From the sequence record PP942979.1: DNA of 64,000 bases; one strand, given 5' to 3'. Below are positions 1 through 64,000 of the stretch, one piece after another; within the stretch, counting starts at the first letter, position 1; each line of letters begins with the position of its first letter. The notes below the pieces were generated by a model, which saw nothing but the letters and a program-made list of their open reading frames with translations, ran no database searches and had not been told where the DNA came from. A program made the position numbers and the translations under genes.

Positions 1-408
1 GCCCTGACTATGGGCCAGCTGGTTATCATCGACACCAAGAGCGCCGAAGAGTATCTGCGTAACAGCAAGATCGCTCAGACCGAGATGCGTAATCTGAATA
101 AGATGAACGCGTCTATCGCTGCTGACCTGGGCGAAGAAACTGGCGAACTGGCTGCAATCGATCTGGGCGGCGGTAGCAAGAAGAAAGAGATCCTGTTCGA
201 AGACGGTGATCAGTATTCTTCTAACCAGTTCGTTAACGCATTCATCATGCGAGCGCAAGAAGACAGCGGCGAGTCCGACGACAATCTGGAACGTGAATTC
301 CTGTCTCGCGGTCTCGGCCTGCCTGTGTCTGAGCTGAACATTCTGCGCGAGCATATCACTCGTCCGGCAATCGTTGAGCTGATCGTTCAGGCGCTTGACG
401 ACGCGTAA
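1..408 (+). CDS. Hypothetical protein, probably 5'-truncated by the window edge
   Basis: Frame open from base 1, first ATG at 10; phage-like codon usage; followed by a terminator. Confidence 0.7.
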   Translation, partial: ALTMGQLVIIDTKSAEEYLRNSKIAQTEMRNLNKMNASIAADLGEETGELAAIDLGGGSKKKEILFEDGDQYSSNQFVNAFIMRAQEDSGESDDNLEREFLSRGLGLPVSELNILREHITRPAIVELIVQALDDA

Positions 409-427
409 TCCAAAGCTACAAACAAAA

Positions 428-463
428 AAAAATGGGAGGCCCCGAAAGGAGTCTCCCATTTTT
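428..463. terminator. Bidirectional intrinsic terminator
   Basis: A-tract, ATGGGAGGCCCC-GAAA-GGAGTCTCCCAT (one mismatch), T-tract; lies between convergent genes. Confidence 0.85.
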
Positions 464-464
464 A

Positions 465-635
465 TTACTGCTGCTGTTCTCTCATGCGATCAAGAAACGC
501 TTTACCTGCGCCTGGCACAAGCACTCGCGGCTCGAAAGGAATCTTATTGATTCTGCGCTGCATGTTACGGCGAAAGCGTTCACGTAGTGCCTGAACGGTG
601 TGTTGCTTAAACTGTGATCTGAATTTCAAAGCCAT
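465..635 (-). CDS. Small basic protein, 56 aa (MALKFRSQFKQH...REQQQ), not in the ORF track
   Basis: ATG 1 nt after the primase stop; AGGA upstream; double TAA stop directly before the terminator. Confidence 0.65.
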   Translation of the reverse strand: MALKFRSQFKQHTVQALRERFRRNMQRRINKIPFEPRVLVPGAGKAFLDRMREQQQ

Positions 636-636
636 T

Positions 637-1695
637 CTACTTTCCTTTCTTCTCTATTGCCTTTGGTCTATTCCACCCAAGTTCTTTCGCAGGCATGATG
701 CACTTCTTACCGTGAATATCACGCAGCGTCATACGAACTTCTTTGATCAACTTGAATGGTGCGTTGTCGGGGTCGAGCTTAATCAGCTTGCCGTCTTCAT
801 CAAACTCACGAGGTAGTTTAAAGTGCTTGACCGGTACTGGTGAGTTACGTTCAAATTCATCTTTGATCTTTGTGCGCAACAACTTCCCACCACCATCGTT
901 ATCTGTCATCGTATAGACAACACTCACGCCAAGCATTTCAATCGTTCTGCGTTTCGTTTCACCAAACTGCTCTGCACCGAGAACAGCCAGCGCTGGTATT
1001 CCGTATGACAGGAGAGCCAGAGCATCTCGCGGACCTTCGACAAGAACGATGTAGCGCAACTTGTACTTCTTCAAACACTCTTTGACCAGAGGCAGTGGGA
1101 ACAGGCCTTTGTCTTTTGCCCAATCGCCTTGCGAGTTCACATAGCTGGTGCCGTTCATTTGCTTACGCAGATAAGCTGCAATCCCACCTATGTATTTCGT
1201 TCCATGCTTACACGGAAAGAAACAAACGTTTGTGCCTGTATGCTGCGCATTAAGCAGACCACCAGCAGCACGAACAAGCGCACCCGGATATCCACGCCAC
1301 TCAACATCAAGCGGCCACTCCATGTATGACTTACGTCCGAGTGCTTTCATCAATAGACCGACAGACGGATAGGTACCAATCTTCGAGCCAATCTGATCAT
1401 ACGTTTTAAGCAAGGCACTGAGCGAGTTCGTTCCTGCGTCTTTTAACGCCCAGCCTTTGATCTCTTGCAGTCGAGCGTGAGCCGCTAATTTATTCCAGCC
1501 GCCTTTCTCGCCACAGCCGAAGCAGTGAAAGAATCCGAGTGGTATCTCCATGCCTACAGAAGTGTAAATACCACAACTAGGAGTCTTATCACTGTGGAAC
1601 GGACAGCACACCATAACAGTGTCGCCGTTATATTTCTTCTCGCCCGGCAGTTTACCTATTTCGTCAAGAATTATCTGATGAACGTCTTCTGCCAT
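637..1695 (-). CDS. dnaG: DNA primase (CHC2 zinc finger + TOPRIM)
   Basis: CPFHSDKTPSC...FHCFGCG zinc finger; VLVEGPRDAL and TDNDGGG TOPRIM motifs; GAGG RBS. Confidence 0.9.
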   Translation of the reverse strand: MAEDVHQIILDEIGKLPGEKKYNGDTVMVCCPFHSDKTPSCGIYTSVGMEIPLGFFHCFGCGEKGGWNKLAAHARLQEIKGWALKDAGTNSLSALLKTYDQIGSKIGTYPSVGLLMKALGRKSYMEWPLDVEWRGYPGALVRAAGGLLNAQHTGTNVCFFPCKHGTKYIGGIAAYLRKQMNGTSYVNSQGDWAKDKGLFPLPLVKECLKKYKLRYIVLVEGPRDALALLSYGIPALAVLGAEQFGETKRRTIEMLGVSVVYTMTDNDGGGKLLRTKIKDEFERNSPVPVKHFKLPREFDEDGKLIKLDPDNAPFKLIKEVRMTLRDIHGKKCIMPAKELGWNRPKAIEKKGK

Positions 1696-1734
1696 ACCAT
1701 CCTCTGTCTATTTCGTAATTTACGCATATAAGCA

Positions 1735-1743
1735 TATTTACAG
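1735..1743 (-). promoter_or_regulatory. CTGTAAATA single-box motif upstream of primase
   Basis: TATTTACAG on + strand, intergenic, 40 nt upstream of the primase ATG; recurrent motif. Confidence 0.55.
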
Positions 1744-1760
1744 ATATAGGGATAACTAGA

Positions 1761-2096
1761 ATGGGTAACCAGCATCGTTATGTAGCTTCGGTAGAACGTC
1801 GCTTTTATGGACCTCAATGGTTGGCGCTATGCGACCTGATTAAGGTAGAGCCTCAGACGTGTGGTGCGTTCGCAAAGAACGGCCATATGATGGGACTGAC
1901 TCTGCCTAAAGAGTTTGATGTTGAAGCTGCAACAAAGAGCCTGCGCCTTGTCTACGCAGTCAAGGAAGAAGACGTGGCCGTGCGCTGTTACCTGTTCGGT
2001 ACTCGCTACTACAAGTTCGTTTTCTTTGAACAAACAATTGCCGTAAGCGAGGATGATTATGAGAACGTTCGCAAACGTACCAGCGCGAGTCAATGA
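1761..2096 (+). CDS. Hypothetical protein
   Basis: 111-aa ORF divergent from primase. Confidence 0.75.
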   Translation: MGNQHRYVASVERRFYGPQWLALCDLIKVEPQTCGAFAKNGHMMGLTLPKEFDVEAATKSLRLVYAVKEEDVAVRCYLFGTRYYKFVFFEQTIAVSEDDYENVRKRTSASQ

Positions 2097-3144
2097 TACC
2101 CGCGCTCTGTCTCGCATAGGCAAGATGATCGATGCGGCACTCGACGTAAAAAATCAAGAGAAGCGCTGGCCAAAGAAACGCGTCAGCCCTTCAATGTTTC
2201 CTATCTGCGCGATTCAAGAAACTGCCAAACTGATTTACCAGAAGCACAACAAGTGCATGACAGGTGAGTCTGGTACGTTGCTGAACATCTTTGCGAAAGC
2301 AGGGACAGGGATGCACGAATCGTTACAGAACGCACTGGGTCATAGTGGTCAGATGGTTGGCCACTGGAAATGTACGAACGAAAAATGCCCTGAATACCCA
2401 AAGACCAAAGGTAAAATGGTTGACGGTAAATATAAGAAGGGCAAGTACACGCGAACTCGAAGCACGAACAATCGCTGTCCGACGTGTGATAAACCCATGG
2501 CTTATGCAGAACTAAAAGTCCTGTATAAGTCACTCAAGGGTTACGTCGATGGACTGATCGATAATCTTGATGGCACGTATAGCCTGATCGATTTGAAATC
2601 GACTATGGTGACCAAAGCTGCTGACGGATCTTTCTTCGTTAAGTATCACCGCTTCCAGATCGCAACATACGCATACCTGCTGAAAAAACGTTACGGTTAC
2701 AACATCGTGGACTATACCCTGGTTTACGTGCCACGCGACAACCCGAAGAAGTTTGTCGAAAAGACCTTTGTGTTTGACGAGGCAGAGTCGAAACGTGCCA
2801 AAGACTTTATGATGGAACAAATACGCGCATGGGATGCTGCGGTAAAATCGGCGCGCACTGGTGATCTGCTGCCAGCTATTAAACGAAAGCCGTGCAAGAG
2901 CGCTGAGTATTATTGGGACGAGTTCCACGGATATGACACATGCCCTTTTGTTGACTATTGCTTTATTCAATCACACATGATTGACTTCATGAAGAAGTTA
3001 GAGCAGCGAATCATGGCCAACCCCGACCTAACTTATATGGAAATTGTAAGCACTGGTCGGAAAACTCAACAACAAGGTCTGCTGCCGGACAAGCCGAAGA
3101 AGTCGCAACGTCCGAAGCATATCGTAAAAACATTTGAGCTATGA
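2059..3144 (+). CDS. Cas4/RecB-like PD-(D/E)XK exonuclease with Cys clusters
   Basis: SPSMFPIC...GTGMH, GYVDGL..IDLKS, FQIATYA, C-terminal PC...CPFVDYC; start uncertain (2053/2059/2125). Confidence 0.75.
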   Translation: MRTFANVPARVNDTRALSRIGKMIDAALDVKNQEKRWPKKRVSPSMFPICAIQETAKLIYQKHNKCMTGESGTLLNIFAKAGTGMHESLQNALGHSGQMVGHWKCTNEKCPEYPKTKGKMVDGKYKKGKYTRTRSTNNRCPTCDKPMAYAELKVLYKSLKGYVDGLIDNLDGTYSLIDLKSTMVTKAADGSFFVKYHRFQIATYAYLLKKRYGYNIVDYTLVYVPRDNPKKFVEKTFVFDEAESKRAKDFMMEQIRAWDAAVKSARTGDLLPAIKRKPCKSAEYYWDEFHGYDTCPFVDYCFIQSHMIDFMKKLEQRIMANPDLTYMEIVSTGRKTQQQGLLPDKPKKSQRPKHIVKTFEL

Positions 3145-3551
3145 GCATACAAAAAGATTATGAACGATCACTGCGCCGACTTAAGGAGTCTGTCTATCGC
3201 ACTGAACAGTTAGGTTATGTTGTGCCTCGCTGTGTTGATATTGTTCTCTCAAAGTTGAAGCCGCCTGAGACTGTATCGTCTAGGAAGTATCTGGTCATGC
3301 TGCTGTTGTTTAGCCAGACCTGTGACAACCTACGATCTGCTTTGACAATGAGAGAGCAACTGGTAGTCAAGATGGCCATACTCAGTCGCAAACACCCAAC
3401 GCCAGAGATTCAACGTCGCATCAGACGTCTTGAAGAACTGGTCAATAATCAGGATAGGAATATCGAAAGTCAGAGGCTGCTGCTTGATTACAGAGCAAAC
3501 GTCCTGCTGGATATCCTTGACGGGAAAGAACCCAACTCACGATACACTTGA
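3141..3551 (+). CDS. Hypothetical helical protein
   Basis: 136-aa ORF, ATGA overlap with the upstream stop. Confidence 0.75.
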   Translation: MSIQKDYERSLRRLKESVYRTEQLGYVVPRCVDIVLSKLKPPETVSSRKYLVMLLLFSQTCDNLRSALTMREQLVVKMAILSRKHPTPEIQRRIRRLEELVNNQDRNIESQRLLLDYRANVLLDILDGKEPNSRYT

Positions 3552-3558
3552 GGTACTC

Positions 3559-4035
3559 ATGGAAATTTATGTAAGCCTGAGTCAGGACTCTACAGACAAG
3601 AACCGCAACAAGGTATCGAGTCCGGAGTCCAACACCGGCCGCGTTGACGTGTCTGAATATGCGTCACTGGAAAAGAAACTGCGTCTGCGTGAAGAAGCTG
3701 TCGATAAAGAGAAACTCGCTCAGAAGGCTGGTGGCGGGGATTCTGTAAAGGGTAAGAAAGGCGCCAAGAAGAAAGGCGATGACAAACCCGAAGAAGACGA
3801 TACTGACATTGATACCGACACTGATACAGATGGAGGCGATGATGATACAGATGACTCTTCCGATGACAGTGGAGACGACTCCGATGGAGACGCTAAAGCT
3901 AAGAAAGGTGGAAAGAAATCTAACAAGTCTGGAGATGCGGACGACGAAGACGCAGAAGACCCTGACGCAGACGAACCCGAAAGTGATGACGGGGATGCAG
4001 ATGCTGAAAGCATTGATGACGAGGACCTCGAATAG
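3559..4035 (+). CDS. MEIYVSLS-family protein 1, D/K-rich low complexity, 158 aa
   Basis: GAGGT RBS then ATG at 3559; N-terminus shared with 8343 and 17572. Confidence 0.8.
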   Translation: MEIYVSLSQDSTDKNRNKVSSPESNTGRVDVSEYASLEKKLRLREEAVDKEKLAQKAGGGDSVKGKKGAKKKGDDKPEEDDTDIDTDTDTDGGDDDTDDSSDDSGDDSDGDAKAKKGGKKSNKSGDADDEDAEDPDADEPESDDGDADAESIDDEDLE

Positions 4036-4531
4036 CGATCCCGTCGATGTGCCGAAGACGCATGATGCGATGATCGAAGTTCTGATCGCTATTCGCTACA
4101 TGTGCACCAAGCGGATGATCTATCCTGTAGTTGCTGCTACCATAGAACAGCGTAACGACTTTCTGGTGATGAACAAGCTGACTTTCCAGATGAAGCCGAG
4201 CATGTTCTACAGCGCTATTCAGGATAGCAACTGCAAAGTGAATGTGTGTTGGCTTATGCGAGCCTTCACACGCACTGCACTGCATTTTGGTCTGATGCCA
4301 ATCATCGCGGACAGAAGCGGTGACTTCCAGCCTCTGGTGAGTCGCTTCTTCACTCAGGACGATCCTGATTTTGCGTATCGACGTTTCTATGACGTGCGTA
4401 AGATGCCGTCAGTAACAGACATTCGCAAGCCCCGCCTGTATACGCTTAACGGAGTTAACTATGGCGTACAAGTCACAAGCCAAGAAACCGAAGAAGTCAA
4501 AAGCTGCGAAAGAAGCAGATACTCGGAATAA
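4016..4531 (+). CDS. Hypothetical protein (start uncertain, 4016 or 4070)
   Basis: 3' part of track ORF 3779..4531; the upstream part is a shadow of the preceding gene. Confidence 0.65.
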   Translation: MTRTSNSDPVDVPKTHDAMIEVLIAIRYMCTKRMIYPVVAATIEQRNDFLVMNKLTFQMKPSMFYSAIQDSNCKVNVCWLMRAFTRTALHFGLMPIIADRSGDFQPLVSRFFTQDDPDFAYRRFYDVRKMPSVTDIRKPRLYTLNGVNYGVQVTSQETEEVKSCERSRYSE

Positions 4532-5117
4532 GGCACACAAGCAAGCGAAGCGCGGTAAGCTCGCTCAGGCAGTGAAGACTCTCAGTGCTGCATCTGCCAA
4601 ATCGCGCCGCATGACTAAAGGTGAGAAACGTGCAATTCAGTTGCAGCCGTTCAAACCTCAGATTGTGCCTCAGCCTCCGAAAACTCCTCTGATGGAAAAA
4701 GGTCTGTCGCTTACTGCGCTTATGCGCTCGACACCTCGCCTGATGAAAGAGAACGCGATGGAGTGTTACGTTAACACTGTGAAACGCGGTAAGACTAACA
4801 AAGGTCTGCCGATGATCATGGCTAACGTTCGACACAAAGATCCACTGCGCCCTAATAAAACAGTGCGCATTCACAAGCCGATGATTATCGGTCTGGATGA
4901 CCCGTACAAGCCTATCTCAAAACAAAAGCGTGTGCTGGTCAGTTGTCCTTGTGAGAACTTTGTTTTCATGTGGGAGTATGCGAACGCCGAACACGGCTGT
5001 GCGCGAATCATTTACGGTAATGGCGAACCGCCGGACTTCACTAACCCCGGTCATGCGCCCGGTCTGTGCAAACATCTGATGGCTTTGGCCGATCAAGTCA
5101 AACGCAATGGAGATTAG
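4461..5117 (+). CDS. SWIM zinc-finger protein with Lys-rich N-terminus
   Basis: VSCPCENF...GLCKHL (CxC...CxH); GGAG RBS. Confidence 0.7.
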   Translation: MAYKSQAKKPKKSKAAKEADTRNKAHKQAKRGKLAQAVKTLSAASAKSRRMTKGEKRAIQLQPFKPQIVPQPPKTPLMEKGLSLTALMRSTPRLMKENAMECYVNTVKRGKTNKGLPMIMANVRHKDPLRPNKTVRIHKPMIIGLDDPYKPISKQKRVLVSCPCENFVFMWEYANAEHGCARIIYGNGEPPDFTNPGHAPGLCKHLMALADQVKRNGD

Positions 5118-5119
5118 TT

Positions 5120-5653
5120 TTGAATATCTTCACATCTGATACGCACTACGGAGCCGAACGCACTCTTCAATTTAGTCGCCGCCCATTTGGCAGTGTTCTT
5201 GAGATGGATAAAACCATGCTCGACCGCTGCAATGAGATAGCTACTGAAAAAGATACACTGTACCACGTAGGTGACTTTGGTTCCTATGAGATGGTGCAGC
5301 ACATCTGTGCGCCTGTCATTTTGATTTGCGGTAACTACGAGATCAATGACATGCACAAACAGTTTGCTTCGGACTTCGATGCTTTCCGTGCGCACCTGAT
5401 GCGTTTGGGTTTTGTTGACGTTGTTCGAGATAGTCTGGAAGTGGATGGAATGTATCTCAACCACTACCCAACTAAGCGCCGCGTTGACCAGTTCAGCCTG
5501 TTCGGTCATATTCACGGATTACAGATGGTCAAACGCAATGCGTTAAACGTTGGCGTTGACTGTCATCATTACGCGCCTGTTGATGCAGAGCGCCTACAGT
5601 TCTTCCGTAATGCAATCGAAAATCATTACGACGAAGACGTGTTTGGTTCATAA
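5120..5653 (+). CDS. Calcineurin-like metallophosphoesterase
   Basis: SDTHYG, HVGDFG, GNYE, NHYP, GHIHG, NVGVD motifs; TTG start after GGAG. Confidence 0.85.
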   Translation: MNIFTSDTHYGAERTLQFSRRPFGSVLEMDKTMLDRCNEIATEKDTLYHVGDFGSYEMVQHICAPVILICGNYEINDMHKQFASDFDAFRAHLMRLGFVDVVRDSLEVDGMYLNHYPTKRRVDQFSLFGHIHGLQMVKRNALNVGVDCHHYAPVDAERLQFFRNAIENHYDEDVFGS

Positions 5654-5662
5654 GGAGATTGC

Positions 5663-5938
5663 ATGTTCTTTAAAAATCCTGCCATGGGCGTTGTGCCCAA
5701 TCAGCCGATCATTCACTCTATTACGGAGATGCACCGTCGTGTTGCAGAACTGAACGGTGAGCTGATTGCTGCTGGCTGTACTGTGGTCGAGAACTGCGGT
5801 GAGATGTTGATTGAAGTACCTGCCGGAGCATCCGCCACTGTTGACGGAATTATGCAGCGTCACATCGACATGTTCAAAGGCCCGATTATCAGCCGCCCTG
5901 CGCGTTTGCAAATCGGAGGTGAAGATGCAGAAGCGTAA
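5663..5938 (+). CDS. Hypothetical protein
   Basis: AAGGAG RBS, 91 aa. Confidence 0.75.
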   Translation: MFFKNPAMGVVPNQPIIHSITEMHRRVAELNGELIAAGCTVVENCGEMLIEVPAGASATVDGIMQRHIDMFKGPIISRPARLQIGGEDAEA

Positions 5939-6359
5939 GTTCGATCCGAACGAACCCTACTCAGTATCTCTGTCGTTTGGTCCGCATATCGTTCACGGCC
6001 ATGCGCAAGACAGCGCGTTTGGTCAGGTGATGCAGAACATGTTGCTGCGCGAGATCAACAAATCATGCGAAGCGATGTTCAAGACTCTGGCTGATGTTCC
6101 TGTCGCTGCTGCTCCTACGTTTGATTGTGCCGAAGTAGAGGCAAGCAACATTCTTGCGGCTGTTCAACGTTGGCACGAAATGATTGCCAATGAGCCACCA
6201 GTGAAAGAGTTCGAACCGTGCTTTGTACCCGACTGGATGCGTCCAGGTCTTCGTGCTAAAGGCATGACTGATGAACAGATTGATAAGATCGTTATCACTG
6301 GCATCGAGCCTTCGTTTGAAGATCGCCCCGGCATCGTTCTGAGAACGGTGGGAGCCTAA
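5925..6359 (+). CDS. Hypothetical protein
   Basis: GGAGGT RBS before ATG 5925 (MQKRKFDP). Confidence 0.75.
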   Translation: MQKRKFDPNEPYSVSLSFGPHIVHGHAQDSAFGQVMQNMLLREINKSCEAMFKTLADVPVAAAPTFDCAEVEASNILAAVQRWHEMIANEPPVKEFEPCFVPDWMRPGLRAKGMTDEQIDKIVITGIEPSFEDRPGIVLRTVGA

Positions 6360-6574
6360 TGGTCTGCGCCGGTTGTGGTCGTCGTAGCTCTCGCATTAGC
6401 TATCACGGCGCCTCTGCTCCTCAAGTTGAAATCGAAGAGGACGATACGTTAAGCGCTGCGCGTTTAACTCCAATGGGTTGGGTACGCACCTGCGTTAAAT
6501 GCGGGAAAGTATCTGAGCCTTCACCCTTTGCAGAAAACATCAATAAGCCATGTGACTGCACTTTAGACGAGTGA
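6359..6574 (+). CDS. Small Cys-rich putative zinc-binding protein
   Basis: CAGC...CVKC...CDC; TAATG coupling. Confidence 0.65.
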   Translation: MVCAGCGRRSSRISYHGASAPQVEIEEDDTLSAARLTPMGWVRTCVKCGKVSEPSPFAENINKPCDCTLDE

Positions 6575-6576
6575 TC

Positions 6577-7305
6577 ATGATGAACAATCTCGTTGGAACA
6601 GCGTGTGCCTTAGACTCCTGCCGCTTCTATGCAGAGAATATGGTGCACATACAATTCGGCAGTTCTCTTTGTCCTGTGTCGCCTCAACCGCCATACAATC
6701 AACCTGTCAATAATCGCAATCTGCATTCGTGGATTGAAAGTATTGAACTGGCGTTTGACAATGCAATCAGTCGTACCGATCTGCAATTCCCGTACGCAGG
6801 CATTCTCTATCGTTTCCGTTCTATCTACGGGAACTATGTGGCCCAATACCGCGATGACATTTCGGCTGGTCGTCAGTATCGTGCGAAAGTAGGAACTCCG
6901 TTGGATGCGGTGCCGGAGCGGATTGAGGGCGAACATGCGAAAGAGTTTGCTTCTCGCTTCTTCAACTACACGGCAGGCCAAGTGACCGCGTTCTTATACA
7001 TGGTCTGTCTCGATCAGTATGCTCGTGAACAAACAGACTGCTATCTACCTGACCCACCACGAGCATTCGATTTGCCTCAGAACATCTTCAACGAAAGCCC
7101 TACCGCTTTCACGAAGACACACGACGTTCTGGTTAATCATCTGATGGAAGCGATGTTGCAGACGCATAGCGATACGCTGGACATTCATGTGTCGTTGCGT
7201 GATTACGGTCTGTCTGTTATCTTCCCGCTGGTGGCTGAGTGTCGCAATGCGATTTACGCCACCTGGCCAATCCCTAATGCCAAAGGACAAAAAGCAAATG
7301 TCTGA
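6577..7305 (+). CDS. Hypothetical protein
   Basis: Long ORF in operon; start 6571/6577/6580. Confidence 0.75.
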   Translation: MMNNLVGTACALDSCRFYAENMVHIQFGSSLCPVSPQPPYNQPVNNRNLHSWIESIELAFDNAISRTDLQFPYAGILYRFRSIYGNYVAQYRDDISAGRQYRAKVGTPLDAVPERIEGEHAKEFASRFFNYTAGQVTAFLYMVCLDQYAREQTDCYLPDPPRAFDLPQNIFNESPTAFTKTHDVLVNHLMEAMLQTHSDTLDIHVSLRDYGLSVIFPLVAECRNAIYATWPIPNAKGQKANV

Positions 7306-7831
7306 TGTTATTCTGTTTGACAATCAGAAAGACTGGGAAGACTTCGGTAGCGCGGTCTACGAAGAATTTCGTCTGAACGTGATGACAGGCAGTAGCAGCG
7401 CCAGTCAGATTCCTACAGTCGCACCGTTCGAAGACGTGAAACACCAACTCAGTTATTCGAACATTCTGCCTGAGGGTGAGCAATCGCCTATCGTTGTGCT
7501 GGACATCCTGATCATGGAAGTTGAACTGGCCGAAGGTGAATCGCGCAACTATAATGCAGACAGTCTGGACGAAGCTGTGCGCAAAGTTGTATCACTGTAT
7601 CAGGCTCGCGCTCGTGATCTAGACTGCCACCTGACTGGTAACTTCATTACTGCCGATCATAAAGTTAATGGTGCGCTGTTGCGTATCTACCGTAATCAGG
7701 ACTTCGTGTGCAAAGGCCATCCTGAACTTCTGCACGGACGTCCTCTGGGCATGTTCCATTGTGACAAGTGCGGTGAGATGCAAATGGCCGGAGCATTCCA
7801 CTTGCCTAAAGAGGAAACTCAAAATGGTTAA
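7298..7831 (+). CDS. Hypothetical protein with C-terminal CxxH...CxxC
   Basis: MSDVILFD start overlaps upstream stop; VCKGHP...FHCDKCG. Confidence 0.75.
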   Translation: MSDVILFDNQKDWEDFGSAVYEEFRLNVMTGSSSASQIPTVAPFEDVKHQLSYSNILPEGEQSPIVVLDILIMEVELAEGESRNYNADSLDEAVRKVVSLYQARARDLDCHLTGNFITADHKVNGALLRIYRNQDFVCKGHPELLHGRPLGMFHCDKCGEMQMAGAFHLPKEETQNG

Positions 7832-8291
7832 AGGCGGACTGTGGCGCGTCTTCCCTGATTACGACTCAGAGGAGATGCTGCTCAAACTCGGTGCTGCTAT
7901 CGGTATCGACCGTGACAGTGATGACGTGCCTGATGAATTGCACGTTACTCTGGCTTACGATGAATCGAACCCTGACGTTGAAGCAGAGCAAAACGATGCG
8001 GGCCAGTTCTTTGGCACCGTTGCCTCTGCTGAATTGTTCGGCGAAGGTCAAGATAAGATTCTGGTGCTCGTACTCGAATCGCCTGACCTGCAACAGGAAC
8101 ACGCTCGTATTCATGCGTGTGGTGCTGCCAAGTTTGCGCACACTCCATACCGCCCGCATGTGACGTTACTCAAACATGCAAAAGACAGCCAAGCTGAATA
8201 TCTCAACCAGATCATTCAGCATCCGGGCCGTCCTCCAATCACTCTGCGCTTCATCGAAGAAGATCGCAAGGTGCTGGAGAAGCGTAGCTAA
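7824..8291 (+). CDS. 2H phosphoesterase, Acb1 (T4 gp57B)-like
   Basis: Two HxT motifs (LHVTLAY, YRPHVTL); LVLVLESPDLQQEH resembles Acb1 LVLVLDSEYLRCRH; similar size. Confidence 0.75.
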   Translation: MVKGGLWRVFPDYDSEEMLLKLGAAIGIDRDSDDVPDELHVTLAYDESNPDVEAEQNDAGQFFGTVASAELFGEGQDKILVLVLESPDLQQEHARIHACGAAKFAHTPYRPHVTLLKHAKDSQAEYLNQIIQHPGRPPITLRFIEEDRKVLEKRS

Positions 8292-8296
8292 AACCT

Positions 8297-8323
8297 AGCG
8301 GTGGCCTTGGGCTGCCGCTTTTG
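8297..8323 (+). terminator. Intrinsic terminator
   Basis: AGCGGTGGCC-TTG-GGCTGCCGCT then TTT. Confidence 0.65.
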
Positions 8324-8342
8324 TCATTCTGGAGAAATTTCT

Positions 8343-8660
8343 ATGGAAATCTATGTAAGCCTTTCCCATGAGATTCGCGTTGGTCGTCAAGACTCTGATC
8401 AAGCTGTTGCGCCTGAAACCACTGACGGCCAGAGACGTGCTGTTGAGCAACAAGAGAAAGAGCGTATTGTTGAAGAATACGGCATCGACACTCCCCAAGA
8501 GGAAATTGACGAAAAAGAGAAGGAACGCATTGAGCGCGAAGAGGAAAAGCGCGACGAAAACAAGACCAAAGCACCGGAAGATTTGGGTCAGCGTAAGCCG
8601 GAATCTGAACTCACTGGTTCTGAGATTCAAGACCAGCATGATAACCTGACAAAGATCTAG
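8343..8660 (+). CDS. MEIYVSLS-family protein 2, E/K-rich, 105 aa
   Basis: GGAG at 8331, ATG 8343. Confidence 0.8.
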   Translation: MEIYVSLSHEIRVGRQDSDQAVAPETTDGQRRAVEQQEKERIVEEYGIDTPQEEIDEKEKERIEREEEKRDENKTKAPEDLGQRKPESELTGSEIQDQHDNLTKI

Positions 8661-8664
8661 GAAT

Positions 8665-8673
8665 CTGTAAATA
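8665..8673 (+). promoter_or_regulatory. CTGTAAATA motif upstream of the sigma-like gene
   Basis: Intergenic, about 33 nt before ATG 8706. Confidence 0.55.
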
Positions 8674-8705
8674 AGAGTCAAAGCAACTAACAGGTGTATT
8701 TGACC

Positions 8706-9743
8706 ATGAACAATAAGTCGAATCTCACAGGCGGTCAGATAGAAAGCGTCATGGACACAATGCTTCATGACTGCCTGCGTGAGATTGTTGAGAACACGGA
8801 CATATTCGATGTTCAACTGACCTATCTGTTGAACATGATTACGTCGAATAAAAAGCGAAAGCCGTACAACGCCGAGACGCGTGACCGTGCTATCAGCCTT
8901 CTGATTAAGGCGCTGTCTGTGCCTCGCGATCAGAAAATGATTTATATCCAGGAGCTTAAAATGGAGCGTAACTTCATTTACGTCTTCCTGGAAAATGTAA
9001 TTAAGCGATACTACACAACGTATGTAGATCTCTATCGGGGTTTCATTTCGACGCAAGATGCTGTTAAGCGCGAAGCGTATTCGAAACGCCTGAATGCCTA
9101 CGTGAAGATGTTTGGGGCAGAGTCTCGCTCCAAACTCTTTATCGCGTTGTGTCGTTTGAACGATCTTCTGCCGCAGTTCATGGAATACTTCCACTCGGTA
9201 GTTGCTGACTTCTATAGACTATGCAGCAAGCAAACAAAATTTTATGTTGATACGAACCGCGGTAAGCTGTATGACAGCAAAGACGTGCGCCAGAACTTCC
9301 TGCGCAACGTTATCGTGGCTATCAACAAGTATGACTCCTCTCGCGGTGCGATTGTGAGTTATACGAAGTGGTGGATCTTGAACGCCCAAACCTGTAGTAG
9401 CAGCGAGCATGAATACGGCATCGCTTATACTATTCCCCAGACTCAACGTAAGAAACTGGCGACAGGTGAAGATACCACTTCTCTGAATTTCTCGGTAAGT
9501 CTCGATACTCCTGCGAACGAATCTGATGAAGGTGCGGACGCGTCCCTACATCAAAAAGTGAGTGACCATCATCACTTAGAAGATCACGTAGATAGTGAAA
9601 GACGTACTGAAAAACTGAGGCTGCTTATTAAGCGCGTAGACCCACTCGGCGTTGCACGATTGACGATGGATGTGGGTGAGGAGTTCGATAAGTTCGAACT
9701 TGATATGATGCGCAAACATATGCAGGCTCAAGGGCTAGCCTAA
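8706..9743 (+). CDS. Phage sigma70-family RNA polymerase sigma factor (regions 2-3; no evident 4.2 HTH)
   Basis: DVRQNFLRNVIVAINKYDSSRGAIVSYTKWWILNA aligns by eye with RpoD [36 protein letters not shown]; later YTIP and VSLDTP. Confidence 0.75.
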   Translation: MNNKSNLTGGQIESVMDTMLHDCLREIVENTDIFDVQLTYLLNMITSNKKRKPYNAETRDRAISLLIKALSVPRDQKMIYIQELKMERNFIYVFLENVIKRYYTTYVDLYRGFISTQDAVKREAYSKRLNAYVKMFGAESRSKLFIALCRLNDLLPQFMEYFHSVVADFYRLCSKQTKFYVDTNRGKLYDSKDVRQNFLRNVIVAINKYDSSRGAIVSYTKWWILNAQTCSSSEHEYGIAYTIPQTQRKKLATGEDTTSLNFSVSLDTPANESDEGADASLHQKVSDHHHLEDHVDSERRTEKLRLLIKRVDPLGVARLTMDVGEEFDKFELDMMRKHMQAQGLA

Positions 9744-9745
9744 AA

Positions 9746-9754
9746 CTGTAAACA
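9746..9754 (+). promoter_or_regulatory. CTGTAAACA motif upstream of SSB
   Basis: Intergenic, about 39 nt before ATG 9793. Confidence 0.5.
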
Positions 9755-9792
9755 GTGATCACATAAGCACAACTCAATATTGAGGAACAACA

Positions 9793-11055
9793 ATGGCACG
9801 TGGATTTGGTGACATTCAAGATAACAGCAAACGCGATAGTTTGCGTGAATCAGAAATCTTTGAAATCTTCCCGCTGGCGAAGAAAGCAAACGGCAACTGG
9901 GTTTCAATTCGTCTGTTAGATCTCGACCTGCTTCCGATTAAGAAGCACTGGATCAAGATCATGGGCGGGAAAGACAAAGACAAAGAGATCAAAATCCCGC
10001 GCATGTGCGTTAGCTTCGACCCGGACAATCAGAACAAACCTCTGAACGGTATGAAGTGTCCGTACTGCGGCATCGCTCACGGCAACGACGAATCTGGTGC
10101 ACCGGCGCAGTACGACTATAAGTGGTACGCACAGGCAATCATTCGTGACGAGCAGGCTGCTGCGCCGCGTAAAATGCCGAAGATGACCAAGAAAGAAGAG
10201 AAGTCAGGCAAGAAAGAAATGGGCAGCGAGTCCTGGACTCCTGTGCAGTGTATTCCTCTGTCTAACTCTCTGGCTGGTAAAATCCGCGAGCTGGGTGAAC
10301 GTAATATTCACACGGTCAAAGACAAAAAGTCTGGCAAGAAGTCTAAGCAGGCGTTTCAGGTTAACCATCCGAAGTATGGCTGCGATATTGAAATCAAATA
10401 CAACGCCAAAAAATCTCCGGCAGAGCGTTACACCATCGAACGTGGCGATCATACTCCACTGACGAAAGAAGAACAGGCGTACCTGACCTGGGACTTCGAC
10501 AACTGGAACGAAATCTACGACATGCTGGGCCGTCTGAACGAAGAAGCTGCTATGGCTGACTTCAAGAAGATGGACGTTATCGGCGTTAACACCAACGATT
10601 CTGACGATGGTGATGACGATGACGATGACGACGATGCTATGGCGCTGGGCCGCAAAAAGAAAGGCGGCAAAGCGGACAAGAAAAAACGTCGCAGCGATGA
10701 TGACGATGACGACGAAGATGACGACGATGATGAAGATGATCGTCCTTCCAAGAAGTCTAAAAAGGCGACCAAGTCTCGTAAGATGTTAGACGATGACGAG
10801 GACGATGACGACGAAGACGACGAAGATGATCGTCCGTCGAAGAAAAAGAAATCTTCGAAAGACAAAAAGTCCTCGAAGGTTAAGTCTAAGAAGTCTAAGA
10901 AGTCAGATGATGACGACGAAGACGACGAAGACGAAAAGCCTAAGAAGAAGAAAAAGTCTTCTGACAAGGTGAAGTCTTCCGTTAAGAAGAAAAAGAAATC
11001 TTCTGACGACGATGACGACGACGCGCCGAAGAAAAAGAAGAAAAAGAAAAAGTAA
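9793..11055 (+). CDS. gp32-like single-stranded DNA-binding protein with long D/K block tail
   Basis: IRLL...HW...C...CPYC...Y....I and GCDIEI...Y pattern of gp32-like SSBs; adjacent to recA. Confidence 0.6.
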   Translation: MARGFGDIQDNSKRDSLRESEIFEIFPLAKKANGNWVSIRLLDLDLLPIKKHWIKIMGGKDKDKEIKIPRMCVSFDPDNQNKPLNGMKCPYCGIAHGNDESGAPAQYDYKWYAQAIIRDEQAAAPRKMPKMTKKEEKSGKKEMGSESWTPVQCIPLSNSLAGKIRELGERNIHTVKDKKSGKKSKQAFQVNHPKYGCDIEIKYNAKKSPAERYTIERGDHTPLTKEEQAYLTWDFDNWNEIYDMLGRLNEEAAMADFKKMDVIGVNTNDSDDGDDDDDDDDAMALGRKKKGGKADKKKRRSDDDDDDEDDDDDEDDRPSKKSKKATKSRKMLDDDEDDDDEDDEDDRPSKKKKSSKDKKSSKVKSKKSKKSDDDDEDDEDEKPKKKKKSSDKVKSSVKKKKKSSDDDDDDAPKKKKKKKK

Positions 11056-11063
11056 TGTGAAAC

Positions 11064-11090
11064 AGGGTGGCTAACGCCGCCCTTTCTTTT
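11064..11090 (+). terminator. Intrinsic terminator
   Basis: AGGGTGGC-TAAC-GCCGCCCT then TTCTTTT. Confidence 0.7.
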
Positions 11091-11112
11091 CTCTAATCTG
11101 GACCACCCAACA

Positions 11113-13641
11113 ATGGCGAAAACGAACAACAAGGCTGAGAAGAAAGCTGAGAAGAAAGCTAAAGTCAAAGCCGGTAAGACAAAAGGCAAAGCAGTCGCCT
11201 CTGATGATATTGGCGGCGTAGAAGTAGCAGGCTTTGACCTTGGTAGTCTGATGGACGATGTGCTCGACGGCATCGAGAAGAAAACGAAAGTAAGCTCACA
11301 GGACGCAGCGCGACACGCACCTCGTATCTCTACTGGTGTGCTTGCGCTTGATATGTACCTTGACGGCGGCATCGTACCTGGCGGCTGGTATACTTTCAGC
11401 GGCGGTGAGCAGTCCTGTAAGTCAACAATGACCATGAGTATCATGGCGAGCCTGATTCGTCTGAAATACTCTGGCATTAGCGTAGTGTTCGACTACGAAG
11501 GTTCTACTGATGCTGACTACGTTGCTGGCCAGCTCAAAACGTTTGGCGTTACTGTTGACGCGAAGACCATCTTTGGTGTGCGTGACGGTGACGACGGCAA
11601 CTGGATTATCAAACCGCGTATTCGCTACTACGCGCCGGACAACGGTGAACGCTTCTTCGATTATATGTCGATGCTGCGTCGTCGTCTGCCTGATAAGATC
11701 GTCGATAAAGACGGTAGCTCGTACTACATCTTTGAGAACAACAAAGAGAACGCCAAGAAGGTTGCTGGCAAGTACGATAAGAAGTGGTTCAGCCGTAACA
11801 ACCAGTTCAAAGTTCCTGCGTCTGACGGTCACATGCAGGCTATGGTTATCGTTGACTCCTATCCTGCGATGATGCCGGATCAGGTCGATGATGACGATGG
11901 CTCAAAAGCAATGGCACTGCAAGCGCGTATGTTCTCTGACGGCATCAAACGTTTCCGTGGTGGTATGCGTCGTAAGATGATGACCATCGTTGGCGTTAAC
12001 CAGTTGCGTCAGAAACCTGCTGTGATGTTCGGTAGCCCTGAGTATGAGCCTGGAGGTGATGCGTTGAAGTTCTATTGCTTCGACCGTGACACTCTGATTC
12101 GTACCGACCACGGTGTGATGACTGCACCTGAGATCGCGCAACTGCTGAAAGATGGCGTTAAAGTTTGCGTTGAATCGTTCGATGGTTATCAGCAAATCAA
12201 TGGCGCGTGGAAAGTTGAAGACGCTCCGTTCCCAATCGAACTGTCTGCTGGAGGCCATAGCTACATCGGTAGCGCAGAGCACCGTCAGTTTGTTCTGGTA
12301 CCTGGCGTAACTGCTGATGGTACGAATGTGTTCTATCCTGAGTGGCGTACTCTGAACGAGATGGCTACCGGTGGGCACGAAGGTGTATACGCTGGTCTGC
12401 GTGTACCGCCTGTCAAAGAACTGAAACAGAACGTACCTGATGCGTTCGATGAAGCAAGCCAGCTTGTAAGCAGTCTGCTTGCTAACTGTGATCCGGTAAG
12501 CGTTCAACTGCCTCTGGCCACGCATGGTGATACTACCTATGCAGCGAACGTGCTGACCATTGACGTAGTTGGTGAGAGCACTGATTCCTCCGACTTCTCG
12601 TTCTGGGCTAAGAAGCTGCTGGACATTGGCGTATTCGCTTACGCTGATGAACGTGGTATTCACATGCCTGGTCTGAACAAGCATGAGCTGGAAGAAGCTG
12701 TTGCGCAGGATGCTGACAGTGCGTTCCGTGGTCTGTCTTATGCCGCCACCTGTCGTCAACGTCAAACGCAGATGCTGATTGCTATTGCTGATCGCTTCCC
12801 GGAACTGACTCGCTATGTTCTGGACTATCAGTTGCAGGTAGGCGAAGCTAAAATCTATCTGGCTCCAGAGAACGACTTTGCCGAAGCGCTTGACCTGATT
12901 CTGCATCGTGAGATTGACGGGTACGATGACCTGTACGATCTGCTGATGCAGCAACTGGCTTACGTTGAAGACTGGTACAACTTCGATAGCTCTATCTTGC
13001 CTGTGCCGTTCTCGCTGAAAGTGCTGAACAAAGAAGTTGAGTTCTGGGATGTTAACGTTGCCGAGACTTCTGTGGTTATCACCAACGGCTTCGTATCGCA
13101 TAATAGTGATGTGCGCGTTCGTCTGGCTTCTCGTGCAGTACCTGATGCAGGCTGGACAAAACTCAAAGACGCACCTGGTGTTGTCGGTGAGAAGTCTGTC
13201 ACTATTGAGGGCGGTACTGACCGCTATCGTTTCATTGCTGCTAAGACCATCAAGAACAAGATGGGTGGCATCCCGAACCAGCAGACTTGGTTGCGTCTGT
13301 GGGAAGCTGACGGTAATGGTGAAGCGCGCGGCTTCGACCCTGTGTTCGATACGTGGCACTATCTGAAAGTTCTCGGCCTGATCAACGGCACACGTAAGAG
13401 CTTTAAGATCAAAGCGCCTTGCCCTCTGGCTTCCGAAGTCAAGATGGACTGGGATGACTTCCGCACTCTTATCAACGGCACCAAGACACAAGTTGTCGAT
13501 GTGTGTAAGAAGCTGAAAGTCAAACCTGCCGGCCTGCGTCTGTGGTGCTTCAAGTTCGTGCAATCTGCGAAAGGCAAAGAAATGTTGAAAGCGTCTATCA
13601 GTAAGTCTGCGAAGACTTCTGGTGATGAAGACGACGAGTAA
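11113..13641 (+). CDS. recA: RecA/UvsX-like recombinase precursor containing an intein (842 aa; 499 aa after splicing)
   Basis: RISTGVLALD..L.GGI..G, Walker A GGEQSCKST, VIVDSY, QARMFS, VNQLR, VMFGSPE..PGGDALKFY, KNK. Confidence 0.9.
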   Translation: MAKTNNKAEKKAEKKAKVKAGKTKGKAVASDDIGGVEVAGFDLGSLMDDVLDGIEKKTKVSSQDAARHAPRISTGVLALDMYLDGGIVPGGWYTFSGGEQSCKSTMTMSIMASLIRLKYSGISVVFDYEGSTDADYVAGQLKTFGVTVDAKTIFGVRDGDDGNWIIKPRIRYYAPDNGERFFDYMSMLRRRLPDKIVDKDGSSYYIFENNKENAKKVAGKYDKKWFSRNNQFKVPASDGHMQAMVIVDSYPAMMPDQVDDDDGSKAMALQARMFSDGIKRFRGGMRRKMMTIVGVNQLRQKPAVMFGSPEYEPGGDALKFYCFDRDTLIRTDHGVMTAPEIAQLLKDGVKVCVESFDGYQQINGAWKVEDAPFPIELSAGGHSYIGSAEHRQFVLVPGVTADGTNVFYPEWRTLNEMATGGHEGVYAGLRVPPVKELKQNVPDAFDEASQLVSSLLANCDPVSVQLPLATHGDTTYAANVLTIDVVGESTDSSDFSFWAKKLLDIGVFAYADERGIHMPGLNKHELEEAVAQDADSAFRGLSYAATCRQRQTQMLIAIADRFPELTRYVLDYQLQVGEAKIYLAPENDFAEALDLILHREIDGYDDLYDLLMQQLAYVEDWYNFDSSILPVPFSLKVLNKEVEFWDVNVAETSVVITNGFVSHNSDVRVRLASRAVPDAGWTKLKDAPGVVGEKSVTIEGGTDRYRFIAAKTIKNKMGGIPNQQTWLRLWEADGNGEARGFDPVFDTWHYLKVLGLINGTRKSFKIKAPCPLASEVKMDWDDFRTLINGTKTQVVDVCKKLKVKPAGLRLWCFKFVQSAKGKEMLKASISKSAKTSGDEDDE
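12076..13104 (+). mobile_element. Intein, 343 aa, in RecA (ALKFY|CFDRDT...GFVSHN|SDVR)
   Basis: N-terminal Cys, block B SAEH, block F FWDVNV, terminal HN followed by Ser; removal restores the RecA motif. Confidence 0.9.
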
Positions 13642-13648
13642 TAAACGC

Positions 13649-13674
13649 GGGAGGGCTTCGGCTCTCCCTTTATT
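13649..13674 (+). terminator. Intrinsic terminator
   Basis: GGGAGGGC-TTCG-GCTCTCCC then TTTATT. Confidence 0.75.
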
Positions 13675-13690
13675 CGTGTAAGGAGAACCA

Positions 13691-14113
13691 ATGCGTACTC
13701 AAATCTTTACCGCTGATATTGTTAATCTGCAAACAACCGCAACTAACGAAGAAACAGGCGAAGAGATTGTCACACAAACAATCGTGCCTAACGTCGAAGG
13801 TGAACTGACAATCAGTGTTGGTGAACTGTCTCGTCTGTCTGAAAGCCTGAGCGAGCCTACCGACTCTGACTGCCGCCTGATTGTTATCGTGTCTCCGGAT
13901 GCAACGCCGGTCTTCTATGACGAAGCGCTGTCCAGTTACTTCGACCCAATCGAGCGTATTGCTGATATTCAGGCCGGCAACATCGGTACCATCAACGGTC
14001 TGCAAGTCATTCGCGGCCTGCAAGGCGATCACCCTTACGTTGCAGTTGTCGAAGTACGTGACGCTGATACCGTAGAGATCGTTCGCTACAACGCGTCTGT
14101 AGTAAAACTGTAA
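13691..14113 (+). CDS. Hypothetical protein
   Basis: AAGGAG RBS, 140 aa. Confidence 0.8.
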   Translation: MRTQIFTADIVNLQTTATNEETGEEIVTQTIVPNVEGELTISVGELSRLSESLSEPTDSDCRLIVIVSPDATPVFYDEALSSYFDPIERIADIQAGNIGTINGLQVIRGLQGDHPYVAVVEVRDADTVEIVRYNASVVKL

Positions 14114-14151
14114 ATACTAAGTGGGAGTCATACTCCCACGTTCTCTGGCTT

Positions 14152-14203
14152 GATAGGCAATGCGCCACAAGCAAAACAAACTAACTCGATAGGCAATGCG
14201 CCA
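14152..14203 (+). repeat. Perfect 16-nt direct repeat GATAGGCAATGCGCCA x2 (period 36)
   Basis: Copies at 14152-14167 and 14188-14203, intergenic, abutting the RBS. Confidence 0.9.
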
Positions 14204-14213
14204 GGAGTGATTT

Positions 14214-14915
14214 ATGAAAAAGATTCAGACTAACATTTTACCCACCGAAGCCCTGCACGGACTAATCCACGGGTACGCGCGTCACGCCAAACAGCCTGAC
14301 GCTGCGAACAAGACGTTGTTCTATGTTGACGTCACTGAACGCAGTGCTAACGATGCACTGTACTCTATTCTTCGCCGCGATATTCCTTCAAACATCATCG
14401 GTACTGCCTACGATTGTCTTGTTGGTTTCCGTGGACATACAGCTCCTGCTCAACTTCCCATCGTGCTGTCGGAGAGTTTATATCACATAGGTTTGGATAG
14501 ACTCGCTAGTTCCCTGGCTGGAATTTTTGACGCTCTCGGCCGTACCGTGCATACTAACGACACGCAGATCACTATTTACGGTGAACCTGCAATTGAGAAA
14601 CTTCTGTCTATTGTTCGAGATACGCAGTTTAAGAGTTTCTTGGAAGTGTGCAACCCTGAACTTGCTTGTGGTGACTTCGACCTACAGTCCAATATCACTG
14701 TAGACAACTTTGTGTCTATGGCAATCGACCCGGACTTTGAAAAGCGTATTCCTGATAGCCCCGGGACCACCTATACATTTGGTCGTGACTTCATGTTTAT
14801 GCACTATGAAGACCTGCATAAAGTTATTCAGATGCTGCGTAAATATAAAAAGAATTGCACCCTGCATCCTGATTTGATGCGCTACTATTTCATGAACGTA
14901 ATCTGTAAATACTGA
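14214..14915 (+). CDS. Hypothetical protein
   Basis: AGGAG RBS, 233 aa. Confidence 0.8.
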   Translation: MKKIQTNILPTEALHGLIHGYARHAKQPDAANKTLFYVDVTERSANDALYSILRRDIPSNIIGTAYDCLVGFRGHTAPAQLPIVLSESLYHIGLDRLASSLAGIFDALGRTVHTNDTQITIYGEPAIEKLLSIVRDTQFKSFLEVCNPELACGDFDLQSNITVDNFVSMAIDPDFEKRIPDSPGTTYTFGRDFMFMHYEDLHKVIQMLRKYKKNCTLHPDLMRYYFMNVICKY

Positions 14916-14963
14916 TCAACAACCGAACACAATTGCTGTGTGTAGTCTCGCCCGACTTGGGCA

Positions 14964-14997
14964 GGGGAGAGCCGGATGGCCTCCCCATTTTTTTTTT
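14964..14997 (+). terminator. Intrinsic terminator
   Basis: GGGGAG(A)GCC-GGAT-GGCCTCCCC then A and a long T run. Confidence 0.7.
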
Positions 14998-15011
14998 GGC
15001 TGAGGGTTTTT

Positions 15012-16025
15012 ATGGCAACATTCATCGAAGTACATGAGGCCTACTTGCAGGAGTCTGCCTCTCGCGGTGCAGCACGATCTAAAATAACCGACCAGTTTAC
15101 TGCTTATCTTAAAAAGAGAAACGGTAAACTCCCGCCACTAGGAATCCCTATGGACGAGTTTGTCCGTTGGTCTAACATGATTCCGACAGAGATCAACCCT
15201 GACATATCTCGTCAGCTAATGTTTATTTCGTCAGCGACCTACACTCATTACGTTTGGTCTTTTACGAAAGCATCCTTTGTGATTGAGAAAGAATTGTGGC
15301 CACATCTGATTGAGGGTGATGCGCCTAAAGTGCTTCCCACTTCCACACTGCGCCAGCTGCCTCACTGGTCGCAGTGGATTAATTGTGTGTTCACGCTTGA
15401 TTACAAACACGCAGCGACAGGTAACAAATATACAATTGACCTAGAAGGATTCTGGGCAACATACACCAACTATCTGGAAGCAACACATCTCAATCTATCC
15501 TGCTTGGGTGTATACAATGATGGTACGGGAGATCAGATCATGTCTCTCTACATCATATTCGACATTACTAAAGACATGGAGTTGTCTGATGGATTCGATT
15601 GGTTCATTCATCTGGTAGGCGCTAGAGGCGCAACTGCTGTGGATATTAATTCTGATAACGGCGCTGAGGTTAATGAAGCTATCATGGCGCTCATGAAGCC
15701 TGTCGTTAACGTGCTACTATTTGTTGCATCGCAGGTAGATAACATCTATAAAGGAGGAATCAAATCACTCAAACCTAGACGTAGCGGTAACAGCTACAAA
15801 ATCATTCCTGTTCGTGATGTTCGTGAGTGGAATGTTGGCACTGAGTTGCTTAATGAAATTCGTACTTACGAAAGCGAAGTGAGATCTCATGAATCAAATG
15901 GTCGTCGTGCTCACATACGTCGAGCGCACCACCATAACTATTGGTACGGCCCTCTCAAGGGCGAGCGTGAGCTAAAATCGCGCTGGGTACCGCCATGCGT
16001 TGTTCGCGGCACTGTCGTAGAATAA
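15012..16025 (+). CDS. Hypothetical protein with C-terminal HIRRAHHH.YWYG...WVPP motif
   Basis: GAGG RBS before MATFIEV; long ORF. Confidence 0.8.
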   Translation: MATFIEVHEAYLQESASRGAARSKITDQFTAYLKKRNGKLPPLGIPMDEFVRWSNMIPTEINPDISRQLMFISSATYTHYVWSFTKASFVIEKELWPHLIEGDAPKVLPTSTLRQLPHWSQWINCVFTLDYKHAATGNKYTIDLEGFWATYTNYLEATHLNLSCLGVYNDGTGDQIMSLYIIFDITKDMELSDGFDWFIHLVGARGATAVDINSDNGAEVNEAIMALMKPVVNVLLFVASQVDNIYKGGIKSLKPRRSGNSYKIIPVRDVREWNVGTELLNEIRTYESEVRSHESNGRRAHIRRAHHHNYWYGPLKGERELKSRWVPPCVVRGTVVE

Positions 16026-16069
16026 CTCTCAAACAACTCCACGTATGGGCGTTATGCCCGGAGGTCAAT

Positions 16070-16828
16070 ATGTCTCGTGTACAAACTCTATGGATTCCTG
16101 ATATGGAATCGTATGAATCTTACATCCGTTCTCTGTGTCATATGGCGCGATCGCTGGAAAACAATGGACTGAACTACGGCAAGATGAAACGTGTCGTGTT
16201 CATCGGCCTGTCAAAGCGTAGTGTTGAATCCTACGTTAAACAGCTTCTCAATTCAAACACGTTGCCGAATACTCTCGTTTGCTTCGGCATCGACGAGCCA
16301 CCTGTTAGTCACCGTGAGTTCTCCTTCATCGGTTCGCATGTTGTGTTGATGCACGACCTGACATATGCAGGAGACAACGCGATGGGCCGCGTGTCGCAGC
16401 GTGTTCTCGAAATCATCCTGAGCCTGAAACAAAAGCCTGAGGATCGTGAACTTAAAAATGGTGCGCTGTCTCTTGTCTACCAAAACCCGATGCTGTGGTC
16501 TTACATCAGGGACAATGGTGCGAGTATGTACATGAACGCCGTACACATTCAATACGCAGAAGGTCTTGTGTCGTCTATCGGTGTTGATCAACTCATGTCC
16601 TGCAAAGACAACGAAGACTATCACAAACTTCATGCGCCTGTGATTACGATCGGCCTTGAGTTCTTCTACGTTAAGCCTGATGAACTGCTGTCCAAACTCT
16701 GCAACCTGATGTGGTCTCTCGGATCAACCACCTGCGAGTTTAAGGACAACTATAAAATCGTACTGCATGACGACTTCCGCCTCGCTTTCTTCGAAGAATT
16801 CCTTCTCAGAGAGTTTAAGGGGTTTTAA
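16070..16828 (+). CDS. Hypothetical protein
   Basis: GGAGGT RBS before MSRVQTL. Confidence 0.8.
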   Translation: MSRVQTLWIPDMESYESYIRSLCHMARSLENNGLNYGKMKRVVFIGLSKRSVESYVKQLLNSNTLPNTLVCFGIDEPPVSHREFSFIGSHVVLMHDLTYAGDNAMGRVSQRVLEIILSLKQKPEDRELKNGALSLVYQNPMLWSYIRDNGASMYMNAVHIQYAEGLVSSIGVDQLMSCKDNEDYHKLHAPVITIGLEFFYVKPDELLSKLCNLMWSLGSTTCEFKDNYKIVLHDDFRLAFFEEFLLREFKGF

Positions 16829-16904
16829 GATTATTCTGAGTTTCGTCATTAATTTCTCCAAGTTAGCAAGAAGTGCTGACTAAATAGTTATTTGGAGAAA
16901 TAAC

Positions 16905-17165
16905 ATGTGCGAACGTAGCCTCGTACGGTTGAAGTACATCGCACGGTCATCGAACTGGTGCAATAATAAAGTAAACGCTTGTAGTGAGCGGAAGGCGACG
17001 AACGTACAATGCGAAGATTTTTTAGCAGTAACAAAAGATTGTCGCAGTGTGCAGGACTCGTCCAATGTTGTTTCCTTCTTCAAAGATCAAGAGCTGGTAG
17101 GTCAAGCTATTTGGGAAGAGAAAGAGGGAGACCACATACTTCAATTCCGACTACTACTCGCATAA
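16905..17165 (+). CDS. Hypothetical protein
   Basis: GGAG RBS, 86 aa. Confidence 0.6.
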   Translation: MCERSLVRLKYIARSSNWCNNKVNACSERKATNVQCEDFLAVTKDCRSVQDSSNVVSFFKDQELVGQAIWEEKEGDHILQFRLLLA

Positions 17166-17224
17166 CTTTCCTAATAGGGCTATCAGAGCAATCTGGTGGC
17201 CCTTCTTCATTTCTAGGAGCTGTC

Positions 17225-17491
17225 ATGCCGTACCACCTGCAACTGCAAGAGAAACACTTTAGAGCTATTCAAGATCACGCGGACCAAATCATCGGTCTGT
17301 CCGCTTTAGTATCGAAGTTAGCTGAGGACGATATTGTCGTTGTCAATGTGTCCGTGTCGCGTCCACAAGACGCGGGTGTTCCCATTACCGTTGTTCGTGA
17401 CGGCTGTGAGCGATACTTGGAGGTGCAGAGAGCGCCTTGGCCCATCTCACCTGATTCACCATCTATAGAAATAGCAATCGTTCAATACTGA
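17225..17491 (+). CDS. Hypothetical protein
   Basis: AGGAG RBS before MPYHLQ. Confidence 0.65.
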   Translation: MPYHLQLQEKHFRAIQDHADQIIGLSALVSKLAEDDIVVVNVSVSRPQDAGVPITVVRDGCERYLEVQRAPWPISPDSPSIEIAIVQY

Positions 17492-17496
17492 CGCTT

Positions 17497-17522
17497 AGGC
17501 TGCCCTCGTTGGCGGCCTTTTC
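17497..17522 (+). terminator. Intrinsic terminator
   Basis: AGGCTGCC-CTCGTT-GGCGGCCT then TTT. Confidence 0.65.
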
Positions 17523-17571
17523 TATTTCTATGCTAATTTCATCTTGCATTCACTCGCACTGGAGAGACACT

Positions 17572-18222
17572 ATGGAAATCTACGTTTCACTATCGAAGCA
17601 GGAAGAACCACCGATAGTAACAGAGATCGACCAAAAGGCGCCTCGCATTAACGACAACAGCAAAGTGGGCCAAGTATTCGACGTTCACGTTCTACAGCAA
17701 ATGAGTTACCTCGACATGAAGAACATTCGTGGTGACGCAGGAGCGAAGTACGCCAAAGCTATTGCTGATTGGCTCAACAGTCAAAGGTCGATCGACAATA
17801 AGTTTCGCGTATCAAACAGAAGTAAAATCTCGATTGCTGTAAAGAACACACAACAGATGGCAGCGCGTTATCGCAACATCTACCTGTTAAGTCCTGAAAG
17901 CAATAAAGATCGCTGCTGGTTGCTGGTGGGTGAAGGCCCACATGACAACAAGCAGACTGTGGAGATTGGTCGGAGTCTTCAAATGGATGTGCTGTATGCT
18001 TCCGTTCGTACTATGCTTGCATCACACTTACCGACCGACGAGTGGCCAGGCGATAACACATACGAACATGTTCAATTGGAGTTGGACAAACGGGGCAAAC
18101 ATGGTGGTCGCGTGGCTAAGCGTCATTACACGTTTGCAAAAGAAAATGAAAATACACTGATCACGATGATGCAGGACGGGTTGTCCATTGCAGAAATCAC
18201 CGATTGGGTTCTGAAACAGTAA
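17572..18222 (+). CDS. MEIYVSLS-family protein 3, 216 aa
   Basis: GGAG RBS, ATG 17572. Confidence 0.8.
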   Translation: MEIYVSLSKQEEPPIVTEIDQKAPRINDNSKVGQVFDVHVLQQMSYLDMKNIRGDAGAKYAKAIADWLNSQRSIDNKFRVSNRSKISIAVKNTQQMAARYRNIYLLSPESNKDRCWLLVGEGPHDNKQTVEIGRSLQMDVLYASVRTMLASHLPTDEWPGDNTYEHVQLELDKRGKHGGRVAKRHYTFAKENENTLITMMQDGLSIAEITDWVLKQ

Positions 18223-18231
18223 GAGGAATCT

Positions 18232-19926
18232 ATGTCCCTGATTAAACTCGAAGGCATCGCATCAACGTCTGCTCCGACCAAGGCGCAGAAAGATGCTGCC
18301 GTTTATTTGTTTGGCTCCAAAGGTCATTCAATCGTTGCCGTGCTCGACAAATTCAGTCGCGCCAAAGAACTGCGCACAGCTCACCTTGACGGTCTGCTCA
18401 AGCTGATGAAAGAAGGCGAAGATGACGAGATCATCAAGTTCGCTGCGTCGGCCCCGGGCAAGAAAACAATCGCTAACGCCAAAGCATTTGCTGTGGCGAA
18501 GACTCTGACCGCTGCAATCAAAGCGCTGAAACTAATCCGCGTTCCTGTTAAGTGGGTTGAGGGGCATTCTGATGCGGCTGCTGCTCGTGTTCAGGAGACC
18601 AAAGAGATTCGCGCACGTAAGACTGCGGGCAACAAGCCTGAGAAGCCAATTAAGCTCGATAACCCAGGCGCGCCGGAGTCTGTGGAAGTTGAACAGACCA
18701 AACCGAACGCCAAAGTAAGCAAAATCTGGTTGGCAAAAAACTTCTCTGCTACTAACAGCGCTACGTGGTCTGCCTTGCAGAAAGCATTCAACGACGAATG
18801 CAAAGACCTTGGTTTCTCTGCTAAGTTCATTAAGAGCGAGGGTGGTCTGCGCATTACTGTTCCGGGCGCGGGCTATCAGCAATTGCGTAACATGCACATC
18901 GGTCTGGATGACTCAGGCAAAAGACCTGGCTGGCATTTATATGCAGTCTCACCGACAGACAAACACGGCGCAGATATTGATGGGCGCTCCATCGGTCCGC
19001 GTCTGACCGTTGCTTCCGTGATTGCTGCTATTCGTGACTTCATCGCCAATGGTGATAAGATCAAGCAGTCTCTGAATGCACGTATCGCAGGCGCTCAGGT
19101 GTTTGACAAAGATCTCACACCAAGCAGTGGTATCTTTGACGAGTATGAAGCTAACGAACGCAAAGCACGACGTGATCCAGAAGCGCCGGTGACTCTTGCG
19201 AAGCTGAATAAAAACAGCATCGGTAAGGCAACAAACGGTATGCTTGGCGGCCTCGCTACTGAGATAAACAAAGTAGTGAAAGACACACCTATCTACGCCA
19301 CGAACTTTATGGGCAAAGAGGGTGCGTATGGTCTGAACGGCTATATCATTGATATGCACATCTCTAAACGAGATAAGCCAGGCAACCTCGCAGGCGTTAT
19401 TTTGATCCCGCCGCAGGCCGGAACTGCTATCAAAGGTGATACGTGGCGCGCTCGTGGTATCAAGATTGGCCGCGAAGAACTGGGTGCTGAATACAGCATC
19501 GGTGCCAAGCTGACGGCTGCCGGCGTAAACAAAGCCTACGCTAAGATCATCAAAGAACCTATGTTTGCAAAGGCTGCTGTGAAAGAAGCGTATACTCCGT
19601 CTGGTAAAACTGACGTAACGCTGGTGGACGAACTGGCAGAAGTGACTGCACGTAAGATCGCTGCGAAGCCTCTTCAAGCGCGTGAAGAATATTTCAATGC
19701 GCTGCGCAACACTCTGCACTCCAACCTGCGTAACTCTGTGGTCAACACTACCTCTGACGGTGTGACAGTAGCTCAGGGCAACAAGCTCTATACAATCCGT
19801 CTGGCCGACAATACGTGGACCATTCAGACTGGCGCTACCGGTAAGCCGAAGAAGGTCGGCTCAACGTTCGACATTGTTGATCTGCTTGGCATGATCGACA
19901 AGAGCATTCTGCGTCCTAAAGCGTAA
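18232..19926 (+). CDS. Lys/Ala-rich 564-aa protein with internally repeated domain; possible virion protein
   Basis: GAGG RBS; repeated W...SIG.(R/K)LT.A.V motif. Confidence 0.8.
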   Translation: MSLIKLEGIASTSAPTKAQKDAAVYLFGSKGHSIVAVLDKFSRAKELRTAHLDGLLKLMKEGEDDEIIKFAASAPGKKTIANAKAFAVAKTLTAAIKALKLIRVPVKWVEGHSDAAAARVQETKEIRARKTAGNKPEKPIKLDNPGAPESVEVEQTKPNAKVSKIWLAKNFSATNSATWSALQKAFNDECKDLGFSAKFIKSEGGLRITVPGAGYQQLRNMHIGLDDSGKRPGWHLYAVSPTDKHGADIDGRSIGPRLTVASVIAAIRDFIANGDKIKQSLNARIAGAQVFDKDLTPSSGIFDEYEANERKARRDPEAPVTLAKLNKNSIGKATNGMLGGLATEINKVVKDTPIYATNFMGKEGAYGLNGYIIDMHISKRDKPGNLAGVILIPPQAGTAIKGDTWRARGIKIGREELGAEYSIGAKLTAAGVNKAYAKIIKEPMFAKAAVKEAYTPSGKTDVTLVDELAEVTARKIAAKPLQAREEYFNALRNTLHSNLRNSVVNTTSDGVTVAQGNKLYTIRLADNTWTIQTGATGKPKKVGSTFDIVDLLGMIDKSILRPKA

Positions 19927-19932
19927 TCAAAA

Positions 19933-19955
19933 GGGTGGCTTCGGCTGCCCTTTTT
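19933..19955 (+). terminator. Intrinsic terminator
   Basis: GGGTGGC-TTCG-GCTGCCC then TTTTT. Confidence 0.85.
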
Positions 19956-20165
19956 CATTTATTTCTGTGCCATTCGTAAATAACCTATCTGCTTCCCTAG
20001 CCAGTTCTCCTCGACACACAATCTCCTATCCTGTCCTGTATTTCAAAACATCTCTATCTCCACTGGTACTACTCAAAAATGCACCAGCGCCTACAGTCAT
20101 CCTGTTCTCTAATTCAACCTTACAGACTCGGTCGTCTGTGTTGTATTTCTCAAGAGGAAAATGTG

Positions 20166-22010
20166 ATGATTGAAGTAAACTGCTTTGCTGATCTGCGTAC
20201 AACCAAACCTGAGAAAGCTGGCGCTCTGGCTTTACTAGCTCGCTACTACGACAAAGACAGTAAGTTCCGTGGTGGTGGTTGGTTCATCGGTTACCCTCAG
20301 AAAGACGTTCCGGCAGACGATGGTGGTATCATCGCTGTAGGTAAAGACGACAAAGGCAACCCGTTTTTCTGGCAGCGCGTTGTCAATGACCCTGAAGAGA
20401 TCAACATTCTTCACTTCGGTGGTAAGTGTGACGGCAAGACAGATGACAGTGATGCGTATCGCCGCAACTTCATGTGGGTGTTCAATATGAAAGACGGTAG
20501 TGACACGCTGGGTGTTAAGCTGCCGTCAGGTACAACTGTTCTCAATCCGATGGACTTCACTGACTTGGGTGAGATTCCGGTATTCGCCATGTACGGCGAT
20601 ACTCGCTGTCTTAAAGGCTGGCGCCCTCGTGTCAAGGTCATTAGTAATCAGGGCGACAAGCAGGTAATCAAAGTCAAGGCGCGCCGCACCGTAATTCAAG
20701 GCATCAACTGGAACGGTCAGTGCTATCCAAAAGTTGACGGCAAGAAGGTTGACGTGGCGACCATTGCTGGTGCAGTAATGCCTGAGCAACGTAGCAACAA
20801 CCAAATCTTCTTTGAGAACATCTGTGCGATGGGTCAGTACGTAGGTGTTCACTGTTTCCGCGCAGAGAACACTGGCGGCTCTGCACTCAAATTTCAGGAC
20901 ACTATCGACACGTCAATCACTGAGATCTATGGCTCGAAAATCTTCGGTGCTGTGCTTGAAGCCAAGTGGTCTAACACGAAAGAAGCAGGCTGGAACCACT
21001 CTACTGCTGTACGCCTTGAGAACGGTAACTTCCAGTACGGCTACGGTCCTGCTGTACTCGATATGCCACGCATGACTCAAGCGTTCATGAAGAACATCTG
21101 GATTGAGCATACGCGCTTCCCCGGTAATCTGAATGACGGTCAGTGGGTATTCGAAGGCAACTCTATCGAAAGCTCTGACAACCCTCTGAATCTCGCCAAC
21201 ACTCGTTGCGTTATTAACGGCTTCTACTTCCAGGGCAAAGGCACCATGACTCTGGAACGCGCTAAGAGTCCTGATAACTGGCTGTCAGGCTACGAGCGCG
21301 GTAACATCCGAACTGAGACCTACGGCATCATCATGACCGATGCGTGTTTCCGTCCGGGTTACTACACTGGCTATAAAGTAACGAACACAACTGATCAGGA
21401 CAAGTGGTTCTATATCGGTGACTTCTCGTTCCCTAAAGTCGGCCAGATTTGGCAGATCGAGTTCCTGTCTAATCACAACGCTCAGGTACCTAACGTCAAG
21501 CTGCAACAACCAGCAGACATGGAAGGTATGGGCCGTCGTGTTATTACTATGCAACGCTGCACGGTGCCTAATGCGAAGGTCTATGCCGATATGCACTGCA
21601 TGGGCAAAGATGCAATTGTCGATGTTGTGTACCAGCGCCTGTGGGATACTCATGGTAAGGTGTTTATCAAAGTCGCAGCCAAAGCAGGCGATGTGATTTT
21701 CAACCTGACCACTACCGGTCCGACTCGTTTCGAAGAAGGCATCTGTACCCTTTACTCTGATGGTCCTGTTGAGTGCGTTGGTGAGCTACTGACAGAAATG
21801 ACCACCAGCGTTGAAAAGAACCTGAAAGACTATGCTCGCCCTCAATCTCGTTTCAGTCTGCATAACGGACTGGCGGGCATTGGCGCAAACGAGCAAGGCG
21901 TCATCACAATGCAGACCAAAGAAGGCTCTGCTCCTAAAGACCCTACCAAGCCTGCAGGCTATACGACAATCAACATCAACGGTGTTGATCGACTCGTTCC
22001 CTACTATTGA
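20166..22010 (+). CDS. AmsF/WceF-like tailspike-fold (beta-helix) exopolysaccharide-modifying protein
   Basis: GGGWF...ADDGGIIA...WQR...INILHFGGKCDGKTDD pectate-lyase-3-like start; NHSTA...MPRMTQ...WIEH...GQW segments recalled from the AmsF family. Confidence 0.65.
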   Translation: MIEVNCFADLRTTKPEKAGALALLARYYDKDSKFRGGGWFIGYPQKDVPADDGGIIAVGKDDKGNPFFWQRVVNDPEEINILHFGGKCDGKTDDSDAYRRNFMWVFNMKDGSDTLGVKLPSGTTVLNPMDFTDLGEIPVFAMYGDTRCLKGWRPRVKVISNQGDKQVIKVKARRTVIQGINWNGQCYPKVDGKKVDVATIAGAVMPEQRSNNQIFFENICAMGQYVGVHCFRAENTGGSALKFQDTIDTSITEIYGSKIFGAVLEAKWSNTKEAGWNHSTAVRLENGNFQYGYGPAVLDMPRMTQAFMKNIWIEHTRFPGNLNDGQWVFEGNSIESSDNPLNLANTRCVINGFYFQGKGTMTLERAKSPDNWLSGYERGNIRTETYGIIMTDACFRPGYYTGYKVTNTTDQDKWFYIGDFSFPKVGQIWQIEFLSNHNAQVPNVKLQQPADMEGMGRRVITMQRCTVPNAKVYADMHCMGKDAIVDVVYQRLWDTHGKVFIKVAAKAGDVIFNLTTTGPTRFEEGICTLYSDGPVECVGELLTEMTTSVEKNLKDYARPQSRFSLHNGLAGIGANEQGVITMQTKEGSAPKDPTKPAGYTTININGVDRLVPYY

Positions 22011-22016
22011 TCACAC

Positions 22017-22039
22017 GAGGGGCGCAATGCCCCTCTTTT
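22017..22039 (+). terminator. Intrinsic terminator
   Basis: GAGGGGC-GCAAT-GCCCCTC then TTTT. Confidence 0.85.
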
Positions 22040-22087
22040 CATTCTGTGACTTAACTCAAACGCAATGCTCCAGAGATGCAACTATGC

Positions 22088-22138
22088 AAATAATAGGCTG
22101 AAATAGGTCTATATACGCACATGCGCCTGTGATACACT
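22088..22138 (+). promoter_or_regulatory. Box + extended -10 promoter
   Basis: AAATAATAGGCTGAAATA ... TGA-TACACT, same spacing as the other copies. Confidence 0.65.
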
Positions 22139-22191
22139 ATATGCAGACGCTACACGTCGTAGCGCACACAACTCATGCTAAGGGGCATACA

Positions 22192-22890
22192 ATGAAAGCA
22201 GCAAACTTTGATAAAGCATTCAACGCGAAAGACGAAGCAACCTTAAACGCATACGCTGATCGTATTCAGCAAGCACTTAACGCTCTGGGCCGTTATGACC
22301 TGAAGATCAAAATCATCTTCGGTACCGACCCGTTCAGCGAGTTCCCTGATTTTGTGAATGACCCGAACGGTTTTCGTGTCGTCCAGAACAACGAAGAAGT
22401 TTTCGATATATACACGCCGACCGAGAGACATATTGAAGGCGACGCGTCACAAACTTTCGTCTACGCGGCAATCGGCGGCGTAGAAGCCTCCAAGTGGGGA
22501 AAAGAAGTTTCCGATAAAGACGTTGAAGAAATCGCCGCTGACCTGAACGAAGAAATCGAACGTGCGGGCCGTATGTTTTATGAAGAAGATCGCGCAATGC
22601 TGCAAGAAATTGCAGACAAGCTCAACTCTCAGATGCAGCGCGCCGACGCTCGCGTGATCGTTACAAACGGTGCCGAAGACAATCTCATTCTTATGGTTGT
22701 CGGTTATGCTGATGGTGAAGTCAGTGACGAGTACGGTTTCTTCTTAGACCTGCCGTACACTGATGAAGACGCCGCTGATACAAACTACGTCCTGCACTAT
22801 GCAGGTTACCCAGATATGAACGATCACACGTTCACTTCTGAATCGCTCGATGAAATCTCAAAAGAGATCGAAACACTCGACCTGCTGTAA
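22192..22890 (+). CDS. Acidic hypothetical protein with internal duplication
   Basis: AAGGGG RBS before MKAANFDK. Confidence 0.8.
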   Translation: MKAANFDKAFNAKDEATLNAYADRIQQALNALGRYDLKIKIIFGTDPFSEFPDFVNDPNGFRVVQNNEEVFDIYTPTERHIEGDASQTFVYAAIGGVEASKWGKEVSDKDVEEIAADLNEEIERAGRMFYEEDRAMLQEIADKLNSQMQRADARVIVTNGAEDNLILMVVGYADGEVSDEYGFFLDLPYTDEDAADTNYVLHYAGYPDMNDHTFTSESLDEISKEIETLDLL

Positions 22891-22951
22891 TCGCTAACAC
22901 TGACTGCGGGGTTACGGCCCCGCTTACTTACTTCTATATAGAGACACGACC

Positions 22952-23572
22952 ATGACTATGCACATCACTACTTTCTTTGTTAAACGCTCTTACGCTTCTC
23001 TGGCTGCTGGTTCATTCACTATTGCTTCGAAGCAAGTGCAAGAGCTGGTGGAATCTGAGGTCTTTATCGTGTACGCAAACACGGGGTTGGGCAACGCATT
23101 CGCTGTACGCAACATCACCCTGACGCCTGTTGATGAAGCAAACGTGCGTGTTGAGTTCGACCCGCTGACCGACGTTCACGCAATGCCGTCTAGTGTTCTG
23201 CCCAAAGAGAGTCTGACTGAAAGCACACAGCAATATCTCATGGCGCCGGATGACGTGGCCGCTGCCCCTCGCTTCTGCGTATCTAACCACGCATCAGGCA
23301 ACGAGCCTAACATGTTGTGTCTGAACCATGATGTACGTGAGCGCCTGATTCAATATAAGGGCGGCATGATCAGTCTCACTGAGCTGGTGCTGGTGCTTCA
23401 CGACCAAGATATTTCAGTGACCGACATTCATCAACACCGTCGCAACAAAGAGAAGTACGTGGCGCAGATCACAGAGCGCACCTCACACGTTATCGAACTG
23501 TCGAAAGACAACGGCGTTAAGCAGCACGATAGCGACTTCCCATTGCTTGCTCGCCTGAACGTGTATCTCTAA
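22952..23572 (+). CDS. Hypothetical protein
   Basis: 206-aa ORF. Confidence 0.75.
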   Translation: MTMHITTFFVKRSYASLAAGSFTIASKQVQELVESEVFIVYANTGLGNAFAVRNITLTPVDEANVRVEFDPLTDVHAMPSSVLPKESLTESTQQYLMAPDDVAAAPRFCVSNHASGNEPNMLCLNHDVRERLIQYKGGMISLTELVLVLHDQDISVTDIHQHRRNKEKYVAQITERTSHVIELSKDNGVKQHDSDFPLLARLNVYL

Positions 23573-23577
23573 TCAAC

Positions 23578-23628
23578 ATAGCTTTGGACAAAAGCGCCGT
23601 TGTGCTCTAACGCTCAATGGCGTACTAT
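23578..23628 (+). promoter_or_regulatory. Box + -10 promoter
   Basis: TGGACAAAAG at 23585; TTGTGC 17 nt before TACTAT at 23623. Confidence 0.65.
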
Positions 23629-23675
23629 GTAATCTCTAGCGCAATGACGCGCTCAACAATGAAAGAGGCAATATC

Positions 23676-23921
23676 ATGTCAGAGAAACAAATCACACTCG
23701 ATCTTATCGCAGACGTAGCATCGCCAACTGAAATCATCTTTGAAGATGGCGAGTCTTCTAACGACTGGCTCAAGCCGTATGACCTGCGCCTGGCTGTTAC
23801 GCAGACTGTCGGCCCGAACGGCTATCCCGAAGTTGCAATCATCGGCCAAGAAGATGATCTGCGTCGCTTCTTGGCTGAGAAGCTGCCTGACACTGACGGC
23901 GAACTCGAAGACGTGCGTTAA
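23676..23921 (+). CDS. Small acidic hypothetical protein
   Basis: GAGG RBS, 81 aa. Confidence 0.75.
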   Translation: MSEKQITLDLIADVASPTEIIFEDGESSNDWLKPYDLRLAVTQTVGPNGYPEVAIIGQEDDLRRFLAEKLPDTDGELEDVR

Positions 23922-23925
23922 TCTT

Positions 23926-23947
23926 ATGGGGCCTCGTGCCCCATTTC
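23926..23947 (+). terminator. Hairpin, probable terminator
   Basis: ATGGGGC-CTCGT-GCCCCAT then TTCT. Confidence 0.55.
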
Positions 23948-23970
23948 TACTTTCTGCCTGAGATACGACT

Positions 23971-24459
23971 ATGAAAAACCAATATCTGATTCTTCGCATG
24001 AGCCCTGCTGATTTATACGACAATCAATTTCTGATGCGCGGCTTCAATCGCAAACGTATCGAAAACGTCATTGGCGTTATCGTTGTCGTGGACCACTCCG
24101 ACAGCATGTATCACCTGTCGCGTGTTCAAGTTGACCTGTTGCAGTCTGACACACAGCAGAACTGGGCAAGACTGAGTTGGTCTAGCATAGATCGTGAGAG
24201 CATTGACTTAGGCATGCGCAGCCTGCCGCCTGAGCTGGCTATTGCCATTCGCGCTATGCGAAACAATCGCATGTATCATACCGTCGATACAAAAATCCCT
24301 GTGGCGTTTCGTGATCGTCACACTAACTTCGCCTACACGACGAGCGCCGTACGCAAGATTGCTAACAGAGAAACGAAGTCACTCGACGACTTCACTGTAG
24401 AAGAAATCGTAGCGCACCTGAAACAGCGTCTTGGCGTTGAGATTGAAATCAAACTGTAA
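23971..24459 (+). CDS. Hypothetical protein
   Basis: 162-aa ORF. Confidence 0.75.
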   Translation: MKNQYLILRMSPADLYDNQFLMRGFNRKRIENVIGVIVVVDHSDSMYHLSRVQVDLLQSDTQQNWARLSWSSIDRESIDLGMRSLPPELAIAIRAMRNNRMYHTVDTKIPVAFRDRHTNFAYTTSAVRKIANRETKSLDDFTVEEIVAHLKQRLGVEIEIKL

Positions 24460-24506
24460 ACACTTAAGGCTCACACTGTGTGGGCCGTTTCTATTTGGAG
24501 AATGCT

Positions 24507-24767
24507 ATGATTTATGAACGCGAAGAACTTGAGGCGATGCCTCTCGATGTGCTGTATAACCTCGCTGGCGCTAAAGGTCTGTTAGACGATCTGACAGACG
24601 ATGATGACGCGCCTGATCGTGAAGCGCTGACTGAAATGATTCTCGAATCGCAGTCACTCGAACAGCAGGCAGACGAAGACGCTGCCGACAAGCAATGCGC
24701 CGAAGATGATCGCGACCCGCGCATCAATCGTCGTGATGGCCAAGACGGCTCGGATGATTACTGCTAA
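24507..24767 (+). CDS. Small acidic protein with HeH/Rho_N-like module
   Basis: GGAG RBS; ELEAMPLDVLYNLAGAKGL...REALTEMIL. Confidence 0.7.
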   Translation: MIYEREELEAMPLDVLYNLAGAKGLLDDLTDDDDAPDREALTEMILESQSLEQQADEDAADKQCAEDDRDPRINRRDGQDGSDDYC

Positions 24768-24985
24768 TGTCACCTACTGAACTGAACGAATACCTACATC
24801 TGGTGCTGACGCCTGTTGCTATGGCGTGGCGTGAACAGTTTCCCAAAAAGAAACAAGTGATCGCTTCGGTGAAAACGCCGTACTCTTGTCGTATCAAGTT
24901 CGTCGAAGACCAAGAAGTTGAGAAGCAGTGGCAGGCATTCTGCCGCACTCACGGTCTCAAGAACGAAGAAACACTCGAAATCTAA
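24767..24985 (+). CDS. Hypothetical protein
   Basis: TAATG coupling, 72 aa. Confidence 0.7.
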   Translation: MSPTELNEYLHLVLTPVAMAWREQFPKKKQVIASVKTPYSCRIKFVEDQEVEKQWQAFCRTHGLKNEETLEI

Positions 24986-24988
24986 ATC

Positions 24989-25018
24989 AAAGGGCTGCCA
25001 TTGCTGGTGGCCCTTTTT
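24989..25018 (+). terminator. Intrinsic terminator
   Basis: AAAGGGCTGCCA-TTGC-TGGTGGCCCTTT then TT. Confidence 0.85.
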
Positions 25019-25023
25019 CATTT

Positions 25024-25032
25024 CTGTAAATA
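25024..25032 (+). promoter_or_regulatory. CTGTAAATA motif
   Basis: Intergenic, just after a terminator, about 32 nt before ATG 25064. Confidence 0.55.
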
Positions 25033-25063
25033 ACTCGTACAACAATCAACGCGAGTCACTACA

Positions 25064-25429
25064 ATGCGCCGCTTCATTCTCGTTCTCAATGTCACTCAGG
25101 CAGAGCTAGACGCCAGCCACTTCATGCAAATCAAACTCAACATCATAAGCACCCTGCGCCGAGCCGCCTGTGTTCTGCTTGTTGTGCGTGAGACGAAACA
25201 GGTCATGTGTGTTTCTGAACTGACCTTTCAAACTGCGTCAGGCAATCTCAAGCGTGTTGACTTCGACGCACCTCGCGATGTTACTGCGCACGTTATCAAA
25301 TACAACGAACTGATGATGGCTATGGCAAACAACGCCAGAGACCTCAGCGTTCGTCACTTTGGCCGGCAGGTCGAGCTAGATACAGCCGACACCAAACGCC
25401 TGTTCACTCAACTGGAGATTATTGCATGA
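25064..25429 (+). CDS. Hypothetical protein
   Basis: 121-aa ORF. Confidence 0.7.
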   Translation: MRRFILVLNVTQAELDASHFMQIKLNIISTLRRAACVLLVVRETKQVMCVSELTFQTASGNLKRVDFDAPRDVTAHVIKYNELMMAMANNARDLSVRHFGRQVELDTADTKRLFTQLEIIA

Positions 25430-25671
25430 GTCAGTCATTAGGCGCCTCGCTTGGCGCTCGCTTTGCTGTTAGCTCACAAGAGAATATCGAACGCCGTAAG
25501 AAGCGTGACCCGAAAAACAAAACGCTGACCTGCGCTGGCACAACGGCTCAATACAACGCAATCGGAGTGCTGGCTAACAAACTCGATGTAAGCCGTTCGC
25601 GTGTTATCGAAATGGCCATCGAAGAACTGCTGGCTAAACACAATATCAAAGTCGGCGGTGATAATGACTGA
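25426..25671 (+). CDS. Ribbon-helix-helix (CopG-like) DNA-binding protein
   Basis: TLTC....QYNAIGVLANKLDVSRSRVIEMAIEELL fits the RHH pattern. Confidence 0.65.
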   Translation: MSQSLGASLGARFAVSSQENIERRKKRDPKNKTLTCAGTTAQYNAIGVLANKLDVSRSRVIEMAIEELLAKHNIKVGGDND

Positions 25672-26026
25672 CACGCATATCTACTGCCGTCTGTATGGTG
25701 TGCAGCATCGTCTAAAGATTACCGCCTTCAACTTTATGAAGCAGCCAAACATGATCACTGTCGATTCGTCTGATGTTCTCAAGATGATGCCGCTGATTAA
25801 TGTGGGTGCAGCCTATGATACATATACGCCGTACAATGTACTCAAGGCAGGGCAGGCTGACTTCAAGATTCGCCTGATCGAAAGAACTGATGCGCATGTC
25901 TGGCGCTACGTGTTCGAAGACTATCGCGGTCAGATGTTTGAAACGTTCTTGATTCGGAGACACTATGAAACGCCTAGGGATTGTAACGGTGTTGTCATTA
26001 AAGGACAAACAACCCAAATCATGTGA
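25664..26026 (+). CDS. Hypothetical protein
   Basis: MTDTHIYC start overlapping upstream stop. Confidence 0.7.
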   Translation: MTDTHIYCRLYGVQHRLKITAFNFMKQPNMITVDSSDVLKMMPLINVGAAYDTYTPYNVLKAGQADFKIRLIERTDAHVWRYVFEDYRGQMFETFLIRRHYETPRDCNGVVIKGQTTQIM

Positions 26027-26600
26027 TCTCGATATTGTGCCTGTGTCGAAAGACGAAGAATGGGGCTCACTGAGTCCCTTTCATTTAGGGCCGTGTCGAA
26101 CGCCTGACGGTACGATGTTTCTCAACATGGAGAATCTCTGGCAGTACAGCAAAGTGTACGACGACCATGTTATCAATTCGAATGACCTGTTCCTTGGTGA
26201 GATCTCAAGTGACTGGTGGCAGTGGCATTTGAAGGGAAGTAAATCACAACAGGCGCATCGCTATCCTATGGGAAAAGGCCAGAAGGCTTTATTCTCCAAA
26301 TGGGGCGACTTGCGCCTTTCGTACATTTCGGCACGTAAACAAATCTATGTGCCTGAGTATGCGAAGCTGGTTGTGCAGCAGCCGAAGTTCAGGCGCTTGT
26401 TGAAAGAGTATAGGAAAGGTGCGCACATAGTTTTACGAGACTATGACACCTACGATATTCTTCGTGCCTACCCCGATGCGCGTAGCCCGTGGGTATCGGC
26501 AATCGAAAACAACAATGCAAAGTTCGGCCATGCGTTTGTTATCGCACTGTGCCTGTTATTCCACGAAAGACCACTTTGGTATAATCAATGGATAATATAA
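25965..26600 (+). CDS. DUF6939-like protein (possible NADAR-related fold)
   Basis: LSPF..GP...MENLWQYSKVY...YISARKQIY...Y...GHA pattern recalled from giant virus and jumbo phage proteins. Confidence 0.5.
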   Translation: MKRLGIVTVLSLKDKQPKSCDLDIVPVSKDEEWGSLSPFHLGPCRTPDGTMFLNMENLWQYSKVYDDHVINSNDLFLGEISSDWWQWHLKGSKSQQAHRYPMGKGQKALFSKWGDLRLSYISARKQIYVPEYAKLVVQQPKFRRLLKEYRKGAHIVLRDYDTYDILRAYPDARSPWVSAIENNNAKFGHAFVIALCLLFHERPLWYNQWII

Positions 26601-26905
26601 AATACGAAGCCTGCATCGATCTATTCACACGCGCCGGAAACATGAACCTCCCGATTCTGCCTAAGTGTGAACTACAGGCCTCTCTATTCGATCAGTATAC
26701 GAAAAAGCGAATACCAGTTCGCTTCAACGCCACAAACGTAATCAAGATCAATGGCGCTACCTGCGGTAGTCTGCAAATCTTCGACTGTGTTAATCTGATC
26801 ATCTGGTCATCGTTTGATGTTAATCGCTTTACGCTGTATGTCGAGCGAGTACACAAGGCAGACGTGTCAGAGAGCGCCCAGCAGTCTGTCGAACTCTGCA
26901 AATAA
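26588..26905 (+). CDS. Hypothetical protein
   Basis: 105-aa ORF; stop is embedded in the promoter box. Confidence 0.7.
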   Translation: MDNIKYEACIDLFTRAGNMNLPILPKCELQASLFDQYTKKRIPVRFNATNVIKINGATCGSLQIFDCVNLIIWSSFDVNRFTLYVERVHKADVSESAQQSVELCK

Positions 26906-26950
26906 CTGGTCAAAATAGCCGTTCTTTTCAGTACCAGTTTATGTTATACT
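26900..26950 (+). promoter_or_regulatory. Box + extended -10 promoter
   Basis: AAATAACTGGTCAAAATAGCC ... TGT-TATACT. Confidence 0.8.
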
Positions 26951-26996
26951 GAGAGCGAGCGCTATTGCTCATAAAACTCAAGCTGAGGAGCTTAAC

Positions 26997-27314
26997 ATGT
27001 CATCTTCTACTACTCTGACTTTCATCTTCCCTGAAATGACCACTCTGGAAGTTTCTATCGGCAACGGCGTTGTGCCACAATATCTGGGTCTCGCGGAAAA
27101 CCGAGACATAACATTCAGCGACATTAAGGCGTTGCGCCTGATGCAAGACTCAAACGTTATCGGAGTAATGAGTCGCTTCGACCAGTCGATGCTGAATATG
27201 CTGATCGCTCGCCACGAAACGAACGAGCATATCCGCTGCCGTGACGCCATTGAGAATGGCAGCGAGTATTTCCCATCTACTTGTCTCTACCTGAAAGTAG
27301 CGCATCACCGCTAA
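26997..27314 (+). CDS. Hypothetical protein
   Basis: GAGGAG RBS, 105 aa. Confidence 0.75.
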   Translation: MSSSTTLTFIFPEMTTLEVSIGNGVVPQYLGLAENRDITFSDIKALRLMQDSNVIGVMSRFDQSMLNMLIARHETNEHIRCRDAIENGSEYFPSTCLYLKVAHHR

Positions 27315-27377
27315 GATTTGTGAAGGGCATTTGCGAGTGCCCTTTGAAAATCAAACCCACGTTCTGAGGAGAACAAA

Positions 27378-27734
27378 ATGACTTCTACTGAAATGCCACG
27401 CGATGCCCGTGCCTTTGACGACCTCGACAACAACGGCTTCTTGCGTATCACTAACTGCCTGTCGATCATTCTTTCTCGTGGCGACTTAGAACTCGTTACT
27501 GATATTGCAGATCGCACCGTCACAGTTAAGTATCGCACTGGCGCTGTGAACAAACTCGGACACGGACACGTTGTTCTGCGTTTCCCGTCTGAGGTCATTC
27601 AGTCTGATGTTCTTGAAGACTTCGAAGTGACCGTCGATAAAGACATTGTGATTCTTATCGAACGCCAGTACAGTTCGGCTGGAACGTTCCAGCGCATTGC
27701 AGGCGTGATTGAAGGTCTGATGTACAAACTGTGA
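27378..27734 (+). CDS. Hypothetical protein
   Basis: GAGGAG RBS, 118 aa. Confidence 0.75.
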   Translation: MTSTEMPRDARAFDDLDNNGFLRITNCLSIILSRGDLELVTDIADRTVTVKYRTGAVNKLGHGHVVLRFPSEVIQSDVLEDFEVTVDKDIVILIERQYSSAGTFQRIAGVIEGLMYKL

Positions 27735-27798
27735 TTGTTGCTCGCAGGTTCTTACGAGAGCCTGCTGTCAACATAACCCATAAGCTGAGGAGCTTAAC

Positions 27799-28203
27799 AT
27801 GAAACAGTACCCGCAACGTGGCCGTGTGTACACACTGAAAGAAATTGAGAACGACCTTGAACTGCGTGACACTCCGTTCTTGCGCTTCGTACCGCAGAAA
27901 GTACGTTACGTTGGAATGCCTGCTGGTATTCAGGTCATTCAGCAGGCGCACATTGCTGACCTGTCTGAGCTTGAGGGTTGGGCAGACACCAAATGGTCTT
28001 ACGTGCGTGAGACCGAAGAATGGATTCCGCTGTTCCGTGCTGTAGACGATGCTACAATCGAATCGCTCTGTGTTATCGAGCCTGACGTGTCGCAGTTCCG
28101 TTCTGACAACACGTTGTTCATCTACCCGAAAGGCACTGAGTGCAAACAGTATGATGGGTACGATGAAGCAGTTCACGGCGATCTGCTTGAACGCGACGAA
28201 TAA
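27799..28203 (+). CDS. Hypothetical protein
   Basis: GAGGAG RBS within a 20-nt block identical to that of 26997. Confidence 0.75.
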   Translation: MKQYPQRGRVYTLKEIENDLELRDTPFLRFVPQKVRYVGMPAGIQVIQQAHIADLSELEGWADTKWSYVRETEEWIPLFRAVDDATIESLCVIEPDVSQFRSDNTLFIYPKGTECKQYDGYDEAVHGDLLERDE

Positions 28204-28209
28204 CAAACA

Positions 28210-28240
28210 GGGATGCTCACGCTGGTGGGTGTCCCATTTT
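28210..28240 (+). terminator. Intrinsic terminator
   Basis: GGGATGCTCAC-GCTG-GTGGGTGTCCC then ATTTT. Confidence 0.65.
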
Positions 28241-28259
28241 ACGTTCAGGGAGGTTTCCT

Positions 28260-28712
28260 ATGGAAATGTTTGACCGCTCAAATGTGATAAGCGCAATCAT
28301 GCGCAACCTGAAAGACGTGCGTAAGATAAAAGACCTGCGCACGTTCGACGACAAGGTTTACTTTCGGCTTAACGACAAAGACTACTTTGTTTCTGGCAAA
28401 CACCCAGAGTTGAAAGTTGTCTGTCAAGGTCAGTACGACTACGAGATGATGGCACAACTCAACTTTGTGTATCGTCGTAAGATGAAGCCCAACACTGATA
28501 CGCCGATGCGCCTTGCTCGTATCGCTATGGGTGTGACGCTTGTTCAGGTAGCCAAAGAGATCGATGTAGATGCAGGCAACCTGAGCCGTATCGAACGGGG
28601 CATTCAGATCCCGGCGATGGAGGTAGCAGAGCGCATCGCCAAGTATTTCAATAACACAATAACAGCCATTCAAATTTGTCATCCAACTTATAAGGGAAAA
28701 ACTAATGCTTAG
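28260..28712 (+). CDS. XRE/Cro-CI-type HTH protein with extra N-terminal domain
   Basis: MRLARIAMGVTLVQVAKEIDVDAGNLSRIERGIQIPAMEVAERIAKYF. Confidence 0.85.
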   Translation: MEMFDRSNVISAIMRNLKDVRKIKDLRTFDDKVYFRLNDKDYFVSGKHPELKVVCQGQYDYEMMAQLNFVYRRKMKPNTDTPMRLARIAMGVTLVQVAKEIDVDAGNLSRIERGIQIPAMEVAERIAKYFNNTITAIQICHPTYKGKTNA

Positions 28713-29244
28713 CCAAATCACTCATATCATCCAAGTGATGATGACCAGCCTGAAAGATGTTCGTGCTGTCGAAGAAGTTCGTATCATCGGAGACAAAGCT
28801 GTACGTTTCCGTACTAACGGCAAAACGTTTGACGTGCGTGGTCATTACCCGCTGTTCTGTGTGCATGAGATTGAAGGCTCCTGCATGTGTGGATCGAAAG
28901 ATGCCTACGAGATCGAACGTCAACTCAACGGCGGACCTATTGAAAGTCAGGACGAAGAAGCCTTCGCGCATGACTCCCACGAAGAAGCGGTTAACGATCT
29001 GCTATGCAATCACGTTGATAGCATGGAAGAAGATCGTGTACGCGCATACAATGAAGAATGCGGCGGTCCTGACTTGGACCCAATCAACGGTCAACGCGTT
29101 TGGTTGAAAGCACACTTCATCCATATCAGTGCGGAAATCCCAAGCATGTTGGAGACCGTGATGTTCATGGAAGGTAAAGAGCGCTACGAGCAACTGCGTC
29201 GCGCAATCAAAGAGATTTACTCACCTAAACCAAAAGTAGCCTAA
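28705..29244 (+). CDS. Hypothetical protein; N-terminal domain paralogous to 28260
   Basis: Shared LKDVR...DK..FR.N.K.F.V.G..P pattern. Confidence 0.75.
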   Translation: MLSQITHIIQVMMTSLKDVRAVEEVRIIGDKAVRFRTNGKTFDVRGHYPLFCVHEIEGSCMCGSKDAYEIERQLNGGPIESQDEEAFAHDSHEEAVNDLLCNHVDSMEEDRVRAYNEECGGPDLDPINGQRVWLKAHFIHISAEIPSMLETVMFMEGKERYEQLRRAIKEIYSPKPKVA

Positions 29245-29256
29245 GAGGAAGTAGCA

Positions 29257-29694
29257 ATGAGCGAAATAGATATTCTGATCCGAGAGTTTGAGCGGGCGTA
29301 TCTCAAGTCACTGGAATCACCTTGGGGTAACGTTGCGTATCATGTTCACGACCTGCACCCTGAGATGAAGAACATCCAACTGTACTTGCGCTTTCGCACC
29401 CAGTTTCAATGTCTCTGGAATCGACCTGTGCTAGTGTTGTCAACAATCAACGTGACAAATCCGGGACAAGGCGAGTTCTCGAAGTTACTCGCACGTACCA
29501 AAGAGATGTGTCGTCAGCGTGATTGGATTCTGCAAGTCGAAAACGTCCTGACGCCGAAGTTTAGAAAGTTTCTACAGCGTGGTGGATTCAAACCATTCGG
29601 CATTGATAAAGACGTGCCAATCGGTAGCCTCTATTGGTTCCACGACGAAACAATCCCGCAGCAATGTGCGATGTACAGGGAGAGAGGTGTATGA
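29257..29694 (+). CDS. Possible GNAT-fold acetyltransferase
   Basis: INVTNPGQGEFSKLL...VENVLTPKFRKFLQRGGF resembles GNAT motifs A and B. Confidence 0.5.
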   Translation: MSEIDILIREFERAYLKSLESPWGNVAYHVHDLHPEMKNIQLYLRFRTQFQCLWNRPVLVLSTINVTNPGQGEFSKLLARTKEMCRQRDWILQVENVLTPKFRKFLQRGGFKPFGIDKDVPIGSLYWFHDETIPQQCAMYRERGV

Positions 29695-30134
29695 CAATCT
29701 GGTGGCCAACTATTCTAATCTGCTTAACGCCGCTGGCTGCCTGCTATGCCACTATCCCATGGTTCCGCGCTGCTGTTGATAGGCGCCTGCGATTTAAGTC
29801 TATGGACTATGATGCCTTGACTGAAATCTTTGATGATGGCATGCCTGAGCGTATGCGCATCGAATGTCTACAGGCAAAGTACAACGCGCACCAAGCGGAC
29901 CATTCTTATGTGGATATTTATCCGCACAAAGAGGGTGTCGCAACTATTCGCTTTCATGTTGACCCTGAGTTTCCTATCGCACGTATGTTTCATGATGTGC
30001 TGGTGGGCAACTACAATGCTCTGGGAATCAAAACAAAGAAGGCGCCAGTGATAAGCATCAATCAGTCTGTGTATCGTGTGCTTGATTTTGAGTATGACGA
30101 TCAGTACCTGTTGATTTACGTGAAACACAACTAA
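29691..30134 (+). CDS. Hypothetical protein with N-terminal hydrophobic segment
   Basis: GAGGTG RBS; MTIWWPTILICLTPLAACY. Confidence 0.7.
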   Translation: MTIWWPTILICLTPLAACYATIPWFRAAVDRRLRFKSMDYDALTEIFDDGMPERMRIECLQAKYNAHQADHSYVDIYPHKEGVATIRFHVDPEFPIARMFHDVLVGNYNALGIKTKKAPVISINQSVYRVLDFEYDDQYLLIYVKHN

Positions 30135-30143
30135 GGCATTATC

Positions 30144-30443
30144 ATGGTCACCCAACAACAACTCAAAGAGTTTTCTGCATTGCCTTCTCTTGACAGGAAA
30201 GTGTTTCTGCGTAGTAAGCAAGTAGAGATGTTGGGTGCCCTCCCTGATGTCGAAGCGATAGTTCGTGAGATGTTGTATCGCGCTATCGTGGTGGACGTAG
30301 CCCAAGCGGAGATGGCACTCCTAGCAGCACGTCAGATGTGCAAGAACAAGGATGTCAGACAAGCCATAGACGAACTACTTCAATTCGCGGCGAAGATACA
30401 TGATGCCGCAACTGATACCCTTTTCCTTGGAGATATAGCATGA
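30144..30443 (+). CDS. Hypothetical protein
   Basis: 99-aa ORF in operon. Confidence 0.7.
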   Translation: MVTQQQLKEFSALPSLDRKVFLRSKQVEMLGALPDVEAIVREMLYRAIVVDVAQAEMALLAARQMCKNKDVRQAIDELLQFAAKIHDAATDTLFLGDIA

Positions 30444-31498
30444 ATACCATTTCTGGCGCAATGATTGACGAAGACGTTCTCGATTGGCTCGACAACTTCA
30501 ACATGCACAAGCAGAAGAATATCTGCGAAGCAATTAACCAACTGGCGTATGCTAACCGTACCGAGCTGTCTATTCCAAACATGGACTCGGACGAAGATAT
30601 TGCAGCGCTGTCTCACTCTGACCTCTTCAAAATCTTAACGCTGGCCAGCCCGAACGCGAAGTACGATCTTACTCTGTCTAACGTTCAACTGTTGGGTCTG
30701 GCAATGGGTGCAATGGGTGTCATTGAATACTCTATGCCGGAACTTAACAGCCCGGTTATGATCGCTCGCAAGTTTGCAGACATGCGCCGCAAGAACATCA
30801 TCGGCTCTACTGGTGACCGCGATAAGATCATCAGGGCGCTTAATGAGTGGGTGTGTGGCCTGCGTGATATTGATTTGTCGAACGCTGGTGCAGACGAAAC
30901 GCCTGAGCAAGCGGGCATGTATCTGTGCGTAGACGAACACGAACAAGTTCGTTACGGTCGCCTGTACCCGAACAGTAGTGAAGGTTTAACGTTCTGTGAA
31001 TCGTATGCAGACGGTGGATCGACTATGTGGTACAGCGGCAACACTGAGCATACCACCGAAGATGACCTGCCGATAACGTTGCTGACTCATTGGGTACTGG
31101 TATCAGAGTGGCATAGCCCGAACGTTAAAGCCGCGCAGAAAGTTATTCCTATGGAAGTGCGTGACACACATCGCATCTTTATGTTCCTGCGCGGACTCAG
31201 CCCGCATGTGAAAGCAGAGCTGGTGGCACACTTCGACGGCGTACTCGACTATAAAGACCCAACGTCCGTTGACGCTATCGGTCGCCTGACTGAACACGAC
31301 TGGCAGATGGCTGCGATAAGTATTGCAGATGACAACAAACTTCCTGAAGGTGCCTCGGCGTGGAAAGAAGTGACAGCGTGGGTCTGCTTCGTAGCGTCGC
31401 TTGAATCTTTGGGTTTCAATTTTCAAACACGTCAGTTTGACCCGCAGTTCGACTATCAGGCAAACGACGATGACCTGGAGGAAGACGACGAAGAATGA
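30440..31498 (+). CDS. Hypothetical protein with acidic tail
   Basis: GGAG RBS, 352 aa. Confidence 0.8.
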   Translation: MNTISGAMIDEDVLDWLDNFNMHKQKNICEAINQLAYANRTELSIPNMDSDEDIAALSHSDLFKILTLASPNAKYDLTLSNVQLLGLAMGAMGVIEYSMPELNSPVMIARKFADMRRKNIIGSTGDRDKIIRALNEWVCGLRDIDLSNAGADETPEQAGMYLCVDEHEQVRYGRLYPNSSEGLTFCESYADGGSTMWYSGNTEHTTEDDLPITLLTHWVLVSEWHSPNVKAAQKVIPMEVRDTHRIFMFLRGLSPHVKAELVAHFDGVLDYKDPTSVDAIGRLTEHDWQMAAISIADDNKLPEGASAWKEVTAWVCFVASLESLGFNFQTRQFDPQFDYQANDDDLEEDDEE

Positions 31499-31701
31499 AC
31501 AGACGAATGATCGCTTTGCTTGCGCTGGTGATCTTCTGCTTGGTGGGAGCAGTTGCTTCCGCCGAAGCAGCAAACCACTACAACATTATGTTGTGTCTTG
31601 GCCTGACACTTATGTTTCTGGCAGGCTTCTTTATCTGTGTAGAATGTTTCCGTAAGACTTCGTGGGAACAACAAAACAAAAAGGACAAAAAGAATGGCTA
31701 A
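31495..31701 (+). CDS. Small membrane protein (two hydrophobic segments)
   Basis: ALLALVIFCLVGAVA and IMLCLGLTLMFLAGFFICV. Confidence 0.7.
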   Translation: MNRRMIALLALVIFCLVGAVASAEAANHYNIMLCLGLTLMFLAGFFICVECFRKTSWEQQNKKDKKNG

Positions 31702-32227
31702 ATCACTCGGCGTTTACCTGACGTATGTTCTGCGCCACAAGCCTCAGGATATTGGTATCGCTATGGACACGCAGGGCTGGGTGTCGGTCTCTGACCTGTT
31801 AGAGAAAGCGAAGTATGTTAAGCCAGTCACTCTCGATATGTTAGTCGCAGAAGTAGACGCAGACGAGAAGGGTCGCTTTGAGTTCAATCGTGACCAGACA
31901 AAGATTCGCTGTGTTCAGGGGCACTCGGTCGAGCATGTTATCATCAACATGGAAGAATGGACTGAGTTGGCTCCACTGTATCACGGCACGGCAGAAAAGA
32001 ACGTGTCGTCAATCATGCACGAAGGTATTCTGAAACGCAAACGCAAGCACGTCCATATCAGCAACGATATTGAAACGGCGCAGCGTGTTGGTCAACGTCA
32101 CGGAGAACCTGTTGTGTTTGAGATTGACGCTCGGGCCATGATCACTCACGGCTACAAGTTCTACCGAGCAGAAAACGGTGTTATCCTAACTGACCACGTA
32201 CCGTCCCGATATATCAAGTTGGTGTAG
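31694..32227 (+). CDS. kptA: RNA 2'-phosphotransferase (Tpt1/KptA family)
   Basis: YVLRH.P..IGI.MD.QGWV, KGRFE, IRCVQGHS, LYHGT, RKHVHIS, G.RHG, NGV.LT..VP. Confidence 0.92.
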   Translation: MAKSLGVYLTYVLRHKPQDIGIAMDTQGWVSVSDLLEKAKYVKPVTLDMLVAEVDADEKGRFEFNRDQTKIRCVQGHSVEHVIINMEEWTELAPLYHGTAEKNVSSIMHEGILKRKRKHVHISNDIETAQRVGQRHGEPVVFEIDARAMITHGYKFYRAENGVILTDHVPSRYIKLV

Positions 32228-32229
32228 TT

Positions 32230-32631
32230 ATGGAAAAGACGTACATGAGTCATTGGGGATCGCGCTATGTGCGGTCGTCATCGGGACGATGGTTCTCAGT
32301 TCATGGACGTGAAGGAACAATGGTGACCAATCGGTATGGAACGACGTTCTACCGTAGCGGTTCAGAAGTGTGGCGCGACATAACCAAAGGGTGGGAGATA
32401 GCTCTGGAGCGCGAACTGCATAGTCGAACTCGAAAGGACTTTGAGGCGATTAATGAGAAGTTCCTTCACTGGGGTAAGATAATCAGAACGATGATTGAGC
32501 AAGGGATCGCAGAGAACAACCAGCATACTCAAGACTTAGCTGAGATGCTTGAGGCGCAGCGCATCAAATCTTACGGACCCAAAATCGAGCAACTACGCAT
32601 AATACTGGATGAAACAGCCATTAAAAGCTGA
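32230..32631 (+). CDS. Hypothetical protein
   Basis: 133-aa ORF. Confidence 0.7.
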   Translation: MEKTYMSHWGSRYVRSSSGRWFSVHGREGTMVTNRYGTTFYRSGSEVWRDITKGWEIALERELHSRTRKDFEAINEKFLHWGKIIRTMIEQGIAENNQHTQDLAEMLEAQRIKSYGPKIEQLRIILDETAIKS

Positions 32632-32649
32632 GTCTGATTGTGTTATAAT
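32599..32649 (+). promoter_or_regulatory. Box + extended -10 promoter overlapping the end of the upstream CDS
   Basis: ATAATACTGGATGAAACAGCC ... TGT-TATAAT at the conserved spacing. Confidence 0.65.
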
Positions 32650-32698
32650 AGAGATGAACGCTAGACATTCGTTTAGCTACTTACATGAGGATATGTAT

Positions 32699-33034
32699 AT
32701 GAAAAAGTCAAAAGTTAAAGCAGAAGTTGTTGCACCTACTATTGAAGGCCGCCCATTCACTTTGTACAACGCCTCGCCTATTCCTGAGGTATCAGAAACA
32801 CCATTCGCTGATCGTGATACATTTCTTCCTATGCTGCGTAAAGTTCAGGACGCTGCTCAACTGGAACGCATTCGTGGTTTATCCTGCTGTCCGTATTGCC
32901 GTGAGACAATGATGCTTGGTGAATACACCAAAGACAACTGGCTCTGGTCATACTGCTATCAGCACATGATTGAGCACCACAACGTAACGCCGTCCGCAGA
33001 ATTTATTGCTTACGTCGAAGCTGCTTCCAAGTAA
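32699..33034 (+). CDS. Hypothetical protein with CCPYC and H...H residues (possible metal binding)
   Basis: TGAGG RBS before MKKSKV. Confidence 0.7.
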   Translation: MKKSKVKAEVVAPTIEGRPFTLYNASPIPEVSETPFADRDTFLPMLRKVQDAAQLERIRGLSCCPYCRETMMLGEYTKDNWLWSYCYQHMIEHHNVTPSAEFIAYVEAASK

Positions 33035-33060
33035 CCTGAAATTTAGCTGAGGATATGTAC

Positions 33061-34467
33061 ATGAAAAAGATTAAACACACCTTCCGCCTGACTGACTTGG
33101 TTCGTATTGCCGATGAACTTCCTTCGACCAAGAGCGCTTTCACTTCTGGTGAAGATGCAATTGTTGTTGGTCGTGATGAAACAGAAGATAAGTATAAACT
33201 TCACATCAAGCATGAAGGCGAATGTGCTTGGTATCACGCAGAGCACCTGACGCTGATTAAACACAATCAGAGCGAATTGCTCGACAAGTGGGAAGCCGGT
33301 AAGTACGGCAAGAAGAAAAAGAAAGAGCGCAAGATTCCTGACGAACTGCGCAACTTCACCGCTATTCTGCCTGTGACCTGTAACGCTGATTGCTCTTTCT
33401 GTCCTGAGAAAGAGATGGAGAATAAAGCAGATCAGAAAGCGTGGTCAAACAATCTGATTGCTGCGATTAAGGCACATGGCCATCGCGTTGACCACGTATC
33501 AATCTCTGGCGGTGAGCCTACACTTCGCATGAAGTACCTGTTCGAAACGATCGACCGCATTCGTGCTGAAACAGGTATGCGTAAAGTGGGTCTGACTTCT
33601 AACGGTCAGTTCCTTGAGAAGCACAATCAAACAATGACGTTCCTCGATCTTAACACGGACGAGATGCTGGAGAGCAAGCTATCGCATCTGAATATCAGTA
33701 TGCACTCATTCGACCGTGAGAAAGCAAACAAGATCATGGGCGTCAAGTATACGTGGACGATTGAAGACCTGGTTCGCTTCCGCCGTCAGTTAGGGCGCAA
33801 GCTGAGTTTCCACATCAACTTCGTTATCAACAAAGAGAACATCGACAGCATCGAGTGGGAGTTTCGTCAGGCAAACGAGTTCATGAAAGCAAACCCGTGG
33901 ATAGACGTTGTGTTCCGTGTTGACTACGACAATAAGAAACTAAGCAAAGAACTGCGCAAGTATGGTCAAGCTGTACAGGCTGCGCGTGAAGAAAAGCGTC
34001 CGCGTGATAAGAGCATCAAGTATACTCCTAAGAAAGTCAAAGAACCTGAACTGATTAAACTGTTCAACTCTATCTTTGACGGCAGCTATTACGACGAACT
34101 GACGGAAGAAACTCTGCCTGGTTTCGGTGACACGTTTACTACAGGCTGCCCGTCCTGCTTCACGCATCGTAGTACCGATCTCGGTAACAGCTTTGCGTAT
34201 CTGAAAGCGTCTTCATACGAACCGAACGAAGACGAAGAAGAATATACTGAGATGGTATTCCACATGGACGGCAGCCTGTACTTCGACTGGTCGCGCAAAG
34301 AGCCTGTACCAGAAGTGAAAGCGAAGAAGGCTAAACCTCTGCCTCGTTTGAAGAAAGCTAAGAAGGCTGAACCGAAAGGTTATCCTGATAGCTGCGACTT
34401 TGGTTCTTCTCGTTGTGGATTCACTGGCGGTAACGGGCGTTGTGGTTTCGGTAGCGGCATGTGCTAA
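33061..34467 (+). CDS. Radical SAM protein with N-terminal extra domain and Cys/Gly-rich C-terminal tail
   Basis: CNADCSFC (CX3CX2C), ISGGEPTL, TSNG, LNISMHS. Confidence 0.85.
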   Translation: MKKIKHTFRLTDLVRIADELPSTKSAFTSGEDAIVVGRDETEDKYKLHIKHEGECAWYHAEHLTLIKHNQSELLDKWEAGKYGKKKKKERKIPDELRNFTAILPVTCNADCSFCPEKEMENKADQKAWSNNLIAAIKAHGHRVDHVSISGGEPTLRMKYLFETIDRIRAETGMRKVGLTSNGQFLEKHNQTMTFLDLNTDEMLESKLSHLNISMHSFDREKANKIMGVKYTWTIEDLVRFRRQLGRKLSFHINFVINKENIDSIEWEFRQANEFMKANPWIDVVFRVDYDNKKLSKELRKYGQAVQAAREEKRPRDKSIKYTPKKVKEPELIKLFNSIFDGSYYDELTEETLPGFGDTFTTGCPSCFTHRSTDLGNSFAYLKASSYEPNEDEEEYTEMVFHMDGSLYFDWSRKEPVPEVKAKKAKPLPRLKKAKKAEPKGYPDSCDFGSSRCGFTGGNGRCGFGSGMC

Positions 34468-34482
34468 TAGGAAAAACTAAAA

Positions 34483-35088
34483 ATGGCTACTCAATTAGAA
34501 GTGAACAAGTTCCTGACCGAGTTTGAAAAGAAATTCCGTCAATCTATCCCGCTGCTTGGGCAGGAAGAGTTCTTTGCTTGTGTGCTTGAGCAAACCAATC
34601 GTGAAAGCTACATCGTGTGTCTTGAGGACGAATCGCTTCTTGAGATGTTTGAGCAGGAAGAGTCTGGCCCGTTAAGTGGTTTCGAGTTCCTTGAAAACGA
34701 ACTAGATCGGATAGAAGCTGAGTTGGACCAAGACCCTGGCTTCCGCGTTCTGCGTATTGCGTTTGCAAACTGGGCAGGAACAACCAAAGAGCTGGAGAAC
34801 ATTATGCTCTGTGTTATGGACGAGATGGGTTTTGATCTGGATGATCATCCTGAACTTATTATTGAACCTGTGGTTGAAATCAAACTGAATGCAGACGAAT
34901 TGAAAGCACTGTTCTCGGTAGTTCAGGAATATACAGGACCCGAAGTTCATCGTCTGTATGCGATGTATATCGTTCGTAAGCTGGAGCGTGTTGCTACAGG
35001 CCGTCCTCTGCTAGAGAAGTTCGCGTACCTCAATAAGTCTAGCAGTGAACAGGAACTCAAGACCGTTCTTGCTGAGATGGGAGAATAG
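34483..35088 (+). CDS. Acidic hypothetical protein
   Basis: 201-aa ORF. Confidence 0.75.
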   Translation: MATQLEVNKFLTEFEKKFRQSIPLLGQEEFFACVLEQTNRESYIVCLEDESLLEMFEQEESGPLSGFEFLENELDRIEAELDQDPGFRVLRIAFANWAGTTKELENIMLCVMDEMGFDLDDHPELIIEPVVEIKLNADELKALFSVVQEYTGPEVHRLYAMYIVRKLERVATGRPLLEKFAYLNKSSSEQELKTVLAEMGE

Positions 35089-35089
35089 C

Positions 35090-35446
35090 ATGACTCGTAA
35101 CTTTTACTATCACAGTCCGTTCTACTACGGGCTTATCGTATGGCGCAGGCGCCTCGCTATTACAGGCGCTATGCTGATTGCTATTCTGATCATGCACGGC
35201 CGTTCAGCGCCTGCTGTTGAGGACATGTGGTTCTGGACAGGCATCATCTTCGGTCTTGTTGGCGGTGTATGCTACATTCGCATGTGGTCTTATGAGCAAT
35301 ACCTGCTCGCTGCAATGGGCCCGCTTGATAACAACACTATTGTGGGTTCGTTGAACTTCGATAAGATCGAACGTAAACACGCAGTCTGGTACGAGAAGAA
35401 GTTTGGCTGCAAGCCTCCTAAAACTAACACATGGAGTATCGACTGA
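35090..35446 (+). CDS. Membrane protein (two hydrophobic segments)
   Basis: GGAG RBS; LAITGAMLIAILIM and FWTGIIFGLVGGVCY. Confidence 0.7.
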   Translation: MTRNFYYHSPFYYGLIVWRRRLAITGAMLIAILIMHGRSAPAVEDMWFWTGIIFGLVGGVCYIRMWSYEQYLLAAMGPLDNNTIVGSLNFDKIERKHAVWYEKKFGCKPPKTNTWSID

Positions 35447-35913
35447 TGCCTCGCATGTTCACTGATACACACCGTAAGAAATACTTTCGCCGTGCTGATG
35501 ACCCGCAATATCATGGTCACAAGTGCGAGGGCATTTACCGTGAAGCAATGGCGACGCTACAGAATCTGCATTATTACAAGCAAGCCATTGGTGCGATGCG
35601 TATGCGCGAGCGTATGACTGTAGATACGTCTCGAAAGTTTCAAGAGTGGGAACGTCTCGGTACGTTGATTAAAGGCAATCCGAGTTATGAGGAATTGCGT
35701 TCAGCGGTCAACATGTGTGCGTTCAGGCTCAAGCGTCTTCGCATTGAATATACCGAAGAGCATTCACGGCGACACAATCAACCACTGAGTTTTGAAGTGA
35801 GAGATGCGGACAACAATCGCGTTGACGTGTTCGTGACTCACGAAGCAGCGAGATACTGCAAACTGCACTCTGGTCTCGGTGCAAACATCATTCGTTATGA
35901 GGAACAGAAATAA
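35446..35913 (+). CDS. Hypothetical protein
   Basis: TGATG coupling. Confidence 0.7.
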   Translation: MPRMFTDTHRKKYFRRADDPQYHGHKCEGIYREAMATLQNLHYYKQAIGAMRMRERMTVDTSRKFQEWERLGTLIKGNPSYEELRSAVNMCAFRLKRLRIEYTEEHSRRHNQPLSFEVRDADNNRVDVFVTHEAARYCKLHSGLGANIIRYEEQK

Positions 35914-35914
35914 A

Positions 35915-36178
35915 ATGGCTGTAGGCTTTGTGAAAGACGATGGCGTAAACGATACCATCGAAACAAACGTAATGAACGAGATTGACCGCGCTCGTTCTGA
36001 ACTTCAAGGCGTAGGTTCTGATTACTGCGTCAACCCTGACTGCGGTGAAAAGATTCCTGTGATGCGTAAGCTCGCTATGCCGAATGCGCGTTACTGCATT
36101 AACTGTCAGGCAAGTCACGATGGTTCTGCTCATGCTGGCTACAATCGTCGTGGCTCCAAAGACTCTCAATTGAGGTAG
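35915..36178 (+). CDS. TraR/DksA C4 zinc-finger protein, YbiI-like
   Basis: C....CGEKIP..R..AMP.ARYCINCQ; C-terminus GYNRRGSKDSQLR as in E. coli YbiI. Confidence 0.9.
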   Translation: MAVGFVKDDGVNDTIETNVMNEIDRARSELQGVGSDYCVNPDCGEKIPVMRKLAMPNARYCINCQASHDGSAHAGYNRRGSKDSQLR

Positions 36179-36180
36179 TC

Positions 36181-36336
36181 ATGGACATTAAAGCTAGCCC
36201 TGAAGAACGCAAAGAACCGTATTCCCGCTGCACTGACTGCCGTACTCCTCTGGCTGAGGGTGAAGTGTATGGTGAGTGGGATGACCTGTGTGAAAATTGC
36301 TCCGCTGATCGTGAAGACGAAGGCGAATCAACCTGA
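36181..36336 (+). CDS. 51-aa CxxC...CxxC protein, not in the ORF track
   Basis: GAGGT RBS; MDIKASPEERKEPYSRCTDC...LCENC... Confidence 0.65.
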   Translation: MDIKASPEERKEPYSRCTDCRTPLAEGEVYGEWDDLCENCSADREDEGEST

Positions 36337-36350
36337 ATAAGGAGAACACC

Positions 36351-36989
36351 GTGGACAGTATCATTCAATTCCTCATGGACGAGGACGAAGTGCAAGACGC
36401 ACTTACTGCATACCGCACTGACCCGACCGAAGCTAATAAGCGTCGTGTGGTTGAAACGATTCTTGCGGAACGCGAAACGGCAAAACGTATTGAGCCTGAT
36501 TTGCCTGTAGTTAAGCCTAAGCCTATTCATCGGTATGTGCTTATACCGAACGTCACCACTATCTATAAACAAAACGTGACGAGTACAGGGAAGGGCGGCA
36601 CTACAATGTCACGCAACATAGACCCGGAACGTAAGTCGATAGCTGCTCTTGCTAGACGCGCCGCTGATCACATTCATCAGCTTGGAGGTTCTGCTGCCTA
36701 CGTCCGTTTTGAATTTGACGAATGGCAGGCGCTGTTTGAGAACGAAGGCCACGTTGGCACAGTCAACATGTTCAACAACATCCAAGAGTACGACGATTTG
36801 GATAAGATAGCTGACGCGCTGAATACTTTTATTGCGCGACTTGGTAACGTCGATAGCCCTGAGTACGGAGCAAAACTTCTGCGTAAGATGTACGCTGTAG
36901 CACAGGGTAAGATTGATGACACTATCGGCAAGGCGATTATTCGCATGATAGATACGTCTGGCACCAAGAACGTACCCAGCTTACTGTAA
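36351..36989 (+). CDS. Hypothetical protein
   Basis: AAGGAG RBS, GTG start. Confidence 0.75.
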   Translation: MDSIIQFLMDEDEVQDALTAYRTDPTEANKRRVVETILAERETAKRIEPDLPVVKPKPIHRYVLIPNVTTIYKQNVTSTGKGGTTMSRNIDPERKSIAALARRAADHIHQLGGSAAYVRFEFDEWQALFENEGHVGTVNMFNNIQEYDDLDKIADALNTFIARLGNVDSPEYGAKLLRKMYAVAQGKIDDTIGKAIIRMIDTSGTKNVPSLL

Positions 36990-37021
36990 AGAACAGACAG
37001 TCGAATAACGAGGATAATAAA

Positions 37022-37381
37022 ATGATCAGACAAGTTCCTATCAGAATCTCCAGCAAAGAGCCTAACACTTCAATCGAAGAAGTTGCTCTTGTTCGCGGCT
37101 TCAAAAACTACACCGTTGTTGTTCGCGGTCCGTGGCGTCTTATTCGTTGTACCGATACTGTTGACCTCAAAGTCGTGCTTATCGGACCTTACGACGTAAC
37201 GCCAAACATTACAGGCTACGAGATTCTGACCTCTGCTGGTTTCTCGTCAGTCGATGCTGCGTTAGCTCTTGGTGCAAAACACTATGAAGTTAAGACGTGG
37301 CAGAAGCAACAACGCGCTCGCCTGAAAGCAGCAAAAGCACAACCGCGCCTCGGCCGTACTAACGCACTCGACGATCTTTAA
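37022..37381 (+). CDS. Hypothetical protein
   Basis: GAGG RBS, 119 aa. Confidence 0.75.
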   Translation: MIRQVPIRISSKEPNTSIEEVALVRGFKNYTVVVRGPWRLIRCTDTVDLKVVLIGPYDVTPNITGYEILTSAGFSSVDAALALGAKHYEVKTWQKQQRARLKAAKAQPRLGRTNALDDL

Positions 37382-37391
37382 GGAGCAAACA

Positions 37392-38192
37392 ATGAAACAG
37401 TTATTCGTAGGTAGCTACCCGAACACTAAGAAGTTTTCTGACCTCGACGCGCGTGACCGTGTGTGCGAGATTCGTGTCATGATCGCCAACGCGTACACAA
37501 CGTTGCGCGATGCTATTGGCGAAGAAGCCAAGAACGAAACGAATACCTTCCACGGACCGTGGTTAGTGTTTCGCAATCTCATGAACGAACACCCGGCCGC
37601 GTGTCTTGAAGAATATCGTCATGCTGCGGTCTACTTCGACACTGATACCGAAGATCAGATCAGTGAGATCTGCAAGCTGATTGAGCAACACAATGAACTG
37701 GTTCGTCAGGAGTACGAACTGAAAGGTCTGCATCAACATCAGGCTGACGCGATGGTTGGCATTCAGGCAAGCCCTGCCACCCACGAAGTAACTATGCGCG
37801 TAGGTGTAGGCAAAACACGCAGCGAAGGTGCGTTTGACTATCAGTTGTCTGGCAATAACCCGCACCTGACTATGGCCGATAGCGTTCGCAAGTATATCGA
37901 ACTGGCTGCTGAGAAAGAATCCGTATTTGCCTTCTGTGTCATGCTGACCAAGAAGTTGAAGTCAGATTGCTATGACCGTTACGAAGATATGACTCAGGAA
38001 GAAATGATTGAGTGCGTACACGGTCTTATTCTAGCTTCGTCTCAGAGCGTGAAGTGCATCCGCGAACACGTTGAGTCCGCCGCTAACGAACTCTCTATGC
38101 CGTATGCGCAGTTCATTACTGATGCTAACTCTGACTTCGATGCAGAAGATGATCAGGCGGCTGGCGATGAAAACTACGCTCTCCGTGGTTAA
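37392..38192 (+). CDS. Hypothetical protein
   Basis: AAGGAG RBS, 266 aa. Confidence 0.8.
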   Translation: MKQLFVGSYPNTKKFSDLDARDRVCEIRVMIANAYTTLRDAIGEEAKNETNTFHGPWLVFRNLMNEHPAACLEEYRHAAVYFDTDTEDQISEICKLIEQHNELVRQEYELKGLHQHQADAMVGIQASPATHEVTMRVGVGKTRSEGAFDYQLSGNNPHLTMADSVRKYIELAAEKESVFAFCVMLTKKLKSDCYDRYEDMTQEEMIECVHGLILASSQSVKCIREHVESAANELSMPYAQFITDANSDFDAEDDQAAGDENYALRG

Positions 38193-38370
38193 ACGTTACT
38201 GGCGCGAAGCTCTGATACTTGCCGTGCTGCTCGTCATTGCTATCGCGCTTCCTTATTTCGAAGTACGCAGTCCTGCATTAACAATGCTGGTGGCTATTAT
38301 TGTTGCTGCGTACTTCTTTGCTACTTGGGCATGTAAACCGCGTTATGGAGATAACAGTGAAAAAGAATGA
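38167..38370 (+). CDS. Small membrane protein (two hydrophobic segments)
   Basis: ALILAVLLVIAIALPY and ALTMLVAIIVAAYFFA; start uncertain. Confidence 0.6.
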   Translation: MKTTLSVVKRYWREALILAVLLVIAIALPYFEVRSPALTMLVAIIVAAYFFATWACKPRYGDNSEKE

Positions 38371-38908
38371 AGTGGTACTGAGTGCAAGCGAAGTCGCTGA
38401 CGGCGTGGATAAAATCAATCAGGCGCTGCTGGAAGTTGGTCTGCGTTGTAGCATCGGTGATGTTGGGTACGAGCCGACATATACTGATGACCTCGGTGAA
38501 ACACAAGGCGGTTGGTACGCACAGTTTGATAAGAAGTCCCGCGACAAGCTGCGTCAATCAAAGCAGGTATCGTGGCACAACACGGGAATGATTGGCGGTG
38601 ATACACTTGAGGAGATTCTCAAAGTGATCGCCTGTCTTAAATTCCGTAATCACAAGAAAGAGCCGACCTTGGTTCAAGTTGAAAAGGTAATGTACACGAT
38701 GACTAAAGAAGGCGCTACAAAGAAAGCTCTTGAAGTCTACAACTCAGCCGCGCCCTTGTCTGACGAAGACCTCAAGTTGTGTATCGATCACTTCCGCACA
38801 CTGGAAGAGTTAATCAAAGTTGACCCGATGTTGAAGCTGGCGCAGCCTTATGTTGTAAACAACCTCTATCAACTCGAAAACTATCTACACGCTCGTAAGA
38901 GCAAGTAA
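38345..38908 (+). CDS. Hypothetical protein
   Basis: MEITVKKN start inferred; followed by a terminator. Confidence 0.7.
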   Translation: MEITVKKNEVVLSASEVADGVDKINQALLEVGLRCSIGDVGYEPTYTDDLGETQGGWYAQFDKKSRDKLRQSKQVSWHNTGMIGGDTLEEILKVIACLKFRNHKKEPTLVQVEKVMYTMTKEGATKKALEVYNSAAPLSDEDLKLCIDHFRTLEELIKVDPMLKLAQPYVVNNLYQLENYLHARKSK

Positions 38909-38915
38909 TAATCAT

Positions 38916-38943
38916 GGGAGGCCCTTAGCAGGGTTTCCCTTTT
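38916..38943 (+). terminator. Intrinsic terminator
   Basis: GGGAGGCCCT-TAGC-AGGGTTTCCC then TTTT. Confidence 0.8.
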
Positions 38944-38965
38944 GTCATTTCTGGAGCATTTTCGC

Positions 38966-39946
38966 ATGAGATTCGGATTCGCCTGCAAGCTGATTGACGC
39001 AAACGGCAAACAGCCCTACCCAAACAAAAGCATTAGCTACGCCCACTTCTCTAAACTTGACCTCGACGCACAACGTCAACGCCTGCGCGAGATAGTCACG
39101 GTCAACCTGACTTCACTTTACGATATGATCGCACACGTTGCGATGTTGCGTACTGACATGCGCATGTTTCGTATCACAAGCGAACTACTTCCGCTCTACA
39201 CGCACCCGCATGTATCTCACCTGTATGACGAGCACGAACTCGCCTCGTACATTGAACACTGGTTGTGGAAGTGCGGTAGTCTTGCACGTAGTTCTGGCGT
39301 TCGTCTTTCGTTTCACCCAGGTCAGTTCACGGTACTTGCATCTGATCGTCCTGATGTTGTTGTCAACTCGATACGCGAACTTGAGTACCACGCATACTGT
39401 GCCTACCACATGGGATACGGTCGTCGCTTTCAGGACTTCAAGATCAATATTCACCTCAGTGGTAGACTTGGTGCGAAAGGCTTCCGTGCTGCTCACTCAA
39501 AACTTTCTGACCACTGCCGTAAGATGCTCACCGTTGAGAATGACGAGATCACTTCGAGCGTAGAAGATTGCTTGGAGCTGGCAGACCTGTGTCCGATTGT
39601 GCTCGACATTCACCACCACTGGGTAATGACAAACGAATACATTCAACCAGACGATGATCGTGTTCAACGTGTCATTGAGTCTTGGCGCGGCATTACTCCG
39701 GTTGCGCACTACTCAGTTTCAAAGCCAGAGTTCGTGCCGTCTCGTGGTCTCCCTGATCAAAACAAGCTGACTGCTAATCGTATGCAGTTACGCGCTCACG
39801 CAGATTACTATCACAACGAAGACGTGAATGACTGGGCCCTCAGTTTCTCTGAATTTGACCTGATGTGCGAGTCAAAAGCGAAGAATAGAGCGCGAATGAA
39901 ATTGGCATGTTTTACGCTCAACTCAGCAAATAACTGGACAAAATAA
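38966..39946 (+). CDS. uvsE: UV damage endonuclease (UvsE/UvdE)
   Basis: RFGFAC, FRITSELLP..THP, RLSFHPGQFTVLAS, NIH, LTVENDE, VLDIHHH, HYS, HADY, MCESKAK. Confidence 0.92.
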   Translation: MRFGFACKLIDANGKQPYPNKSISYAHFSKLDLDAQRQRLREIVTVNLTSLYDMIAHVAMLRTDMRMFRITSELLPLYTHPHVSHLYDEHELASYIEHWLWKCGSLARSSGVRLSFHPGQFTVLASDRPDVVVNSIRELEYHAYCAYHMGYGRRFQDFKINIHLSGRLGAKGFRAAHSKLSDHCRKMLTVENDEITSSVEDCLELADLCPIVLDIHHHWVMTNEYIQPDDDRVQRVIESWRGITPVAHYSVSKPEFVPSRGLPDQNKLTANRMQLRAHADYYHNEDVNDWALSFSEFDLMCESKAKNRARMKLACFTLNSANNWTK

Positions 39947-39979
39947 GGCTTGTTTTCGAAGGTTGCCCTATGATACACT
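39928..39979 (+). promoter_or_regulatory. Box + extended -10 promoter
   Basis: AAATAACTGGACAAAATAAGG ... TGA-TACACT. Confidence 0.8.
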
Positions 39980-40035
39980 GTTTATGAGCGCTATCGCTCG
40001 TTTTTCTCATATAAGAAGACAGAGGAAATAAGACA

Positions 40036-40338
40036 ATGTTCAATACGACAACTATCGCAACGAAAGCAAGCATTGCACCGACCGTTAAACACTCTTTTGG
40101 CATCACGGGTCTTGCACCCACTAATCGTATCTCCTGTGTTTGGCCTGGCGCTCTGGAAGTTCCGCTGCACATTAAACGTTGGTGCCGTGCCAACGAAATC
40201 ATGAATGACCTTGACCCGTACATGCGTGTTCGCTTTAAAGGTCGTCGCGCGGATATTCTGAATTTGGTTGCTGTCCATCTGGCACCAAATAACTCTGAGC
40301 TTGCGGTTCGCATTCTCGCAACTATTACTGAGGCCTAA
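40036..40338 (+). CDS. Hypothetical protein
   Basis: GAGG RBS, 100 aa. Confidence 0.7.
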   Translation: MFNTTTIATKASIAPTVKHSFGITGLAPTNRISCVWPGALEVPLHIKRWCRANEIMNDLDPYMRVRFKGRRADILNLVAVHLAPNNSELAVRILATITEA

Positions 40339-40339
40339 A

Positions 40340-40603
40340 ATGAAAGTCCAACCACTGGAAGCTATGTACGGTGCTACGAAGACCAATACTCCGCTAATAG
40401 AAAAGCGCGGCTTCCGTCCTGTCGAATCAAAATATGTCGATGGCACGGAGGTTAGATTACAACGGCTCTCACACGATGTACATGAACGTGTGGTTGTTGG
40501 TTACGATCAATTTGGTCGTGCTGTGTATGGAACACGGACACCGCAATCAACGTTCGAAGTGCGTGACAGCAAGGAAAGCGAACCGAATAAAACGGCGCCC
40601 TAG
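40340..40603 (+). CDS. Hypothetical protein
   Basis: GAGG RBS before MKVQPLE. Confidence 0.65.
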   Translation: MKVQPLEAMYGATKTNTPLIEKRGFRPVESKYVDGTEVRLQRLSHDVHERVVVGYDQFGRAVYGTRTPQSTFEVRDSKESEPNKTAP

Positions 40604-40678
40604 CAAGCTCACAACCAGAAGCCATAGAATAACCCAAACAATAAATTCATGCGCTGACCTATCGTGGGGTGTCTTAAA

Positions 40679-41056
40679 ATGATCGTTATTTGTAATAGTT
40701 CAAAACAGTTTTGTGCGGATCGCCTAGCACACGGGGATGCTTTTGTTTTTGGGAAGACACGCATGTTACTACGCGCTGACTTCATCGTCCTGACCGACAA
40801 GAACAATAGCTTCTATGTAGTACGCAAATCTGATGTTGTTTGGTCGCCTGAGCTTACAGGTGCTACGCATGTGATTAAAATCCGGGCGTATGCCCAGATT
40901 AAGCCGTTCGAACTCAACGCAGCATGTCCACAATTCAATAGCCGCGTATTCGGAACAATCGCGTTCCGTAATCCGCACTTTGAGCATAGACTCTCGGGTC
41001 TTAAATATGTAGAGACAAACTTCGGAGGTTTACATGGCACGGTATCATGTGTTTAG
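40679..41056 (+). CDS. Hypothetical protein
   Basis: GGGGTG RBS before MIVICNS. Confidence 0.65.
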   Translation: MIVICNSSKQFCADRLAHGDAFVFGKTRMLLRADFIVLTDKNNSFYVVRKSDVVWSPELTGATHVIKIRAYAQIKPFELNAACPQFNSRVFGTIAFRNPHFEHRLSGLKYVETNFGGLHGTVSCV

Positions 41057-41285
41057 TGCGACCCATAAGTATTACGGCGAAGCATACGAAGGTACGTGGC
41101 TGAAAGAGATCGCTCTCAACGGCCAGCAAGTTACCATCGCTGAGTTTCCAAACTTCAACGCTGCCAAAGAGTGCGCTGACAAGCTGCATGAGGTTTGCGA
41201 TATAGGGTGGATCGTCTACAACGCTTTTTCCGAAAGAGCGATGTACGATACCCGTACAGAGCAAGGCGAGTCTGTAAATACATAG
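41034..41285 (+). CDS. Hypothetical protein
   Basis: GGAGG RBS, 83 aa. Confidence 0.7.
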   Translation: MARYHVFSATHKYYGEAYEGTWLKEIALNGQQVTIAEFPNFNAAKECADKLHEVCDIGWIVYNAFSERAMYDTRTEQGESVNT

Positions 41286-41357
41286 CAGCCTCGCCTGCAC
41301 CTTTTCTTACCGTGAGGCTTACGGGCTTCACATAAATTCATATCAATGAGGTTCAAA

Positions 41358-41870
41358 ATGAAATTCACTTCAATCGCTATCGCACTGGTTCTGGCTGCTT
41401 CTTCCGCTAACGCTGCAAACTACAAAGCACCAGCTCCGGCCGCAGGTATGCAGTCGTCTGGCATGACTATTTCTGATCAGCTGGACGATAGCTGCATGAG
41501 CAAGCTCGCTGCCGCCAGTGACCTGCGCGAAGCTGTTGTTGACTTCGCTGTGTCGCGTGATGCTATCGACACTGTTGCACTTTGGCCTCTGGTCTGTTCG
41601 CCGACTGTTGAAGCCAAGTCTATCGACGTTGAGCGTATGGGCTCCGACATGACAATCACTTACGTCAACAAAGACGCGTCTGTGCCAAAACTCACTCTGG
41701 TTCTGCAACGCGTCCGCTCTGAGAACGAAGACGATGCTCCTGCGTATCAGATCGTTCAGGTTGGTGATATGAATGCTATGGGCTACGAAGAACAGTCTGC
41801 TGTTAAAGACTGGCTGCTCGAATGCTACGCTCTCACCGTTCAAGATAGTATGGCGGTGGTGCTGAACTGA
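41358..41870 (+). CDS. Exported protein with Sec signal peptide
   Basis: MKFTSIAIALVLAASSANA followed by a soluble domain; GAGGT RBS. Confidence 0.75.
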   Translation: MKFTSIAIALVLAASSANAANYKAPAPAAGMQSSGMTISDQLDDSCMSKLAAASDLREAVVDFAVSRDAIDTVALWPLVCSPTVEAKSIDVERMGSDMTITYVNKDASVPKLTLVLQRVRSENEDDAPAYQIVQVGDMNAMGYEEQSAVKDWLLECYALTVQDSMAVVLN

Positions 41871-42175
41871 TGAAAGGAAAGAAGTTAGACATATTCCTGC
41901 AACAACGCACGGCAATAAACAAGGTTGCTTCCAGTCCACAAGACTGGGAGACCTATAAAGAAATGCTGCTGAACATACGGCTTGCCGTTGCTGTTGACCC
42001 ACGCCCTGATGCTGCTGTACGCCACTTGGCTCGTACATGGCATGCAGAAAAGAAATATGCGCTCCCTGTCTGTCAGGCTACGCTTCTGAAACTTATGACT
42101 TTGAAGAAAGCGAACCAAACGCTTGAAGAGATGATCGCGTTGTACATTGACCTTGAGGAAGGAACTCAGAAATGA
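41870..42175 (+). CDS. Hypothetical protein
   Basis: TGATG coupling. Confidence 0.7.
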   Translation: MKGKKLDIFLQQRTAINKVASSPQDWETYKEMLLNIRLAVAVDPRPDAAVRHLARTWHAEKKYALPVCQATLLKLMTLKKANQTLEEMIALYIDLEEGTQK

Positions 42176-43356
42176 TCGAAAAGAATGAACAACTGGCCGA
42201 TGCAGTTCGTCGTATGTTTAACTCAGGCAGCGTTGAAGTGCGTGATGCGTTACGCGCAGTAGCAAACACTGTGCTGGCTAAAGATGTTGCTCTGCCTTAT
42301 GAAGGTGACGAGCCGTCTGTAGAGACAACGTATCGTCTGCTGGAAGGTATTCAGTTCTCCGGTGACGGTAAAACGCTTCTGCCGTCCGATGAAATCTATG
42401 CGCTGGATAAACTGCTGTCGAAGAAGTGGCGTAACACCTTCTTCTCCGCCGTGTCGAACATGGCTCTGACTATGCACTGCACTGACCCGCGTACCGCAGG
42501 CAAAGGCTACTGGCCACCGAATAACAGTTCTTGCTGTGAGCTGGTTACTCGCGCATTCATCTGGTGTGTAGCGCAATACGGGCTGGACAATCTTCTCGAA
42601 AAAGACACGTCGGTTGTCAGTCACACGCGTCTGCCTCAGTTTATCATCGCGTTGCAGACCGAAGGCAAAGACGAAGGCTATGCGCGTCACTTTAGTCTGT
42701 ATCATCCTCACAACGATACAGGCAATATCGACACGACCAACTACTGGCCGGACGAGTACAAAGCCCAGCAGGAAGAAAAACGCATCGCAAGTCGCCCTGC
42801 TGAATACGACTCCGTCCGTCATATGGGATTCGACGAGCTGGCCGCTCTGTGTACTCGTCTGAATCTTATTGGACCAAACTCCAAAGTTCGCTGTGATTGC
42901 GATGAAGACGAAGAGGAGATTGATTGCGATTGCCAGCCTATGATGGTGGAAGACTTCGATCAGGACCTCGACGAACTGCAACAAGTCTTCTATGAAAAGT
43001 ACGGTGACCCTGACGACGACATTGAAGAAGATGAAAGCGACTGGATTACTGGCGTGTCTGTTATGGAAGTCACTGTCGATCTTCCTGTTGTGCGCCTGCC
43101 TGAGCCTGCACAAAACAATCGCTCGTATCTGCCTCGTCGTGGTCAGAAGAAAGCAATGCCAAAGTCGGTATCACGCAAAGTCACATTGACTCACGATCAG
43201 CAAATCTGGCATGAGCTAGACAGCAAACAAGAGTTCGGTGATCGCCGCTTCGCTATCACTCTCGTATCTCGCCACACGTGCGGTGTTGATCGTGCTATCG
43301 CTACTAACCGCGAAGCGCTGGCAGTCGCGTATACTCTTATCAACATCGACAAATAA
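42172..43356 (+). CDS. Hypothetical protein with acidic segment
   Basis: 394-aa ORF; ATGA coupling. Confidence 0.8.
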   Translation: MIEKNEQLADAVRRMFNSGSVEVRDALRAVANTVLAKDVALPYEGDEPSVETTYRLLEGIQFSGDGKTLLPSDEIYALDKLLSKKWRNTFFSAVSNMALTMHCTDPRTAGKGYWPPNNSSCCELVTRAFIWCVAQYGLDNLLEKDTSVVSHTRLPQFIIALQTEGKDEGYARHFSLYHPHNDTGNIDTTNYWPDEYKAQQEEKRIASRPAEYDSVRHMGFDELAALCTRLNLIGPNSKVRCDCDEDEEEIDCDCQPMMVEDFDQDLDELQQVFYEKYGDPDDDIEEDESDWITGVSVMEVTVDLPVVRLPEPAQNNRSYLPRRGQKKAMPKSVSRKVTLTHDQQIWHELDSKQEFGDRRFAITLVSRHTCGVDRAIATNREALAVAYTLINIDK

Positions 43357-43401
43357 CTGGTCAAAATAGCGCTTCTTCGTGAGGCGCTTTTCTGCTATAA
43401 T
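43351..43401 (+). promoter_or_regulatory. Box + extended -10 promoter, with a terminator-like hairpin in the spacer
   Basis: AAATAACTGGTCAAAATAGCG ... TGC-TATAAT; AGCGCTTC/GAGGCGCT-TTT at 43368-43391. Confidence 0.8.
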
Positions 43402-43468
43402 AGCAGCTAGAGCAACATCGCTCTCAACGTCACTTTTAACTATACGTTTATAACGGGAATTGTCATTT

Positions 43469-43771
43469 ATGTCACGCACTATTTCACGCAAGAAAGCAGT
43501 AAGCCTCATGTCCACAACTTACAACGCAAAACATCCTGAGTATCTTCCGCGCCTGTTGGCCGAAGATATGGACTCGACTCACCTGTTCGAGTTTCGTGAG
43601 ATGGTTGTTGCTAAGATTCAGGCAGGCGAAGACCCAACTAAAGTTGTCGATGATATGATCGACACGGCGATTCGCGTTACTCAGGTTCGTCGTCGCACCA
43701 GCAACGATTACAACCCGAAGATCGCCGACGTGCTTACTGATGAACTGCGTGATATGCTCCGTAAACTCTAA
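43469..43771 (+). CDS. Hypothetical protein
   Basis: MSRTISRK; start uncertain. Confidence 0.7.
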   Translation: MSRTISRKKAVSLMSTTYNAKHPEYLPRLLAEDMDSTHLFEFREMVVAKIQAGEDPTKVVDDMIDTAIRVTQVRRRTSNDYNPKIADVLTDELRDMLRKL

Positions 43772-43779
43772 GGATAAAA

Positions 43780-44334
43780 ATGAAAAGCTACGGTTACTTT
43801 TATATTCTGAATCACATCGCTATGGCCGTAGATGCACCCAACAAGGAAGTTGGGTTTAAAGCTCTGGTAGAACTGGACATGTTCAATCGCGCATCTACTC
43901 TTACTCGCCCGGACGCTGACCCGCGCGCTGCAAAGATTGTGCGTGATTTGACTGAGGCGCTTTACCCATCTGCATCTGATGTTCATCCGACTATCGCGCA
44001 ACGCATGATGCTGGTGCAGGCGCTGCATGACCAAGAACTCGAATCTATCGTCGGCAGTATTCGTTTCTTCGTGCCGTTCGCGTACACGAAAGAGCAACTG
44101 ACTGACCAATTCGGTTTCTTTGATAACGGTGACGGCTTGAACGTGCCGTACTTCTTGCGTCATCTGTTTATGGAAGATCAAGCAGTCTTCCTTGACGGCA
44201 AGCTGACCAGCTTCGCTAATTCGTGTATTCACGGAGAAGTGTCGCAAACTGCTCGGCAGTATGGTCTGCTCCCTGCTCAGGCTTACGGTAAGAACGATAT
44301 TCCTGAGCGCTTCAAACATCTGCCTCTGTTTTAG
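43780..44334 (+). CDS. Hypothetical protein
   Basis: AAGGA RBS, 184 aa. Confidence 0.75.
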   Translation: MKSYGYFYILNHIAMAVDAPNKEVGFKALVELDMFNRASTLTRPDADPRAAKIVRDLTEALYPSASDVHPTIAQRMMLVQALHDQELESIVGSIRFFVPFAYTKEQLTDQFGFFDNGDGLNVPYFLRHLFMEDQAVFLDGKLTSFANSCIHGEVSQTARQYGLLPAQAYGKNDIPERFKHLPLF

Positions 44335-44343
44335 GAGACACTC

Positions 44344-44802
44344 ATGGGAGTTGTTAAAGGCATAACCGCCACCACGTTCCCTTCTCGGGGACGTGACGAG
44401 GGCCAGAAGATTGCTCTCAAGTGTCGTTGGGGAATCTACCCAGCAACTGTTGTCCGTCAAGACAACGATCAGCCGTATAACGAAATCTGGAAGATCGATG
44501 CAAAGAATCTTCCACATCGTTACTTCTCCACGACTGACGACCTGTTCGTGTCTCGGCACTTCATTGATAACTTCGCAAAGCATTCGCCTATCTGTCCGAA
44601 AGGTGAGTATGAAGATCAATTCGTCGATGTTGTGTTTGACCGCGACACGGAGAATAAATGCGAAGGCGTTGTTATGACGCATCGTGATTTGCTTGTAGTG
44701 ATTCTGATTACTACAGGCCCTCATGCAGGCCGCTACGTCACTGACAAAGAGTGTCAGTACGCGCCGAAGCCTCGCAAAGTAAAAGAACTAATCGACAATT
44801 AA
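44344..44802 (+). CDS. Hypothetical protein
   Basis: AGGAG RBS, 152 aa. Confidence 0.75.
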   Translation: MGVVKGITATTFPSRGRDEGQKIALKCRWGIYPATVVRQDNDQPYNEIWKIDAKNLPHRYFSTTDDLFVSRHFIDNFAKHSPICPKGEYEDQFVDVVFDRDTENKCEGVVMTHRDLLVVILITTGPHAGRYVTDKECQYAPKPRKVKELIDN

Positions 44803-44811
44803 GGATGTAGA

Positions 44812-45348
44812 ATGCAATTCAAAGTAATGCCTGACCTCAATCGTTTCCCTGAATTTAAAATGCCAGCTCGCGCCTCTGGGCAGGCTGCCGGTGTTGACCT
44901 GTTCGCTCAGGAAGACATGATCATTACTGAACAGACAACTCTGTTTGAGCTGGGCTTCAAAGCTGCCGTGCCTGAGGGCTACGTAGGCATCATCTTCCCT
45001 CGCAGCGGTCTGGGCGCTAAATTCAACTGTGAACTGTCTAACACTCTGGGCGTCATTGATAGCGACTATCGCGGTCAGTGGATGGCTGCTCTGCATCTCG
45101 GCGGTAAAGGTACGAAAGGCAACGCACTCGAAGACGTGCGCACTATTCTGCGCGGTGTTGCGCCGGCCGTTGCTTCTCTCGTTGAAGGCCCCGATACACA
45201 ACTCGGTCTGCATATCAAACGCGGTGAAGCGTATGCTCAGGTGTTGTTCTTTGAAGTGCCTCTGATGGAAATCACGCAGGTAGATTCACTGGACGACACT
45301 GAACGTGGTGAGGGTGGCTTCGGTTCAACCACACCTGCTCGTGGCTAA
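44812..45348 (+). CDS. dut: Trimeric dUTPase with insertion between motifs III and IV
   Basis: AAGVDL, FPRSGLG, GVIDSDYRG, GEAYAQ, RGEGGFGST. Confidence 0.95.
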   Translation: MQFKVMPDLNRFPEFKMPARASGQAAGVDLFAQEDMIITEQTTLFELGFKAAVPEGYVGIIFPRSGLGAKFNCELSNTLGVIDSDYRGQWMAALHLGGKGTKGNALEDVRTILRGVAPAVASLVEGPDTQLGLHIKRGEAYAQVLFFEVPLMEITQVDSLDDTERGEGGFGSTTPARG

Positions 45349-45556
45349 TCTGCTGTATGTGCTAATCGCCTACTATCTGGTGGGCGTTATTCAGTTCTTT
45401 CGTGAGCTACGCTCCATCCCAAACGACGATCCCGCAGTAACTCAGTTCAATCGCAGTATGGATAACGAATCCAACCTGCAGGTACTTTGGATAGGGATCA
45501 AACTCGCTGTTACTGTGATATTCATTCACATTCCGTGCTGGATATTTCGTATATAG
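45341..45556 (+). CDS. Small membrane protein
   Basis: Two hydrophobic segments; GTG start inferred. Confidence 0.6.
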   Translation: MANLLYVLIAYYLVGVIQFFRELRSIPNDDPAVTQFNRSMDNESNLQVLWIGIKLAVTVIFIHIPCWIFRI

Positions 45557-45571
45557 TGATGCTACTCACAC

Positions 45572-45594
45572 GAGGAGCCTTACGTGGGCTCCTC
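45572..45594 (+). terminator. Hairpin, possible terminator (weak U-tract)
   Basis: GAGGAGCCT-TACGT-GGGCTCCTC. Confidence 0.45.
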
Positions 45595-45614
45595 ATTATC
45601 GTAATATAAACACT

Positions 45615-45929
45615 ATGGCAAAGAAAACTTATCTGCTACCTCGTGAGCGACCAAGCCCGCTGCCTAACTTACGAGCCTATCTCGCGTTCCTCGCTAGGAA
45701 GCCTAATGCTAATCGCGCAGTATTAGAATCGTATTGCAAAGCAAGTCTGGCACAAATGGCTCGCAGCCGTTTCTTTGTAGGTAAGCTCTTTGGCTACAAA
45801 GTGTATACGAAATCGAACAAGCTCGCATACACGGTTGTATGGATTGACCCATACAACTATGACTGTCTTGTTCTGAATCATCAAAGGAGAGAAGTAGAGT
45901 TCAAAAACCTTTACGGCCTGCTTTTATAG
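45615..45929 (+). CDS. Basic hypothetical protein
   Basis: 104-aa ORF. Confidence 0.7.
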   Translation: MAKKTYLLPRERPSPLPNLRAYLAFLARKPNANRAVLESYCKASLAQMARSRFFVGKLFGYKVYTKSNKLAYTVVWIDPYNYDCLVLNHQRREVEFKNLYGLLL

Positions 45930-45966
45930 TTAGGTCCTAGCGCCTTCACACTAGGGGAAACTTCCG

Positions 45967-46644
45967 ATGATAGCTGTTCTTAACAATCGTACCGACGAGG
46001 TAATTAAACGCCTGAACGTAGCAGTATGGTCTTGTGTAGCCGTTATGTTTGCTGTGTATATCGCAGTAACGAGCAACGCAAACGCCAGTATGTCTACAGG
46101 CCCTGACAACGCCATTGATATATCTTCCGCCGTGTCACTTGATCCCTCCAATCGAGTGGCTACTAAATACAAGGAGATAGAAAAGGCAGTAGCAGTAAAA
46201 GACGAACGAAGGCCCAAACGTTATGTAACGAGAGAGCGCCTCCGGCAACTCTATGCTCACTTGCCTCACCCGTCTGATTTAGGCAAGCAGATTGATTTGG
46301 CCGCAGAGAAGTACAACGTAGATGCAAAACTGCTTCTATCAATCTGCGTGTCCGAGTCGCATCTCCGTGCAAAGATCAGGAACAAATCCGGAGCTACAGG
46401 CCTGTGTCAAATCATGCCTGACATGCACGGACGTTCTGCGCGGGAACTCATGGACTACCGAATCAATGTTGATCAGGCAGCCCAGATTGTTGCGTTACTA
46501 AACAAGCAGTGTAAAGGCAGACGCGCCTGCGTCATTCAAAGCTACAACACTGGTTGGGGAGCATATTTGAGAGGGGTACGTGCCCCACAATATTTAGCGA
46601 AAGTCCAGACTGAGTATCGCCGCAAGCATACTCCTTCTTCCTAA
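45967..46644 (+). CDS. Lytic transglycosylase (SLT domain) with N-terminal membrane or signal segment
   Basis: AAEKYNVD..LL.SI...ES, GATGLCQIMP, INV..A, SYNTG. Confidence 0.88.
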   Translation: MIAVLNNRTDEVIKRLNVAVWSCVAVMFAVYIAVTSNANASMSTGPDNAIDISSAVSLDPSNRVATKYKEIEKAVAVKDERRPKRYVTRERLRQLYAHLPHPSDLGKQIDLAAEKYNVDAKLLLSICVSESHLRAKIRNKSGATGLCQIMPDMHGRSARELMDYRINVDQAAQIVALLNKQCKGRRACVIQSYNTGWGAYLRGVRAPQYLAKVQTEYRRKHTPSS

Positions 46645-46658
46645 TAGAGGATATAATA

Positions 46659-47345
46659 ATGAACATCAATATCACCGCGCTGTACAAAATGCAATTCCAG
46701 TTGCTGAAACCTTTATCGCCTCGTCAGGAGTATGCGCTCGTTGTCCTGCTCTGCGAGAACATCAATGAAGGTGATGTGGCTGCACTGGCAGAAGTAATCG
46801 TTCGTGACTATCCGCATGTAGCGCGTCTGTATGATGCGTTTGCTGCCGCCAACCAGTACGACAATGCTGTACCGTTTATCGTTCCTGTGTTGAACTCGGA
46901 AGAAGTCACCGAAGAGATCTTCTGCATTCGTGATCACGCACTCGTCGTTGCACCAGATCTGCGTGAATCTCTGTGTCAGGCTCTGACTCGCGTTGTGCTG
47001 ATGCGCGAAACGCCTGATGAATTGCTTATGCGCGAAGGCGCCGAAGTGATTCTGGTGACAGATGCTATACCGTATCTGCTTGGCCAGTTCATGGATTGTA
47101 TGCTCGATGCGTACAATTGCGGTGTGCTGCCTATGGTTGTTCGTCCTACGAAAGGCCAGCAGGCCATGCGTGATGATCGTCTGTTGTCGTTTGAGATGTT
47201 GCGCGACAACAATATGTTCTCTGGAAGTCTGGACTTCACTAAAGCTCTACAGCCGAGCGAGAAAGCCAAAGCGATTGCTGCCCAGCTTATCTCTCGTCTG
47301 CGCACTGTCAAGCCTGCACGTGGCTTCGATGCGGTAACACAATAA
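46659..47345 (+). CDS. Hypothetical protein
   Basis: GAGG RBS, 228 aa. Confidence 0.8.
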   Translation: MNINITALYKMQFQLLKPLSPRQEYALVVLLCENINEGDVAALAEVIVRDYPHVARLYDAFAAANQYDNAVPFIVPVLNSEEVTEEIFCIRDHALVVAPDLRESLCQALTRVVLMRETPDELLMREGAEVILVTDAIPYLLGQFMDCMLDAYNCGVLPMVVRPTKGQQAMRDDRLLSFEMLRDNNMFSGSLDFTKALQPSEKAKAIAAQLISRLRTVKPARGFDAVTQ

Positions 47346-47349
47346 ACCC

Positions 47350-47380
47350 AACGGGAGACCTTAACTGGTTTCCCGTTTTT
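47350..47380 (+). terminator. Intrinsic terminator
   Basis: AACGGGAGACC-TTAACT-GGTTTCCCGTT then TTT. Confidence 0.85.
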
Positions 47381-47404
47381 CATTTCTGCGCAAATTTTGA
47401 GACT

Positions 47405-48379
47405 ATGACAATGAACGAACAATTCGAATCAATCCCTGCTGATAAAACCCTTCTGCCCTTCTATTCTTCGGTTGCAGTTAACACCTACTTCGATTACCAC
47501 ATTAAGCGTCTTGGTCTGACTAGCGTGTGGGAATACGTCGAACGCAACAACCGTCCTGCTTTCGGTGACGATCAGATACTGGAAGCTCTGCATTACCATT
47601 CGACGATACACATGAAGCATGTAACTGCGCTCGCTCTTTGGCTGCTCGACTGCGAAGCCGTTCACGATTGGCAGTACCGCAACGGCGCAGTACCGTTAGC
47701 TATCGCCTGTATGTTCCACGACATGAATCACTCACTCGGACAGAAAGATGATGCGTACAACGTTCAGCAAGCCATCGCTGCTCTGGAGAAAGCTGCGCAC
47801 CACGAACTGGCCGATGCCATGCTGATCGACAACTGCGATATTGCCTCAGACCTGATTCGTGTTACGCAATTCCCGTACTCAGATGATCGTGTGCCGAAGA
47901 ATATGATTGAGCGTTGCATTCGTGACGCGGACATTCTTTACGGCATGCAGCCTTTCGTTATCGACTACGTTATGTATGGTCTGCGTGACGAAGTGAACAG
48001 CAACCCTGAAATGCCCTACCCGTTCACTCGTCAAGACTGGGCCTCGGGTCGTGTTGACTTCTTGCATGGCGTTGAGATGTTTACGCAGACAGGTAAAGAC
48101 GCGATGGATTGGTTGCTTGATGAAGAAAACGATCACAACCATCAGTCGAAGATTGAAAACTGGATGACCGACAACATTGAGTTCGTCCTCACCAGTGCGC
48201 GTCATATCAAAGCGAACGACGTTCTGTTTATCGACGTACCAGAAGACACGTTGAAAGCTCGTCGTTTGGTTGAGCGTGTGGAAGATTGTTATCCCGATAT
48301 CAATCTGTATTTCATGGGTGGCACTTCTTGCTCGCTACGCAACGGCGAGCACTGCATTCGCGTCGAAAGAAACAAATAA
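47405..48379 (+). CDS. HD-domain phosphohydrolase
   Basis: YHSTIH...ACMFHDMNHS...IRDADI (H...HD...D). Confidence 0.8.
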   Translation: MTMNEQFESIPADKTLLPFYSSVAVNTYFDYHIKRLGLTSVWEYVERNNRPAFGDDQILEALHYHSTIHMKHVTALALWLLDCEAVHDWQYRNGAVPLAIACMFHDMNHSLGQKDDAYNVQQAIAALEKAAHHELADAMLIDNCDIASDLIRVTQFPYSDDRVPKNMIERCIRDADILYGMQPFVIDYVMYGLRDEVNSNPEMPYPFTRQDWASGRVDFLHGVEMFTQTGKDAMDWLLDEENDHNHQSKIENWMTDNIEFVLTSARHIKANDVLFIDVPEDTLKARRLVERVEDCYPDINLYFMGGTSCSLRNGEHCIRVERNK

Positions 48380-48424
48380 TCGGCTGAAATAACCATGCTG
48401 TCTAAAGTGCGTCTATGCTACAAT
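48374..48424 (+). promoter_or_regulatory. Box + extended -10 promoter
   Basis: AAATAATCGGCTGAAATAACC ... TGC-TACAAT. Confidence 0.7.
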
Positions 48425-48456
48425 ATGCGTAGACGCACTAACAAAGAGAAAACGAT

Positions 48457-49161
48457 ATGAAGCCATTAAAACGAATCCCCCTGAGTTCCGATACAAACCT
48501 GTTTGCTATTAACGCCATAGTTCATATGACCGCATTTCTATATCTGGACGTTACTGTGCATTCCGAACATTTCGGAGACAAAGAAATAATGCTACCAGTG
48601 AGGGTCAATCACAATGTGTCGCCCCATGAACGTCTGGCTGGTGTACAGTATGTCGCTTATATACCTGTGTTGGCGTGTCATCCGATATCCGACATCGAGT
48701 TCCATACAGAGCTTGGTTACACGGAAGTGAATGTCAAACACTTATCCATGGACTATACCAAATGCAGTCATTGGGTATACATCGGCCTTCTGCCTGACGT
48801 GGCTGAGTCTGATATGCGCGACAAGCGTTATGTCGCGCCTCTGCGTGTGTATACAGTTCCACATGAAATGGGTATGCCTGATATATACAAACGGCATATT
48901 GCTCGCGGTGCAGCGATACGTCCTGCCTATCTGCGCACTTCGGCTCTGGACAATATTGACAATGAAACCTGGGAACAACTGCGGGCTCGTCCAGATCGCG
49001 GTACCTCGTGGTCGGACTTCTTAGACGCAATCACTAACGGACGTCTGACACCTAAAGACAATCTATCCGAATGTCTTGAAAGCATAGATCAGGAGTTCAT
49101 GCCTGAGAGTGTAGTTAAACGTCTGCGTCAGGCTCAGGTTCAAAGACGCATGAGAGGTTAA
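48457..49161 (+). CDS. Hypothetical protein
   Basis: 234-aa ORF after the promoter. Confidence 0.75.
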   Translation: MKPLKRIPLSSDTNLFAINAIVHMTAFLYLDVTVHSEHFGDKEIMLPVRVNHNVSPHERLAGVQYVAYIPVLACHPISDIEFHTELGYTEVNVKHLSMDYTKCSHWVYIGLLPDVAESDMRDKRYVAPLRVYTVPHEMGMPDIYKRHIARGAAIRPAYLRTSALDNIDNETWEQLRARPDRGTSWSDFLDAITNGRLTPKDNLSECLESIDQEFMPESVVKRLRQAQVQRRMRG

Positions 49162-49163
49162 TC

Positions 49164-49394
49164 ATGATGCACGATATATACAAGGTGAGTGCTGTCCTGT
49201 TCTACCTGCTTGGCGCTATGGCTTTCCTTGCACATATCGTTGGCTTCGTGAAGAACTGGATGAAGATAAAAGAGATGCGGCAGAAAGCGCAGGCAAAGAT
49301 TGCCAAAGTGAAAACGCCGCACGAACTCATTAAACGCCGTCTGCGCAAAGCAGAAGAACGCGCACGGTACCGCCCACGTAAACTGAGAGACTGA
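49164..49394 (+). CDS. Single-pass membrane protein with basic tail
   Basis: VSAVLFYLLGAMAFLAHIVGFV then K/R-rich tail. Confidence 0.7.
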   Translation: MMHDIYKVSAVLFYLLGAMAFLAHIVGFVKNWMKIKEMRQKAQAKIAKVKTPHELIKRRLRKAEERARYRPRKLRD

Positions 49395-49396
49395 CA

Positions 49397-49705
49397 ATGC
49401 CTACTATTACTCGTAACGACACACTGGAAAAGAAAGTACAACGCGCACTGGAAATCTGCTGGAACGAAACAGTAAAGAACAATTCAGGGCCGACGACTTA
49501 TGCTTTTCTCGCTTCTTCATTTGCTGCTGATGGTCGCAGCCTGTTCGAAAATGAATTGAAGATGATCGGCGTCATGCTGCGTGACGGTCTTAACATCAAC
49601 CTGTATGGTCGCTATGCAGCAACTACCTACACAAGCAACAAGGGAATCATGATCGCATTTCAGCCTGTTGCTGACCTCGAAGATATTGTGGAGATGACTC
49701 TATAA
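49397..49705 (+). CDS. Hypothetical protein
   Basis: 102-aa ORF. Confidence 0.7.
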   Translation: MPTITRNDTLEKKVQRALEICWNETVKNNSGPTTYAFLASSFAADGRSLFENELKMIGVMLRDGLNINLYGRYAATTYTSNKGIMIAFQPVADLEDIVEMTL

Positions 49706-50253
49706 TGGAACAGATTGATTTGTTTGCTTGGCCTGATTGTGGGCGCACGATGTATGAGGCACACACGCTGCTGGAGCCAGCAGTTCGAACGCCTGATTTT
49801 GCAGTACGCCAGATGCGTTATACTCATGCGGCCTTCGGCAATAGCGGGGCAATTGGCGGGGCACTCTTTCCGCAGAAGCTGAACAAGAAGATTGTCAGCC
49901 TGCACGAATTTATCATCGGCCCAAGCCCTGCGTTTCAGCGTGAGATAACTGCTGGCTCTGGTGATGTAGCAAACATGATGGACCCGCAGTATCTGTACAA
50001 CCTGTATCTGCATACAGAGACCGTTGCAATTCGTGTGTCTGAGTTCCATAACTTCACTGAACGGGGTCCGTTGTCTGCGCTGCACCTATTCACTGTGGCG
50101 ACTATTTATGAGATGCGCCTGATCGTTTACTTTGCAGATGACGGCATCGAAACTGATCGTGACCGTGAAGATTGGTTGCAGAGCATTCGTGGTTACTTCT
50201 CGAACCGCAGCAAGTTCCGTATCAAAGCAGAAAAAACTTTATTCACTAAATAA
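49705..50253 (+). CDS. Hypothetical protein
   Basis: TAATG coupling, 182 aa. Confidence 0.75.
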   Translation: MEQIDLFAWPDCGRTMYEAHTLLEPAVRTPDFAVRQMRYTHAAFGNSGAIGGALFPQKLNKKIVSLHEFIIGPSPAFQREITAGSGDVANMMDPQYLYNLYLHTETVAIRVSEFHNFTERGPLSALHLFTVATIYEMRLIVYFADDGIETDRDREDWLQSIRGYFSNRSKFRIKAEKTLFTK

Positions 50254-50289
50254 CCGCAGCGCTTACGGGCGTCGCACAGGAGAAACATT

Positions 50290-51546
50290 ATGTCATTCGA
50301 TATGCGCCAGAACGTACTCATGGTTCGCTCTTTGATTAACGGCCAACCGTTCTATTATTTCTACAACGCAGAAGGCCTGGAGTTCAGCCTGTCTGGTTAC
50401 CAGCTTAAAGAGATTTATGATCGTCACTTTGATGGTCGTATGTCTGCTGTCACTACTTACTGGGGCTTCACAAACAAGCCGAACTATGAGTCTTTCGAGT
50501 TTGCGGATAACGGTGACTTGTTGTGGCATGTTTCTCTGAATGCTGTGTGTCACACGTATCTGCCTCTTGAGATGGTTATCGGTCATGAAGGCTTCAACGT
50601 GATTAACGGATTCATGATCGAAGATCACAAACGCATGGTGATGAAGATTCATCAAAAGGCAGTGGGTCGTAGCGTTGAAAAACTTACATGGTTCCATGAT
50701 ATGTCCGAAGAGCGTATGCGTGAAATGCTGAATGCTCTTGGTCACGGTCCGCTGCGTATTGAACGTGCTGATCGTGAAGAACTGATTAAGATTCATCGGG
50801 ACTGGCAGCGTAAGCACGACGAAGAATTTAAATACACGCACAACGCCTGTGGTATTGATCCGGAAGACAAACTCCCTGCTGACCTGTACGACGATCACGG
50901 CAAGTGGTTGCGCCAGCGGCACATGGCAAAAGGCAAAACGCTTGAGATGATGGCCAGCGAACTTGCGAACATCGTCCGCATCTTTGACCTGTACATCGGC
51001 GATGATGACTTTGACCACATGAATCCGGATTGGGACGAAGGTCTGCGTCGTGTTGCTCAAGCATTCATCTACGGGCCTAACGCCAAAGAGCGTTTCGATG
51101 AAGTGAAGTATAATCCTCAATTCGTTGTCAATGGTATCTATGCGTTGGCGAAAGACTTGAACTGGATTCATGTTAACGAAGAATCTCAGGACTATAAAGA
51201 GTCGTTGATTCGTCGCCTGATGCAAGAACTGAAAAACGAAGTAGAACGGCCGGACGGGGTGTTCGTTCTTGAAGACGGTGTAGTAATGTTGAAAGCTGCC
51301 TTGGCAGTAGCGAACGCAGAAGAGGAAGAAGAAGAAGAGGACGATGATTCTTCCGCTCGCGCAGAAGTGCGTACCTACCTCGAAGGTCTCAGTGAAGAAA
51401 AGCTGCGTACAGTAGCAATTGATCACAAGCTGGCCAAGAAAATGAAGATTGCCAAGATGGCCAAGAGCGAGCTGGTGGACTTGTGTGCTGACTATTTCGG
51501 CTCAGACTTTCCTGAGGACGAAGAAGAGGAAGAAGAACACGAATAG
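50290..51546 (+). CDS. Hypothetical protein with C-terminal HeH/Rho_N-like module between acidic runs
   Basis: AGGAG RBS; YLEGLSEEKLRTVAIDHKL...KMAKSELVDL. Confidence 0.8.
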   Translation: MSFDMRQNVLMVRSLINGQPFYYFYNAEGLEFSLSGYQLKEIYDRHFDGRMSAVTTYWGFTNKPNYESFEFADNGDLLWHVSLNAVCHTYLPLEMVIGHEGFNVINGFMIEDHKRMVMKIHQKAVGRSVEKLTWFHDMSEERMREMLNALGHGPLRIERADREELIKIHRDWQRKHDEEFKYTHNACGIDPEDKLPADLYDDHGKWLRQRHMAKGKTLEMMASELANIVRIFDLYIGDDDFDHMNPDWDEGLRRVAQAFIYGPNAKERFDEVKYNPQFVVNGIYALAKDLNWIHVNEESQDYKESLIRRLMQELKNEVERPDGVFVLEDGVVMLKAALAVANAEEEEEEEDDDSSARAEVRTYLEGLSEEKLRTVAIDHKLAKKMKIAKMAKSELVDLCADYFGSDFPEDEEEEEEHE

Positions 51547-51615
51547 CCTGAAAGAACTAATTAAACACGCAACACTTTAATCTTCCAATCATACCTAACA
51601 TTGTAGGGAACAAAA

Positions 51616-52038
51616 ATGAAATTCGAACAAAACATTCTGGTAGTAAATCGCATCGCTCTTATCATGAACGACGAACTGGTGCAGAAGTGGGGTGATGCAG
51701 CAAACGCTGATCGTAATGCTACAGCGTATGCAACTGCAATCATTCTCGCCAAACTTCAACAGCGCGTGTCCGTCGCTCTGCATACCGAGAATCCTGAGGC
51801 GTGTGCTCGTCCTGAATTGCTCTGGACAGACTACGGTTCTATTTCGGTAAGCGGCCTGTTTATCATCGCCTCTACTTCGGATAAAGAGGTGCTCAATCAC
51901 TACGAAGACCATGACTATCTTAATCATCTGCACACAATCAAACGTGTAGCGGAAGAGAACGGATTTAAGTTAACGGTCGTTCCTGTGAAAGCGAACTTCC
52001 CGTTCTCTAATACTGAAATCCCTGCCAGTATGAAGTGA
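51616..52038 (+). CDS. Hypothetical protein
   Basis: 140-aa ORF. Confidence 0.75.
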   Translation: MKFEQNILVVNRIALIMNDELVQKWGDAANADRNATAYATAIILAKLQQRVSVALHTENPEACARPELLWTDYGSISVSGLFIIASTSDKEVLNHYEDHDYLNHLHTIKRVAEENGFKLTVVPVKANFPFSNTEIPASMK

Positions 52039-52046
52039 GGTGATCT

Positions 52047-52346
52047 ATGAAGCGTGAACACATTCCGATGATCGATGCCGCTATCGTTTTAACGATGGAA
52101 GAAAGTCGTAGCTTTATGGGTCAACGCCCTGATGGCTTTGTCTATCTGCCGAGCAAGGAAGCACTGGAGAAGTTCGAAGCGCATATTCAGAAGCACCGAA
52201 GCTATGACAGCTACAGCACTATCCTGCACCGCGAGCTTCACGCTATCAGCGCTGAGGGCGTCGATGCGCTTACTGCTGATATTGAGCGCGATTCAAGCAA
52301 GCCCTGGATGTGGTCAGACGTAGACTACCGTATCAAGCTGTGGTAA
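52047..52346 (+). CDS. Hypothetical protein
   Basis: GAGGTG RBS, 99 aa. Confidence 0.75.
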   Translation: MKREHIPMIDAAIVLTMEESRSFMGQRPDGFVYLPSKEALEKFEAHIQKHRSYDSYSTILHRELHAISAEGVDALTADIERDSSKPWMWSDVDYRIKLW

Positions 52347-52348
52347 GC

Positions 52349-52399
52349 AAATAACTGGTCAAAATGACGGTAGTATCTGAAACCGCATTATGATATACT
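52349..52399 (+). promoter_or_regulatory. Box + extended -10 promoter
   Basis: AAATAACTGGTCAAAATGACG ... TGA-TATACT. Confidence 0.8.
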
Positions 52400-52452
52400 A
52401 GAAGCGTAGCGACTGCTGCGCTTTTTTAACTTATGTCTGAGGAGACAACAAA

Positions 52453-52917
52453 ATGCTGCAAGAAACTCAAGCCACCCTGTCCGATATCGAACTGCAAGAC
52501 CGCATGGTAGATGCTGCCGCCCAGAAACTTATCGAACTGAAACCTGAGTGGGTTGACGTTTGCGCTGCGGCACTTCGTTTATATCTGACCGTGTGCGAAC
52601 AACTCGGCGGTGAAATTCCTGAACTGCGTTTTGTTCACAACTGCCGTCCGACTCGTTTGCAGTTCCGTCTGGCGGAAAGTGTTGAGGGTGAGGAGTTCGT
52701 TGCCAACGAACTCAACAAAGAACACCAGATGGCTATGGCCGAAGCAATTCTCGATGTTGCCGAAGCAAACGAAGATGGCCACTCGCTGATGGATTTAGCT
52801 ATCTCCTCTGGTCGTCTGTTCATGATTGGTTACGACGGGCTTGCAGGTACGCTTGATAAGATTTGCTTCCGTAGTCATAAAAAGAACTACACCATGAATC
52901 TGGTTAAAGAGGCTTAA
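52453..52917 (+). CDS. Hypothetical protein
   Basis: GAGGAG RBS, 154 aa. Confidence 0.8.
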   Translation: MLQETQATLSDIELQDRMVDAAAQKLIELKPEWVDVCAAALRLYLTVCEQLGGEIPELRFVHNCRPTRLQFRLAESVEGEEFVANELNKEHQMAMAEAILDVAEANEDGHSLMDLAISSGRLFMIGYDGLAGTLDKICFRSHKKNYTMNLVKEA

Positions 52918-52918
52918 C

Positions 52919-53575
52919 ATGAAACAGGAATACACTCTGCTTAAACGAAGCAAAGTTGATGTTAATCGTTTTGCTTTCGTGTGTGATGGCGAGGTGGTAG
53001 CCAACTTTACTGCTGGCCAGTTGTTCGTGACAATGCAAAAACTCAAACACGCCGACGCTATTAAAAACGTCGATGTGCTCTGGCGTGACGGTACGCGCAC
53101 AGTTGAAGAACTGCGTGTGGTTGAGCAACGACGATTTATTCAATTCGATATGCTCGAATATGAGCATTCGATTTGCTTGCTGATGCGAGCACAGGGGCTG
53201 CCTGTTGAGTTGTCCGTTCCTGTTGACGTGCGCAAGCTGTTTGATAAGCATGGACCGTTTATCACAGAAATTCGTGTGCCGTCAGAACTCGTTGCTGATC
53301 TGCATCCTGCTTTAGAGCGCTTCACTCCAGACGAAGACGACGATATGGATGAAGACTTTGATGAAGACGACGAAGCGGAGGATATGGATGACACTGACTT
53401 TGGCTTCCGTCCAGAAGACATTCGCCAGCAGTTAGGTGATTTTAACTATCGCTCACCGGATTGGGTTGTTACTATGACTGATGTTCAGGTGGATGAAGTA
53501 AATCATCTTGAAGTCGGCATCGACCCTGACATTGAACTTCCTCGTGCGGCTGACGCGAAGGACGAATTTTTCTAA
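52919..53575 (+). CDS. Acidic hypothetical protein
   Basis: GAGG RBS, 218 aa. Confidence 0.8.
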   Translation: MKQEYTLLKRSKVDVNRFAFVCDGEVVANFTAGQLFVTMQKLKHADAIKNVDVLWRDGTRTVEELRVVEQRRFIQFDMLEYEHSICLLMRAQGLPVELSVPVDVRKLFDKHGPFITEIRVPSELVADLHPALERFTPDEDDDMDEDFDEDDEAEDMDDTDFGFRPEDIRQQLGDFNYRSPDWVVTMTDVQVDEVNHLEVGIDPDIELPRAADAKDEFF

Positions 53576-53766
53576 TGAAAAGTACAAACGATTTGGTCAA
53601 AGAGTTACGCAGACACGGCCAGCTTACTATTGACGAGCGCGAGAAGCACTTGCTGCCAGATTTGACGTTCACGCTTGATTGCCTGTGTATCACATACAAG
53701 AAGCGGGAAGTAGAGACTACCAAGCGTGGTCGTGTCATAACAATAAAATTGACCACCGTTCATTAA
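53575..53766 (+). CDS. Hypothetical protein
   Basis: TAATG coupling, 63 aa. Confidence 0.65.
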   Translation: MKSTNDLVKELRRHGQLTIDEREKHLLPDLTFTLDCLCITYKKREVETTKRGRVITIKLTTVH

Positions 53767-53780
53767 CAATCCAGAGTTTG

Positions 53781-53891
53781 GCTCGCCCGTCCAGAAATGC
53801 TCAATTCCCCAAGTGAGGTGCTTCGCGCAGAAGCATGACGGTGCGGGTCCTTTTTGAAGCGTACTAATCGAGTGTGTTTCACAAAGAACCC
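53781..53891 (+). ncRNA. Candidate structured cis-regulatory RNA
   Basis: Intergenic; 53781-53791 can pair with 53837-53848, enclosing two hairpins; a competing long hairpin spans 53845-53891. Confidence 0.35.
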
Positions 53892-53911
53892 AAAACAAAC
53901 AGGAGGCTGTT

Positions 53912-54304
53912 ATGAAGTTTAACGATGTGAGTAAAGATGCTCAGGTCATTCTTATGGGCGCTGCACTTGCTGGCGTGATCGAAACGTTCGGACGTGACGC
54001 CGAAGATGAAGGCAAGCAGTTGATTGAAACTGCGTTGCGCCAAGTCGGTTTGACGTTCGACGAGTTCCGCGTCCTGATGACCGAAATCGCACCTGAAGTT
54101 GAAGCGGAAGTTGCGTCTGTCCAGACAGTAGTTGCTGATCCGGACGATGACTTCGAGGACGAACAACTGGACACAATGGAAGAACGTCCAGGCAATCTGA
54201 ACGATGATGGGCGCACTGATGAAAATGGCTGGCAAGATCTTGACGAAGATACTGTGTGCCAGATGTGCGGCAAAGAACACTGCGAATGCAATCGCATAGG
54301 GTGA
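53912..54304 (+). CDS. Acidic protein with C-terminal CxxC...CxC
   Basis: AGGAGG RBS; CQMCGKEHCEC. Confidence 0.75.
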   Translation: MKFNDVSKDAQVILMGAALAGVIETFGRDAEDEGKQLIETALRQVGLTFDEFRVLMTEIAPEVEAEVASVQTVVADPDDDFEDEQLDTMEERPGNLNDDGRTDENGWQDLDEDTVCQMCGKEHCECNRIG

Positions 54305-54308
54305 TCAA

Positions 54309-54521
54309 ATGAGCCGACGCCCAACGCAAGATGAAGTGAACGGCCAGATAGCTGCCTCAGAAGAACAACGCTATAGCGAGCGTGAGGCTCAATATGCTGA
54401 TTGGTCAGATGACGATTTACGCAATGCGCTGTTAGAGAACGGTCTAGTCTTTGATGACGACGACTTGGACGACTACAGCCGACAAGACTGTCTCAGACTG
54501 CTTATGGGCAGTGGCTACTAA
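54309..54521 (+). CDS. Small acidic protein with HeH/Rho_N-like module
   Basis: YADWSDDDLRNALLENGL...YSRQDCLRLL. Confidence 0.7.
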   Translation: MSRRPTQDEVNGQIAASEEQRYSEREAQYADWSDDDLRNALLENGLVFDDDDLDDYSRQDCLRLLMGSGY

Positions 54522-54523
54522 GC

Positions 54524-54574
54524 AAAAATCTGGACAAAATGACGGTTGTCTCAAAACAGCGTCCGTGTTAGAAT
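54524..54574 (+). promoter_or_regulatory. Box + extended -10 promoter (first of a tandem pair)
   Basis: AAAAATCTGGACAAAATGACG, TTGTCT 17 nt before TAGAAT, TG extension. Confidence 0.8.
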
Positions 54575-54580
54575 ATAGAT

Positions 54581-54740
54581 GTAGGGCGCATATCGTGAGG
54601 AGTGCGCTCTATATGCGAATGACGCGATTCGCAGTACGAGAGAAGTTCTTGACCGTGTGTTTTCGTTTTTCCCGGACACACGGTCCTTTTTCAAGTGCCT
54701 TCGAAGTTTGAGGGTGCTTGCGAAAGGGTAGATACTCTTT
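54581..54740 (+). ncRNA. Candidate small structured RNA (alternatively a 32-aa leader peptide, 54613-54711)
   Basis: Own promoter; five consecutive hairpins, including a perfect 10-bp stem followed by CTTTTT. Confidence 0.45.
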
Positions 54741-54769
54741 GAACACTGCCAGCTATCTGGGAAGTATGC

Positions 54770-54821
54770 AGAAAACTGGACAAAATCGTGGTTGTTATCT
54801 GACGGCCACCTGAGCTATACT
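54770..54821 (+). promoter_or_regulatory. Box + -10 promoter (second of the pair)
   Basis: AGAAAACTGGACAAAATCGTG, TTGTTA, TATACT. Confidence 0.75.
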
Positions 54822-54880
54822 ATATGCAGACGCATTGAGCGTCGCAAACAACATATCACTTATACTGAGGAGTATTAAAC

Positions 54881-56488
<1,608 letters not shown>

Positions 56489-56576
56489 GTTCGACCTGTA
56501 ATACAAAACACTGATGATAGATGCGGTTCAGACAGAGCCGCATCTCTGACAACTAAGCTGATTGAGGAATCACACT

Positions 56577-57842
56577 ATGTCAAACGCAAACAAAATCCTG
56601 TTAAACGCTCGTGTTCGTCGTCTGGACGGTACTGTAACTTTCATCAACAAAGTAAACGCGAACGGATATAGCACCGACGCGAAGGGACCTCAGATCCCGG
56701 TCAAGCGTCTCGTAGTCGCAGGCAAAACTCTGAAAGAGATTGAGTCGCCGTTCTCGAAAGAGGAGCACGTAATCGTGCAGGGCGTATCAGTCAAACTGAA
56801 TAAGCGCCAGCAGCGTGAACTTGCTGATGGCTCGCTCGATGTTAAGTCTTTGAACCCTGACTTTGGTAAGCTGGTCTTCATCGACCCTGAAACAGGCAAA
56901 GCGACTGACGGGAAAGCCGTGAAGTCGAAAGCGAAAGCGAAAGATAAAGACGGTGTGAAAGCGGGTGTGAAAGCTACTCGCCAGCGCAACAAAGATACGC
57001 GCACTAAGAAAGAACGTAAGGCAGAAGTCGCTGCGTCAAATGACGAGCTGGACATGTTGCCGTCTGATAAGATTGATCGTAAAGCAGAGCTGGCCGGTAT
57101 CATCGACGCGACTGTGGCTGATGCGACAACCAAAGAACGTCGCAAGCTGTTGTCCGAAGCGTTCGATATGGACTGGAAAGATGTGAAGAAGCATGGCGGT
57201 AAAGGCGTCATCAAACATCTGGGCCGCAAAGCCGCGCAGTCTGCTGTGAATAAACTGAATGCTACCGTAACGCAGGATGCTTTCATTAAGCAGATGCCTG
57301 TTGCGTTGAAGCGTCTGATTCAGGACGGTACGTTGACGCTTAACAGAGCGCAGATTGAGCGCGTACTGAGTGCGCTTGACCTCGACGTGAAGTTCTACAA
57401 CATTGCTATGCAGACACTGTTGGGCAATCTCAAGCTGTCACTCGACCAGTCTGTCGCTGAGCCGAAAGCTGGTAAGAAAGTGAAGAAGGTGAAGAAAGCA
57501 AAAGCTACTTACGCCTCAGAGAAAGAGCAAAAGCGCCGTGTTAAGAAAATGAAACACTCGCTGATTGCTCCGCCGAAGAAAATGCTGAAAGAAGCGAAGG
57601 CCCATATGAAAGCTGCCAAAGCGGCTATCGCACAAAAGCTGGGTATCTCTTCGAAAGAAGTTCAGCGGGGTCTGCTGGTGTATCGTGCGAACGGCGATGA
57701 ACTGATGTTTGTTGCCTGTGATATGACGGGCCCTGTGTTCATCGGCAACGACGGTGAAGTGGCAGTGATTGCCTACGCAAACGTAGAGACTGCCTTCGAC
57801 TTCACTCTGAGCAAAACCTCTGAACTGGACGCCACTGTATGA
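56577..57842 (+). CDS. 421-aa Lys-rich protein paralogous to 54881
   Basis: GAGG RBS before MSNANK; shares the LDGT.T.I...A.GY...EIE N-terminal domain. Confidence 0.85.
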   Translation: MSNANKILLNARVRRLDGTVTFINKVNANGYSTDAKGPQIPVKRLVVAGKTLKEIESPFSKEEHVIVQGVSVKLNKRQQRELADGSLDVKSLNPDFGKLVFIDPETGKATDGKAVKSKAKAKDKDGVKAGVKATRQRNKDTRTKKERKAEVAASNDELDMLPSDKIDRKAELAGIIDATVADATTKERRKLLSEAFDMDWKDVKKHGGKGVIKHLGRKAAQSAVNKLNATVTQDAFIKQMPVALKRLIQDGTLTLNRAQIERVLSALDLDVKFYNIAMQTLLGNLKLSLDQSVAEPKAGKKVKKVKKAKATYASEKEQKRRVKKMKHSLIAPPKKMLKEAKAHMKAAKAAIAQKLGISSKEVQRGLLVYRANGDELMFVACDMTGPVFIGNDGEVAVIAYANVETAFDFTLSKTSELDATV

Positions 57843-58222
57843 CAAACAATGAAATTCTTTTGTCAGGTATGTTTGCTCAACTGTATGCGCGGCTGATGAC
57901 GGCCGCTGTATTGAAAACCCACGTGTACTACTCTGACTTGGCGCCGATTGTGTTCGGCGTCCAACTGTCGGTGATTAGCAGTGCGCAGTACGATGCTCTG
58001 TGGTCGCTTGTAAAAGAAACCATGAGCGTCGATATAGCTCACGGCAGGCCACCGCTTGCTGCGTTGTATGTATCAAGGGCATCTGATAGCAAGCTGCCTG
58101 CTAAGAAGTTCTTTCGTGAGTACCACAAGCTCACGGGCAAGAATTTGTCAGAAGCTGAATGGCAAGCACTCGTCGAAAATGTGTGGGAACACTATCAACC
58201 AAATCTTCGGGGTCTTGTATGA
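57839..58222 (+). CDS. Possible winged-helix DNA-binding protein
   Basis: VYYSDLA...GRPPLAALYVS...LP...FF pattern. Confidence 0.5.
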   Translation: MTNNEILLSGMFAQLYARLMTAAVLKTHVYYSDLAPIVFGVQLSVISSAQYDALWSLVKETMSVDIAHGRPPLAALYVSRASDSKLPAKKFFREYHKLTGKNLSEAEWQALVENVWEHYQPNLRGLV

Positions 58223-58680
58223 AAAAGTCAAAGGTCACAATCAGTCGGGGAGGCTACAAACCCTCCTCGCAAGAAGAGGCACAAAAGCTGGTGGCCGAGT
58301 TCATTCTTGGTACCATCGGTATCAACCCTACTGTTATCAGTCAGCAAATGCTGTTGAACGTTGCGAACTATAACTACCTGACTTCTATCGCCGACACTGG
58401 AAAAGCTAATCAAGCGAACCAGAGCGCATTGCATAAAACTGTAAAAGAACTTAATGCGTTCTGTAGATTGCACAAGATCTCGCTGGGATTACTAATTATG
58501 CCGCATACGTCTGCCAGCGATTATGCTGGTGACGAGGTTGTAGCGATTCCGTGGGAGCATGTGCAGAAAAACGCATTGAGCCAGTCGGCCATCACATCTC
58601 TGTTTGAAACAGTTGAAGCTGATGGTTATCCGCAGTTTGTGACTGATGCGAAAACAGTAGAGGGATACAATGTTCTATGA
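58219..58680 (+). CDS. Hypothetical protein
   Basis: ATGA coupling, MKKSKVT. Confidence 0.75.
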   Translation: MKKSKVTISRGGYKPSSQEEAQKLVAEFILGTIGINPTVISQQMLLNVANYNYLTSIADTGKANQANQSALHKTVKELNAFCRLHKISLGLLIMPHTSASDYAGDEVVAIPWEHVQKNALSQSAITSLFETVEADGYPQFVTDAKTVEGYNVL

Positions 58681-59950
58681 TCACGTATTCAACCACGACG
58701 AAAAGCAATTGCTTCTGTCGGTGGCTGAGTCTAAGTATCTGGTGCGGCTAGACTGCCCAGATTATTTGAAGAAGTCGAAACACGCAATTGAAGTTCGTCA
58801 TACCGTAACCAACCGCGGCGAGCAACGCCGTAGCGGAACAATAACAACTGCGTTTGTGCCTCGTATTCATTCAGCAACCGTACAGCGTTTGGTGCGTGAA
58901 GTGCGTGACACTCAAAGCAAAAGCGCGTCGTCCAGTCTCGCTGCACTATTCGAGCTTGGACTTGGTGTACCGAAGCAGCACGATATTGCGGTATACCTGA
59001 AAGACTACTGCCAGGAAAATGATAAGAAGGGTGTGGGTATCAAGTATATCCGCAAACTGATTAACGAGTACCATCGCAAGCACCGCCATAGTTTTGCAGG
59101 TAGTCGCTGGCTGATGCCTGCTGCGTATACAGCGAACATGCTGAACATGCAGTCCTTCATTCATCTGAAAGAAGGTGGTTACTCGAAGAAAGTGAAGGTA
59201 CCTGACGGCATTCCCGTTGTGTTCATCTATCAGAACACGAACCACGAGAAAGCAACCTTTACTTTGTGTGACGCATTCACGATAAGCCCGCTCGGCTATC
59301 CGATGCCGTTCGCGCAAATAGCTTTACGACCTGAGTTCAAAGCTGCACCGAAAGAGTTCAAGTCGAAAGCACTTCGTGGCAGAAGCATGTACGCGATGGT
59401 TATGGGCGTTGTCTACTGGGGAGAAGGTGATGCGCTTGATAACTTCCGCGAGCTACAGGAAATTGACGATGACCCGTATCTGACGTTGCTGACTAACGAC
59501 AAGTACGCTGATCGCCGTAGCCCTGAGTATCAGGAGCTGCTGGACCAGCGCATTGCGTTAAACGAACAGGCGCCAAAGTGGAACGAGATTATTGCGAAGT
59601 ATGGCAATACAACTCGCGTACTCAAGCCTGAGCAGGCAGAAAAGCTGGAGCAAGCAAACGAGTTCTTCCAGCAGCGTAAAGAGTTCATGGACGCTTTCGA
59701 CAAGTTCGAAAAGAAAGAGAACCATCACGCTGCGAAGCAATTTGCTGCGGCCAAAGCGCTGTTTGCTGCCGTTGATTGTGGCACTATCATGGACCGCACA
59801 ACGTACATGTCAGTGTCGTCCGGTCTTGACGATGTGAACAACATTCTCACCAAGTGGGGATTCACTACAGTCAACACTGTTAATAGTAGTTTGAAGAAGT
59901 CTATCCTTACTTACGACCGTAAAGGCGCAAGTCGCGTCTGGTCCCTGTAG
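58670..59950 (+). CDS. Hypothetical protein
   Basis: GAGGG RBS, 426 aa. Confidence 0.8.
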   Translation: MFYDHVFNHDEKQLLLSVAESKYLVRLDCPDYLKKSKHAIEVRHTVTNRGEQRRSGTITTAFVPRIHSATVQRLVREVRDTQSKSASSSLAALFELGLGVPKQHDIAVYLKDYCQENDKKGVGIKYIRKLINEYHRKHRHSFAGSRWLMPAAYTANMLNMQSFIHLKEGGYSKKVKVPDGIPVVFIYQNTNHEKATFTLCDAFTISPLGYPMPFAQIALRPEFKAAPKEFKSKALRGRSMYAMVMGVVYWGEGDALDNFRELQEIDDDPYLTLLTNDKYADRRSPEYQELLDQRIALNEQAPKWNEIIAKYGNTTRVLKPEQAEKLEQANEFFQQRKEFMDAFDKFEKKENHHAAKQFAAAKALFAAVDCGTIMDRTTYMSVSSGLDDVNNILTKWGFTTVNTVNSSLKKSILTYDRKGASRVWSL

Positions 59951-59977
59951 ACAACATATCTGAGGAGATAGTACAAC

Positions 59978-62900
59978 ATGTCTAATAATAACCTGGGCGC
60001 TGCTGCATCATTTGGTACCGAGACGCAAAAGCAAATCGCTAACGAACAGCGCCGCGCTAATTCGTCTGAGAGCGGTCATGTGAACAAATGCACCATCGTT
60101 GTTCTGACTGCGTTGAACGCGCATAACCGTTTCTCGTATCTGAGCGCGGACGAACAACTCTGTGAAAAGCCGATTGAAGGCAAAGTAATGGATCGTCTGC
60201 CCAACCTGATCGAACGCGCATCTGGCGCGTCGACCGACCAGAACAGCGCGTACTACATTCTGCATCCGAACAACGGCGTACCGACTCGCATCGACGAGCG
60301 TATCAAAGTGGGTGAAGGTGACGCGGTCATTATTTCGTATACTGTAAATAAAGCAGTGTCAGAGATGCACGGCAGTTTGTCTCTCGCATTGTTCAGTGCG
60401 GGCGAAAGCGACCTTGCAGACCTGGCCGCCGAGTTTGGTATTCACGCCATCTCGATTGTTGAAGAAAGCAAAGCTGGTGGTTATATTCAAGCGCTCGCCG
60501 CACAGGTAGAAGCTCTGAATATTGTAAATATCACAAGCATTGATGAAACTGACGGCGCTCTCGATAAAGCAGTAATCGACTACAGCGCGTTGCCGGCCAA
60601 TCCTGTTACTGTGCTGTCCGGCGCTGTGCGTACTTTCATCATGCAAACTATTAGCAGCGAAATCGTTGCTGCAATTCCAAATAACGGAGAACTGAACGTG
60701 AAACAACCTACCAACTCAACGCCTGTCGATCTGAACGAAGACTTCGACGCAGAAGACGAAGTTGTTGATCAGCAGGACGGCGGTGAAGACGAAGCTGCGG
60801 TCGGCACGGACCTGTTTGGCTACAAGGCTGAAACGCTGAGTGTCGAGCAAATGTCCGAAGCGCTCGAAGCTATCGACTACGATCTGTCTGCTATGGATGA
60901 AGACGGCATCCGCGAATCGTTCGAAACTGAGCAGGCCATCTGGCTGGCAAAATCTGATGACGCCGCTGCCGACGACGCGGACGACGCCGAAGATGAAGAA
61001 GAGGAAGAAGAGGACGACGAAGACGAAGAAGGCTTCGACGCTGTTCAGTTCCTCGCTTCTCTGCTGATGGCCGAAGACTTCGACCGCGATGCGCTGAAAG
61101 TTCTGGTCCGTACTCAAGACCTGAAAGTAATGAAGTCGGACACTGTTGAAACTCTGTCTGCTAAACTGCTGGAGCTGGTCGAAGGCGCAACCGAAGAAGA
61201 GATGTTTGAACTGATCAACACCTTCGTCGGCGCGCTGCAAGAGCGTGAAATCGAATGCCCGAACATGCTGGCAACTATCGCTGAGGAAGAAGACAGCGAA
61301 GAAGAAGATGCCGATGAAGAAGACGGCGAAGACGAAGAGGAAGATTCTGAGGAGGAGGAAGATGAAGACTCCGAAGAAGAAACCGAAGAAGAAGACGGTG
61401 ACGAACTGCAAGACCAGATCGAAGCTGTTACCGACCCGCTCGACTACTTCCAGTTCCCGGGCGGCGCTCTGTCTGCTGAACAACGCATGGCTGCTGTTGA
61501 AGCTATGGGCGAAAACGTTGAAGGTCTGACTATCGTGCAGGTAATGAAAGCGTTCACTCGCATTCAGGGCCAGACCAACGAAATCGCGGTAGAAGAAGAC
61601 GCCGAGCTGTCTAACGTTGAACAACTGACTGCGCTGCTGGGCCAGTACGACGAAGCGACCGTGCAGCACGTTGCTGAAAGCCTGGGCATCCTCGTTGACG
61701 AATGCGAAACCGTTGACGAAATGATCGAAGCGATTGCAAACGGCGGTAACGAAGATGACTTCGCTGCTGTTGAAGAAATCGCAACCAACTACGGTGTTGA
61801 CCTGTCCGAAGTTGCTGACGGCGAGGAGCTGGACTTTGTTGACGCTCTGCTGGCAGTGCTGCCGTCGTTCCTGAACGATGATGAAGTTGGCGAGCAGGAC
61901 GAAGAAGAAGACAGCGAAGATGAAGAAGACGCTGACGACGAAGATGAAGATGAAGTCGAAGCTGCTGGTGATGCCACTGCTGAGAACGATCATCTGAAAT
62001 TCGTTAAGTCCGTTGATACCTCCAATCGCGTCGGCCCGATGCTGACTGTCGATATGGACCAAACGCTGATCATCAACTTCACTCTGACCGACGGTGATAC
62101 TTACGCACCGATTGAAAGCGAACTGTCTGACATTAACGGCTTCAACTACCGCTACCCGTTCAACCTGGGCAAAGCTGGTAAAGCACCGGGCGCGATGCAC
62201 CTGCCGGCGCAGTCTCTGCTGGATATCATTGAGCGCACCAGCACCACGCGCTTCATGGCTAACCCGGCAACGTTCGATGTTGCAGCCTGGGCGGAAAGCC
62301 TTGAAGCAACTCTGGAAGATGAAATCGCATCCTCTCTGTATGCCGGTCGCATCGAAGAAGGTCTGGACCCTACCGAAGCCGGTCTGATTGTCGGTGACTT
62401 CATCGACGACGAAGAAATGCAGCAGGCAAGCGAACTCGGTTACATCGACGCTGACCAGTTCGACGAGCTGCAAGGTGATCATCTGCCGATTGCTGGTCTG
62501 TACAGTGCTAAGTCTCGCGTTCGTCCGGTGCAGGTTGATACTGCTCACGTCGCGCTGCACACCACTGTGATGAACGTCGCTGTTCCTGGCTTCTGGGGCG
62601 ACTCTGATGTTTCTCTGCTGGTGCAGGCTGCTGTTAACCGCGTTATCGCTCTGGCCGGTACTGTTGAAAACATCCGTGTGTACGCTGGCTTCACGTTCGA
62701 ATCTGCCGCACTGCTGAACAACGACCGCCTGTTTGCTGCGCTGACCGCTCTGCGCACCATGGAAGGCGTACAGTCTTACTCTGCTGCTGACGCTGCAAAC
62801 TTCGACGACGCCGAAGACGTAATCGAAGTAGCAAGTGCGCTGGACACCCGCGACCTGCCGCTGTCTATTCTGTCTGGTGGTCTGGCTGCTGCAACGTTCG

Positions 62901-62986
62901 ATAACGGCGGTGACCTGACTGTGCTGGTACAGTGTTCTCCGGAAGACGAAGAGTCCGAAGAAGAAGACGAAGGCGACGACGAGTAA
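59978..62986 (+). CDS. 1002-aa extremely acidic protein with repeated short helical modules
   Basis: GAGGAG RBS; D/E runs alternate with helical modules; terminator follows. Confidence 0.85.
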   Translation: MSNNNLGAAASFGTETQKQIANEQRRANSSESGHVNKCTIVVLTALNAHNRFSYLSADEQLCEKPIEGKVMDRLPNLIERASGASTDQNSAYYILHPNNGVPTRIDERIKVGEGDAVIISYTVNKAVSEMHGSLSLALFSAGESDLADLAAEFGIHAISIVEESKAGGYIQALAAQVEALNIVNITSIDETDGALDKAVIDYSALPANPVTVLSGAVRTFIMQTISSEIVAAIPNNGELNVKQPTNSTPVDLNEDFDAEDEVVDQQDGGEDEAAVGTDLFGYKAETLSVEQMSEALEAIDYDLSAMDEDGIRESFETEQAIWLAKSDDAAADDADDAEDEEEEEEDDEDEEGFDAVQFLASLLMAEDFDRDALKVLVRTQDLKVMKSDTVETLSAKLLELVEGATEEEMFELINTFVGALQEREIECPNMLATIAEEEDSEEEDADEEDGEDEEEDSEEEEDEDSEEETEEEDGDELQDQIEAVTDPLDYFQFPGGALSAEQRMAAVEAMGENVEGLTIVQVMKAFTRIQGQTNEIAVEEDAELSNVEQLTALLGQYDEATVQHVAESLGILVDECETVDEMIEAIANGGNEDDFAAVEEIATNYGVDLSEVADGEELDFVDALLAVLPSFLNDDEVGEQDEEEDSEDEEDADDEDEDEVEAAGDATAENDHLKFVKSVDTSNRVGPMLTVDMDQTLIINFTLTDGDTYAPIESELSDINGFNYRYPFNLGKAGKAPGAMHLPAQSLLDIIERTSTTRFMANPATFDVAAWAESLEATLEDEIASSLYAGRIEEGLDPTEAGLIVGDFIDDEEMQQASELGYIDADQFDELQGDHLPIAGLYSAKSRVRPVQVDTAHVALHTTVMNVAVPGFWGDSDVSLLVQAAVNRVIALAGTVENIRVYAGFTFESAALLNNDRLFAALTALRTMEGVQSYSAADAANFDDAEDVIEVASALDTRDLPLSILSGGLAAATFDNGGDLTVLVQCSPEDEESEEEDEGDDE

Positions 62987-62998
62987 TATCGTCTGATT

Positions 62999-63028
62999 GA
63001 GTGGCTCGAAAGGGCCACTCGCTTTTCT
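62999..63028 (+). terminator. Intrinsic terminator
   Basis: GAGTGGCTC-GAAA-GGGCCACTC then GCTTTTCT. Confidence 0.75.
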
Positions 63029-63043
63029 TGGGGATCTGTAAAC

Positions 63044-63871
63044 ATGACACAAGAAGTAGACCACGGAGCTAACATCGTCCGGATGATTGGTGAGCGTGAC
63101 GAAAAAATCCATACGCTTACTAGCGAGCTTGCAGAAGCCGTAGGTGATAAGAAAGACGTGGAACACGTTTTAGAGGATGAGGTTCACAGCAACACAGTGT
63201 TGCGTGTCGCCCTTCAACGTAAGGTTCGCCAACACGCCACTGAAATCGCTCTGCGTGATGAACGCATTCGTGAAGTTACTGGATTCTGCAACGAGCAGAC
63301 CGAAGAAGTTCGCGCTCTGAAAGCTGAACTCGAATCTGTAAAGAGTAAGCAAGAAGCGGCAAACCCGCTGCCTTTTGCTCTGCATATGATAATGTGTGCT
63401 GGCATCAACCACTACTACACAATCGTTATGCAACTCGCACACGGTACTGTAAATCGTGAAACGAATCGGGTAGCGCGAGACCTTGCCGAGCAGAACAAGT
63501 TGGACACGGTAGGTAAACAGCCTTCGCTGTACCGCTCTGTTGCAATGTATTGCTCTGCTGCTGGCACTGACGTACCAACGGGTGCAACGTTGCGTGAATC
63601 GCTTAAAGCTCACATCGAAGCAAATATTGACCTGTTCTTGAAAGACCCGCAATTCGAAATCTCTCGCTCAATGTTACGCCTTGTGTGGGAAGCGAATAAG
63701 AAAGCGGCTCATATGGGTTTCGGTGCGAATAACATCTGCCGCTCATTCAACTGGATGCCTGCCGCAGAAGTTGGCAGTCTTGAAACGCTGGATGATGAAG
63801 ACGACTACGAAGAATTGTTCTGCGAGTCGCTTCAAACAATTTGTTTCGATTTGATTAATCATAGCTTTTAA
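63044..63871 (+). CDS. Hypothetical protein with N-terminal coiled coil
   Basis: 275-aa ORF; heptad-like N-terminal third. Confidence 0.75.
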   Translation: MTQEVDHGANIVRMIGERDEKIHTLTSELAEAVGDKKDVEHVLEDEVHSNTVLRVALQRKVRQHATEIALRDERIREVTGFCNEQTEEVRALKAELESVKSKQEAANPLPFALHMIMCAGINHYYTIVMQLAHGTVNRETNRVARDLAEQNKLDTVGKQPSLYRSVAMYCSAAGTDVPTGATLRESLKAHIEANIDLFLKDPQFEISRSMLRLVWEANKKAAHMGFGANNICRSFNWMPAAEVGSLETLDDEDDYEELFCESLQTICFDLINHSF

Positions 63872-63875
63872 TAAT

Positions 63876-63953
63876 CTGTAAAAGTTACCTGTAATCGAAA
63901 CTGTAAACACTAATTGAAGTTCGAACCGAGCGACAAGCTCACATTTATAAATA
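63876..63953 (+). promoter_or_regulatory. Cluster of three CTGTAA boxes plus TATAAATA
   Basis: CTGTAA at 63876, 63889 and 63901; TATAAATA at 63946; intergenic. Confidence 0.5.
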
Positions 63954-63966
63954 CCGGAGCATTACA

Positions 63967-64000
63967 ATGGCTAAAGCATCAAAGACCACCTCACTGGCAC
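63967..64000 (+). CDS. 5' end of a gene truncated by the window (MAKASKTTSLA...)
   Basis: GGAG RBS then ATG; frame open to the window end. Confidence 0.6.
   Translation, partial: MAKASKTTSLA

Follow-up and report, generated by a model that had tools for sequence, protein, structure and literature searches.

The window analysed here, a stretch of 64,000 nucleotides from sequence record PP942979.1, corresponds to bases 186001-250000 of Erwinia phage phB78 (Alexandravirus, 262 kb). It contains no tRNA genes and gives no Rfam matches at gathering score. All features described below lie on its plus strand. An intrinsic terminator-like hairpin of 10 pairs followed by a T-run (8297..8319) closes the upstream operon. 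Between this terminator and a promoter-like motif lies a small putative ORF (8343..8660) encoding a very acidic product of 105 aa (net charge -14), for which no PHROG match was found. The motif, AATCTGTAAATA (8662..8673), contains the box CTGTAAATA (8665-8673), which had been noticed directly upstream of the next gene in an earlier, sequence-only reading of this DNA and is indeed present 32 nt before its ATG. This gene, SHZ78_230 (8706..9743), encodes a protein of 345 aa plus stop; its start is the ATG at 8706, the other possible start in the ORF list being a GTG at 8694. A variant of the same motif, AAAACTGTAAAC (9742..9753), which contains CTGTAAAC (9746-9753), overlaps the SHZ78_230 stop codon and is located 39 nt before the SSB gene (9793..11055). 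Motifs of this kind are referred to below as the M class.

The GenBank CDS of SHZ78_230 agrees with the ORF at 8706-9743 and its product is given as 'RNA polymerase sigma factor', so that the identity of the protein as a sigma factor is not new in itself. PHROG 17569 ('RNA polymerase sigma factor') is matched with an E-value of 5.5e-156 over residues 1-344 and profile positions 1-340 of 341. More than 229 homologues were found, and the Pfam domain PF04542 is present in some of these relatives. No curated sigma or RpoD model of NCBIfam matches SHZ78_230, even at E-values up to 10. The proteins Lu11 gp174, PaBG gp118 and their Yoloswag counterpart ('putative RpoD subfamily sigma-70 subunit') are orthologous to it, being 35-100% identical, of the same length and in the same PHROG; there is no essential difference between them and SHZ78_230, and they too are already annotated as sigma factors. 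An HHpred probability of 99.9% as sigma has been reported for the PaBG gp118 homologue (PMC7412058). In the literature that we searched, proteins of the Lu11/PaBG type are treated as RpoD-like, and neither a missing 4.2 helix nor promoters devoid of a -35 box are described for them.

The homology is carried by the core-binding and -10 recognition/melting module, regions 2.1-2.4 (9186..9401, residues 161-232), delimited by a profile search of the PDB and by hhalign. A single-sequence phmmer search of the PDB with SHZ78_230 returned haemoglobins only, by chance, and a profile was needed. With the family profile, 18 matches were obtained at E-values up to 10, and the first 17 are all region 2 of SigA, SigB or HrdB. 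Region 2 of the family aligns with RpoD 375-450 (hhalign, E 5.9e-5), the homologous part of SHZ78_230 being residues 161-239. Within it, the block DVRQNFLRNVIVAINKYDSSRGAIVSYTKWWILNA (residues 193-227) pairs with E. coli RpoD 403-438, i.e. regions 2.2-2.4, as had been proposed from the sequence, and the 2.2 core-binding motif is kept. Y219, W222, W223, N226 and T229 are paired with RpoD Y430, W433, W434, Q437 and T440, respectively; Y219, W223, N226 and T229 are invariant or nearly so, W is the family consensus at position 222, and the position of RpoD Q437 is thus occupied by an invariant N226. A sigma-2 fold, the absence of which would have spoken against the sequence-only reading, is supported by all these matches. 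Together with PHROG 17569 and the GenBank annotation, they indicate that SHZ78_230 is almost certainly a factor of the sigma70 family.

Region 2 is followed by a conserved loop (HEYGIAY) and a 3.0-like helix (IPQTQRKK), which occupy residues 233-256 (9402..9473) according to the family alignment and the AF2 model. The loop is family-specific, with E236, Y237, G238 and P244 invariant, and the helix corresponds to residues 245-253 in the model, with low confidence. When the region 2 alignment is extended, the IP of this helix would match RpoD I452-P453. An acidic 3.2-like linker, NFSVSLDTP...LH (9474..9566, residues 257-287), comes next. It is recognised from its net charge (mean of -5.5 across the family) and from a weak hhalign co-linearity with RpoD 501-524 (E 0.03-0.08, one template), and its pLDDT in the AF2 model is below 50. 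The region 3-like YTIP (241-244) and VSLDTP (264-269) that had been picked out earlier both fall in highly conserved family columns. About 20 residues separate the 3.0-like IP from SLDTP in SHZ78_230; the corresponding interval in RpoD is of about 55 residues.

The protein ends with a truncated sigma-4 (9567..9740, residues 288-345). The AF2 model shows no more than three helices after the linker (288-311, 316-321 and 329-341), with moderate confidence (pLDDT 77-91), and the mean net charge of this domain is -2.3 across the family. These helices are co-linear with RpoD 546-586 in a weak hhalign alignment (E 0.03-0.08, one template) that stops at about residue 586. This suggests that they match 4.1 and the first helix of the 4.2 helix-turn-helix (HTH), and that the recognition helix is missing. 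SHZ78_230 terminates 10 residues past the invariant M335, and in 37 of the 47 aligned relatives the C-terminus likewise lies at most 15 residues (7-15 aa) beyond it. A Pfam region 4 domain is present in none among the 120 relatives listed. In the related loci no ORF just downstream of the sigma gene supplies a separately encoded 4.2 HTH. A 57-aa ORF found at this place in the Lu11 subgroup was considered and discarded, as its sequence does not look like that of an HTH and it is not found outside this subgroup. The stop after a 4.1-like helix and before the 4.2 HTH, as claimed in the sequence-only reading, is borne out by these data: we detected no cryptic region 4.2 in SHZ78_230 or its family, and the 4.2 recognition helix is very probably missing from both.

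This architecture is widely distributed. When 1.84 billion representative proteins are searched with the family profile at E-values up to 0.001, 493 clusters at 50% identity are obtained. Nearly all of the best 150 of the 493 cluster representatives are of about 305-370 aa and match from end to end. The profile matches extend to the C-termini of the relatives, and the few longer C-terminal tails that were read are of low complexity. Judged from these alignments, the missing 4.2 is the norm of the family and not the truncation of one member. Since only 493 clusters were found and the best 150 of them are all family-sized, the family looks like a separate, mostly viral clade.

The N-terminal helical domain (8706..9185, residues 1-160) is part of the roughly 190-residue N-terminus that had been considered as unrecognised. 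This is not entirely so for the first 160-190 aa. The AF2 model is all-helical here, with pLDDT mostly of 84-97 from residue 11 on, and the domain carries the conserved motifs NLTGGQI and NKKRK. The best PDB matches of the whole-protein model in Foldseek are E. coli sigma70 chains, among them 1sig, which covers regions 1.2-NCR-2; about 300 columns are aligned. An hhalign comparison of the N-terminal 165 residues with RpoD 1-380 was not significant (E 0.36), and no region 1.1 was detected in SHZ78_230. Going by the Foldseek ranking alone, the domain possibly resembles sigma region 1.2 plus the non-conserved region.

Compared with RpoD/SigA, the group 1 sigmas, SHZ78_230 shares regions 2.1-2.4 with the melting residues, and traces of 3.0, 3.2 and 4.1 in the same order, and its fold is closest to the sigma70 chains; its sigma-3, however, amounts to about one helix, and the protein has neither the 4.2 recognition helix nor a C-terminal tail. 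The set of features that defines group 1 (1.1/1.2, full sigma-3 and sigma-4, match to an RpoD model) was thus not found. ECF (group 4) sigmas are likewise minimal, without region 1.1 and most of region 3, but they keep a full sigma-4 HTH and need a -35 box, so that SHZ78_230 represents the opposite reduction. In outline, SHZ78_230 would act like T4 gp55 (PHROG 234), a phage sigma that also has a sigma-2 homology domain and no HTH reading the -35 box. Both proteins would serve a single-block, -10-like promoter and redirect the host RNA polymerase. The motif TGTAAATA is one base off the T4 sequence, TATAAATA. T4 gp55 is of 185 aa against 345 aa for SHZ78_230, and the large N-terminal domain, the 3.2-like linker and the 4.1-like helices of the latter are absent from gp55. 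T4 gp55 flips bases -12, -9 and -8 and has a helix-loop-helix motif (PMC7892883), whereas SHZ78_230 keeps the RpoD-type Y/W melting residues. The gp55 PHROGs 234, 34068 and 12791 are absent from the SHZ78_230 matches at E-values up to 1, and hhalign of the sigma family against T4 gp55 gave only a spurious match of 38 columns (E 0.13). The earlier view that region 2 is closer in sequence to RpoD than to gp55 thus holds.

Does the phage carry promoters that such a factor could use? Exact copies of CTGTAAATA occur 7 times in the window for 0.28 expected, and none of 100 shuffles reaches 7. The M-class consensus is AA(T/A)CTGTAAATA. In the whole phB78 genome, 61 of the 62 CTGTAAA sites are co-oriented with the genes. 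The motif typically stands 25-55 nt before start codons and heads genes of replication, recombination and nucleotide metabolism as well as the sigma gene itself. Upstream of the latter, it is found at 39-47 nt in relatives whose sigma is 70-78% identical and at about 44 nt in some that are 44-45% identical. Of 48 related loci that were tabulated, about half have a TGTAAA 5-25 nt past the end of the sigma match. The Lu11 site equivalent to AAAACTGTAAAC, which has the same CTGTAAATA sequence, is annotated as 'putative middle/late promoter'. Among 35 loci with a sigma 30-45% identical, the motif occurs 204 times in sense and 34 times in antisense, and the AAAACTG that extends it upstream is a conserved, family-wide feature. 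In the PaBG-type loci, where a strand-bias k-mer search was swamped by codon bias, the motifs were read by eye in intergenic regions. No -35 signal precedes the M-class motif, either at 34 phB78 sites or in 35 related loci: for the 34 sites located at most 130 nt upstream of genes, no position between -45 and -4 reaches an information content of 0.25 bit. A purine is preferred where +1 would fall. The phB78 genome has almost no canonical -35/-10 promoters. Our literature search yielded nothing relevant on the CTGTAAATA motif or on transcript mapping in these phages. On these counts, which are of sequence only, CTGTAAATA is a genuine, conserved promoter-like element without a -35 partner, as the first reading had suspected.

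The motif devoid of a -35 box and the missing 4.2 together fit a -10-only mode of initiation, and the family-wide lack of 4.2 is in keeping with promoters that, throughout this group of phages, are short and made of a single block. The phage thus carries single-block motifs of the -10-only type served by gp55, and SHZ78_230 would be the factor that uses them. The description of SHZ78_230 as a '-10-only sigma' is consistent with both observations, and this sigma is one candidate for the reader of CTGTAAATA. It is likely that SHZ78_230 drives promoters without a -35 box.

These properties could also be those of a protein that only competes with host sigma70 for the core enzyme and shuts off host transcription. 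We consider such a decoy or anti-host factor as highly improbable. It would account for the missing 4.2 and for the lack of a curated NCBIfam match, and for these only; the conservation of the -10 recognition and melting residues, the retention of the 3.2-like linker and the occurrence of the strand-specific motif in the same phages as the sigma family all argue against it.

Which promoters are read is a more delicate question, as phB78 has a second motif and a second sigma candidate. The second single-block motif, GCTAATTT (cGCTAATTTa), precedes structural and lysis genes, also with no -35 signal; one copy lies within 17480-17580 of the window. Its hexamer TAATTT fits TAnnnT, with a purine at the expected +1, and a related form, TAATTT(A/T), is carried by the late genes of Lu11. 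An RpoD-like sigma-2 could read it equally well. The second candidate, SHZ78_321, is encoded elsewhere in the phB78 genome (260234-261373) and is co-conserved with SHZ78_230. An ECF-like fold belongs to this protein and not to SHZ78_230: Foldseek ranks ECF sigmas first for its family, with non-significant E-values. HMMER found no sigma match for this family in the PDB, and hhalign gave E 0.53 against RpoD and a co-linear, non-significant alignment with the SHZ78_230 family (E 0.17). Both sigma genes belong to CTGTAAA-headed transcription units, and the SHZ78_321 operon is preceded also by two host-type extended -10 sequences, so that SHZ78_321 could be expressed early. A cascade in which SHZ78_230 acts as a late switch is therefore equally coherent. 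Expressed from M-class promoters, it would direct the host core enzyme to the cGCTAATTTa motif upstream of the genes for virion and lysis proteins, and the reading of the M class would fall to SHZ78_321 or to a host holoenzyme that has been modified. T4 gp55 follows this logic, as does SPO1 with gp28 and then gp33/34. The location of the sigma gene behind an M motif amid replication genes, the fit of the hexamer and its +1 purine, the late genes of Lu11, the two host-type sequences before SHZ78_321 and the retention of RpoD-like residues for -12 and -11 all agree with a late switch. However, the AAAACTG extension, kept family-wide, parallels the invariance of the 2.4-3.0 loop in the SHZ78_230 family, and a sigma of the ECF type whose sigma-4 is intact should require a -35 box, which the M class does not have. 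We view the late switch as possible rather than probable. The promoters before each sigma gene, the phyletic distribution of both proteins, the conservation of both motifs in Lu11 and PaBG and a comparison with the RpoD pocket residues did not discriminate between the assignments of motif to factor. The chances that SHZ78_230 targets the M class rather than the late class are, in our estimate, slightly short of even.

We thus favour, with somewhat more confidence than doubt, the reading of SHZ78_230 as a factor of the Lu11 gp174/PaBG gp118/PHROG 17569 type that is independent of the -35 box, with the M class as its likeliest target. No RNA polymerase gene is annotated in phB78, and SHZ78_230 is therefore taken to work with the host core enzyme. 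Sigma-2 would dock on the beta-prime clamp helices and, together with the 2.4-3.0 loop that the family conserves, recognise an extended -10 element that is long and consists of a single block. What is left of sigma-4 may keep hold of the beta flap without contacting DNA; initiation proposed in this way would not depend on a -35 box. As the sigma gene itself lies behind an M motif, a positive feedback could result, seeded by read-through of the terminator at 8297-8319.

It could also be that a separate phage protein replaces region 4, SHZ78_230 alone having only a basal activity. Candidates for such a partner are an unrecognised flap-binding co-activator, the sliding clamp, the second sigma-like protein and the ORF at 8343-8660, which is very acidic and immediately upstream of the sigma gene; T4 gp33 is also small and acidic. 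A two-part factor would agree with the missing recognition helix, with the clamp loader annotated in phB78 and with the T4 precedent, where gp33 and the clamp serve gp55 (PMC7892883). On the other side, neither a gp33 homologue nor another gp33-type partner gene is found in the phB78 annotation, and flap binding could be provided by the 4.1-like C-terminal domain that the family conserves. The acidic ORF was rejected as a family-wide partner because it is conserved only in close relatives, distant family members having unrelated genes upstream. We judge a two-part factor as unlikely.

Most jumbo phages have no RNA polymerase of their own and are assumed to reprogramme the host enzyme via "RpoD-like" sigmas, and to our knowledge no sigma of the SHZ78_230 type has been studied biochemically. 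A broader and tentative proposal, which we would not yet call probable, is that in a widespread clade of such phages, for which at least 493 clusters of the protein were counted at 50% identity, two sigmas of their own run the middle and late programmes. One of them would be RpoD-derived, with a flap-binding stump and no -35 helix; alone with the host core it would read the 12-bp extended -10 element AAAACTGTAAATA via the invariant, family-specific 2.4-3.0 loop, with its own gene under positive autoregulation, as an intermediate between the bacterial extended -10 mode and the T4 gp55/gp33/clamp system. If a sigma without a -35 reader does serve a 12-bp single-block promoter, this would be a second, independent solution for -35-independent initiation after T4 gp55 and, unlike gp55, one that retains the chemistry of RpoD and is alignable with it. 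Promoters and temporal classes could then be annotated by a simple rule in hundreds of jumbo-phage genomes, both cultured and metagenomic, and synthetic biology would gain a compact, orthogonal pair of sigma and promoter. The gene neighbourhood is well kept: in most related loci, including some whose sigma is only 22% identical, SSB lies directly 3' of the sigma gene, and the Lu11-type relatives share the same sigma-SSB-UvsX/RecA gene order, Lu11 having also the same CTGTAAATA motif.

The genome of Erwinia phage phB78 (genus Alexandravirus, 261,824 bp, host Erwinia amylovora) is annotated with a single sigma factor, SHZ78_230, and with no RNA polymerase gene. This protein is encoded by a 345-aa ORF at 8706-9743 on the plus strand, which contains all the peptides quoted in the sequence-only reading, and the surrounding region (8000-10500) shows a match of 100% to phB78 (PP942979.1) and of about 86-98% to relatives such as Dickeya phage AD1. 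The first base of the window corresponds to phB78 186001. SHZ78_230 is a sigma factor, and this identity is already known rather than new. It matches PHROG 17569 (“RNA polymerase sigma factor”) along its whole length (E 5.5e-156), and its homolog PaBG gp118 was reported as a sigma70 factor with an HHpred probability of 99.9% (PMC7412058). What is new here is the truncated sigma-4 architecture, a family-wide promoter lacking a -35 element and, probably, a two-sigma programme.

A word-indexed search returned 229 relatives of this sigma factor at E <=0.001, mostly of about 330-400 aa among those listed, and many of them come from contigs of 200-310 kb. Of the 120 relatives listed, about a dozen have PF04542 (Sigma70_r2) and none has a Pfam region 3 or region 4 domain. 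The profile of an alignment of 47 family members had 18 matches among all PDB sequences (E up to 10), the first 17 being SigA, SigB or HrdB via profile positions ~156-235. Comparison of the same alignment with E. coli RpoD by hhalign equates residues 161-239 with RpoD 375-450 (regions 2.1-2.4, E 5.9e-5) and places Y219, W222, W223 and T229 at RpoD Y430, W433, W434 and T440; RpoD Q437 is replaced by N226, invariant across the family. The best PDB matches of the AF2 model (mean pLDDT 82) are E. coli sigma70 chains, including the 1.2-NCR-2 fragment 1sig (TM 0.40-0.47), and in a viral structure library the protein's own family ranks first, ahead of other phage sigma factors. None of the curated NCBIfam models was matched, even with E up to 10. 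The family profile detected 493 clusters at E <=0.001 among 1.84 billion representatives. Since the best 150 of these are all family-sized and include nothing that looks like an ordinary bacterial sigma factor, the family appears to be a distinct and mostly viral clade within the sigma70 superfamily.

That the protein lacks the region 4.2 HTH, as first read from the sequence, is agreed upon by the RpoD alignment, the three-helix model and the family C-termini, and the evidence says that the whole family ends before region 4.2. After region 2, a family-specific, near-invariant HEYGIAY loop and an IPQxQRKK helix stand in place of the RpoD RIPVH 3.0 helix. Only ~20 residues separate this helix from NFSVSLDxP, versus about 55 between the equivalent points of RpoD, and sigma-3 is thus reduced to roughly one helix. 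The sub-alignment of residues 255-345 is weakly co-linear with RpoD 501-586 (E 0.03-0.08, single template). It sets the acidic SLDTP...LH segment opposite ISMETPIGDDEDSHLGDFIED of region 3.2, the LIKRVDPLGVARLTMDV segment opposite LAGLTAREAKVLRMRFGID of region 4.1, and the last helix opposite the helix that opens the 4.2 HTH. The C-terminus falls where the recognition helix (RpoD ~584-600) would start. After the linker, the AF2 model comprises just three helices (288-311, 316-321 and 329-341). The chain ends at most 15 residues past the invariant M335 in 37 of the 47 aligned members, and in the best 150 of the 493 cluster representatives the profile match typically stops at most a few residues short of the C-terminus. 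The mean net charge of the family C-terminal domain is -2.3, versus +2 for RpoD 546-613. Longer C-terminal tails, read in five members, are low-complexity, basic and S/T/P-rich, with no HTH. No separate ORF supplying region 4.2 was found immediately downstream, SSB being directly next in most related loci.

The box noted directly upstream of the gene is indeed there: CTGTAAATA lies at 8665-8673, 32 nt 5' of the ATG. Seven exact copies occur in the window versus 0.28 expected, a count reached in none of 100 shuffles. Genome-wide, the CTGTAAA core of this middle-type motif (M motif) is present at 62 sites on both strands, 61 of them co-oriented with the local genes; the sole minus-strand site of the window precedes the minus-strand primase gene. 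The 34 sites located <=130 nt upstream of gene starts give the logo AA(T/A)CTGTAAA(T)A and no -35 element, no position from -45 to -4 exceeding 0.25 bit. An A is favoured 15 nt past the C of CTGTAAA, which, given the usual sigma70 geometry, would place TAAATA at -12 to -7. The genes behind M sites function mostly in replication, recombination and nucleotide metabolism, and include those for a DNA adenine methylase, a ParB-like protein, NAD ligase, DNA polymerase parts, clamp loader, recombination endonuclease, SSB and the sigma factor itself. The motif and the sigma family occur in the same phages. In 35 IMG/VR loci encoding a sigma factor 30-45% identical (672 kb, GC 35-57%), 204 unique sense versus 34 antisense sites were counted, with the consensus AAAACTGTAAA(t)A and again no -35 signal. 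In the record of Pseudomonas phage Lu11 (sigma 36% identical), aaaaCTGTAAATAcAtaGTA was labelled “putative middle/late promoter” by the depositors, one such site lying between sigma and SSB, and PaBG-type phages have the variant GTGTAAAC. The reading of SHZ78_230 as a -10-only sigma factor is partly supported by its sigma-2 fold, by the absence of region 4.2 and by the -10-only promoters of phB78; self-activation and the need for a co-activator are hypotheses.

The late single-block promoter of T4 is TATAAATA, and its counterpart in phB78 is TGTAAATA. T4 gp55 would be the closest functional analogue, both proteins being sigma-2 homologs without a -35 reader, and SHZ78_230, like gp55, would serve a single-block promoter. 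Profile and alignment comparison places SHZ78_230 outside the gp55 family. Its melting residues are of the RpoD type, and it has retained a 3.2-like linker and 4.1-like helices, which gp55 lacks (PMC7892883). A group 1 sigma factor is ruled out by the lack of detectable 1.1 and of 4.2 and by the vestigial sigma-3, and the protein is not an ECF sigma factor either. Iyer et al. (PMC7824862) and a 2026 review (PMC13282480) cover jumbo-phage sigma factors in broad terms only; no description of the truncated sigma-4 architecture or of the -35-less promoter logic was found in the literature searched.

Upstream of the sigma gene, a strong terminator (8297-8319) is followed by a small acidic ORF (8343-8660, 105 aa, net charge -14), located before the sigma promoter motif. 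This ORF has no evident promoter of its own and no PHROG match, and is conserved in close relatives only. Downstream, the order sigma-SSB-recombinase persists down to loci where the sigma factor is only 22% identical. The SSB gene (9793-11055) encodes a C-terminal tail of ~150 aa with alternating poly-D/E and poly-K runs. The UvsX-like recombinase (11113-13641) has 842 aa versus ~500 aa in Lu11 and PaBG, and its insert of ~340 aa starts with Cys and ends with ...VSHNS, features suggestive of an intein. In the Lu11 subgroup only, a conserved ORF of 56-59 aa lies between sigma and SSB (gp175 at 11008-11184 of the Lu11 locus L053, with homologs in the related loci L040, L042, L044, L045 and L052). 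This 57-aa class was considered as the missing region 4.2 and rejected, as its sequence does not look like an HTH.

A second sigma-like protein, SHZ78_321 (379 aa, PHROG 19229 ‘unknown’), is encoded outside the window at phB78 260234-261373 (10234-11373 of stretch L007). It is syntenic with PaBG gp112, flagged by the PaBG authors as weakly SigmaE-like (PMC7412058), and its gene is conserved along with sigma, 6-9 kb further downstream, in Lu11- and PaBG-type loci. HMMER and hhalign gave nothing significant for it. The top two PDB matches of its AF2 model (pLDDT 84.5) are M. tuberculosis SigH chains, with probabilities of 0.96 and 0.93 but non-significant E values (0.13-0.29); AlgU, SigL and SigmaE appear lower in the list. 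CTGTAAA sites head the transcription units of both sigma genes. Another phage-specific motif, a(c)GCTAATTT(a), strand-specific and without -35, is found 30-55 nt upstream of 13 genes (window site 17533-17539). These are mostly virion and lysis genes on the structural-gene strand, among them a tail gene, a PAAR gene and the endolysin; the plus-strand portal operon is also preceded by it, and one more site lies ahead of the tail sheath gene. Lu11 late genes carry TAATTT(A/T), and the phB78 motif is probably a late promoter class.

Two cascades are possible for phB78. In one, SHZ78_230 would read the M motif and feed back on its own gene, with transcription past the terminator at 8297-8319 starting off the feedback. 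In the other, it would itself be made as a middle protein and turn on the late class with TAATTT. By inference only, we slightly favour recognition of the M motif by SHZ78_230, because the long upstream extension of this motif is conserved family-wide, like the invariant 2.4-3.0 loop of the sigma factor, and because dependence on a -35 element would be expected of an ECF-type factor whose sigma-4 is intact.

A third class, the extended -10 TGnTA(T/C)A(A/C)T, often preceded by CTGGTCAAAAT, occurs among small early-looking ORFs. It looks host-type and recurs in PaBG. In the window, CTGGTCAAAAT is followed ~30 nt on by TGnTATACT or TATAAT at 26906-26996, 43357-43468, 52347-52452 and 54522-54880, and further sites combining it with an extended -10-like sequence lie at 22011-22191, 39947-40035 and 48380-48456; these are a probable early promoter class. 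As a palindromic CTGGTCAATTTTTGACCAG lies ahead of a TACAAT in PaBG, this element could represent a conserved operator. The genome has hardly any canonical TTGACA-N17-TATAAT promoters (13 matches at >=10/12, no strand bias). Finally, two good host-type -10s, TGATATAAT and TACTATAAT, lie in 350 nt of non-coding DNA that follow an M motif (phB78 ~257213-257566; L007:7213-7566), and the gap ahead of the topoisomerase gene (phB78 ~258843-259300; L007:8843-9300) is occupied by an ORF with an HNH-like motif that seems to have escaped annotation.

Follow-up and report, generated by a model that had tools for sequence, protein, structure and literature searches.

A repeated promoter unit, in which a 26-bp upstream element stands at a fixed distance from an extended -10 and is accompanied by a GC-rich hairpin, occurs throughout a block of the Erwinia jumbo phage phB78 genome. 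The best reading that we infer from these features is that of host sigma70 early promoters of the UP/weak -35/TGn/-10 type, arranged in cassettes prone to shuffling, and we consider it probable that phB78 uses these repeats as its early promoters, read by host sigma70 RNA polymerase right after DNA entry. The window analysed, 64,000 nt of PP942979.1 (genome coordinate = window coordinate + 186000), is part of the 262-kb genome of phB78, a member of Alexandravirus, which has been grouped with the PaBG-like jumbo phages (PMC7412058). We found no paper on promoters of the Alexandravirus lineage, and no earlier description of such units there.

All ten copies listed in the initial annotation are present in the window. 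The sequence AAATAACTGGWCAAAAT is found with at most two mismatches at 26900, 39928, 43351, 52349, 54524 and 54770 (0.01 expected from shuffles) and the pattern AAATAATMGGCTGAAAT matches at 22088 and 48374 (shuffles predict 0.04); both counts far exceed chance expectation. The sequence at 23578 and 32599 is a weaker variant, but since these two sites share the spacing of the others and have orthologues conserved in Alexandra and AD1, they are real members of the set. Scanning the whole phB78 genome gave 12 copies, all on the + strand and confined to 208-257 kb of the genome, a block of ~50 kb made up of small ORFan genes. Two of the 12, at genome positions 253149 and 257231, lie outside the window and had been overlooked, as had the hairpin and the cassette behaviour of the units, at which indels cluster. 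Among viral contigs, the 19-mer GCAAATAACTGGWCAAAAT with promoter context is found only in Alexandravirus-like ones (~260 kb). Elsewhere in the phB78 genome we found no box-less intergenic TGn/-10 promoter: none of the 55 other genome-wide matches to TGnTAnA(A/C/T)T has a box or resembles an intergenic promoter. Searches with generic -35/-10 patterns showed no enrichment (12 vs 21.5 expected and 18 vs 20.4 expected).

The anatomy of the unit was compared in five phages of three genera (phB78, Alexandra, AD1, Yoloswag and JA11), which together supplied 50 promoters. The upstream element has the consensus cAACTCTGC-AAATAACTGG(A/T)CAAAAT and spans about -66 to -41; the initial annotation placed the box at about -57 to -41 and missed the stretch upstream of it to about -66. 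As had been claimed, the TGG lies 38 nt before the TAnnnT hexamer at eight of the ten window sites and 39 nt before it at 39928 and 54770. Measured from the start of the box to the -10 hexamer, the distance is 45 nt in the window, 46 nt at the same two sites, and 44-46 nt across all 50 promoters. The TAnnnT hexamer is present at 10/10 window sites and holds across the 50 promoters, the extended -10 consensus being TGnTAnAnT; the TGn extension is indeed found at eight of the ten sites and is missing at 23578 and 54770, and the 50 promoters give the same picture. The -35, described before as weak or variable, is poor and retains a T(T/A)G remnant in which T-35 is nearly invariant (49/50). Within the element, C-58, A-57, A-55, G-49 and A-43 are each found in 50/50 promoters, G-48 in 44/50, and A-42 is nearly invariant. 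Its two A-tracts, AAATAA at -57 to -52 and AAA(A) at -45 to -42, are centred near -54 and -43.5, i.e. ~12 bp apart rather than 10-11. The element has no dyad symmetry and, by eye, no match to an IHF, Fis, CRP or sigma54 consensus. A pyrimidine/purine step 7 nt past the hexamer provides the predicted start in most of the 50 promoters. Orthologue identity is 0.7-1.0 from -66 to -33, 0.5-0.75 in the spacer (-32 to -16) and 0.8-1.0 from -4 to +7. The core of the element is uniform within each genome and genus, reading TGG(T/A)C in Alexandravirus and Yoloswagvirus and TGTCC in Salmondvirus (6/6 JA11 sites), and it follows the phage lineage rather than the host, since AD1 and JA11 both infect Dickeya yet differ.

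All ten units in the window are on the + strand, and in four of them (26900, 39928, 43351 and 48374) the box contains the upstream stop after a Lys codon, as had been noted for several sites. P22088 (22079-22164) has its element at 22079-22104 with the variant box AAATAATAGGCTGAAAT, TGa and TACACT at 22133-22138, a predicted start at 22145 and a hairpin at 22148-22164, and is predicted to drive CDS 22192-22890; a separate terminator lies 5' of it at 22017-22035, and in the AD1 orthologue the homology breakpoint is 3 nt 5' of the box. The weakest member, P23578 (23569-23653), carries the box ATAGCTTTGGACAAAAG and TACTAT at 23623-23628 without TGn; its predicted start (23635) and hairpin (23638-23653) precede CDS 23676-23921, which it is predicted to drive, and gene-order rearrangement relative to AD1 begins at the box. 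P26900 (26891-26970) combines a consensus box, which holds the AAA-TAA end of the preceding gene, with TGt and TATACT at 26945-26950, and its predicted start coincides with the first base of the hairpin (26957; 26957-26970) ahead of its predicted target, CDS 26997-27314. In Alexandra an extra gene, gp265, is found directly 3' of the orthologous cassette. At P32599 (32590-32677) the 3' end of CDS 32320-32631 includes the box ATAATACTGGATGAAAC, which is followed by TGt and TATAAT at 32644-32649, a predicted start at 32656 and a hairpin at 32660-32677; the predicted target is CDS 32699-33034, and AD1 lacks the first gene 3' of this cassette, which there adjoins a radical-SAM gene. The consensus box of P39928 (39919-39999; spacing 46) forms the last codons of an endonuclease gene, with the AAA-TAA end at 39946; TGa and TACACT follow at 39974-39979, then a predicted start at 39986 and a hairpin at 39986-39999 that runs into a T-run, with CDS 40036-40338 as the predicted target.

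P43351 (43342-43424), which has a consensus box with the upstream stop, TGc and TATAAT at 43396-43401, a predicted start at 43408 and a hairpin at 43409-43424, is predicted to drive CDS 43469-43771 and bears a terminator-like hairpin between box and -10 (43368-43388). P48374 (48365-48438) has the variant box AAATAATCGGCTGAAAT with the upstream stop, TGc and TACAAT at 48419-48424 and a predicted start at 48431, and is predicted to drive CDS 48457-49161. Its -10 and start are flanked by a 9-bp inverted repeat (48407-48415/48430-48438), and the stem has been kept in Alexandra, as both arms changed together there (GTGCCT/AGGCAC). In P52349 (52340-52430) a consensus box precedes TGa and TATACT at 52394-52399, and the predicted start, 52406, lies inside the left arm of a ~10-bp stem (about 52401-52424; -20.2 kcal/mol) that is followed by T6; CDS 52453-52917 is its predicted target. 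P54524 (54515-54612), with the box AAAAATCTGGACAAAAT, a -35 of TTGTCT, TGt and TAGAAT at 54569-54574, a predicted start at 54581 and a long hairpin at 54581-54612, is followed by the next cassette with no annotated gene in between; at this locus AD1 and Alexandra have one to three genes that are missing from phB78. That next cassette, P54770 (54761-54843), has the box AGAAAACTGGACAAAAT at spacing 46, a -35 of TTGTTA, TATACT at 54816-54821 without TGn, a predicted start at 54828 and a hairpin at 54829-54843, and is predicted to drive CDS 54881-56488; compared with AD1 and Alexandra, a deletion has its endpoint 21-28 nt 5' of its box.

By manual count, 11 structural differences separate phB78 from AD1, and ~6 of them are located at cassette edges, the cassettes making up ~11% of gene junctions. 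Comparison shows that gene gain, loss and swapping among related phages cluster at the edges of the units, which also act as portable linkers. The GC-rich hairpin present in each unit usually begins 0-4 nt from the predicted start, and a hairpin within 3 nt of +1 is found in 64% of the 50 promoters vs 28% of random windows, a comparison in which the orthologues are non-independent and the background is high. The stem-loop has no constant place: it may follow the upstream part and precede the -10, span the -10, or lie just past it, and some hairpins carry T-runs and resemble terminators. Stem-loops of the ompA type at the 5' terminus stabilise mRNA. The phB78 hairpins are similarly placed, a few nucleotides from the predicted 5' end, and they would most likely cap the mRNA 5' end against decay. 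Those with a T-run or located 5' of the start may stop read-through from the preceding gene.

The features that can be computed fit the host sigma70 promoter with a UP-like element proposed in the initial annotation; early timing, the use of sigma70 and alpha-CTD, and the reader of the box are deduced from them. The hexamer, the TGn and the pyrimidine/purine start at 7 nt are, by sequence, those of a sigma70 extended -10 promoter, and the sites lie within the small-ORFan block of a phage for which no multisubunit RNA polymerase is annotated, which has one divergent sigma factor gene and in which a second motif, CTGTAAA, serves the rest of the genome. Because the -35 is poor, promoter strength would come from the TGn/-10 together with the upstream element. 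The alpha-CTD subsites are centred at -53 and -43, and three A residues produce near-maximal groove narrowing (PMC3326320); at rrnB P1 the adenines at -41 to -43 are critical (PMC4390567). The element has A/T tracts of at least 3 nt near both positions, and with its two A-tracts near the docking points of the two alpha C-terminal domains it may act as a full UP element. It resembles UP elements of the rrnB P1 type (Ross 1993; Estrem 1998, 1999, as summarised in PMC4390567 and PMC3326320) in that these tracts are fixed relative to the core promoter and A-43 is invariant. It differs in that the T-tract between the subsites is replaced in phB78-type promoters by a conserved CTGG/GTGT core with the invariant G-49, and in that the UP consensus has nothing equivalent to C-58 or to the block reaching -66. 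Since alpha-CTD recognises groove shape through contacts that are not base-specific (PMC3326320), a plain UP element does not account for C-58, G-49/G-48 and the conserved -66 to -59 block; the ~12-bp separation of the A-tracts and the genus-specific core, which follows the phage lineage, also count against the main reading. The element is thus, as had been proposed, more specific than an ordinary UP element, and its invariant G/C positions leave room for a specific factor.

Such a factor, a sequence-specific protein bound to the 26-bp element instead of or beside alpha-CTD, is a possibility that we rate as rather unlikely. It could be an activator, virion-delivered or supplied by the host, that recruits polymerase to these weak -35 promoters, or an early-made phage repressor that occupies -66 to -41 and switches the early promoters off. 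The invariant G/C in an A/T context, the conservation reaching -66, the strict distance to the -10 and the genus-specific core that follows the phage lineage all argue for it, and Mu Pm, where an activator at -43.5 is combined with a partial UP element, offers a precedent (PMC4390567). Pm likewise has a poor -35 and relies on alpha-CTD together with a specific site (that of Mor) placed at a fixed distance upstream, but Mor is a middle-phase protein that binds an inverted repeat, whereas the phB78 element lacks a dyad and a known binding protein. The absence of a dyad and of the familiar consensus sequences speaks against a specific protein, as does the lack of a candidate: the only HTH protein of the block (window 28260-28712) is ruled out as the general box reader, because it has no homologue in the compared Alexandra, Yoloswag and JA11 stretches. 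An activator of the first transcripts would, moreover, have to be injected. That a lineage-specific protein co-evolving with the phage docks on the element, either an injected factor or an early/middle product acting in shut-off, is in our judgement unlikely. In the first form the protein could hand host polymerase to the early promoters; in the second it would possibly be the phage sigma holoenzyme, bound to the CTGCAAATA half, which would mimic its own CTGTAAATA promoters without being productive. In both cases jumbo phages that encode a sigma factor would have a new kind of switch.

It is very unlikely that the identity of the box is kept mainly by common descent and cassette recombination (concerted evolution, as proposed for PeSLs), with only A/T-richness and spacing mattering for transcription. 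Consistent with this, the core is uniform inside each genus, indel and rearrangement breakpoints fall at the 5' edge of the element, and at orthologous sites one box form can stand in place of the other, by several changes made together: the box of P22088 is AAATAATAGGCTGAAAT in phB78 and AD1 but AAATAACTGG(A/T)CAAAAT in SNUABM-type contigs, and P26900 and P48374 show similar swaps. Homogenisation must be rare, however, because most orthologues keep their own peculiarities across ~20% DNA divergence, such as AGAAAACTGG at P54770 in 3/3 Alexandraviruses, and the spacer diverges freely while single positions are invariant over three genera in which a topoisomerase subunit is only 64-84% identical.

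As host sigma70 early promoters, the units would belong to a signal type that is already known; what looks new is the specific fixed-distance element with a hairpin in this lineage. The closest parallel is the promoter-early stem-loop (PeSL) cassette of T4-like phages (Arbiol et al. 2010, PMC2839356; Comeau et al. 2014, PMC4122927). Like PeSLs, the phB78 units recur between genes and combine a sigma70-like early promoter with a stem-loop whose position varies as in the PeSL subclasses (PMC2839356), the A/T-rich upstream part often contains the stop of the preceding gene (4/10 window sites), and all 12 copies are concentrated in a plastic small-ORFan block with indels and swaps between close relatives. 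They are functional analogues rather than members by descent, because the phB78 lineage, Alexandravirus and its jumbo relatives, is not T4-like. The -35 is near-consensus in PeSLs and weak in phB78, the upstream part in phB78 is a sequence-specific 26-bp element at fixed distance and not merely A/T-rich, and the phB78 hairpin mostly starts at +1. A further trait of PeSLs is that neighbouring cassettes can recombine and release mini-circles. T4 early promoters, too, consist of UP/-35/TGn/-10 with extra consensus regions (Hinton 2010, PMC2988021), and share with the reading proposed here host sigma70, TGn, -10 and alpha-CTD UP sequences, and immediate capture of host polymerase; T4 has a good -35, however, and is stimulated by the injected ADP-ribosyltransferase Alt, for which phB78 has no known counterpart. 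The units extend the PeSL idea, that regulatory cassettes are gene-shuffling points, past T4-like phages. With G/C positions invariant between two alpha-CTD subsites, the 50 naturally occurring promoters are a ready set for asking whether upstream promoter DNA is read base-specifically, and compact, strong, insulated promoter and hairpin units may serve as expression parts in Enterobacterales.

phB78 encodes one divergent sigma factor (window 8706-9743; phrog_17569, E = 5.5e-156; PMC7412058), which might read these promoters in place of host sigma70. In its left half the element bears a loose resemblance to the CTGTAAATA motif, but this is marginal, an equal level being reached in 104/2000 shuffles, and TGCAAATA is not enriched elsewhere. 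Reading by a polymerase carrying the phage sigma is highly improbable, as TGnTATAAT is what marks promoters of the housekeeping sigma, some transcription has to take place ahead of the first phage sigma, and a different motif, CTGTAAA, whose T position is C in 50/50 boxes, precedes the sigma gene itself as well as replication and structural genes. Together with the 12 early units and a shared terminator type, CTGTAAA, marking a second class, gives a first working promoter map for the poorly studied ~260-kb phages of plant-pathogenic Erwinia and Dickeya, which are considered for biocontrol. Searched as an exact string, this second motif is orientation-locked, with 60 of its 62 copies in sense, and precedes genes of the remaining genome.

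The box, a conserved upstream promoter motif that the initial annotation placed at ten sites in the window (22088, 23578, 26900, 32599, 39928, 43351, 48374, 52349, 54524 and 54770), is real, and the first reading of it was right in outline. Two sequence patterns match eight of the ten positions, against 0.01 and 0.04 matches expected by chance, and the boxes at 23578 and 32599 are degenerate yet genuine members. The spacing originally described, 38 or 39 nt from TGG to the TAnnnT hexamer, is equivalent to 45 nt from box start to hexamer for eight of the units and 46 nt for the other two (39928 and 54770). As had also been noted, eight of the ten units carry a TGn extension, the −35 is weak or variable, and the box can contain the upstream stop. 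Of the −35 a remnant T(T/A)G is left, and at four sites the preceding gene ends in Lys-stop inside the box.

A 20-kb segment of the window matches Erwinia phage phB78 (PP942979.1, 261,824 bp) with 100% identity, and adding 186000 to a window position gives the genome position. The phage belongs to the genus Alexandravirus; among its relatives are Alexandra, the Dickeya phage AD1 and numerous SNUABM isolates. A weight-matrix scan of the whole phB78 genome, in its six pieces, located 12 units of box plus promoter, every one on the + strand and between genome positions 208,088 and 257,231; the two that lie beyond the window precede the gene for the topoisomerase II large subunit and gene 319. The extended −10 sequence TGnTAnA(A/C/T)T has 67 matches in the phB78 genome, and among the 55 that lie outside the units and lack a box we recognised no box-less intergenic promoter. 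Classical −35/−10 matches are not enriched in the early block, the region of small ORFan genes that holds the cassettes (12 versus 21.5 expected and 18 versus 20.4). The box thus belongs to the sole recognisable sigma70-type promoter class of phB78. The units are best described as early promoter cassettes of an Alexandravirus, each predicted to combine recognition by host sigma70 with an UP-like element of unusual specificity at fixed distance and a 5′ hairpin. The anatomy fits the earlier proposal of sigma70 early promoters with such an element; we infer sigma70 use and early timing, like start sites and polymerase requirement, from sequence. A literature search found no paper describing promoters of the Alexandravirus lineage. 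In IMG/VR, the only contigs in which a 19-mer of the box has promoter context are Alexandravirus-like and ~260 kb long; four contigs of other sizes with exact matches have no −10 context and look like chance. No such boxes are found in 42 kb around the topoisomerase genes of PaBG, a phage with a Pseudomonas host.

We aligned on the −10 the 12 phB78 units and a set of 50 units from phB78, Alexandra, AD1, Yoloswag (Yoloswagvirus) and JA11 (Salmondvirus). The box lies at about −57 to −41, as first assigned, but conservation reaches further upstream, beginning at about −66 with cAACTCTGC. C−58, A−57, A−55, G−49 and A−43 are invariant in all 50 units of the five phages, and T−35 (49 units), A−42 (48), A−44 (47) and G−48 (44) are nearly so, with position −48 being T in all six JA11 sites. 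Among orthologues in the three Alexandraviruses, identity is 0.7–1.0 from −66 to −33, drops to 0.5–0.75 in the −32 to −16 spacer, and is 1.0 at −12, −11 and −7 and 0.8–1.0 from −4 to +7. Box-to-hexamer spacing is held at 44–46 nt although the topoisomerase subunit is only 64–84% identical between the genera, and the two box forms substitute for one another at orthologous sites. Coding does not account for the element, since at some sites it lies clear of the upstream gene and at others overlaps it in differing frames.

With the hexamer set at −12 to −7, one A-tract spans −57 to −52 and another −45 to −42. Subsites for the alpha-CTD are centred near −53 and −43; the domain reads a narrowed minor groove, three A residues giving near-maximal narrowing (PMC3326320), and rrnB P1 depends critically on its adenines at −41 to −43 (PMC4390567). 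In T4, early promoters have UP, −35, TGn and −10 elements together with extra consensus regions (PMC2988021). The phB78 units therefore fit the same UP/−35/TGn/−10 design, but with a weak −35, for which the upstream element would make up. The invariant C−58, G−49/G−48 and the −66 to −59 block do not fit a plain UP element, because alpha-CTD makes no base-specific contacts. Pyrimidine-purine steps recur at −58/−57 (CA), at −46/−45 (CA or TG, the same step on opposite strands) and at or just before −50/−49 (TG in 43 of 50, otherwise TA or CG), which hints at a reading of the element by shape or flexibility.

The core sequence tracks phage genus rather than host, being TGG(T/A)C in AD1 and TGTCC in JA11 although both are Dickeya phages, and so a phage-specific reader, or concerted evolution, is a possible alternative to an UP-like element read by host polymerase. 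The sigma factor and the DksA/TraR-like protein are both kept in Yoloswag and JA11; neither is an obvious box reader. The XRE-type HTH protein of the early block (28260-28712) was rejected as the general reader, having no homologue in the Alexandra, Yoloswag and JA11 stretches retrieved. The likeness of the left half of the element to the CTGTAAATA motif is only marginal: 104 of 2000 column shuffles reach the observed similarity, and the T of the motif is replaced by C in every box. TGCAAATA is not enriched beyond the boxes, and by eye the element does not fit the IHF, Fis, CRP or sigma54 consensus. The box is not a −35 with a nearer −10, nor an antisense promoter: its complement reads TTGACC, and no −10-like hexamer lies 16–18 bp off on either strand. 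Virion-polymerase promoters of the Chimallivirus type, considered for a jumbo phage of 49% GC, were rejected, phB78 being an Alexandravirus whose annotations include a sigma gene and no multisubunit RNA polymerase.

At the candidate +1, 7 nt past the hexamer, most units have a purine with a pyrimidine just before it. Of the 50 predicted transcripts, 64% have a hairpin that begins no more than 3 nt from +1, versus 28% of random windows; many of the transcripts are orthologous and thus non-independent. At P43351 (units are named by box start) a stem scored as terminator-like lies between box and −10 (43368-43388), and at P48374 the stem brackets the −10 and start (48407-48438); in the Alexandra orthologue of P48374 both arms are altered together and the stem is retained. 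T-runs follow the hairpins of P39928 and P52349. This variable placement matches the subclasses of PeSL (promoter-early stem-loop) cassettes in T4-like phages (PMC2839356), and the phB78 units are best described as behaving like PeSL units.

When the phB78 early block is compared by BLAST with AD1 and Alexandra, many structural differences fall on cassette edges. Homology starts 3 nt upstream of box 22088, and from box 23578 the genes are in a changed order; an additional first gene directly follows the cassette at P32599 in phB78 and at the P26900 orthologue in Alexandra. phB78 lacks a 0.8–1.45 kb segment (one to three genes) with an endpoint 21–28 nt upstream of box 54770, a loss that leaves the P54524 and P54770 promoters 246 bp apart, and a 250–416 bp indel ends 9–13 nt upstream of the topoisomerase-gene box. 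By our own count, cassettes are the site of about 6 of the 11 structural differences from AD1 that exceed 200 bp, while making up ~11% of gene junctions. A stretch of ~30 bp with the ribosome-binding region (…CTGAGGAG…ATG) occurs at 26969-26999 and, in Alexandra, at L007:5035-5065 and L007:5552-5582, flanking at both ends the extra gene that follows P26900 there; the common CTGAGGAG leader may therefore double as a recombination point. A small annotated endonuclease gene (24767-24985), present in phB78 and missing from AD1 at the same junction, has no cassette link, and its indel looks like homing-endonuclease mobility.

P54524 precedes no annotated gene in phB78 (54581-54760); its predicted transcript holds a hairpin at the 5′ end, a putative ~33-codon ORF and, with a T-run, the terminator-like hairpin GACCGTGTGT/ACACACGGTC. 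Its orthologues in AD1 (L008:34798-35000) and Alexandra (L007:34525-34725) have a ~250-nt highly structured leader followed by genes missing in phB78. That leader shares the GACCGTGTGT/ACACACGGTC hairpin, which in Alexandra differs by a compensatory G>A / C>T pair, and contains a AAAGGGTTCGATACCCTTT hairpin resembling a tRNA T-arm. No tRNA or Rfam family was detected in the leader, and no tRNA or known RNA family in the window.

The phB78 record annotates one sigma factor gene (8706-9743), along with SSB, a UvsX-like recombinase, topoisomerase II and a DksA/TraR-like protein. The sigma annotation is supported by a match to PHROG 17569, the sole matching profile, and by HHpred results published for its homologue in PaBG (PMC7412058); neither Pfam nor a PDB sequence search with the phB78 protein gave a match. 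The DksA/TraR-type zinc-finger protein, whose gene lies in the early block (35915-36178), is kept in Alexandra, AD1, Yoloswag and JA11 (64–93% identity); it may redirect transcription through the secondary channel of host polymerase.

A second motif, (a)aTCTGTAAAta, precedes the other phB78 genes, on both strands, among them sigma factor, SSB, replication and structural genes. It has 62 genome copies against ~32 expected by our estimate, 60 of them sense-oriented to local genes and many 30–60 nt ahead of start codons (for example 8665-8671, 9746-9752, 25024-25030, 63036-63042 and 63876-63907). The motif probably marks promoters of the middle/late class, for which the phage sigma factor may be the reader. 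Ordinary phB78 terminators have a TTTTCATTTCTG tail in common; intrinsic terminators in the window (8292-8342, 19927-19975, 22011-22050, 24986-25030, 38909-38965 and 47346-47400) have a G-rich stem and the conserved tail TTTT(C/G)(A/T)CATTTCTG, suggestive of a family-specific terminator or processing signal. Three unannotated gaps of ~400 bp (3145-3558, 4036-4460 and 16829-17224) contain ORFs (3141-3551, 3779-4531 and 16905-17165/17009-17491) that are probably genes missed by the deposited annotation.

Follow-up and report, generated by a model that had tools for sequence, protein, structure and literature searches.

A recurrent module of about 40 residues with a predicted HeH fold, and a candidate DNA tether, in polyacidic proteins of the Erwinia jumbo phage phB78

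Most genes in the 261,824-bp genome of the Erwinia jumbo phage phB78 (Alexandravirus) are annotated as hypothetical, and several of them encode proteins dominated by long runs of acidic residues. The window analyzed here, 64,000 nucleotides corresponding to bases 186001–250000 of sequence record PP942979.1, raises the question of whether such proteins have a small folded domain in common and, if so, what that domain might bind. A first-pass annotation of the window had proposed that a small HeH/Rho_N-like helical module recurs in at least five acidic proteins (A to E in Table 1), each copy flanked by runs of D and E, and that it links many disordered proteins to one partner, be it DNA, RNA polymerase or a scaffold. 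The six peptides quoted in its support were all found in the frames given, and all five source proteins are annotated hypothetical coding sequences (CDSs).

Copies of the module in phB78

A profile was seeded with the C-termini of the protein B and protein D families and with a third family from the relatives, leaving unseeded SHZ78_312, a protein encoded just beyond the end of the window, and was searched against every six-frame ORF of the whole genome, with reversed sequences as a control. The module family profile, which spans 38–43 positions and draws on Alexandravirus and metagenomic copies, places B, D and two segments of SHZ78_312 in the family (E 1e-15 to 1e-23); the best reversed-sequence match reached only E 0.65–1.7, and apart from these proteins no match exceeded that control. 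SHZ78_312, absent from the earlier list of carriers, was recovered twice by the seeded profile (i-E 1e-5 and 2e-9) and, with 2 copies, is the richest carrier in phB78. The helix pair at the N-terminus of this protein family does not count as another copy (hhalign E 0.025). An independent six-frame search returned the identical four places in phB78 and 3–6 places in each relative. On these profile comparisons, the core copies in B, D and SHZ78_312 are shown to be homologous and to represent one module of ~40 aa.

The consensus of the module reads D-L-E-D-L-(S/D)-E-D-E-L-R-x-x-V-V-x-A-K-L-x-T-x-K-K-A-K-K-M-D-x-x-E-L-x-x-L-L, and its loop, at columns 24–27, is basic, with K in 41, A in 50, K in 31 and K in 39 of 57 modules. 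Conservation is concentrated in the module: the copy in D is 75–92% identical to those of five relatives, with 0–2 gaps, compared with 49–62% identity and 5–6 gaps in the neighboring acidic linker, and the flanking acidic linkers vary in both sequence and length as the module stays free of indels. The copies in B and D are identical at 13 of 40 residue positions and at 51 of 120 bases, and are therefore not a recent DNA repeat.

Table 1. Coordinates of the proteins and segments considered, as positions in the window
Feature	Position	Strand	Sequence	Properties and basis
Protein A, SHZ78_245, 86 aa	24507..24767	+		Proposed segment 24525-24641 not supported as module
Protein B, SHZ78_296, 418 aa	50290..51546	+		pI 4.9; annotated CDS, translation, charge
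Core module copy in B	51367..51495	+	VRTYLEGLSEEKLRTVAIDHKLAKKMKIAKMAKSELVDLCADY	Profile E 2e-20 and 2.5e-15; genome search E 4.5e-22
Protein C, SHZ78_303, 70 aa	54309..54521	+		pI 4.1; annotated CDS; 13 relatives
Divergent module in C, aa 29-65	54393..54503	+	YADWSDDDLRNALLENGLVFDDDDLDDYSRQDCLRLL	hhalign, decoys, structural match
Protein D, SHZ78_304, 535 aa	54881..56488	+		Net charge -74; annotated CDS, charge
Core module copy, C-terminus of D	56366..56485	+	SEDLEDLSDDELRDRVVEAGLTTPRKADKMNASQLRKLLK	Profile E 1e-23; AF2 pLDDT 90.9
Protein E, SHZ78_309, 1002 aa	59978..62986	+		Net charge -198; module not supported
Island E1 of E, residues 283-328	60824..60961	+		Repeat of island E3
Island E3 of E, residues 478-535	61409..61582	+		Repeat of island E1

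The carriers are strongly acidic, with net charges of -34, -74 and -97 and D/E runs of up to 21 residues. In protein B a globular N-terminal part is followed by an acidic run, then by the module and a tail that is again acidic. Protein D begins with an N-terminal domain and a K/A-rich tract, continues with two successive units of a small domain plus a polyacidic run, and ends with the module.

Protein C, in which a divergent copy comes after a long N-terminal helix, is a borderline member of the family as judged from sequence. In HMMER its segment stays below threshold (E 0.5–0.9), yet it is the best of the sub-threshold matches, and the alignment of its family to that of the core (hhalign) brings the whole module into register over 36 columns at E 3e-4, a score equalled by 0 of 800 decoy windows from the same proteome. 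Its loop is charge-inverted, being acidic at the positions where the core family has K-A-K-K.

Proteins A and E, by comparison, have no HMMER match to the module profile. For A, hhalign aligns the first helix only (E 0.08–0.14), at a score that 75 of 800 decoys also reach. Protein E carries conserved helical islands between variable polyacidic linkers, as seen in an alignment of its orthologs; none of these islands matches the core in hhalign, the best being E1, whose score was reached by 10 of 800 decoys (100–414 of 800 for the rest). E1 and E3 do align with each other (hhalign probability 67%, E 5e-5, 34 columns), and protein E has repeats of its own kind in place of the module. ESM Atlas searches gave no usable match for protein C or for the center of protein E.

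The list of five carriers accordingly holds for B and D, extends to C as a divergent copy by hhalign and decoys, and loses A and E, and the genome scan with the module profile gives B and D as matched, C as below threshold and A and E as unmatched. Acidic runs do flank the segments of B, D and E, as well as those of SHZ78_312, but not those of A and C, in both of which the acidic run lies within the loop.

Predicted fold and relation to known families

AlphaFold2 (AF2) models of the D and C modules, which rest on shallow alignments (4 and 13 sequences), predict two helices joined by an extended loop that contains a single helical turn. In D (pLDDT 90.9) the helices span residues 9–18 and 32–39, with a one-turn helix at 24–28, and in C (pLDDT 78.7) the helices span 7–30, 34–43, 50–55 and 58–68. 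Both predictions contain the arrangement by which the HeH group is defined, that is, two helices of ~10 residues joined by an extended linker of ~8–12 residues. The N-terminal helix bundle of Rho (Rho_N; PDB 1a62) ranks first or second among the structural matches of both models: D superposes on Rho residues 3–39 (37 residues) with Z 4.9 and an rmsd of 1.8 A, and the top match of C is Rho residues 1–43 with Z 5.2 and an rmsd of 2.0 A. Among the best 50 of 48,161 chains compared with the D model, ~17 are SAP domains, LEM domains or look-alikes, including Ku70, PIAS1, Hcc-1, MKL1, SF3B2, MANF and CDNF and the LEM domains of emerin and LAP2; T4 endonuclease VII and YqbF are also found there. The N-terminus of Rho, SAP and LEM make up about one-third of these 50, at rmsd 1.4–2.1 A (1.4 A for the SAP domain of FAN1) over 34–39 residues and at Z 3–5, a range that the tool reads as perhaps a common arrangement. 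In the BFVD, the viral look-alikes that bear a name belong almost exclusively to Rho_N, HeH/LEM or SAP, most of them annotated as Rho_N. Foldseek returned nothing from the PDB at E <= 0.001, and a sequence-profile search of the PDB found no relatives. From these models, the module very probably belongs to the HeH fold group.

At the sequence level, no Pfam model reaches its cut-off for the module, including those for Rho_N, HeH and SAP with which the earlier proposal was to be checked. The best score for Rho_N in the family is 16 bits, in the carrier P0015 (cut-off 24.9), and a search of the six-frame phB78 genome with Rho_N (PF07498) gave nothing at E <= 10, with control genomes positive. For SAP (PF02037; cut-off 23.9 bits) the D segment scores 15.3 bits (E 0.015) with 13 residues covered, and the best value anywhere, E 0.005, occurs in 1 of 25 members of the module family. 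LEM (PF03020; cut-off 24 bits) matches D at 13.5 bits (E 0.055) and Ish1 (PF10281; cut-off 26.6 bits) matches C at 17.3 bits (E 0.006), in both cases over the first helix only. These sub-threshold matches all fall within one group (SAP, LEM, Ish1, Rho_N). Given its predicted fold, the module is a new sequence family within the HeH fold group (SAP/LEM/HeH/Rho_N), because no Pfam model reaches threshold; of the HeH/Rho_N-like label, the fold of the core stands as a prediction, with superpositions on Rho, SAP and LEM, and membership of the sequence in those Pfam families does not.

In Rho_N as in the module, the first helix is acidic and the second basic; the loop of the phage module, however, is ~4 residues longer and contains the helical turn, and no OB-fold RNA-binding domain follows it as in Rho. 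SAP domains, known from Ku70, PIAS1, FAN1, SAF-A and DEK among others, have the same helix-loop-helix arrangement, with many SAP structures in the best 50 of both models, and the two have a signature in common (an L-x-x-L, an E-L-R within the first helix, a (G/K)-L cap, a lysine ahead of the second helix, and an L-x-x-L-L), the phage module differing in its longer loop and its phage carriers. DEK has a SAP box as well as long acidic stretches, resembling these phage proteins, and its SAP region is among the structural matches of the C model. LEM domains (emerin, LAP2) have the predicted fold of the module (Z 2.8–3.8), and LEM, HeH (PF12949) and Ish1 resemble it in its proposed role as a tethering unit on otherwise disordered proteins, although the partner of LEM is a protein, BAF, which is absent from bacteria.

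Existing protein clusters touch the module without naming it. The family phrog_30618 is built on whole SHZ78_312-type proteins, and its module region also matches the C-terminus of B, protein D and metagenomic carriers, while phrog_33433 is the whole-protein family of D and matches it along its full length; both are clusters without function, and the common module is not described there as a domain. Scans of the whole proteins against Pfam, NCBIfam and PHROG gave nothing informative on function, as did family scans of the genes neighboring the carriers, and a scan of IMG/VR with protein D returned nothing, being swamped by poly-E patterns.

Distribution and gene neighborhoods

The module is rare, with 23 cluster representatives among 1.84 billion, and was found in phage-like proteins only. 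Each carrier has 1–4 copies, placed beside or between long polyacidic tracts in nearly all cases, often together with a basic tract rich in K, A and G, and genes for replication or recombination usually lie near. The carriers of phB78 are encoded upstream of topoisomerase II genes; P0009 (4 copies) is encoded after PDDEXK and AAA_24 genes, with a gene for family-A DNA polymerase nearby, and the gene for P0017 (2 copies) is flanked by one for a family-A DNA polymerase and by a RecA-like gene. In phage AD1 the module forms a stand-alone ORF of 50 aa. The module has been shuffled among at least five Alexandravirus gene families and has reached unrelated proteins in other phages. A further carrier, P0008, was considered as a gp32-like single-strand-binding protein, which found no support in Pfam, the PDB, NCBIfam or a BLASTP comparison with the single-strand-binding protein of the same phage. 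Virion proteomics for AD1 or Alexandra is not reported in the literature found on this group.

Candidate functions

For a mobile module, the idea of a single common partner is reasonable, and the conserved basic loop and the replication and recombination neighborhoods point to DNA rather than to RNA polymerase or a scaffold. Moreover, the phages of the carriers differ in their gene sets, so that the most economical choice is a partner present in all of them, such as DNA. We therefore favor a mobile HeH-fold domain of ~40 residues that most likely acts as a DNA tether, at a probability of roughly 0.45; DNA binding as such is proposed tentatively and by analogy. The conserved K-A-K-K loop, together with the beginning of the final helix, would form a basic face that grips the DNA backbone in the manner of SAP and LEM-like domains. 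Charge-blocked proteins that are otherwise disordered would thereby be anchored to the phage DNA while it is replicated and recombined, with the acidic tracts modulating DNA binding or capturing basic DNA-binding proteins.

A chance likeness, arising because charged proteins of low complexity contain amphipathic helix-loop-helix segments, is extremely improbable as a general account: it fits the segments of A and E, which do no better than decoys, but the gap between E values and the reversed control rules it out for B, D and SHZ78_312, and it is unlikely for C, which no decoy equalled. A docking module for proteins, which we regard as somewhat unlikely, would have the hairpin bind one conserved hub (a replisome or recombination protein, a single-strand-binding protein or a host protein) and thereby recruit the acidic proteins, much as LEM docks on BAF and the SAP region of SLX4 on MUS81. 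The best structural look-alikes include several solved in protein complexes (emerin LEM with BAF, SLX4 with MUS81, MANF and CDNF with BiP), which speak for docking and against a DNA tether. P0009 carries its several copies as an array in its tail, which resembles the acidic partner-binding tails of single-strand-binding proteins, and phage genes for such proteins usually sit after AAA_24, the position of P0009. In addition, the charge-inverted loop of C might bind a module whose loop is basic, or else compete for a partner, and, being acidic, cannot contact DNA in the same way as the core loop; the tracts in which the module is embedded would likewise be expected to repel DNA. A single phage-encoded partner is, however, unlikely given the differing gene repertoires, and conserved loop lysines are more typical of backbone contacts.

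It is also conceivable, though improbable, that there is no common partner and that the module is a small, stable helical cap which punctuates polyacidic disordered proteins, for example limiting proteolysis or setting spacing. The acidic tracts would then carry the function, through DNA mimicry or by sequestering basic host nucleoid proteins or polyamines, in keeping with extreme negative charge as the most striking common property of the carriers and with family and PDB searches that attach no function to the module. A cap, however, sits poorly with a module far better conserved than the acidic tracts, including the surface-exposed R11 and the K-A-K-K loop, and its movement between gene families and its stand-alone ORF in AD1 argue for a function of its own.

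The DNA tether may be extended to a larger scheme that we hold to be distinctly unlikely, in which jumbo phages that form no protein nucleus would coat and organize their replicating DNA by a chromatin-like set of charge-blocked proteins. HeH anchors, H1-like K/A/G tracts and polyacidic tracts of 40–80 residues would together build a multivalent, condensate-like assembly beside topoisomerase and recombination genes, and small charge-inverted decoys like C would regulate the anchoring. If true, this set would correspond in phages to those architectural proteins of eukaryotes, DEK among them, that join SAP to acidic stretches.

The present result is a modest domain annotation and not a new mechanism. 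Few proteins of this 262-kb phage are as extreme as the carriers, and the conserved, foldable module offers a first experimental handle on them. Should it prove to be a DNA tether, a phage-specific family would be added to the SAP/LEM/Rho_N group, and a class of polyacidic jumbo-phage proteins would be tied to genome organization or replication.

A conserved module in acidic phage proteins

By megablast, 50000-63000 is 100% identical to bases 236000-249000 of the Erwinia phage phB78 record (PP942979.1), which puts the window at record bases 186001-250000. Phage phB78 is a jumbo myovirus of the genus Alexandravirus (genome 261,824 bp) whose annotation includes a sigma factor, an SSB, a UvsX-like recombinase, a DnaB-like helicase and a type II topoisomerase of its own; neither chimallin nor a multisubunit RNA polymerase is annotated in its genome. 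Upstream of its topoisomerase II genes is a stretch of strongly acidic and strongly basic proteins, the module carriers among them. Near-identical DNA to 54300-57900 is present in metagenome runs (soil, plant, phyllosphere) from about a dozen studies, and no RNA run with this DNA was found.

The C-terminus of protein D is nearly invariant in five related phages, and the acidic run preceding it varies in length and sequence. A third gene family, found in related phages (L005, L006) and absent from phB78, ends in the same ~40-residue sequence. A gap-free alignment of D, B and this third family served as seed for a profile, which was searched with every filter disabled against the full set of 4,422 six-frame ORFs from the rebuilt phB78 genome. 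It matched D, B and one unseeded protein, SHZ78_312, with two copies (i-E 1e-5 and 2e-9). This protein was missing from the first-pass annotation because it lies beyond the window end. The next real match was protein C (E 0.91), with the best reversed-sequence control at E 0.65. An independent six-frame search of the records found the same four phB78 places, and three to six places per relative. With a profile of 57 distinct modules, the four phB78 copies scored E 1e-15 to 1e-19 per domain and C scored E 0.51, with no control better than E 1.7 and no match for A or E.

The B and D modules have 13 of 40 residues and 51 of 120 bases in common; judged from these sequences, the copies are not a DNA repeat. 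Comparing D orthologs gives 75-92% identity and 0-2 gaps in the module, against 49-62% identity and 5-6 gaps in the acidic linker just upstream; on these alignments the module is under selection. It is a conserved, mobile unit, and its predicted structure supports an independently folding one. All peptides quoted in the first-pass annotation were found in their frames, and its proposal of a module common to at least five acidic proteins holds clearly for B and D by profile matches, extends to C as a divergent case, and lacks support for A and E.

Coordinates of the proteins, islands and related genes (phB78 window coordinates unless a record or one of the other record pieces, L003 to L026, is named)
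Feature	Coordinates	Description
Protein A, SHZ78_245	24507-24767	annotated hypothetical CDS
Protein B, SHZ78_296	50290-51546	annotated hypothetical CDS
Protein C, SHZ78_303	54309-54521	annotated hypothetical CDS
Protein D, SHZ78_304	54881-56488	annotated hypothetical CDS
Gene following D	56577-57842	
Protein E, SHZ78_309	59978-62986	annotated hypothetical CDS
Island E1	60824-60961	decoys equally high: 10/800
Island E2a		decoys equally high: 100/800
Island E3	61409-61582	decoys equally high: 126/800
Island E4a		decoys equally high: 414/800
Island E4b		decoys equally high: 358/800
SHZ78_312	PP942979.1 250661-251458 (L012 1661-2458)	two module copies; 661-1458 bases past window end
Longer B orthologs	L003 1531-2946; L004 1542-3143; L005 1388-3034; L006 1668-3284	
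Module-bearing gene between C and D	L005 5988-6695; L006 6251-6979; L004 7676-7828	third family in L005 and L006
P0009	L023 6001-7320	four modules
P0017	L026 8001-8507	two modules

Proteins C, A and E

Word search found 12 relatives of protein C beyond its own cluster. In hhalign the resulting family profile pairs with that of the module along 36 columns, with two residues inserted in the loop (E 3e-4, probability 40%). The single sequence scored 18.5, against at most 14.6 for any of 800 70-residue windows drawn at random from phB78 proteins. On these scores we accept C as a divergent member, with the loop VFDDDDLDDY in place of the core T-x-K-K-A-K-K-M. Its structural model (pLDDT 78.7) has a long N-terminal helix followed by the same order of elements as the module. 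Rho residues 1-43 are its best match (Z 5.2, rmsd 2.0 A), and LEM domains, SAP domains and the SAP region of DEK are listed too.

By significant alignment, the yardstick that the first-pass annotation had itself named, the decoy scores leave A and E without support as module carriers; they may still share the fold without a sequence signal. For A, 9% of decoys score alike; its C-terminal ~25 residues (24690-24764, ..AEDDRDPRINRRDGQDGSDDYC) are far better conserved than the N-terminal hairpin, including in Sasquatchvirus Y3. Protein E is built of conserved helical islands alternating with variable acidic linkers; when five of these islands were scored against 800 decoys, no island matched the module better than chance. 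E1 and E3 repeat one another (hhalign E 5e-5; LSxEQ...A.EA.G...), an internal repeat distinct from the module, and E4a and E4b form a weak mutual repeat (E 0.0017).

Carriers and their architecture

Only 23 of 1.84 billion cluster representatives matched the profile at E <= 1e-3. In their recurrent plan, two modules flank 40-80 residues of D/E; a short helical part at the N-terminus and then a basic tract rich in K/A/G come before the first module, and an acidic tail comes after the second. SHZ78_312, which defines phrog_30618, is built on this plan with ~80 residues of D/E between its modules, and is the richest module carrier (265 aa, net charge -97). The module is also terminal in D-like proteins, and P0008, P0009 and P0015 from the cluster-representative search carry three to four tandem modules after unrelated N-terminal domains. 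Two metagenomic carriers lie within gene clusters for replication and recombination. P0009 comes immediately after PDDEXK and AAA_24 genes and has a family-A DNA polymerase gene upstream; P0017 is flanked by a family-A DNA polymerase gene and, following it, a RecA-like gene, with a clamp-loader gene nearby.

Relatives have an extra module-bearing gene between C and D, in place of which phB78 has a 360-bp non-coding gap (54522-54880). In Dickeya phage AD1 the third-family module persists as a stand-alone 50-aa ORF, AD1_311, and the gene that formerly hosted it now ends in an acidic tail. Four B orthologs from other Alexandraviruses are 50-130 residues longer than phB78 B and share a different conserved C-terminus (..LTKMKDGDRYPRD..LKELIKHA..); by profile, three of the four have an internal module, none being detected in that of SNUABM_1, and the B proteins of phB78 and SNUABM_30 terminate shortly beyond it. 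D and the gene following it have an N-terminal domain of ~52 residues in common (BLASTP E 5e-4), to which the similarity found is confined; D has a net charge of -74, and its neighbour +31 (pI 9.9). D also has an internal duplication of a small domain, with a polyacidic run after each copy.

Predicted fold and possible function

An AlphaFold2 model from a four-sequence alignment (window and G001 copies) has a pLDDT of 90.9, with helices at 9-18 and 32-39 and a one-turn helix at 24-28. Foldseek against the PDB gave nothing significant, with FAN1 among the matches listed. With an exhaustive aligner, the Rho RNA-binding domain (residues 3-39) ranked second (Z 4.9, rmsd 1.8 A, 37 residues), and about 17 of the best 50 rows were HeH-type domains: SAP or SAP-like (SLX4, E1B-AP5, FAN1, Hcc-1, PIAS1, Ku70, SF3B2, MKL1, MANF, CDNF), LEM (emerin, LAP2), the T4 endonuclease VII C-terminal hairpin and YqbF. 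Because Z values of 3-5 are small in themselves and a common arrangement can produce them, the fold assignment comes from this enrichment and not from any single score. In a viral model library the top rows were the module family itself, and nearly all function-named rows read 'Rho termination factor N-terminal domain', 'HeH/LEM domain' or 'SAP domain'. The predicted structure supports the HeH/Rho_N-like fold first proposed from sequence.

No Pfam model reached threshold, whole proteins gave no matches, and the Rho_N model had no match in the phB78 genome. Below threshold, the isolated D segment matched SAP (E 0.015) and LEM (E 0.055), and the C segment Ish1 (E 0.006); across 25 carriers Rho_N was the only family matched twice, and SAP once. 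These hints therefore converge on one fold group, and the module does not belong to the SAP, LEM, Ish1 or Rho_N Pfam families as tested. The module forms a separate, new sequence family with a predicted fold of the HeH group, in an unusual polyacidic context.

The best-conserved polar positions across the 57 modules are R11 and the loop K24 (41 modules), A25 (50), K26 (31) and K27 (39). In SAP and LEM-like domains, a basic loop and the beginning of the final helix touch the DNA backbone. The gene sets of the phages that encode the carriers differ, which makes DNA the most economical candidate for a partner common to all, and we tentatively favor DNA tethering, at a probability of about 40%. 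Against it stand the strongly acidic flanks, the acidic loop in C, and the several structural look-alikes that bind proteins; that the module is a protein-docking unit is somewhat unlikely, and a merely structural role is improbable. Under DNA tethering, the phage module would make the equivalent backbone contacts with its own basic loop and the beginning of its final helix, and may thereby tether polyacidic proteins to phage DNA.
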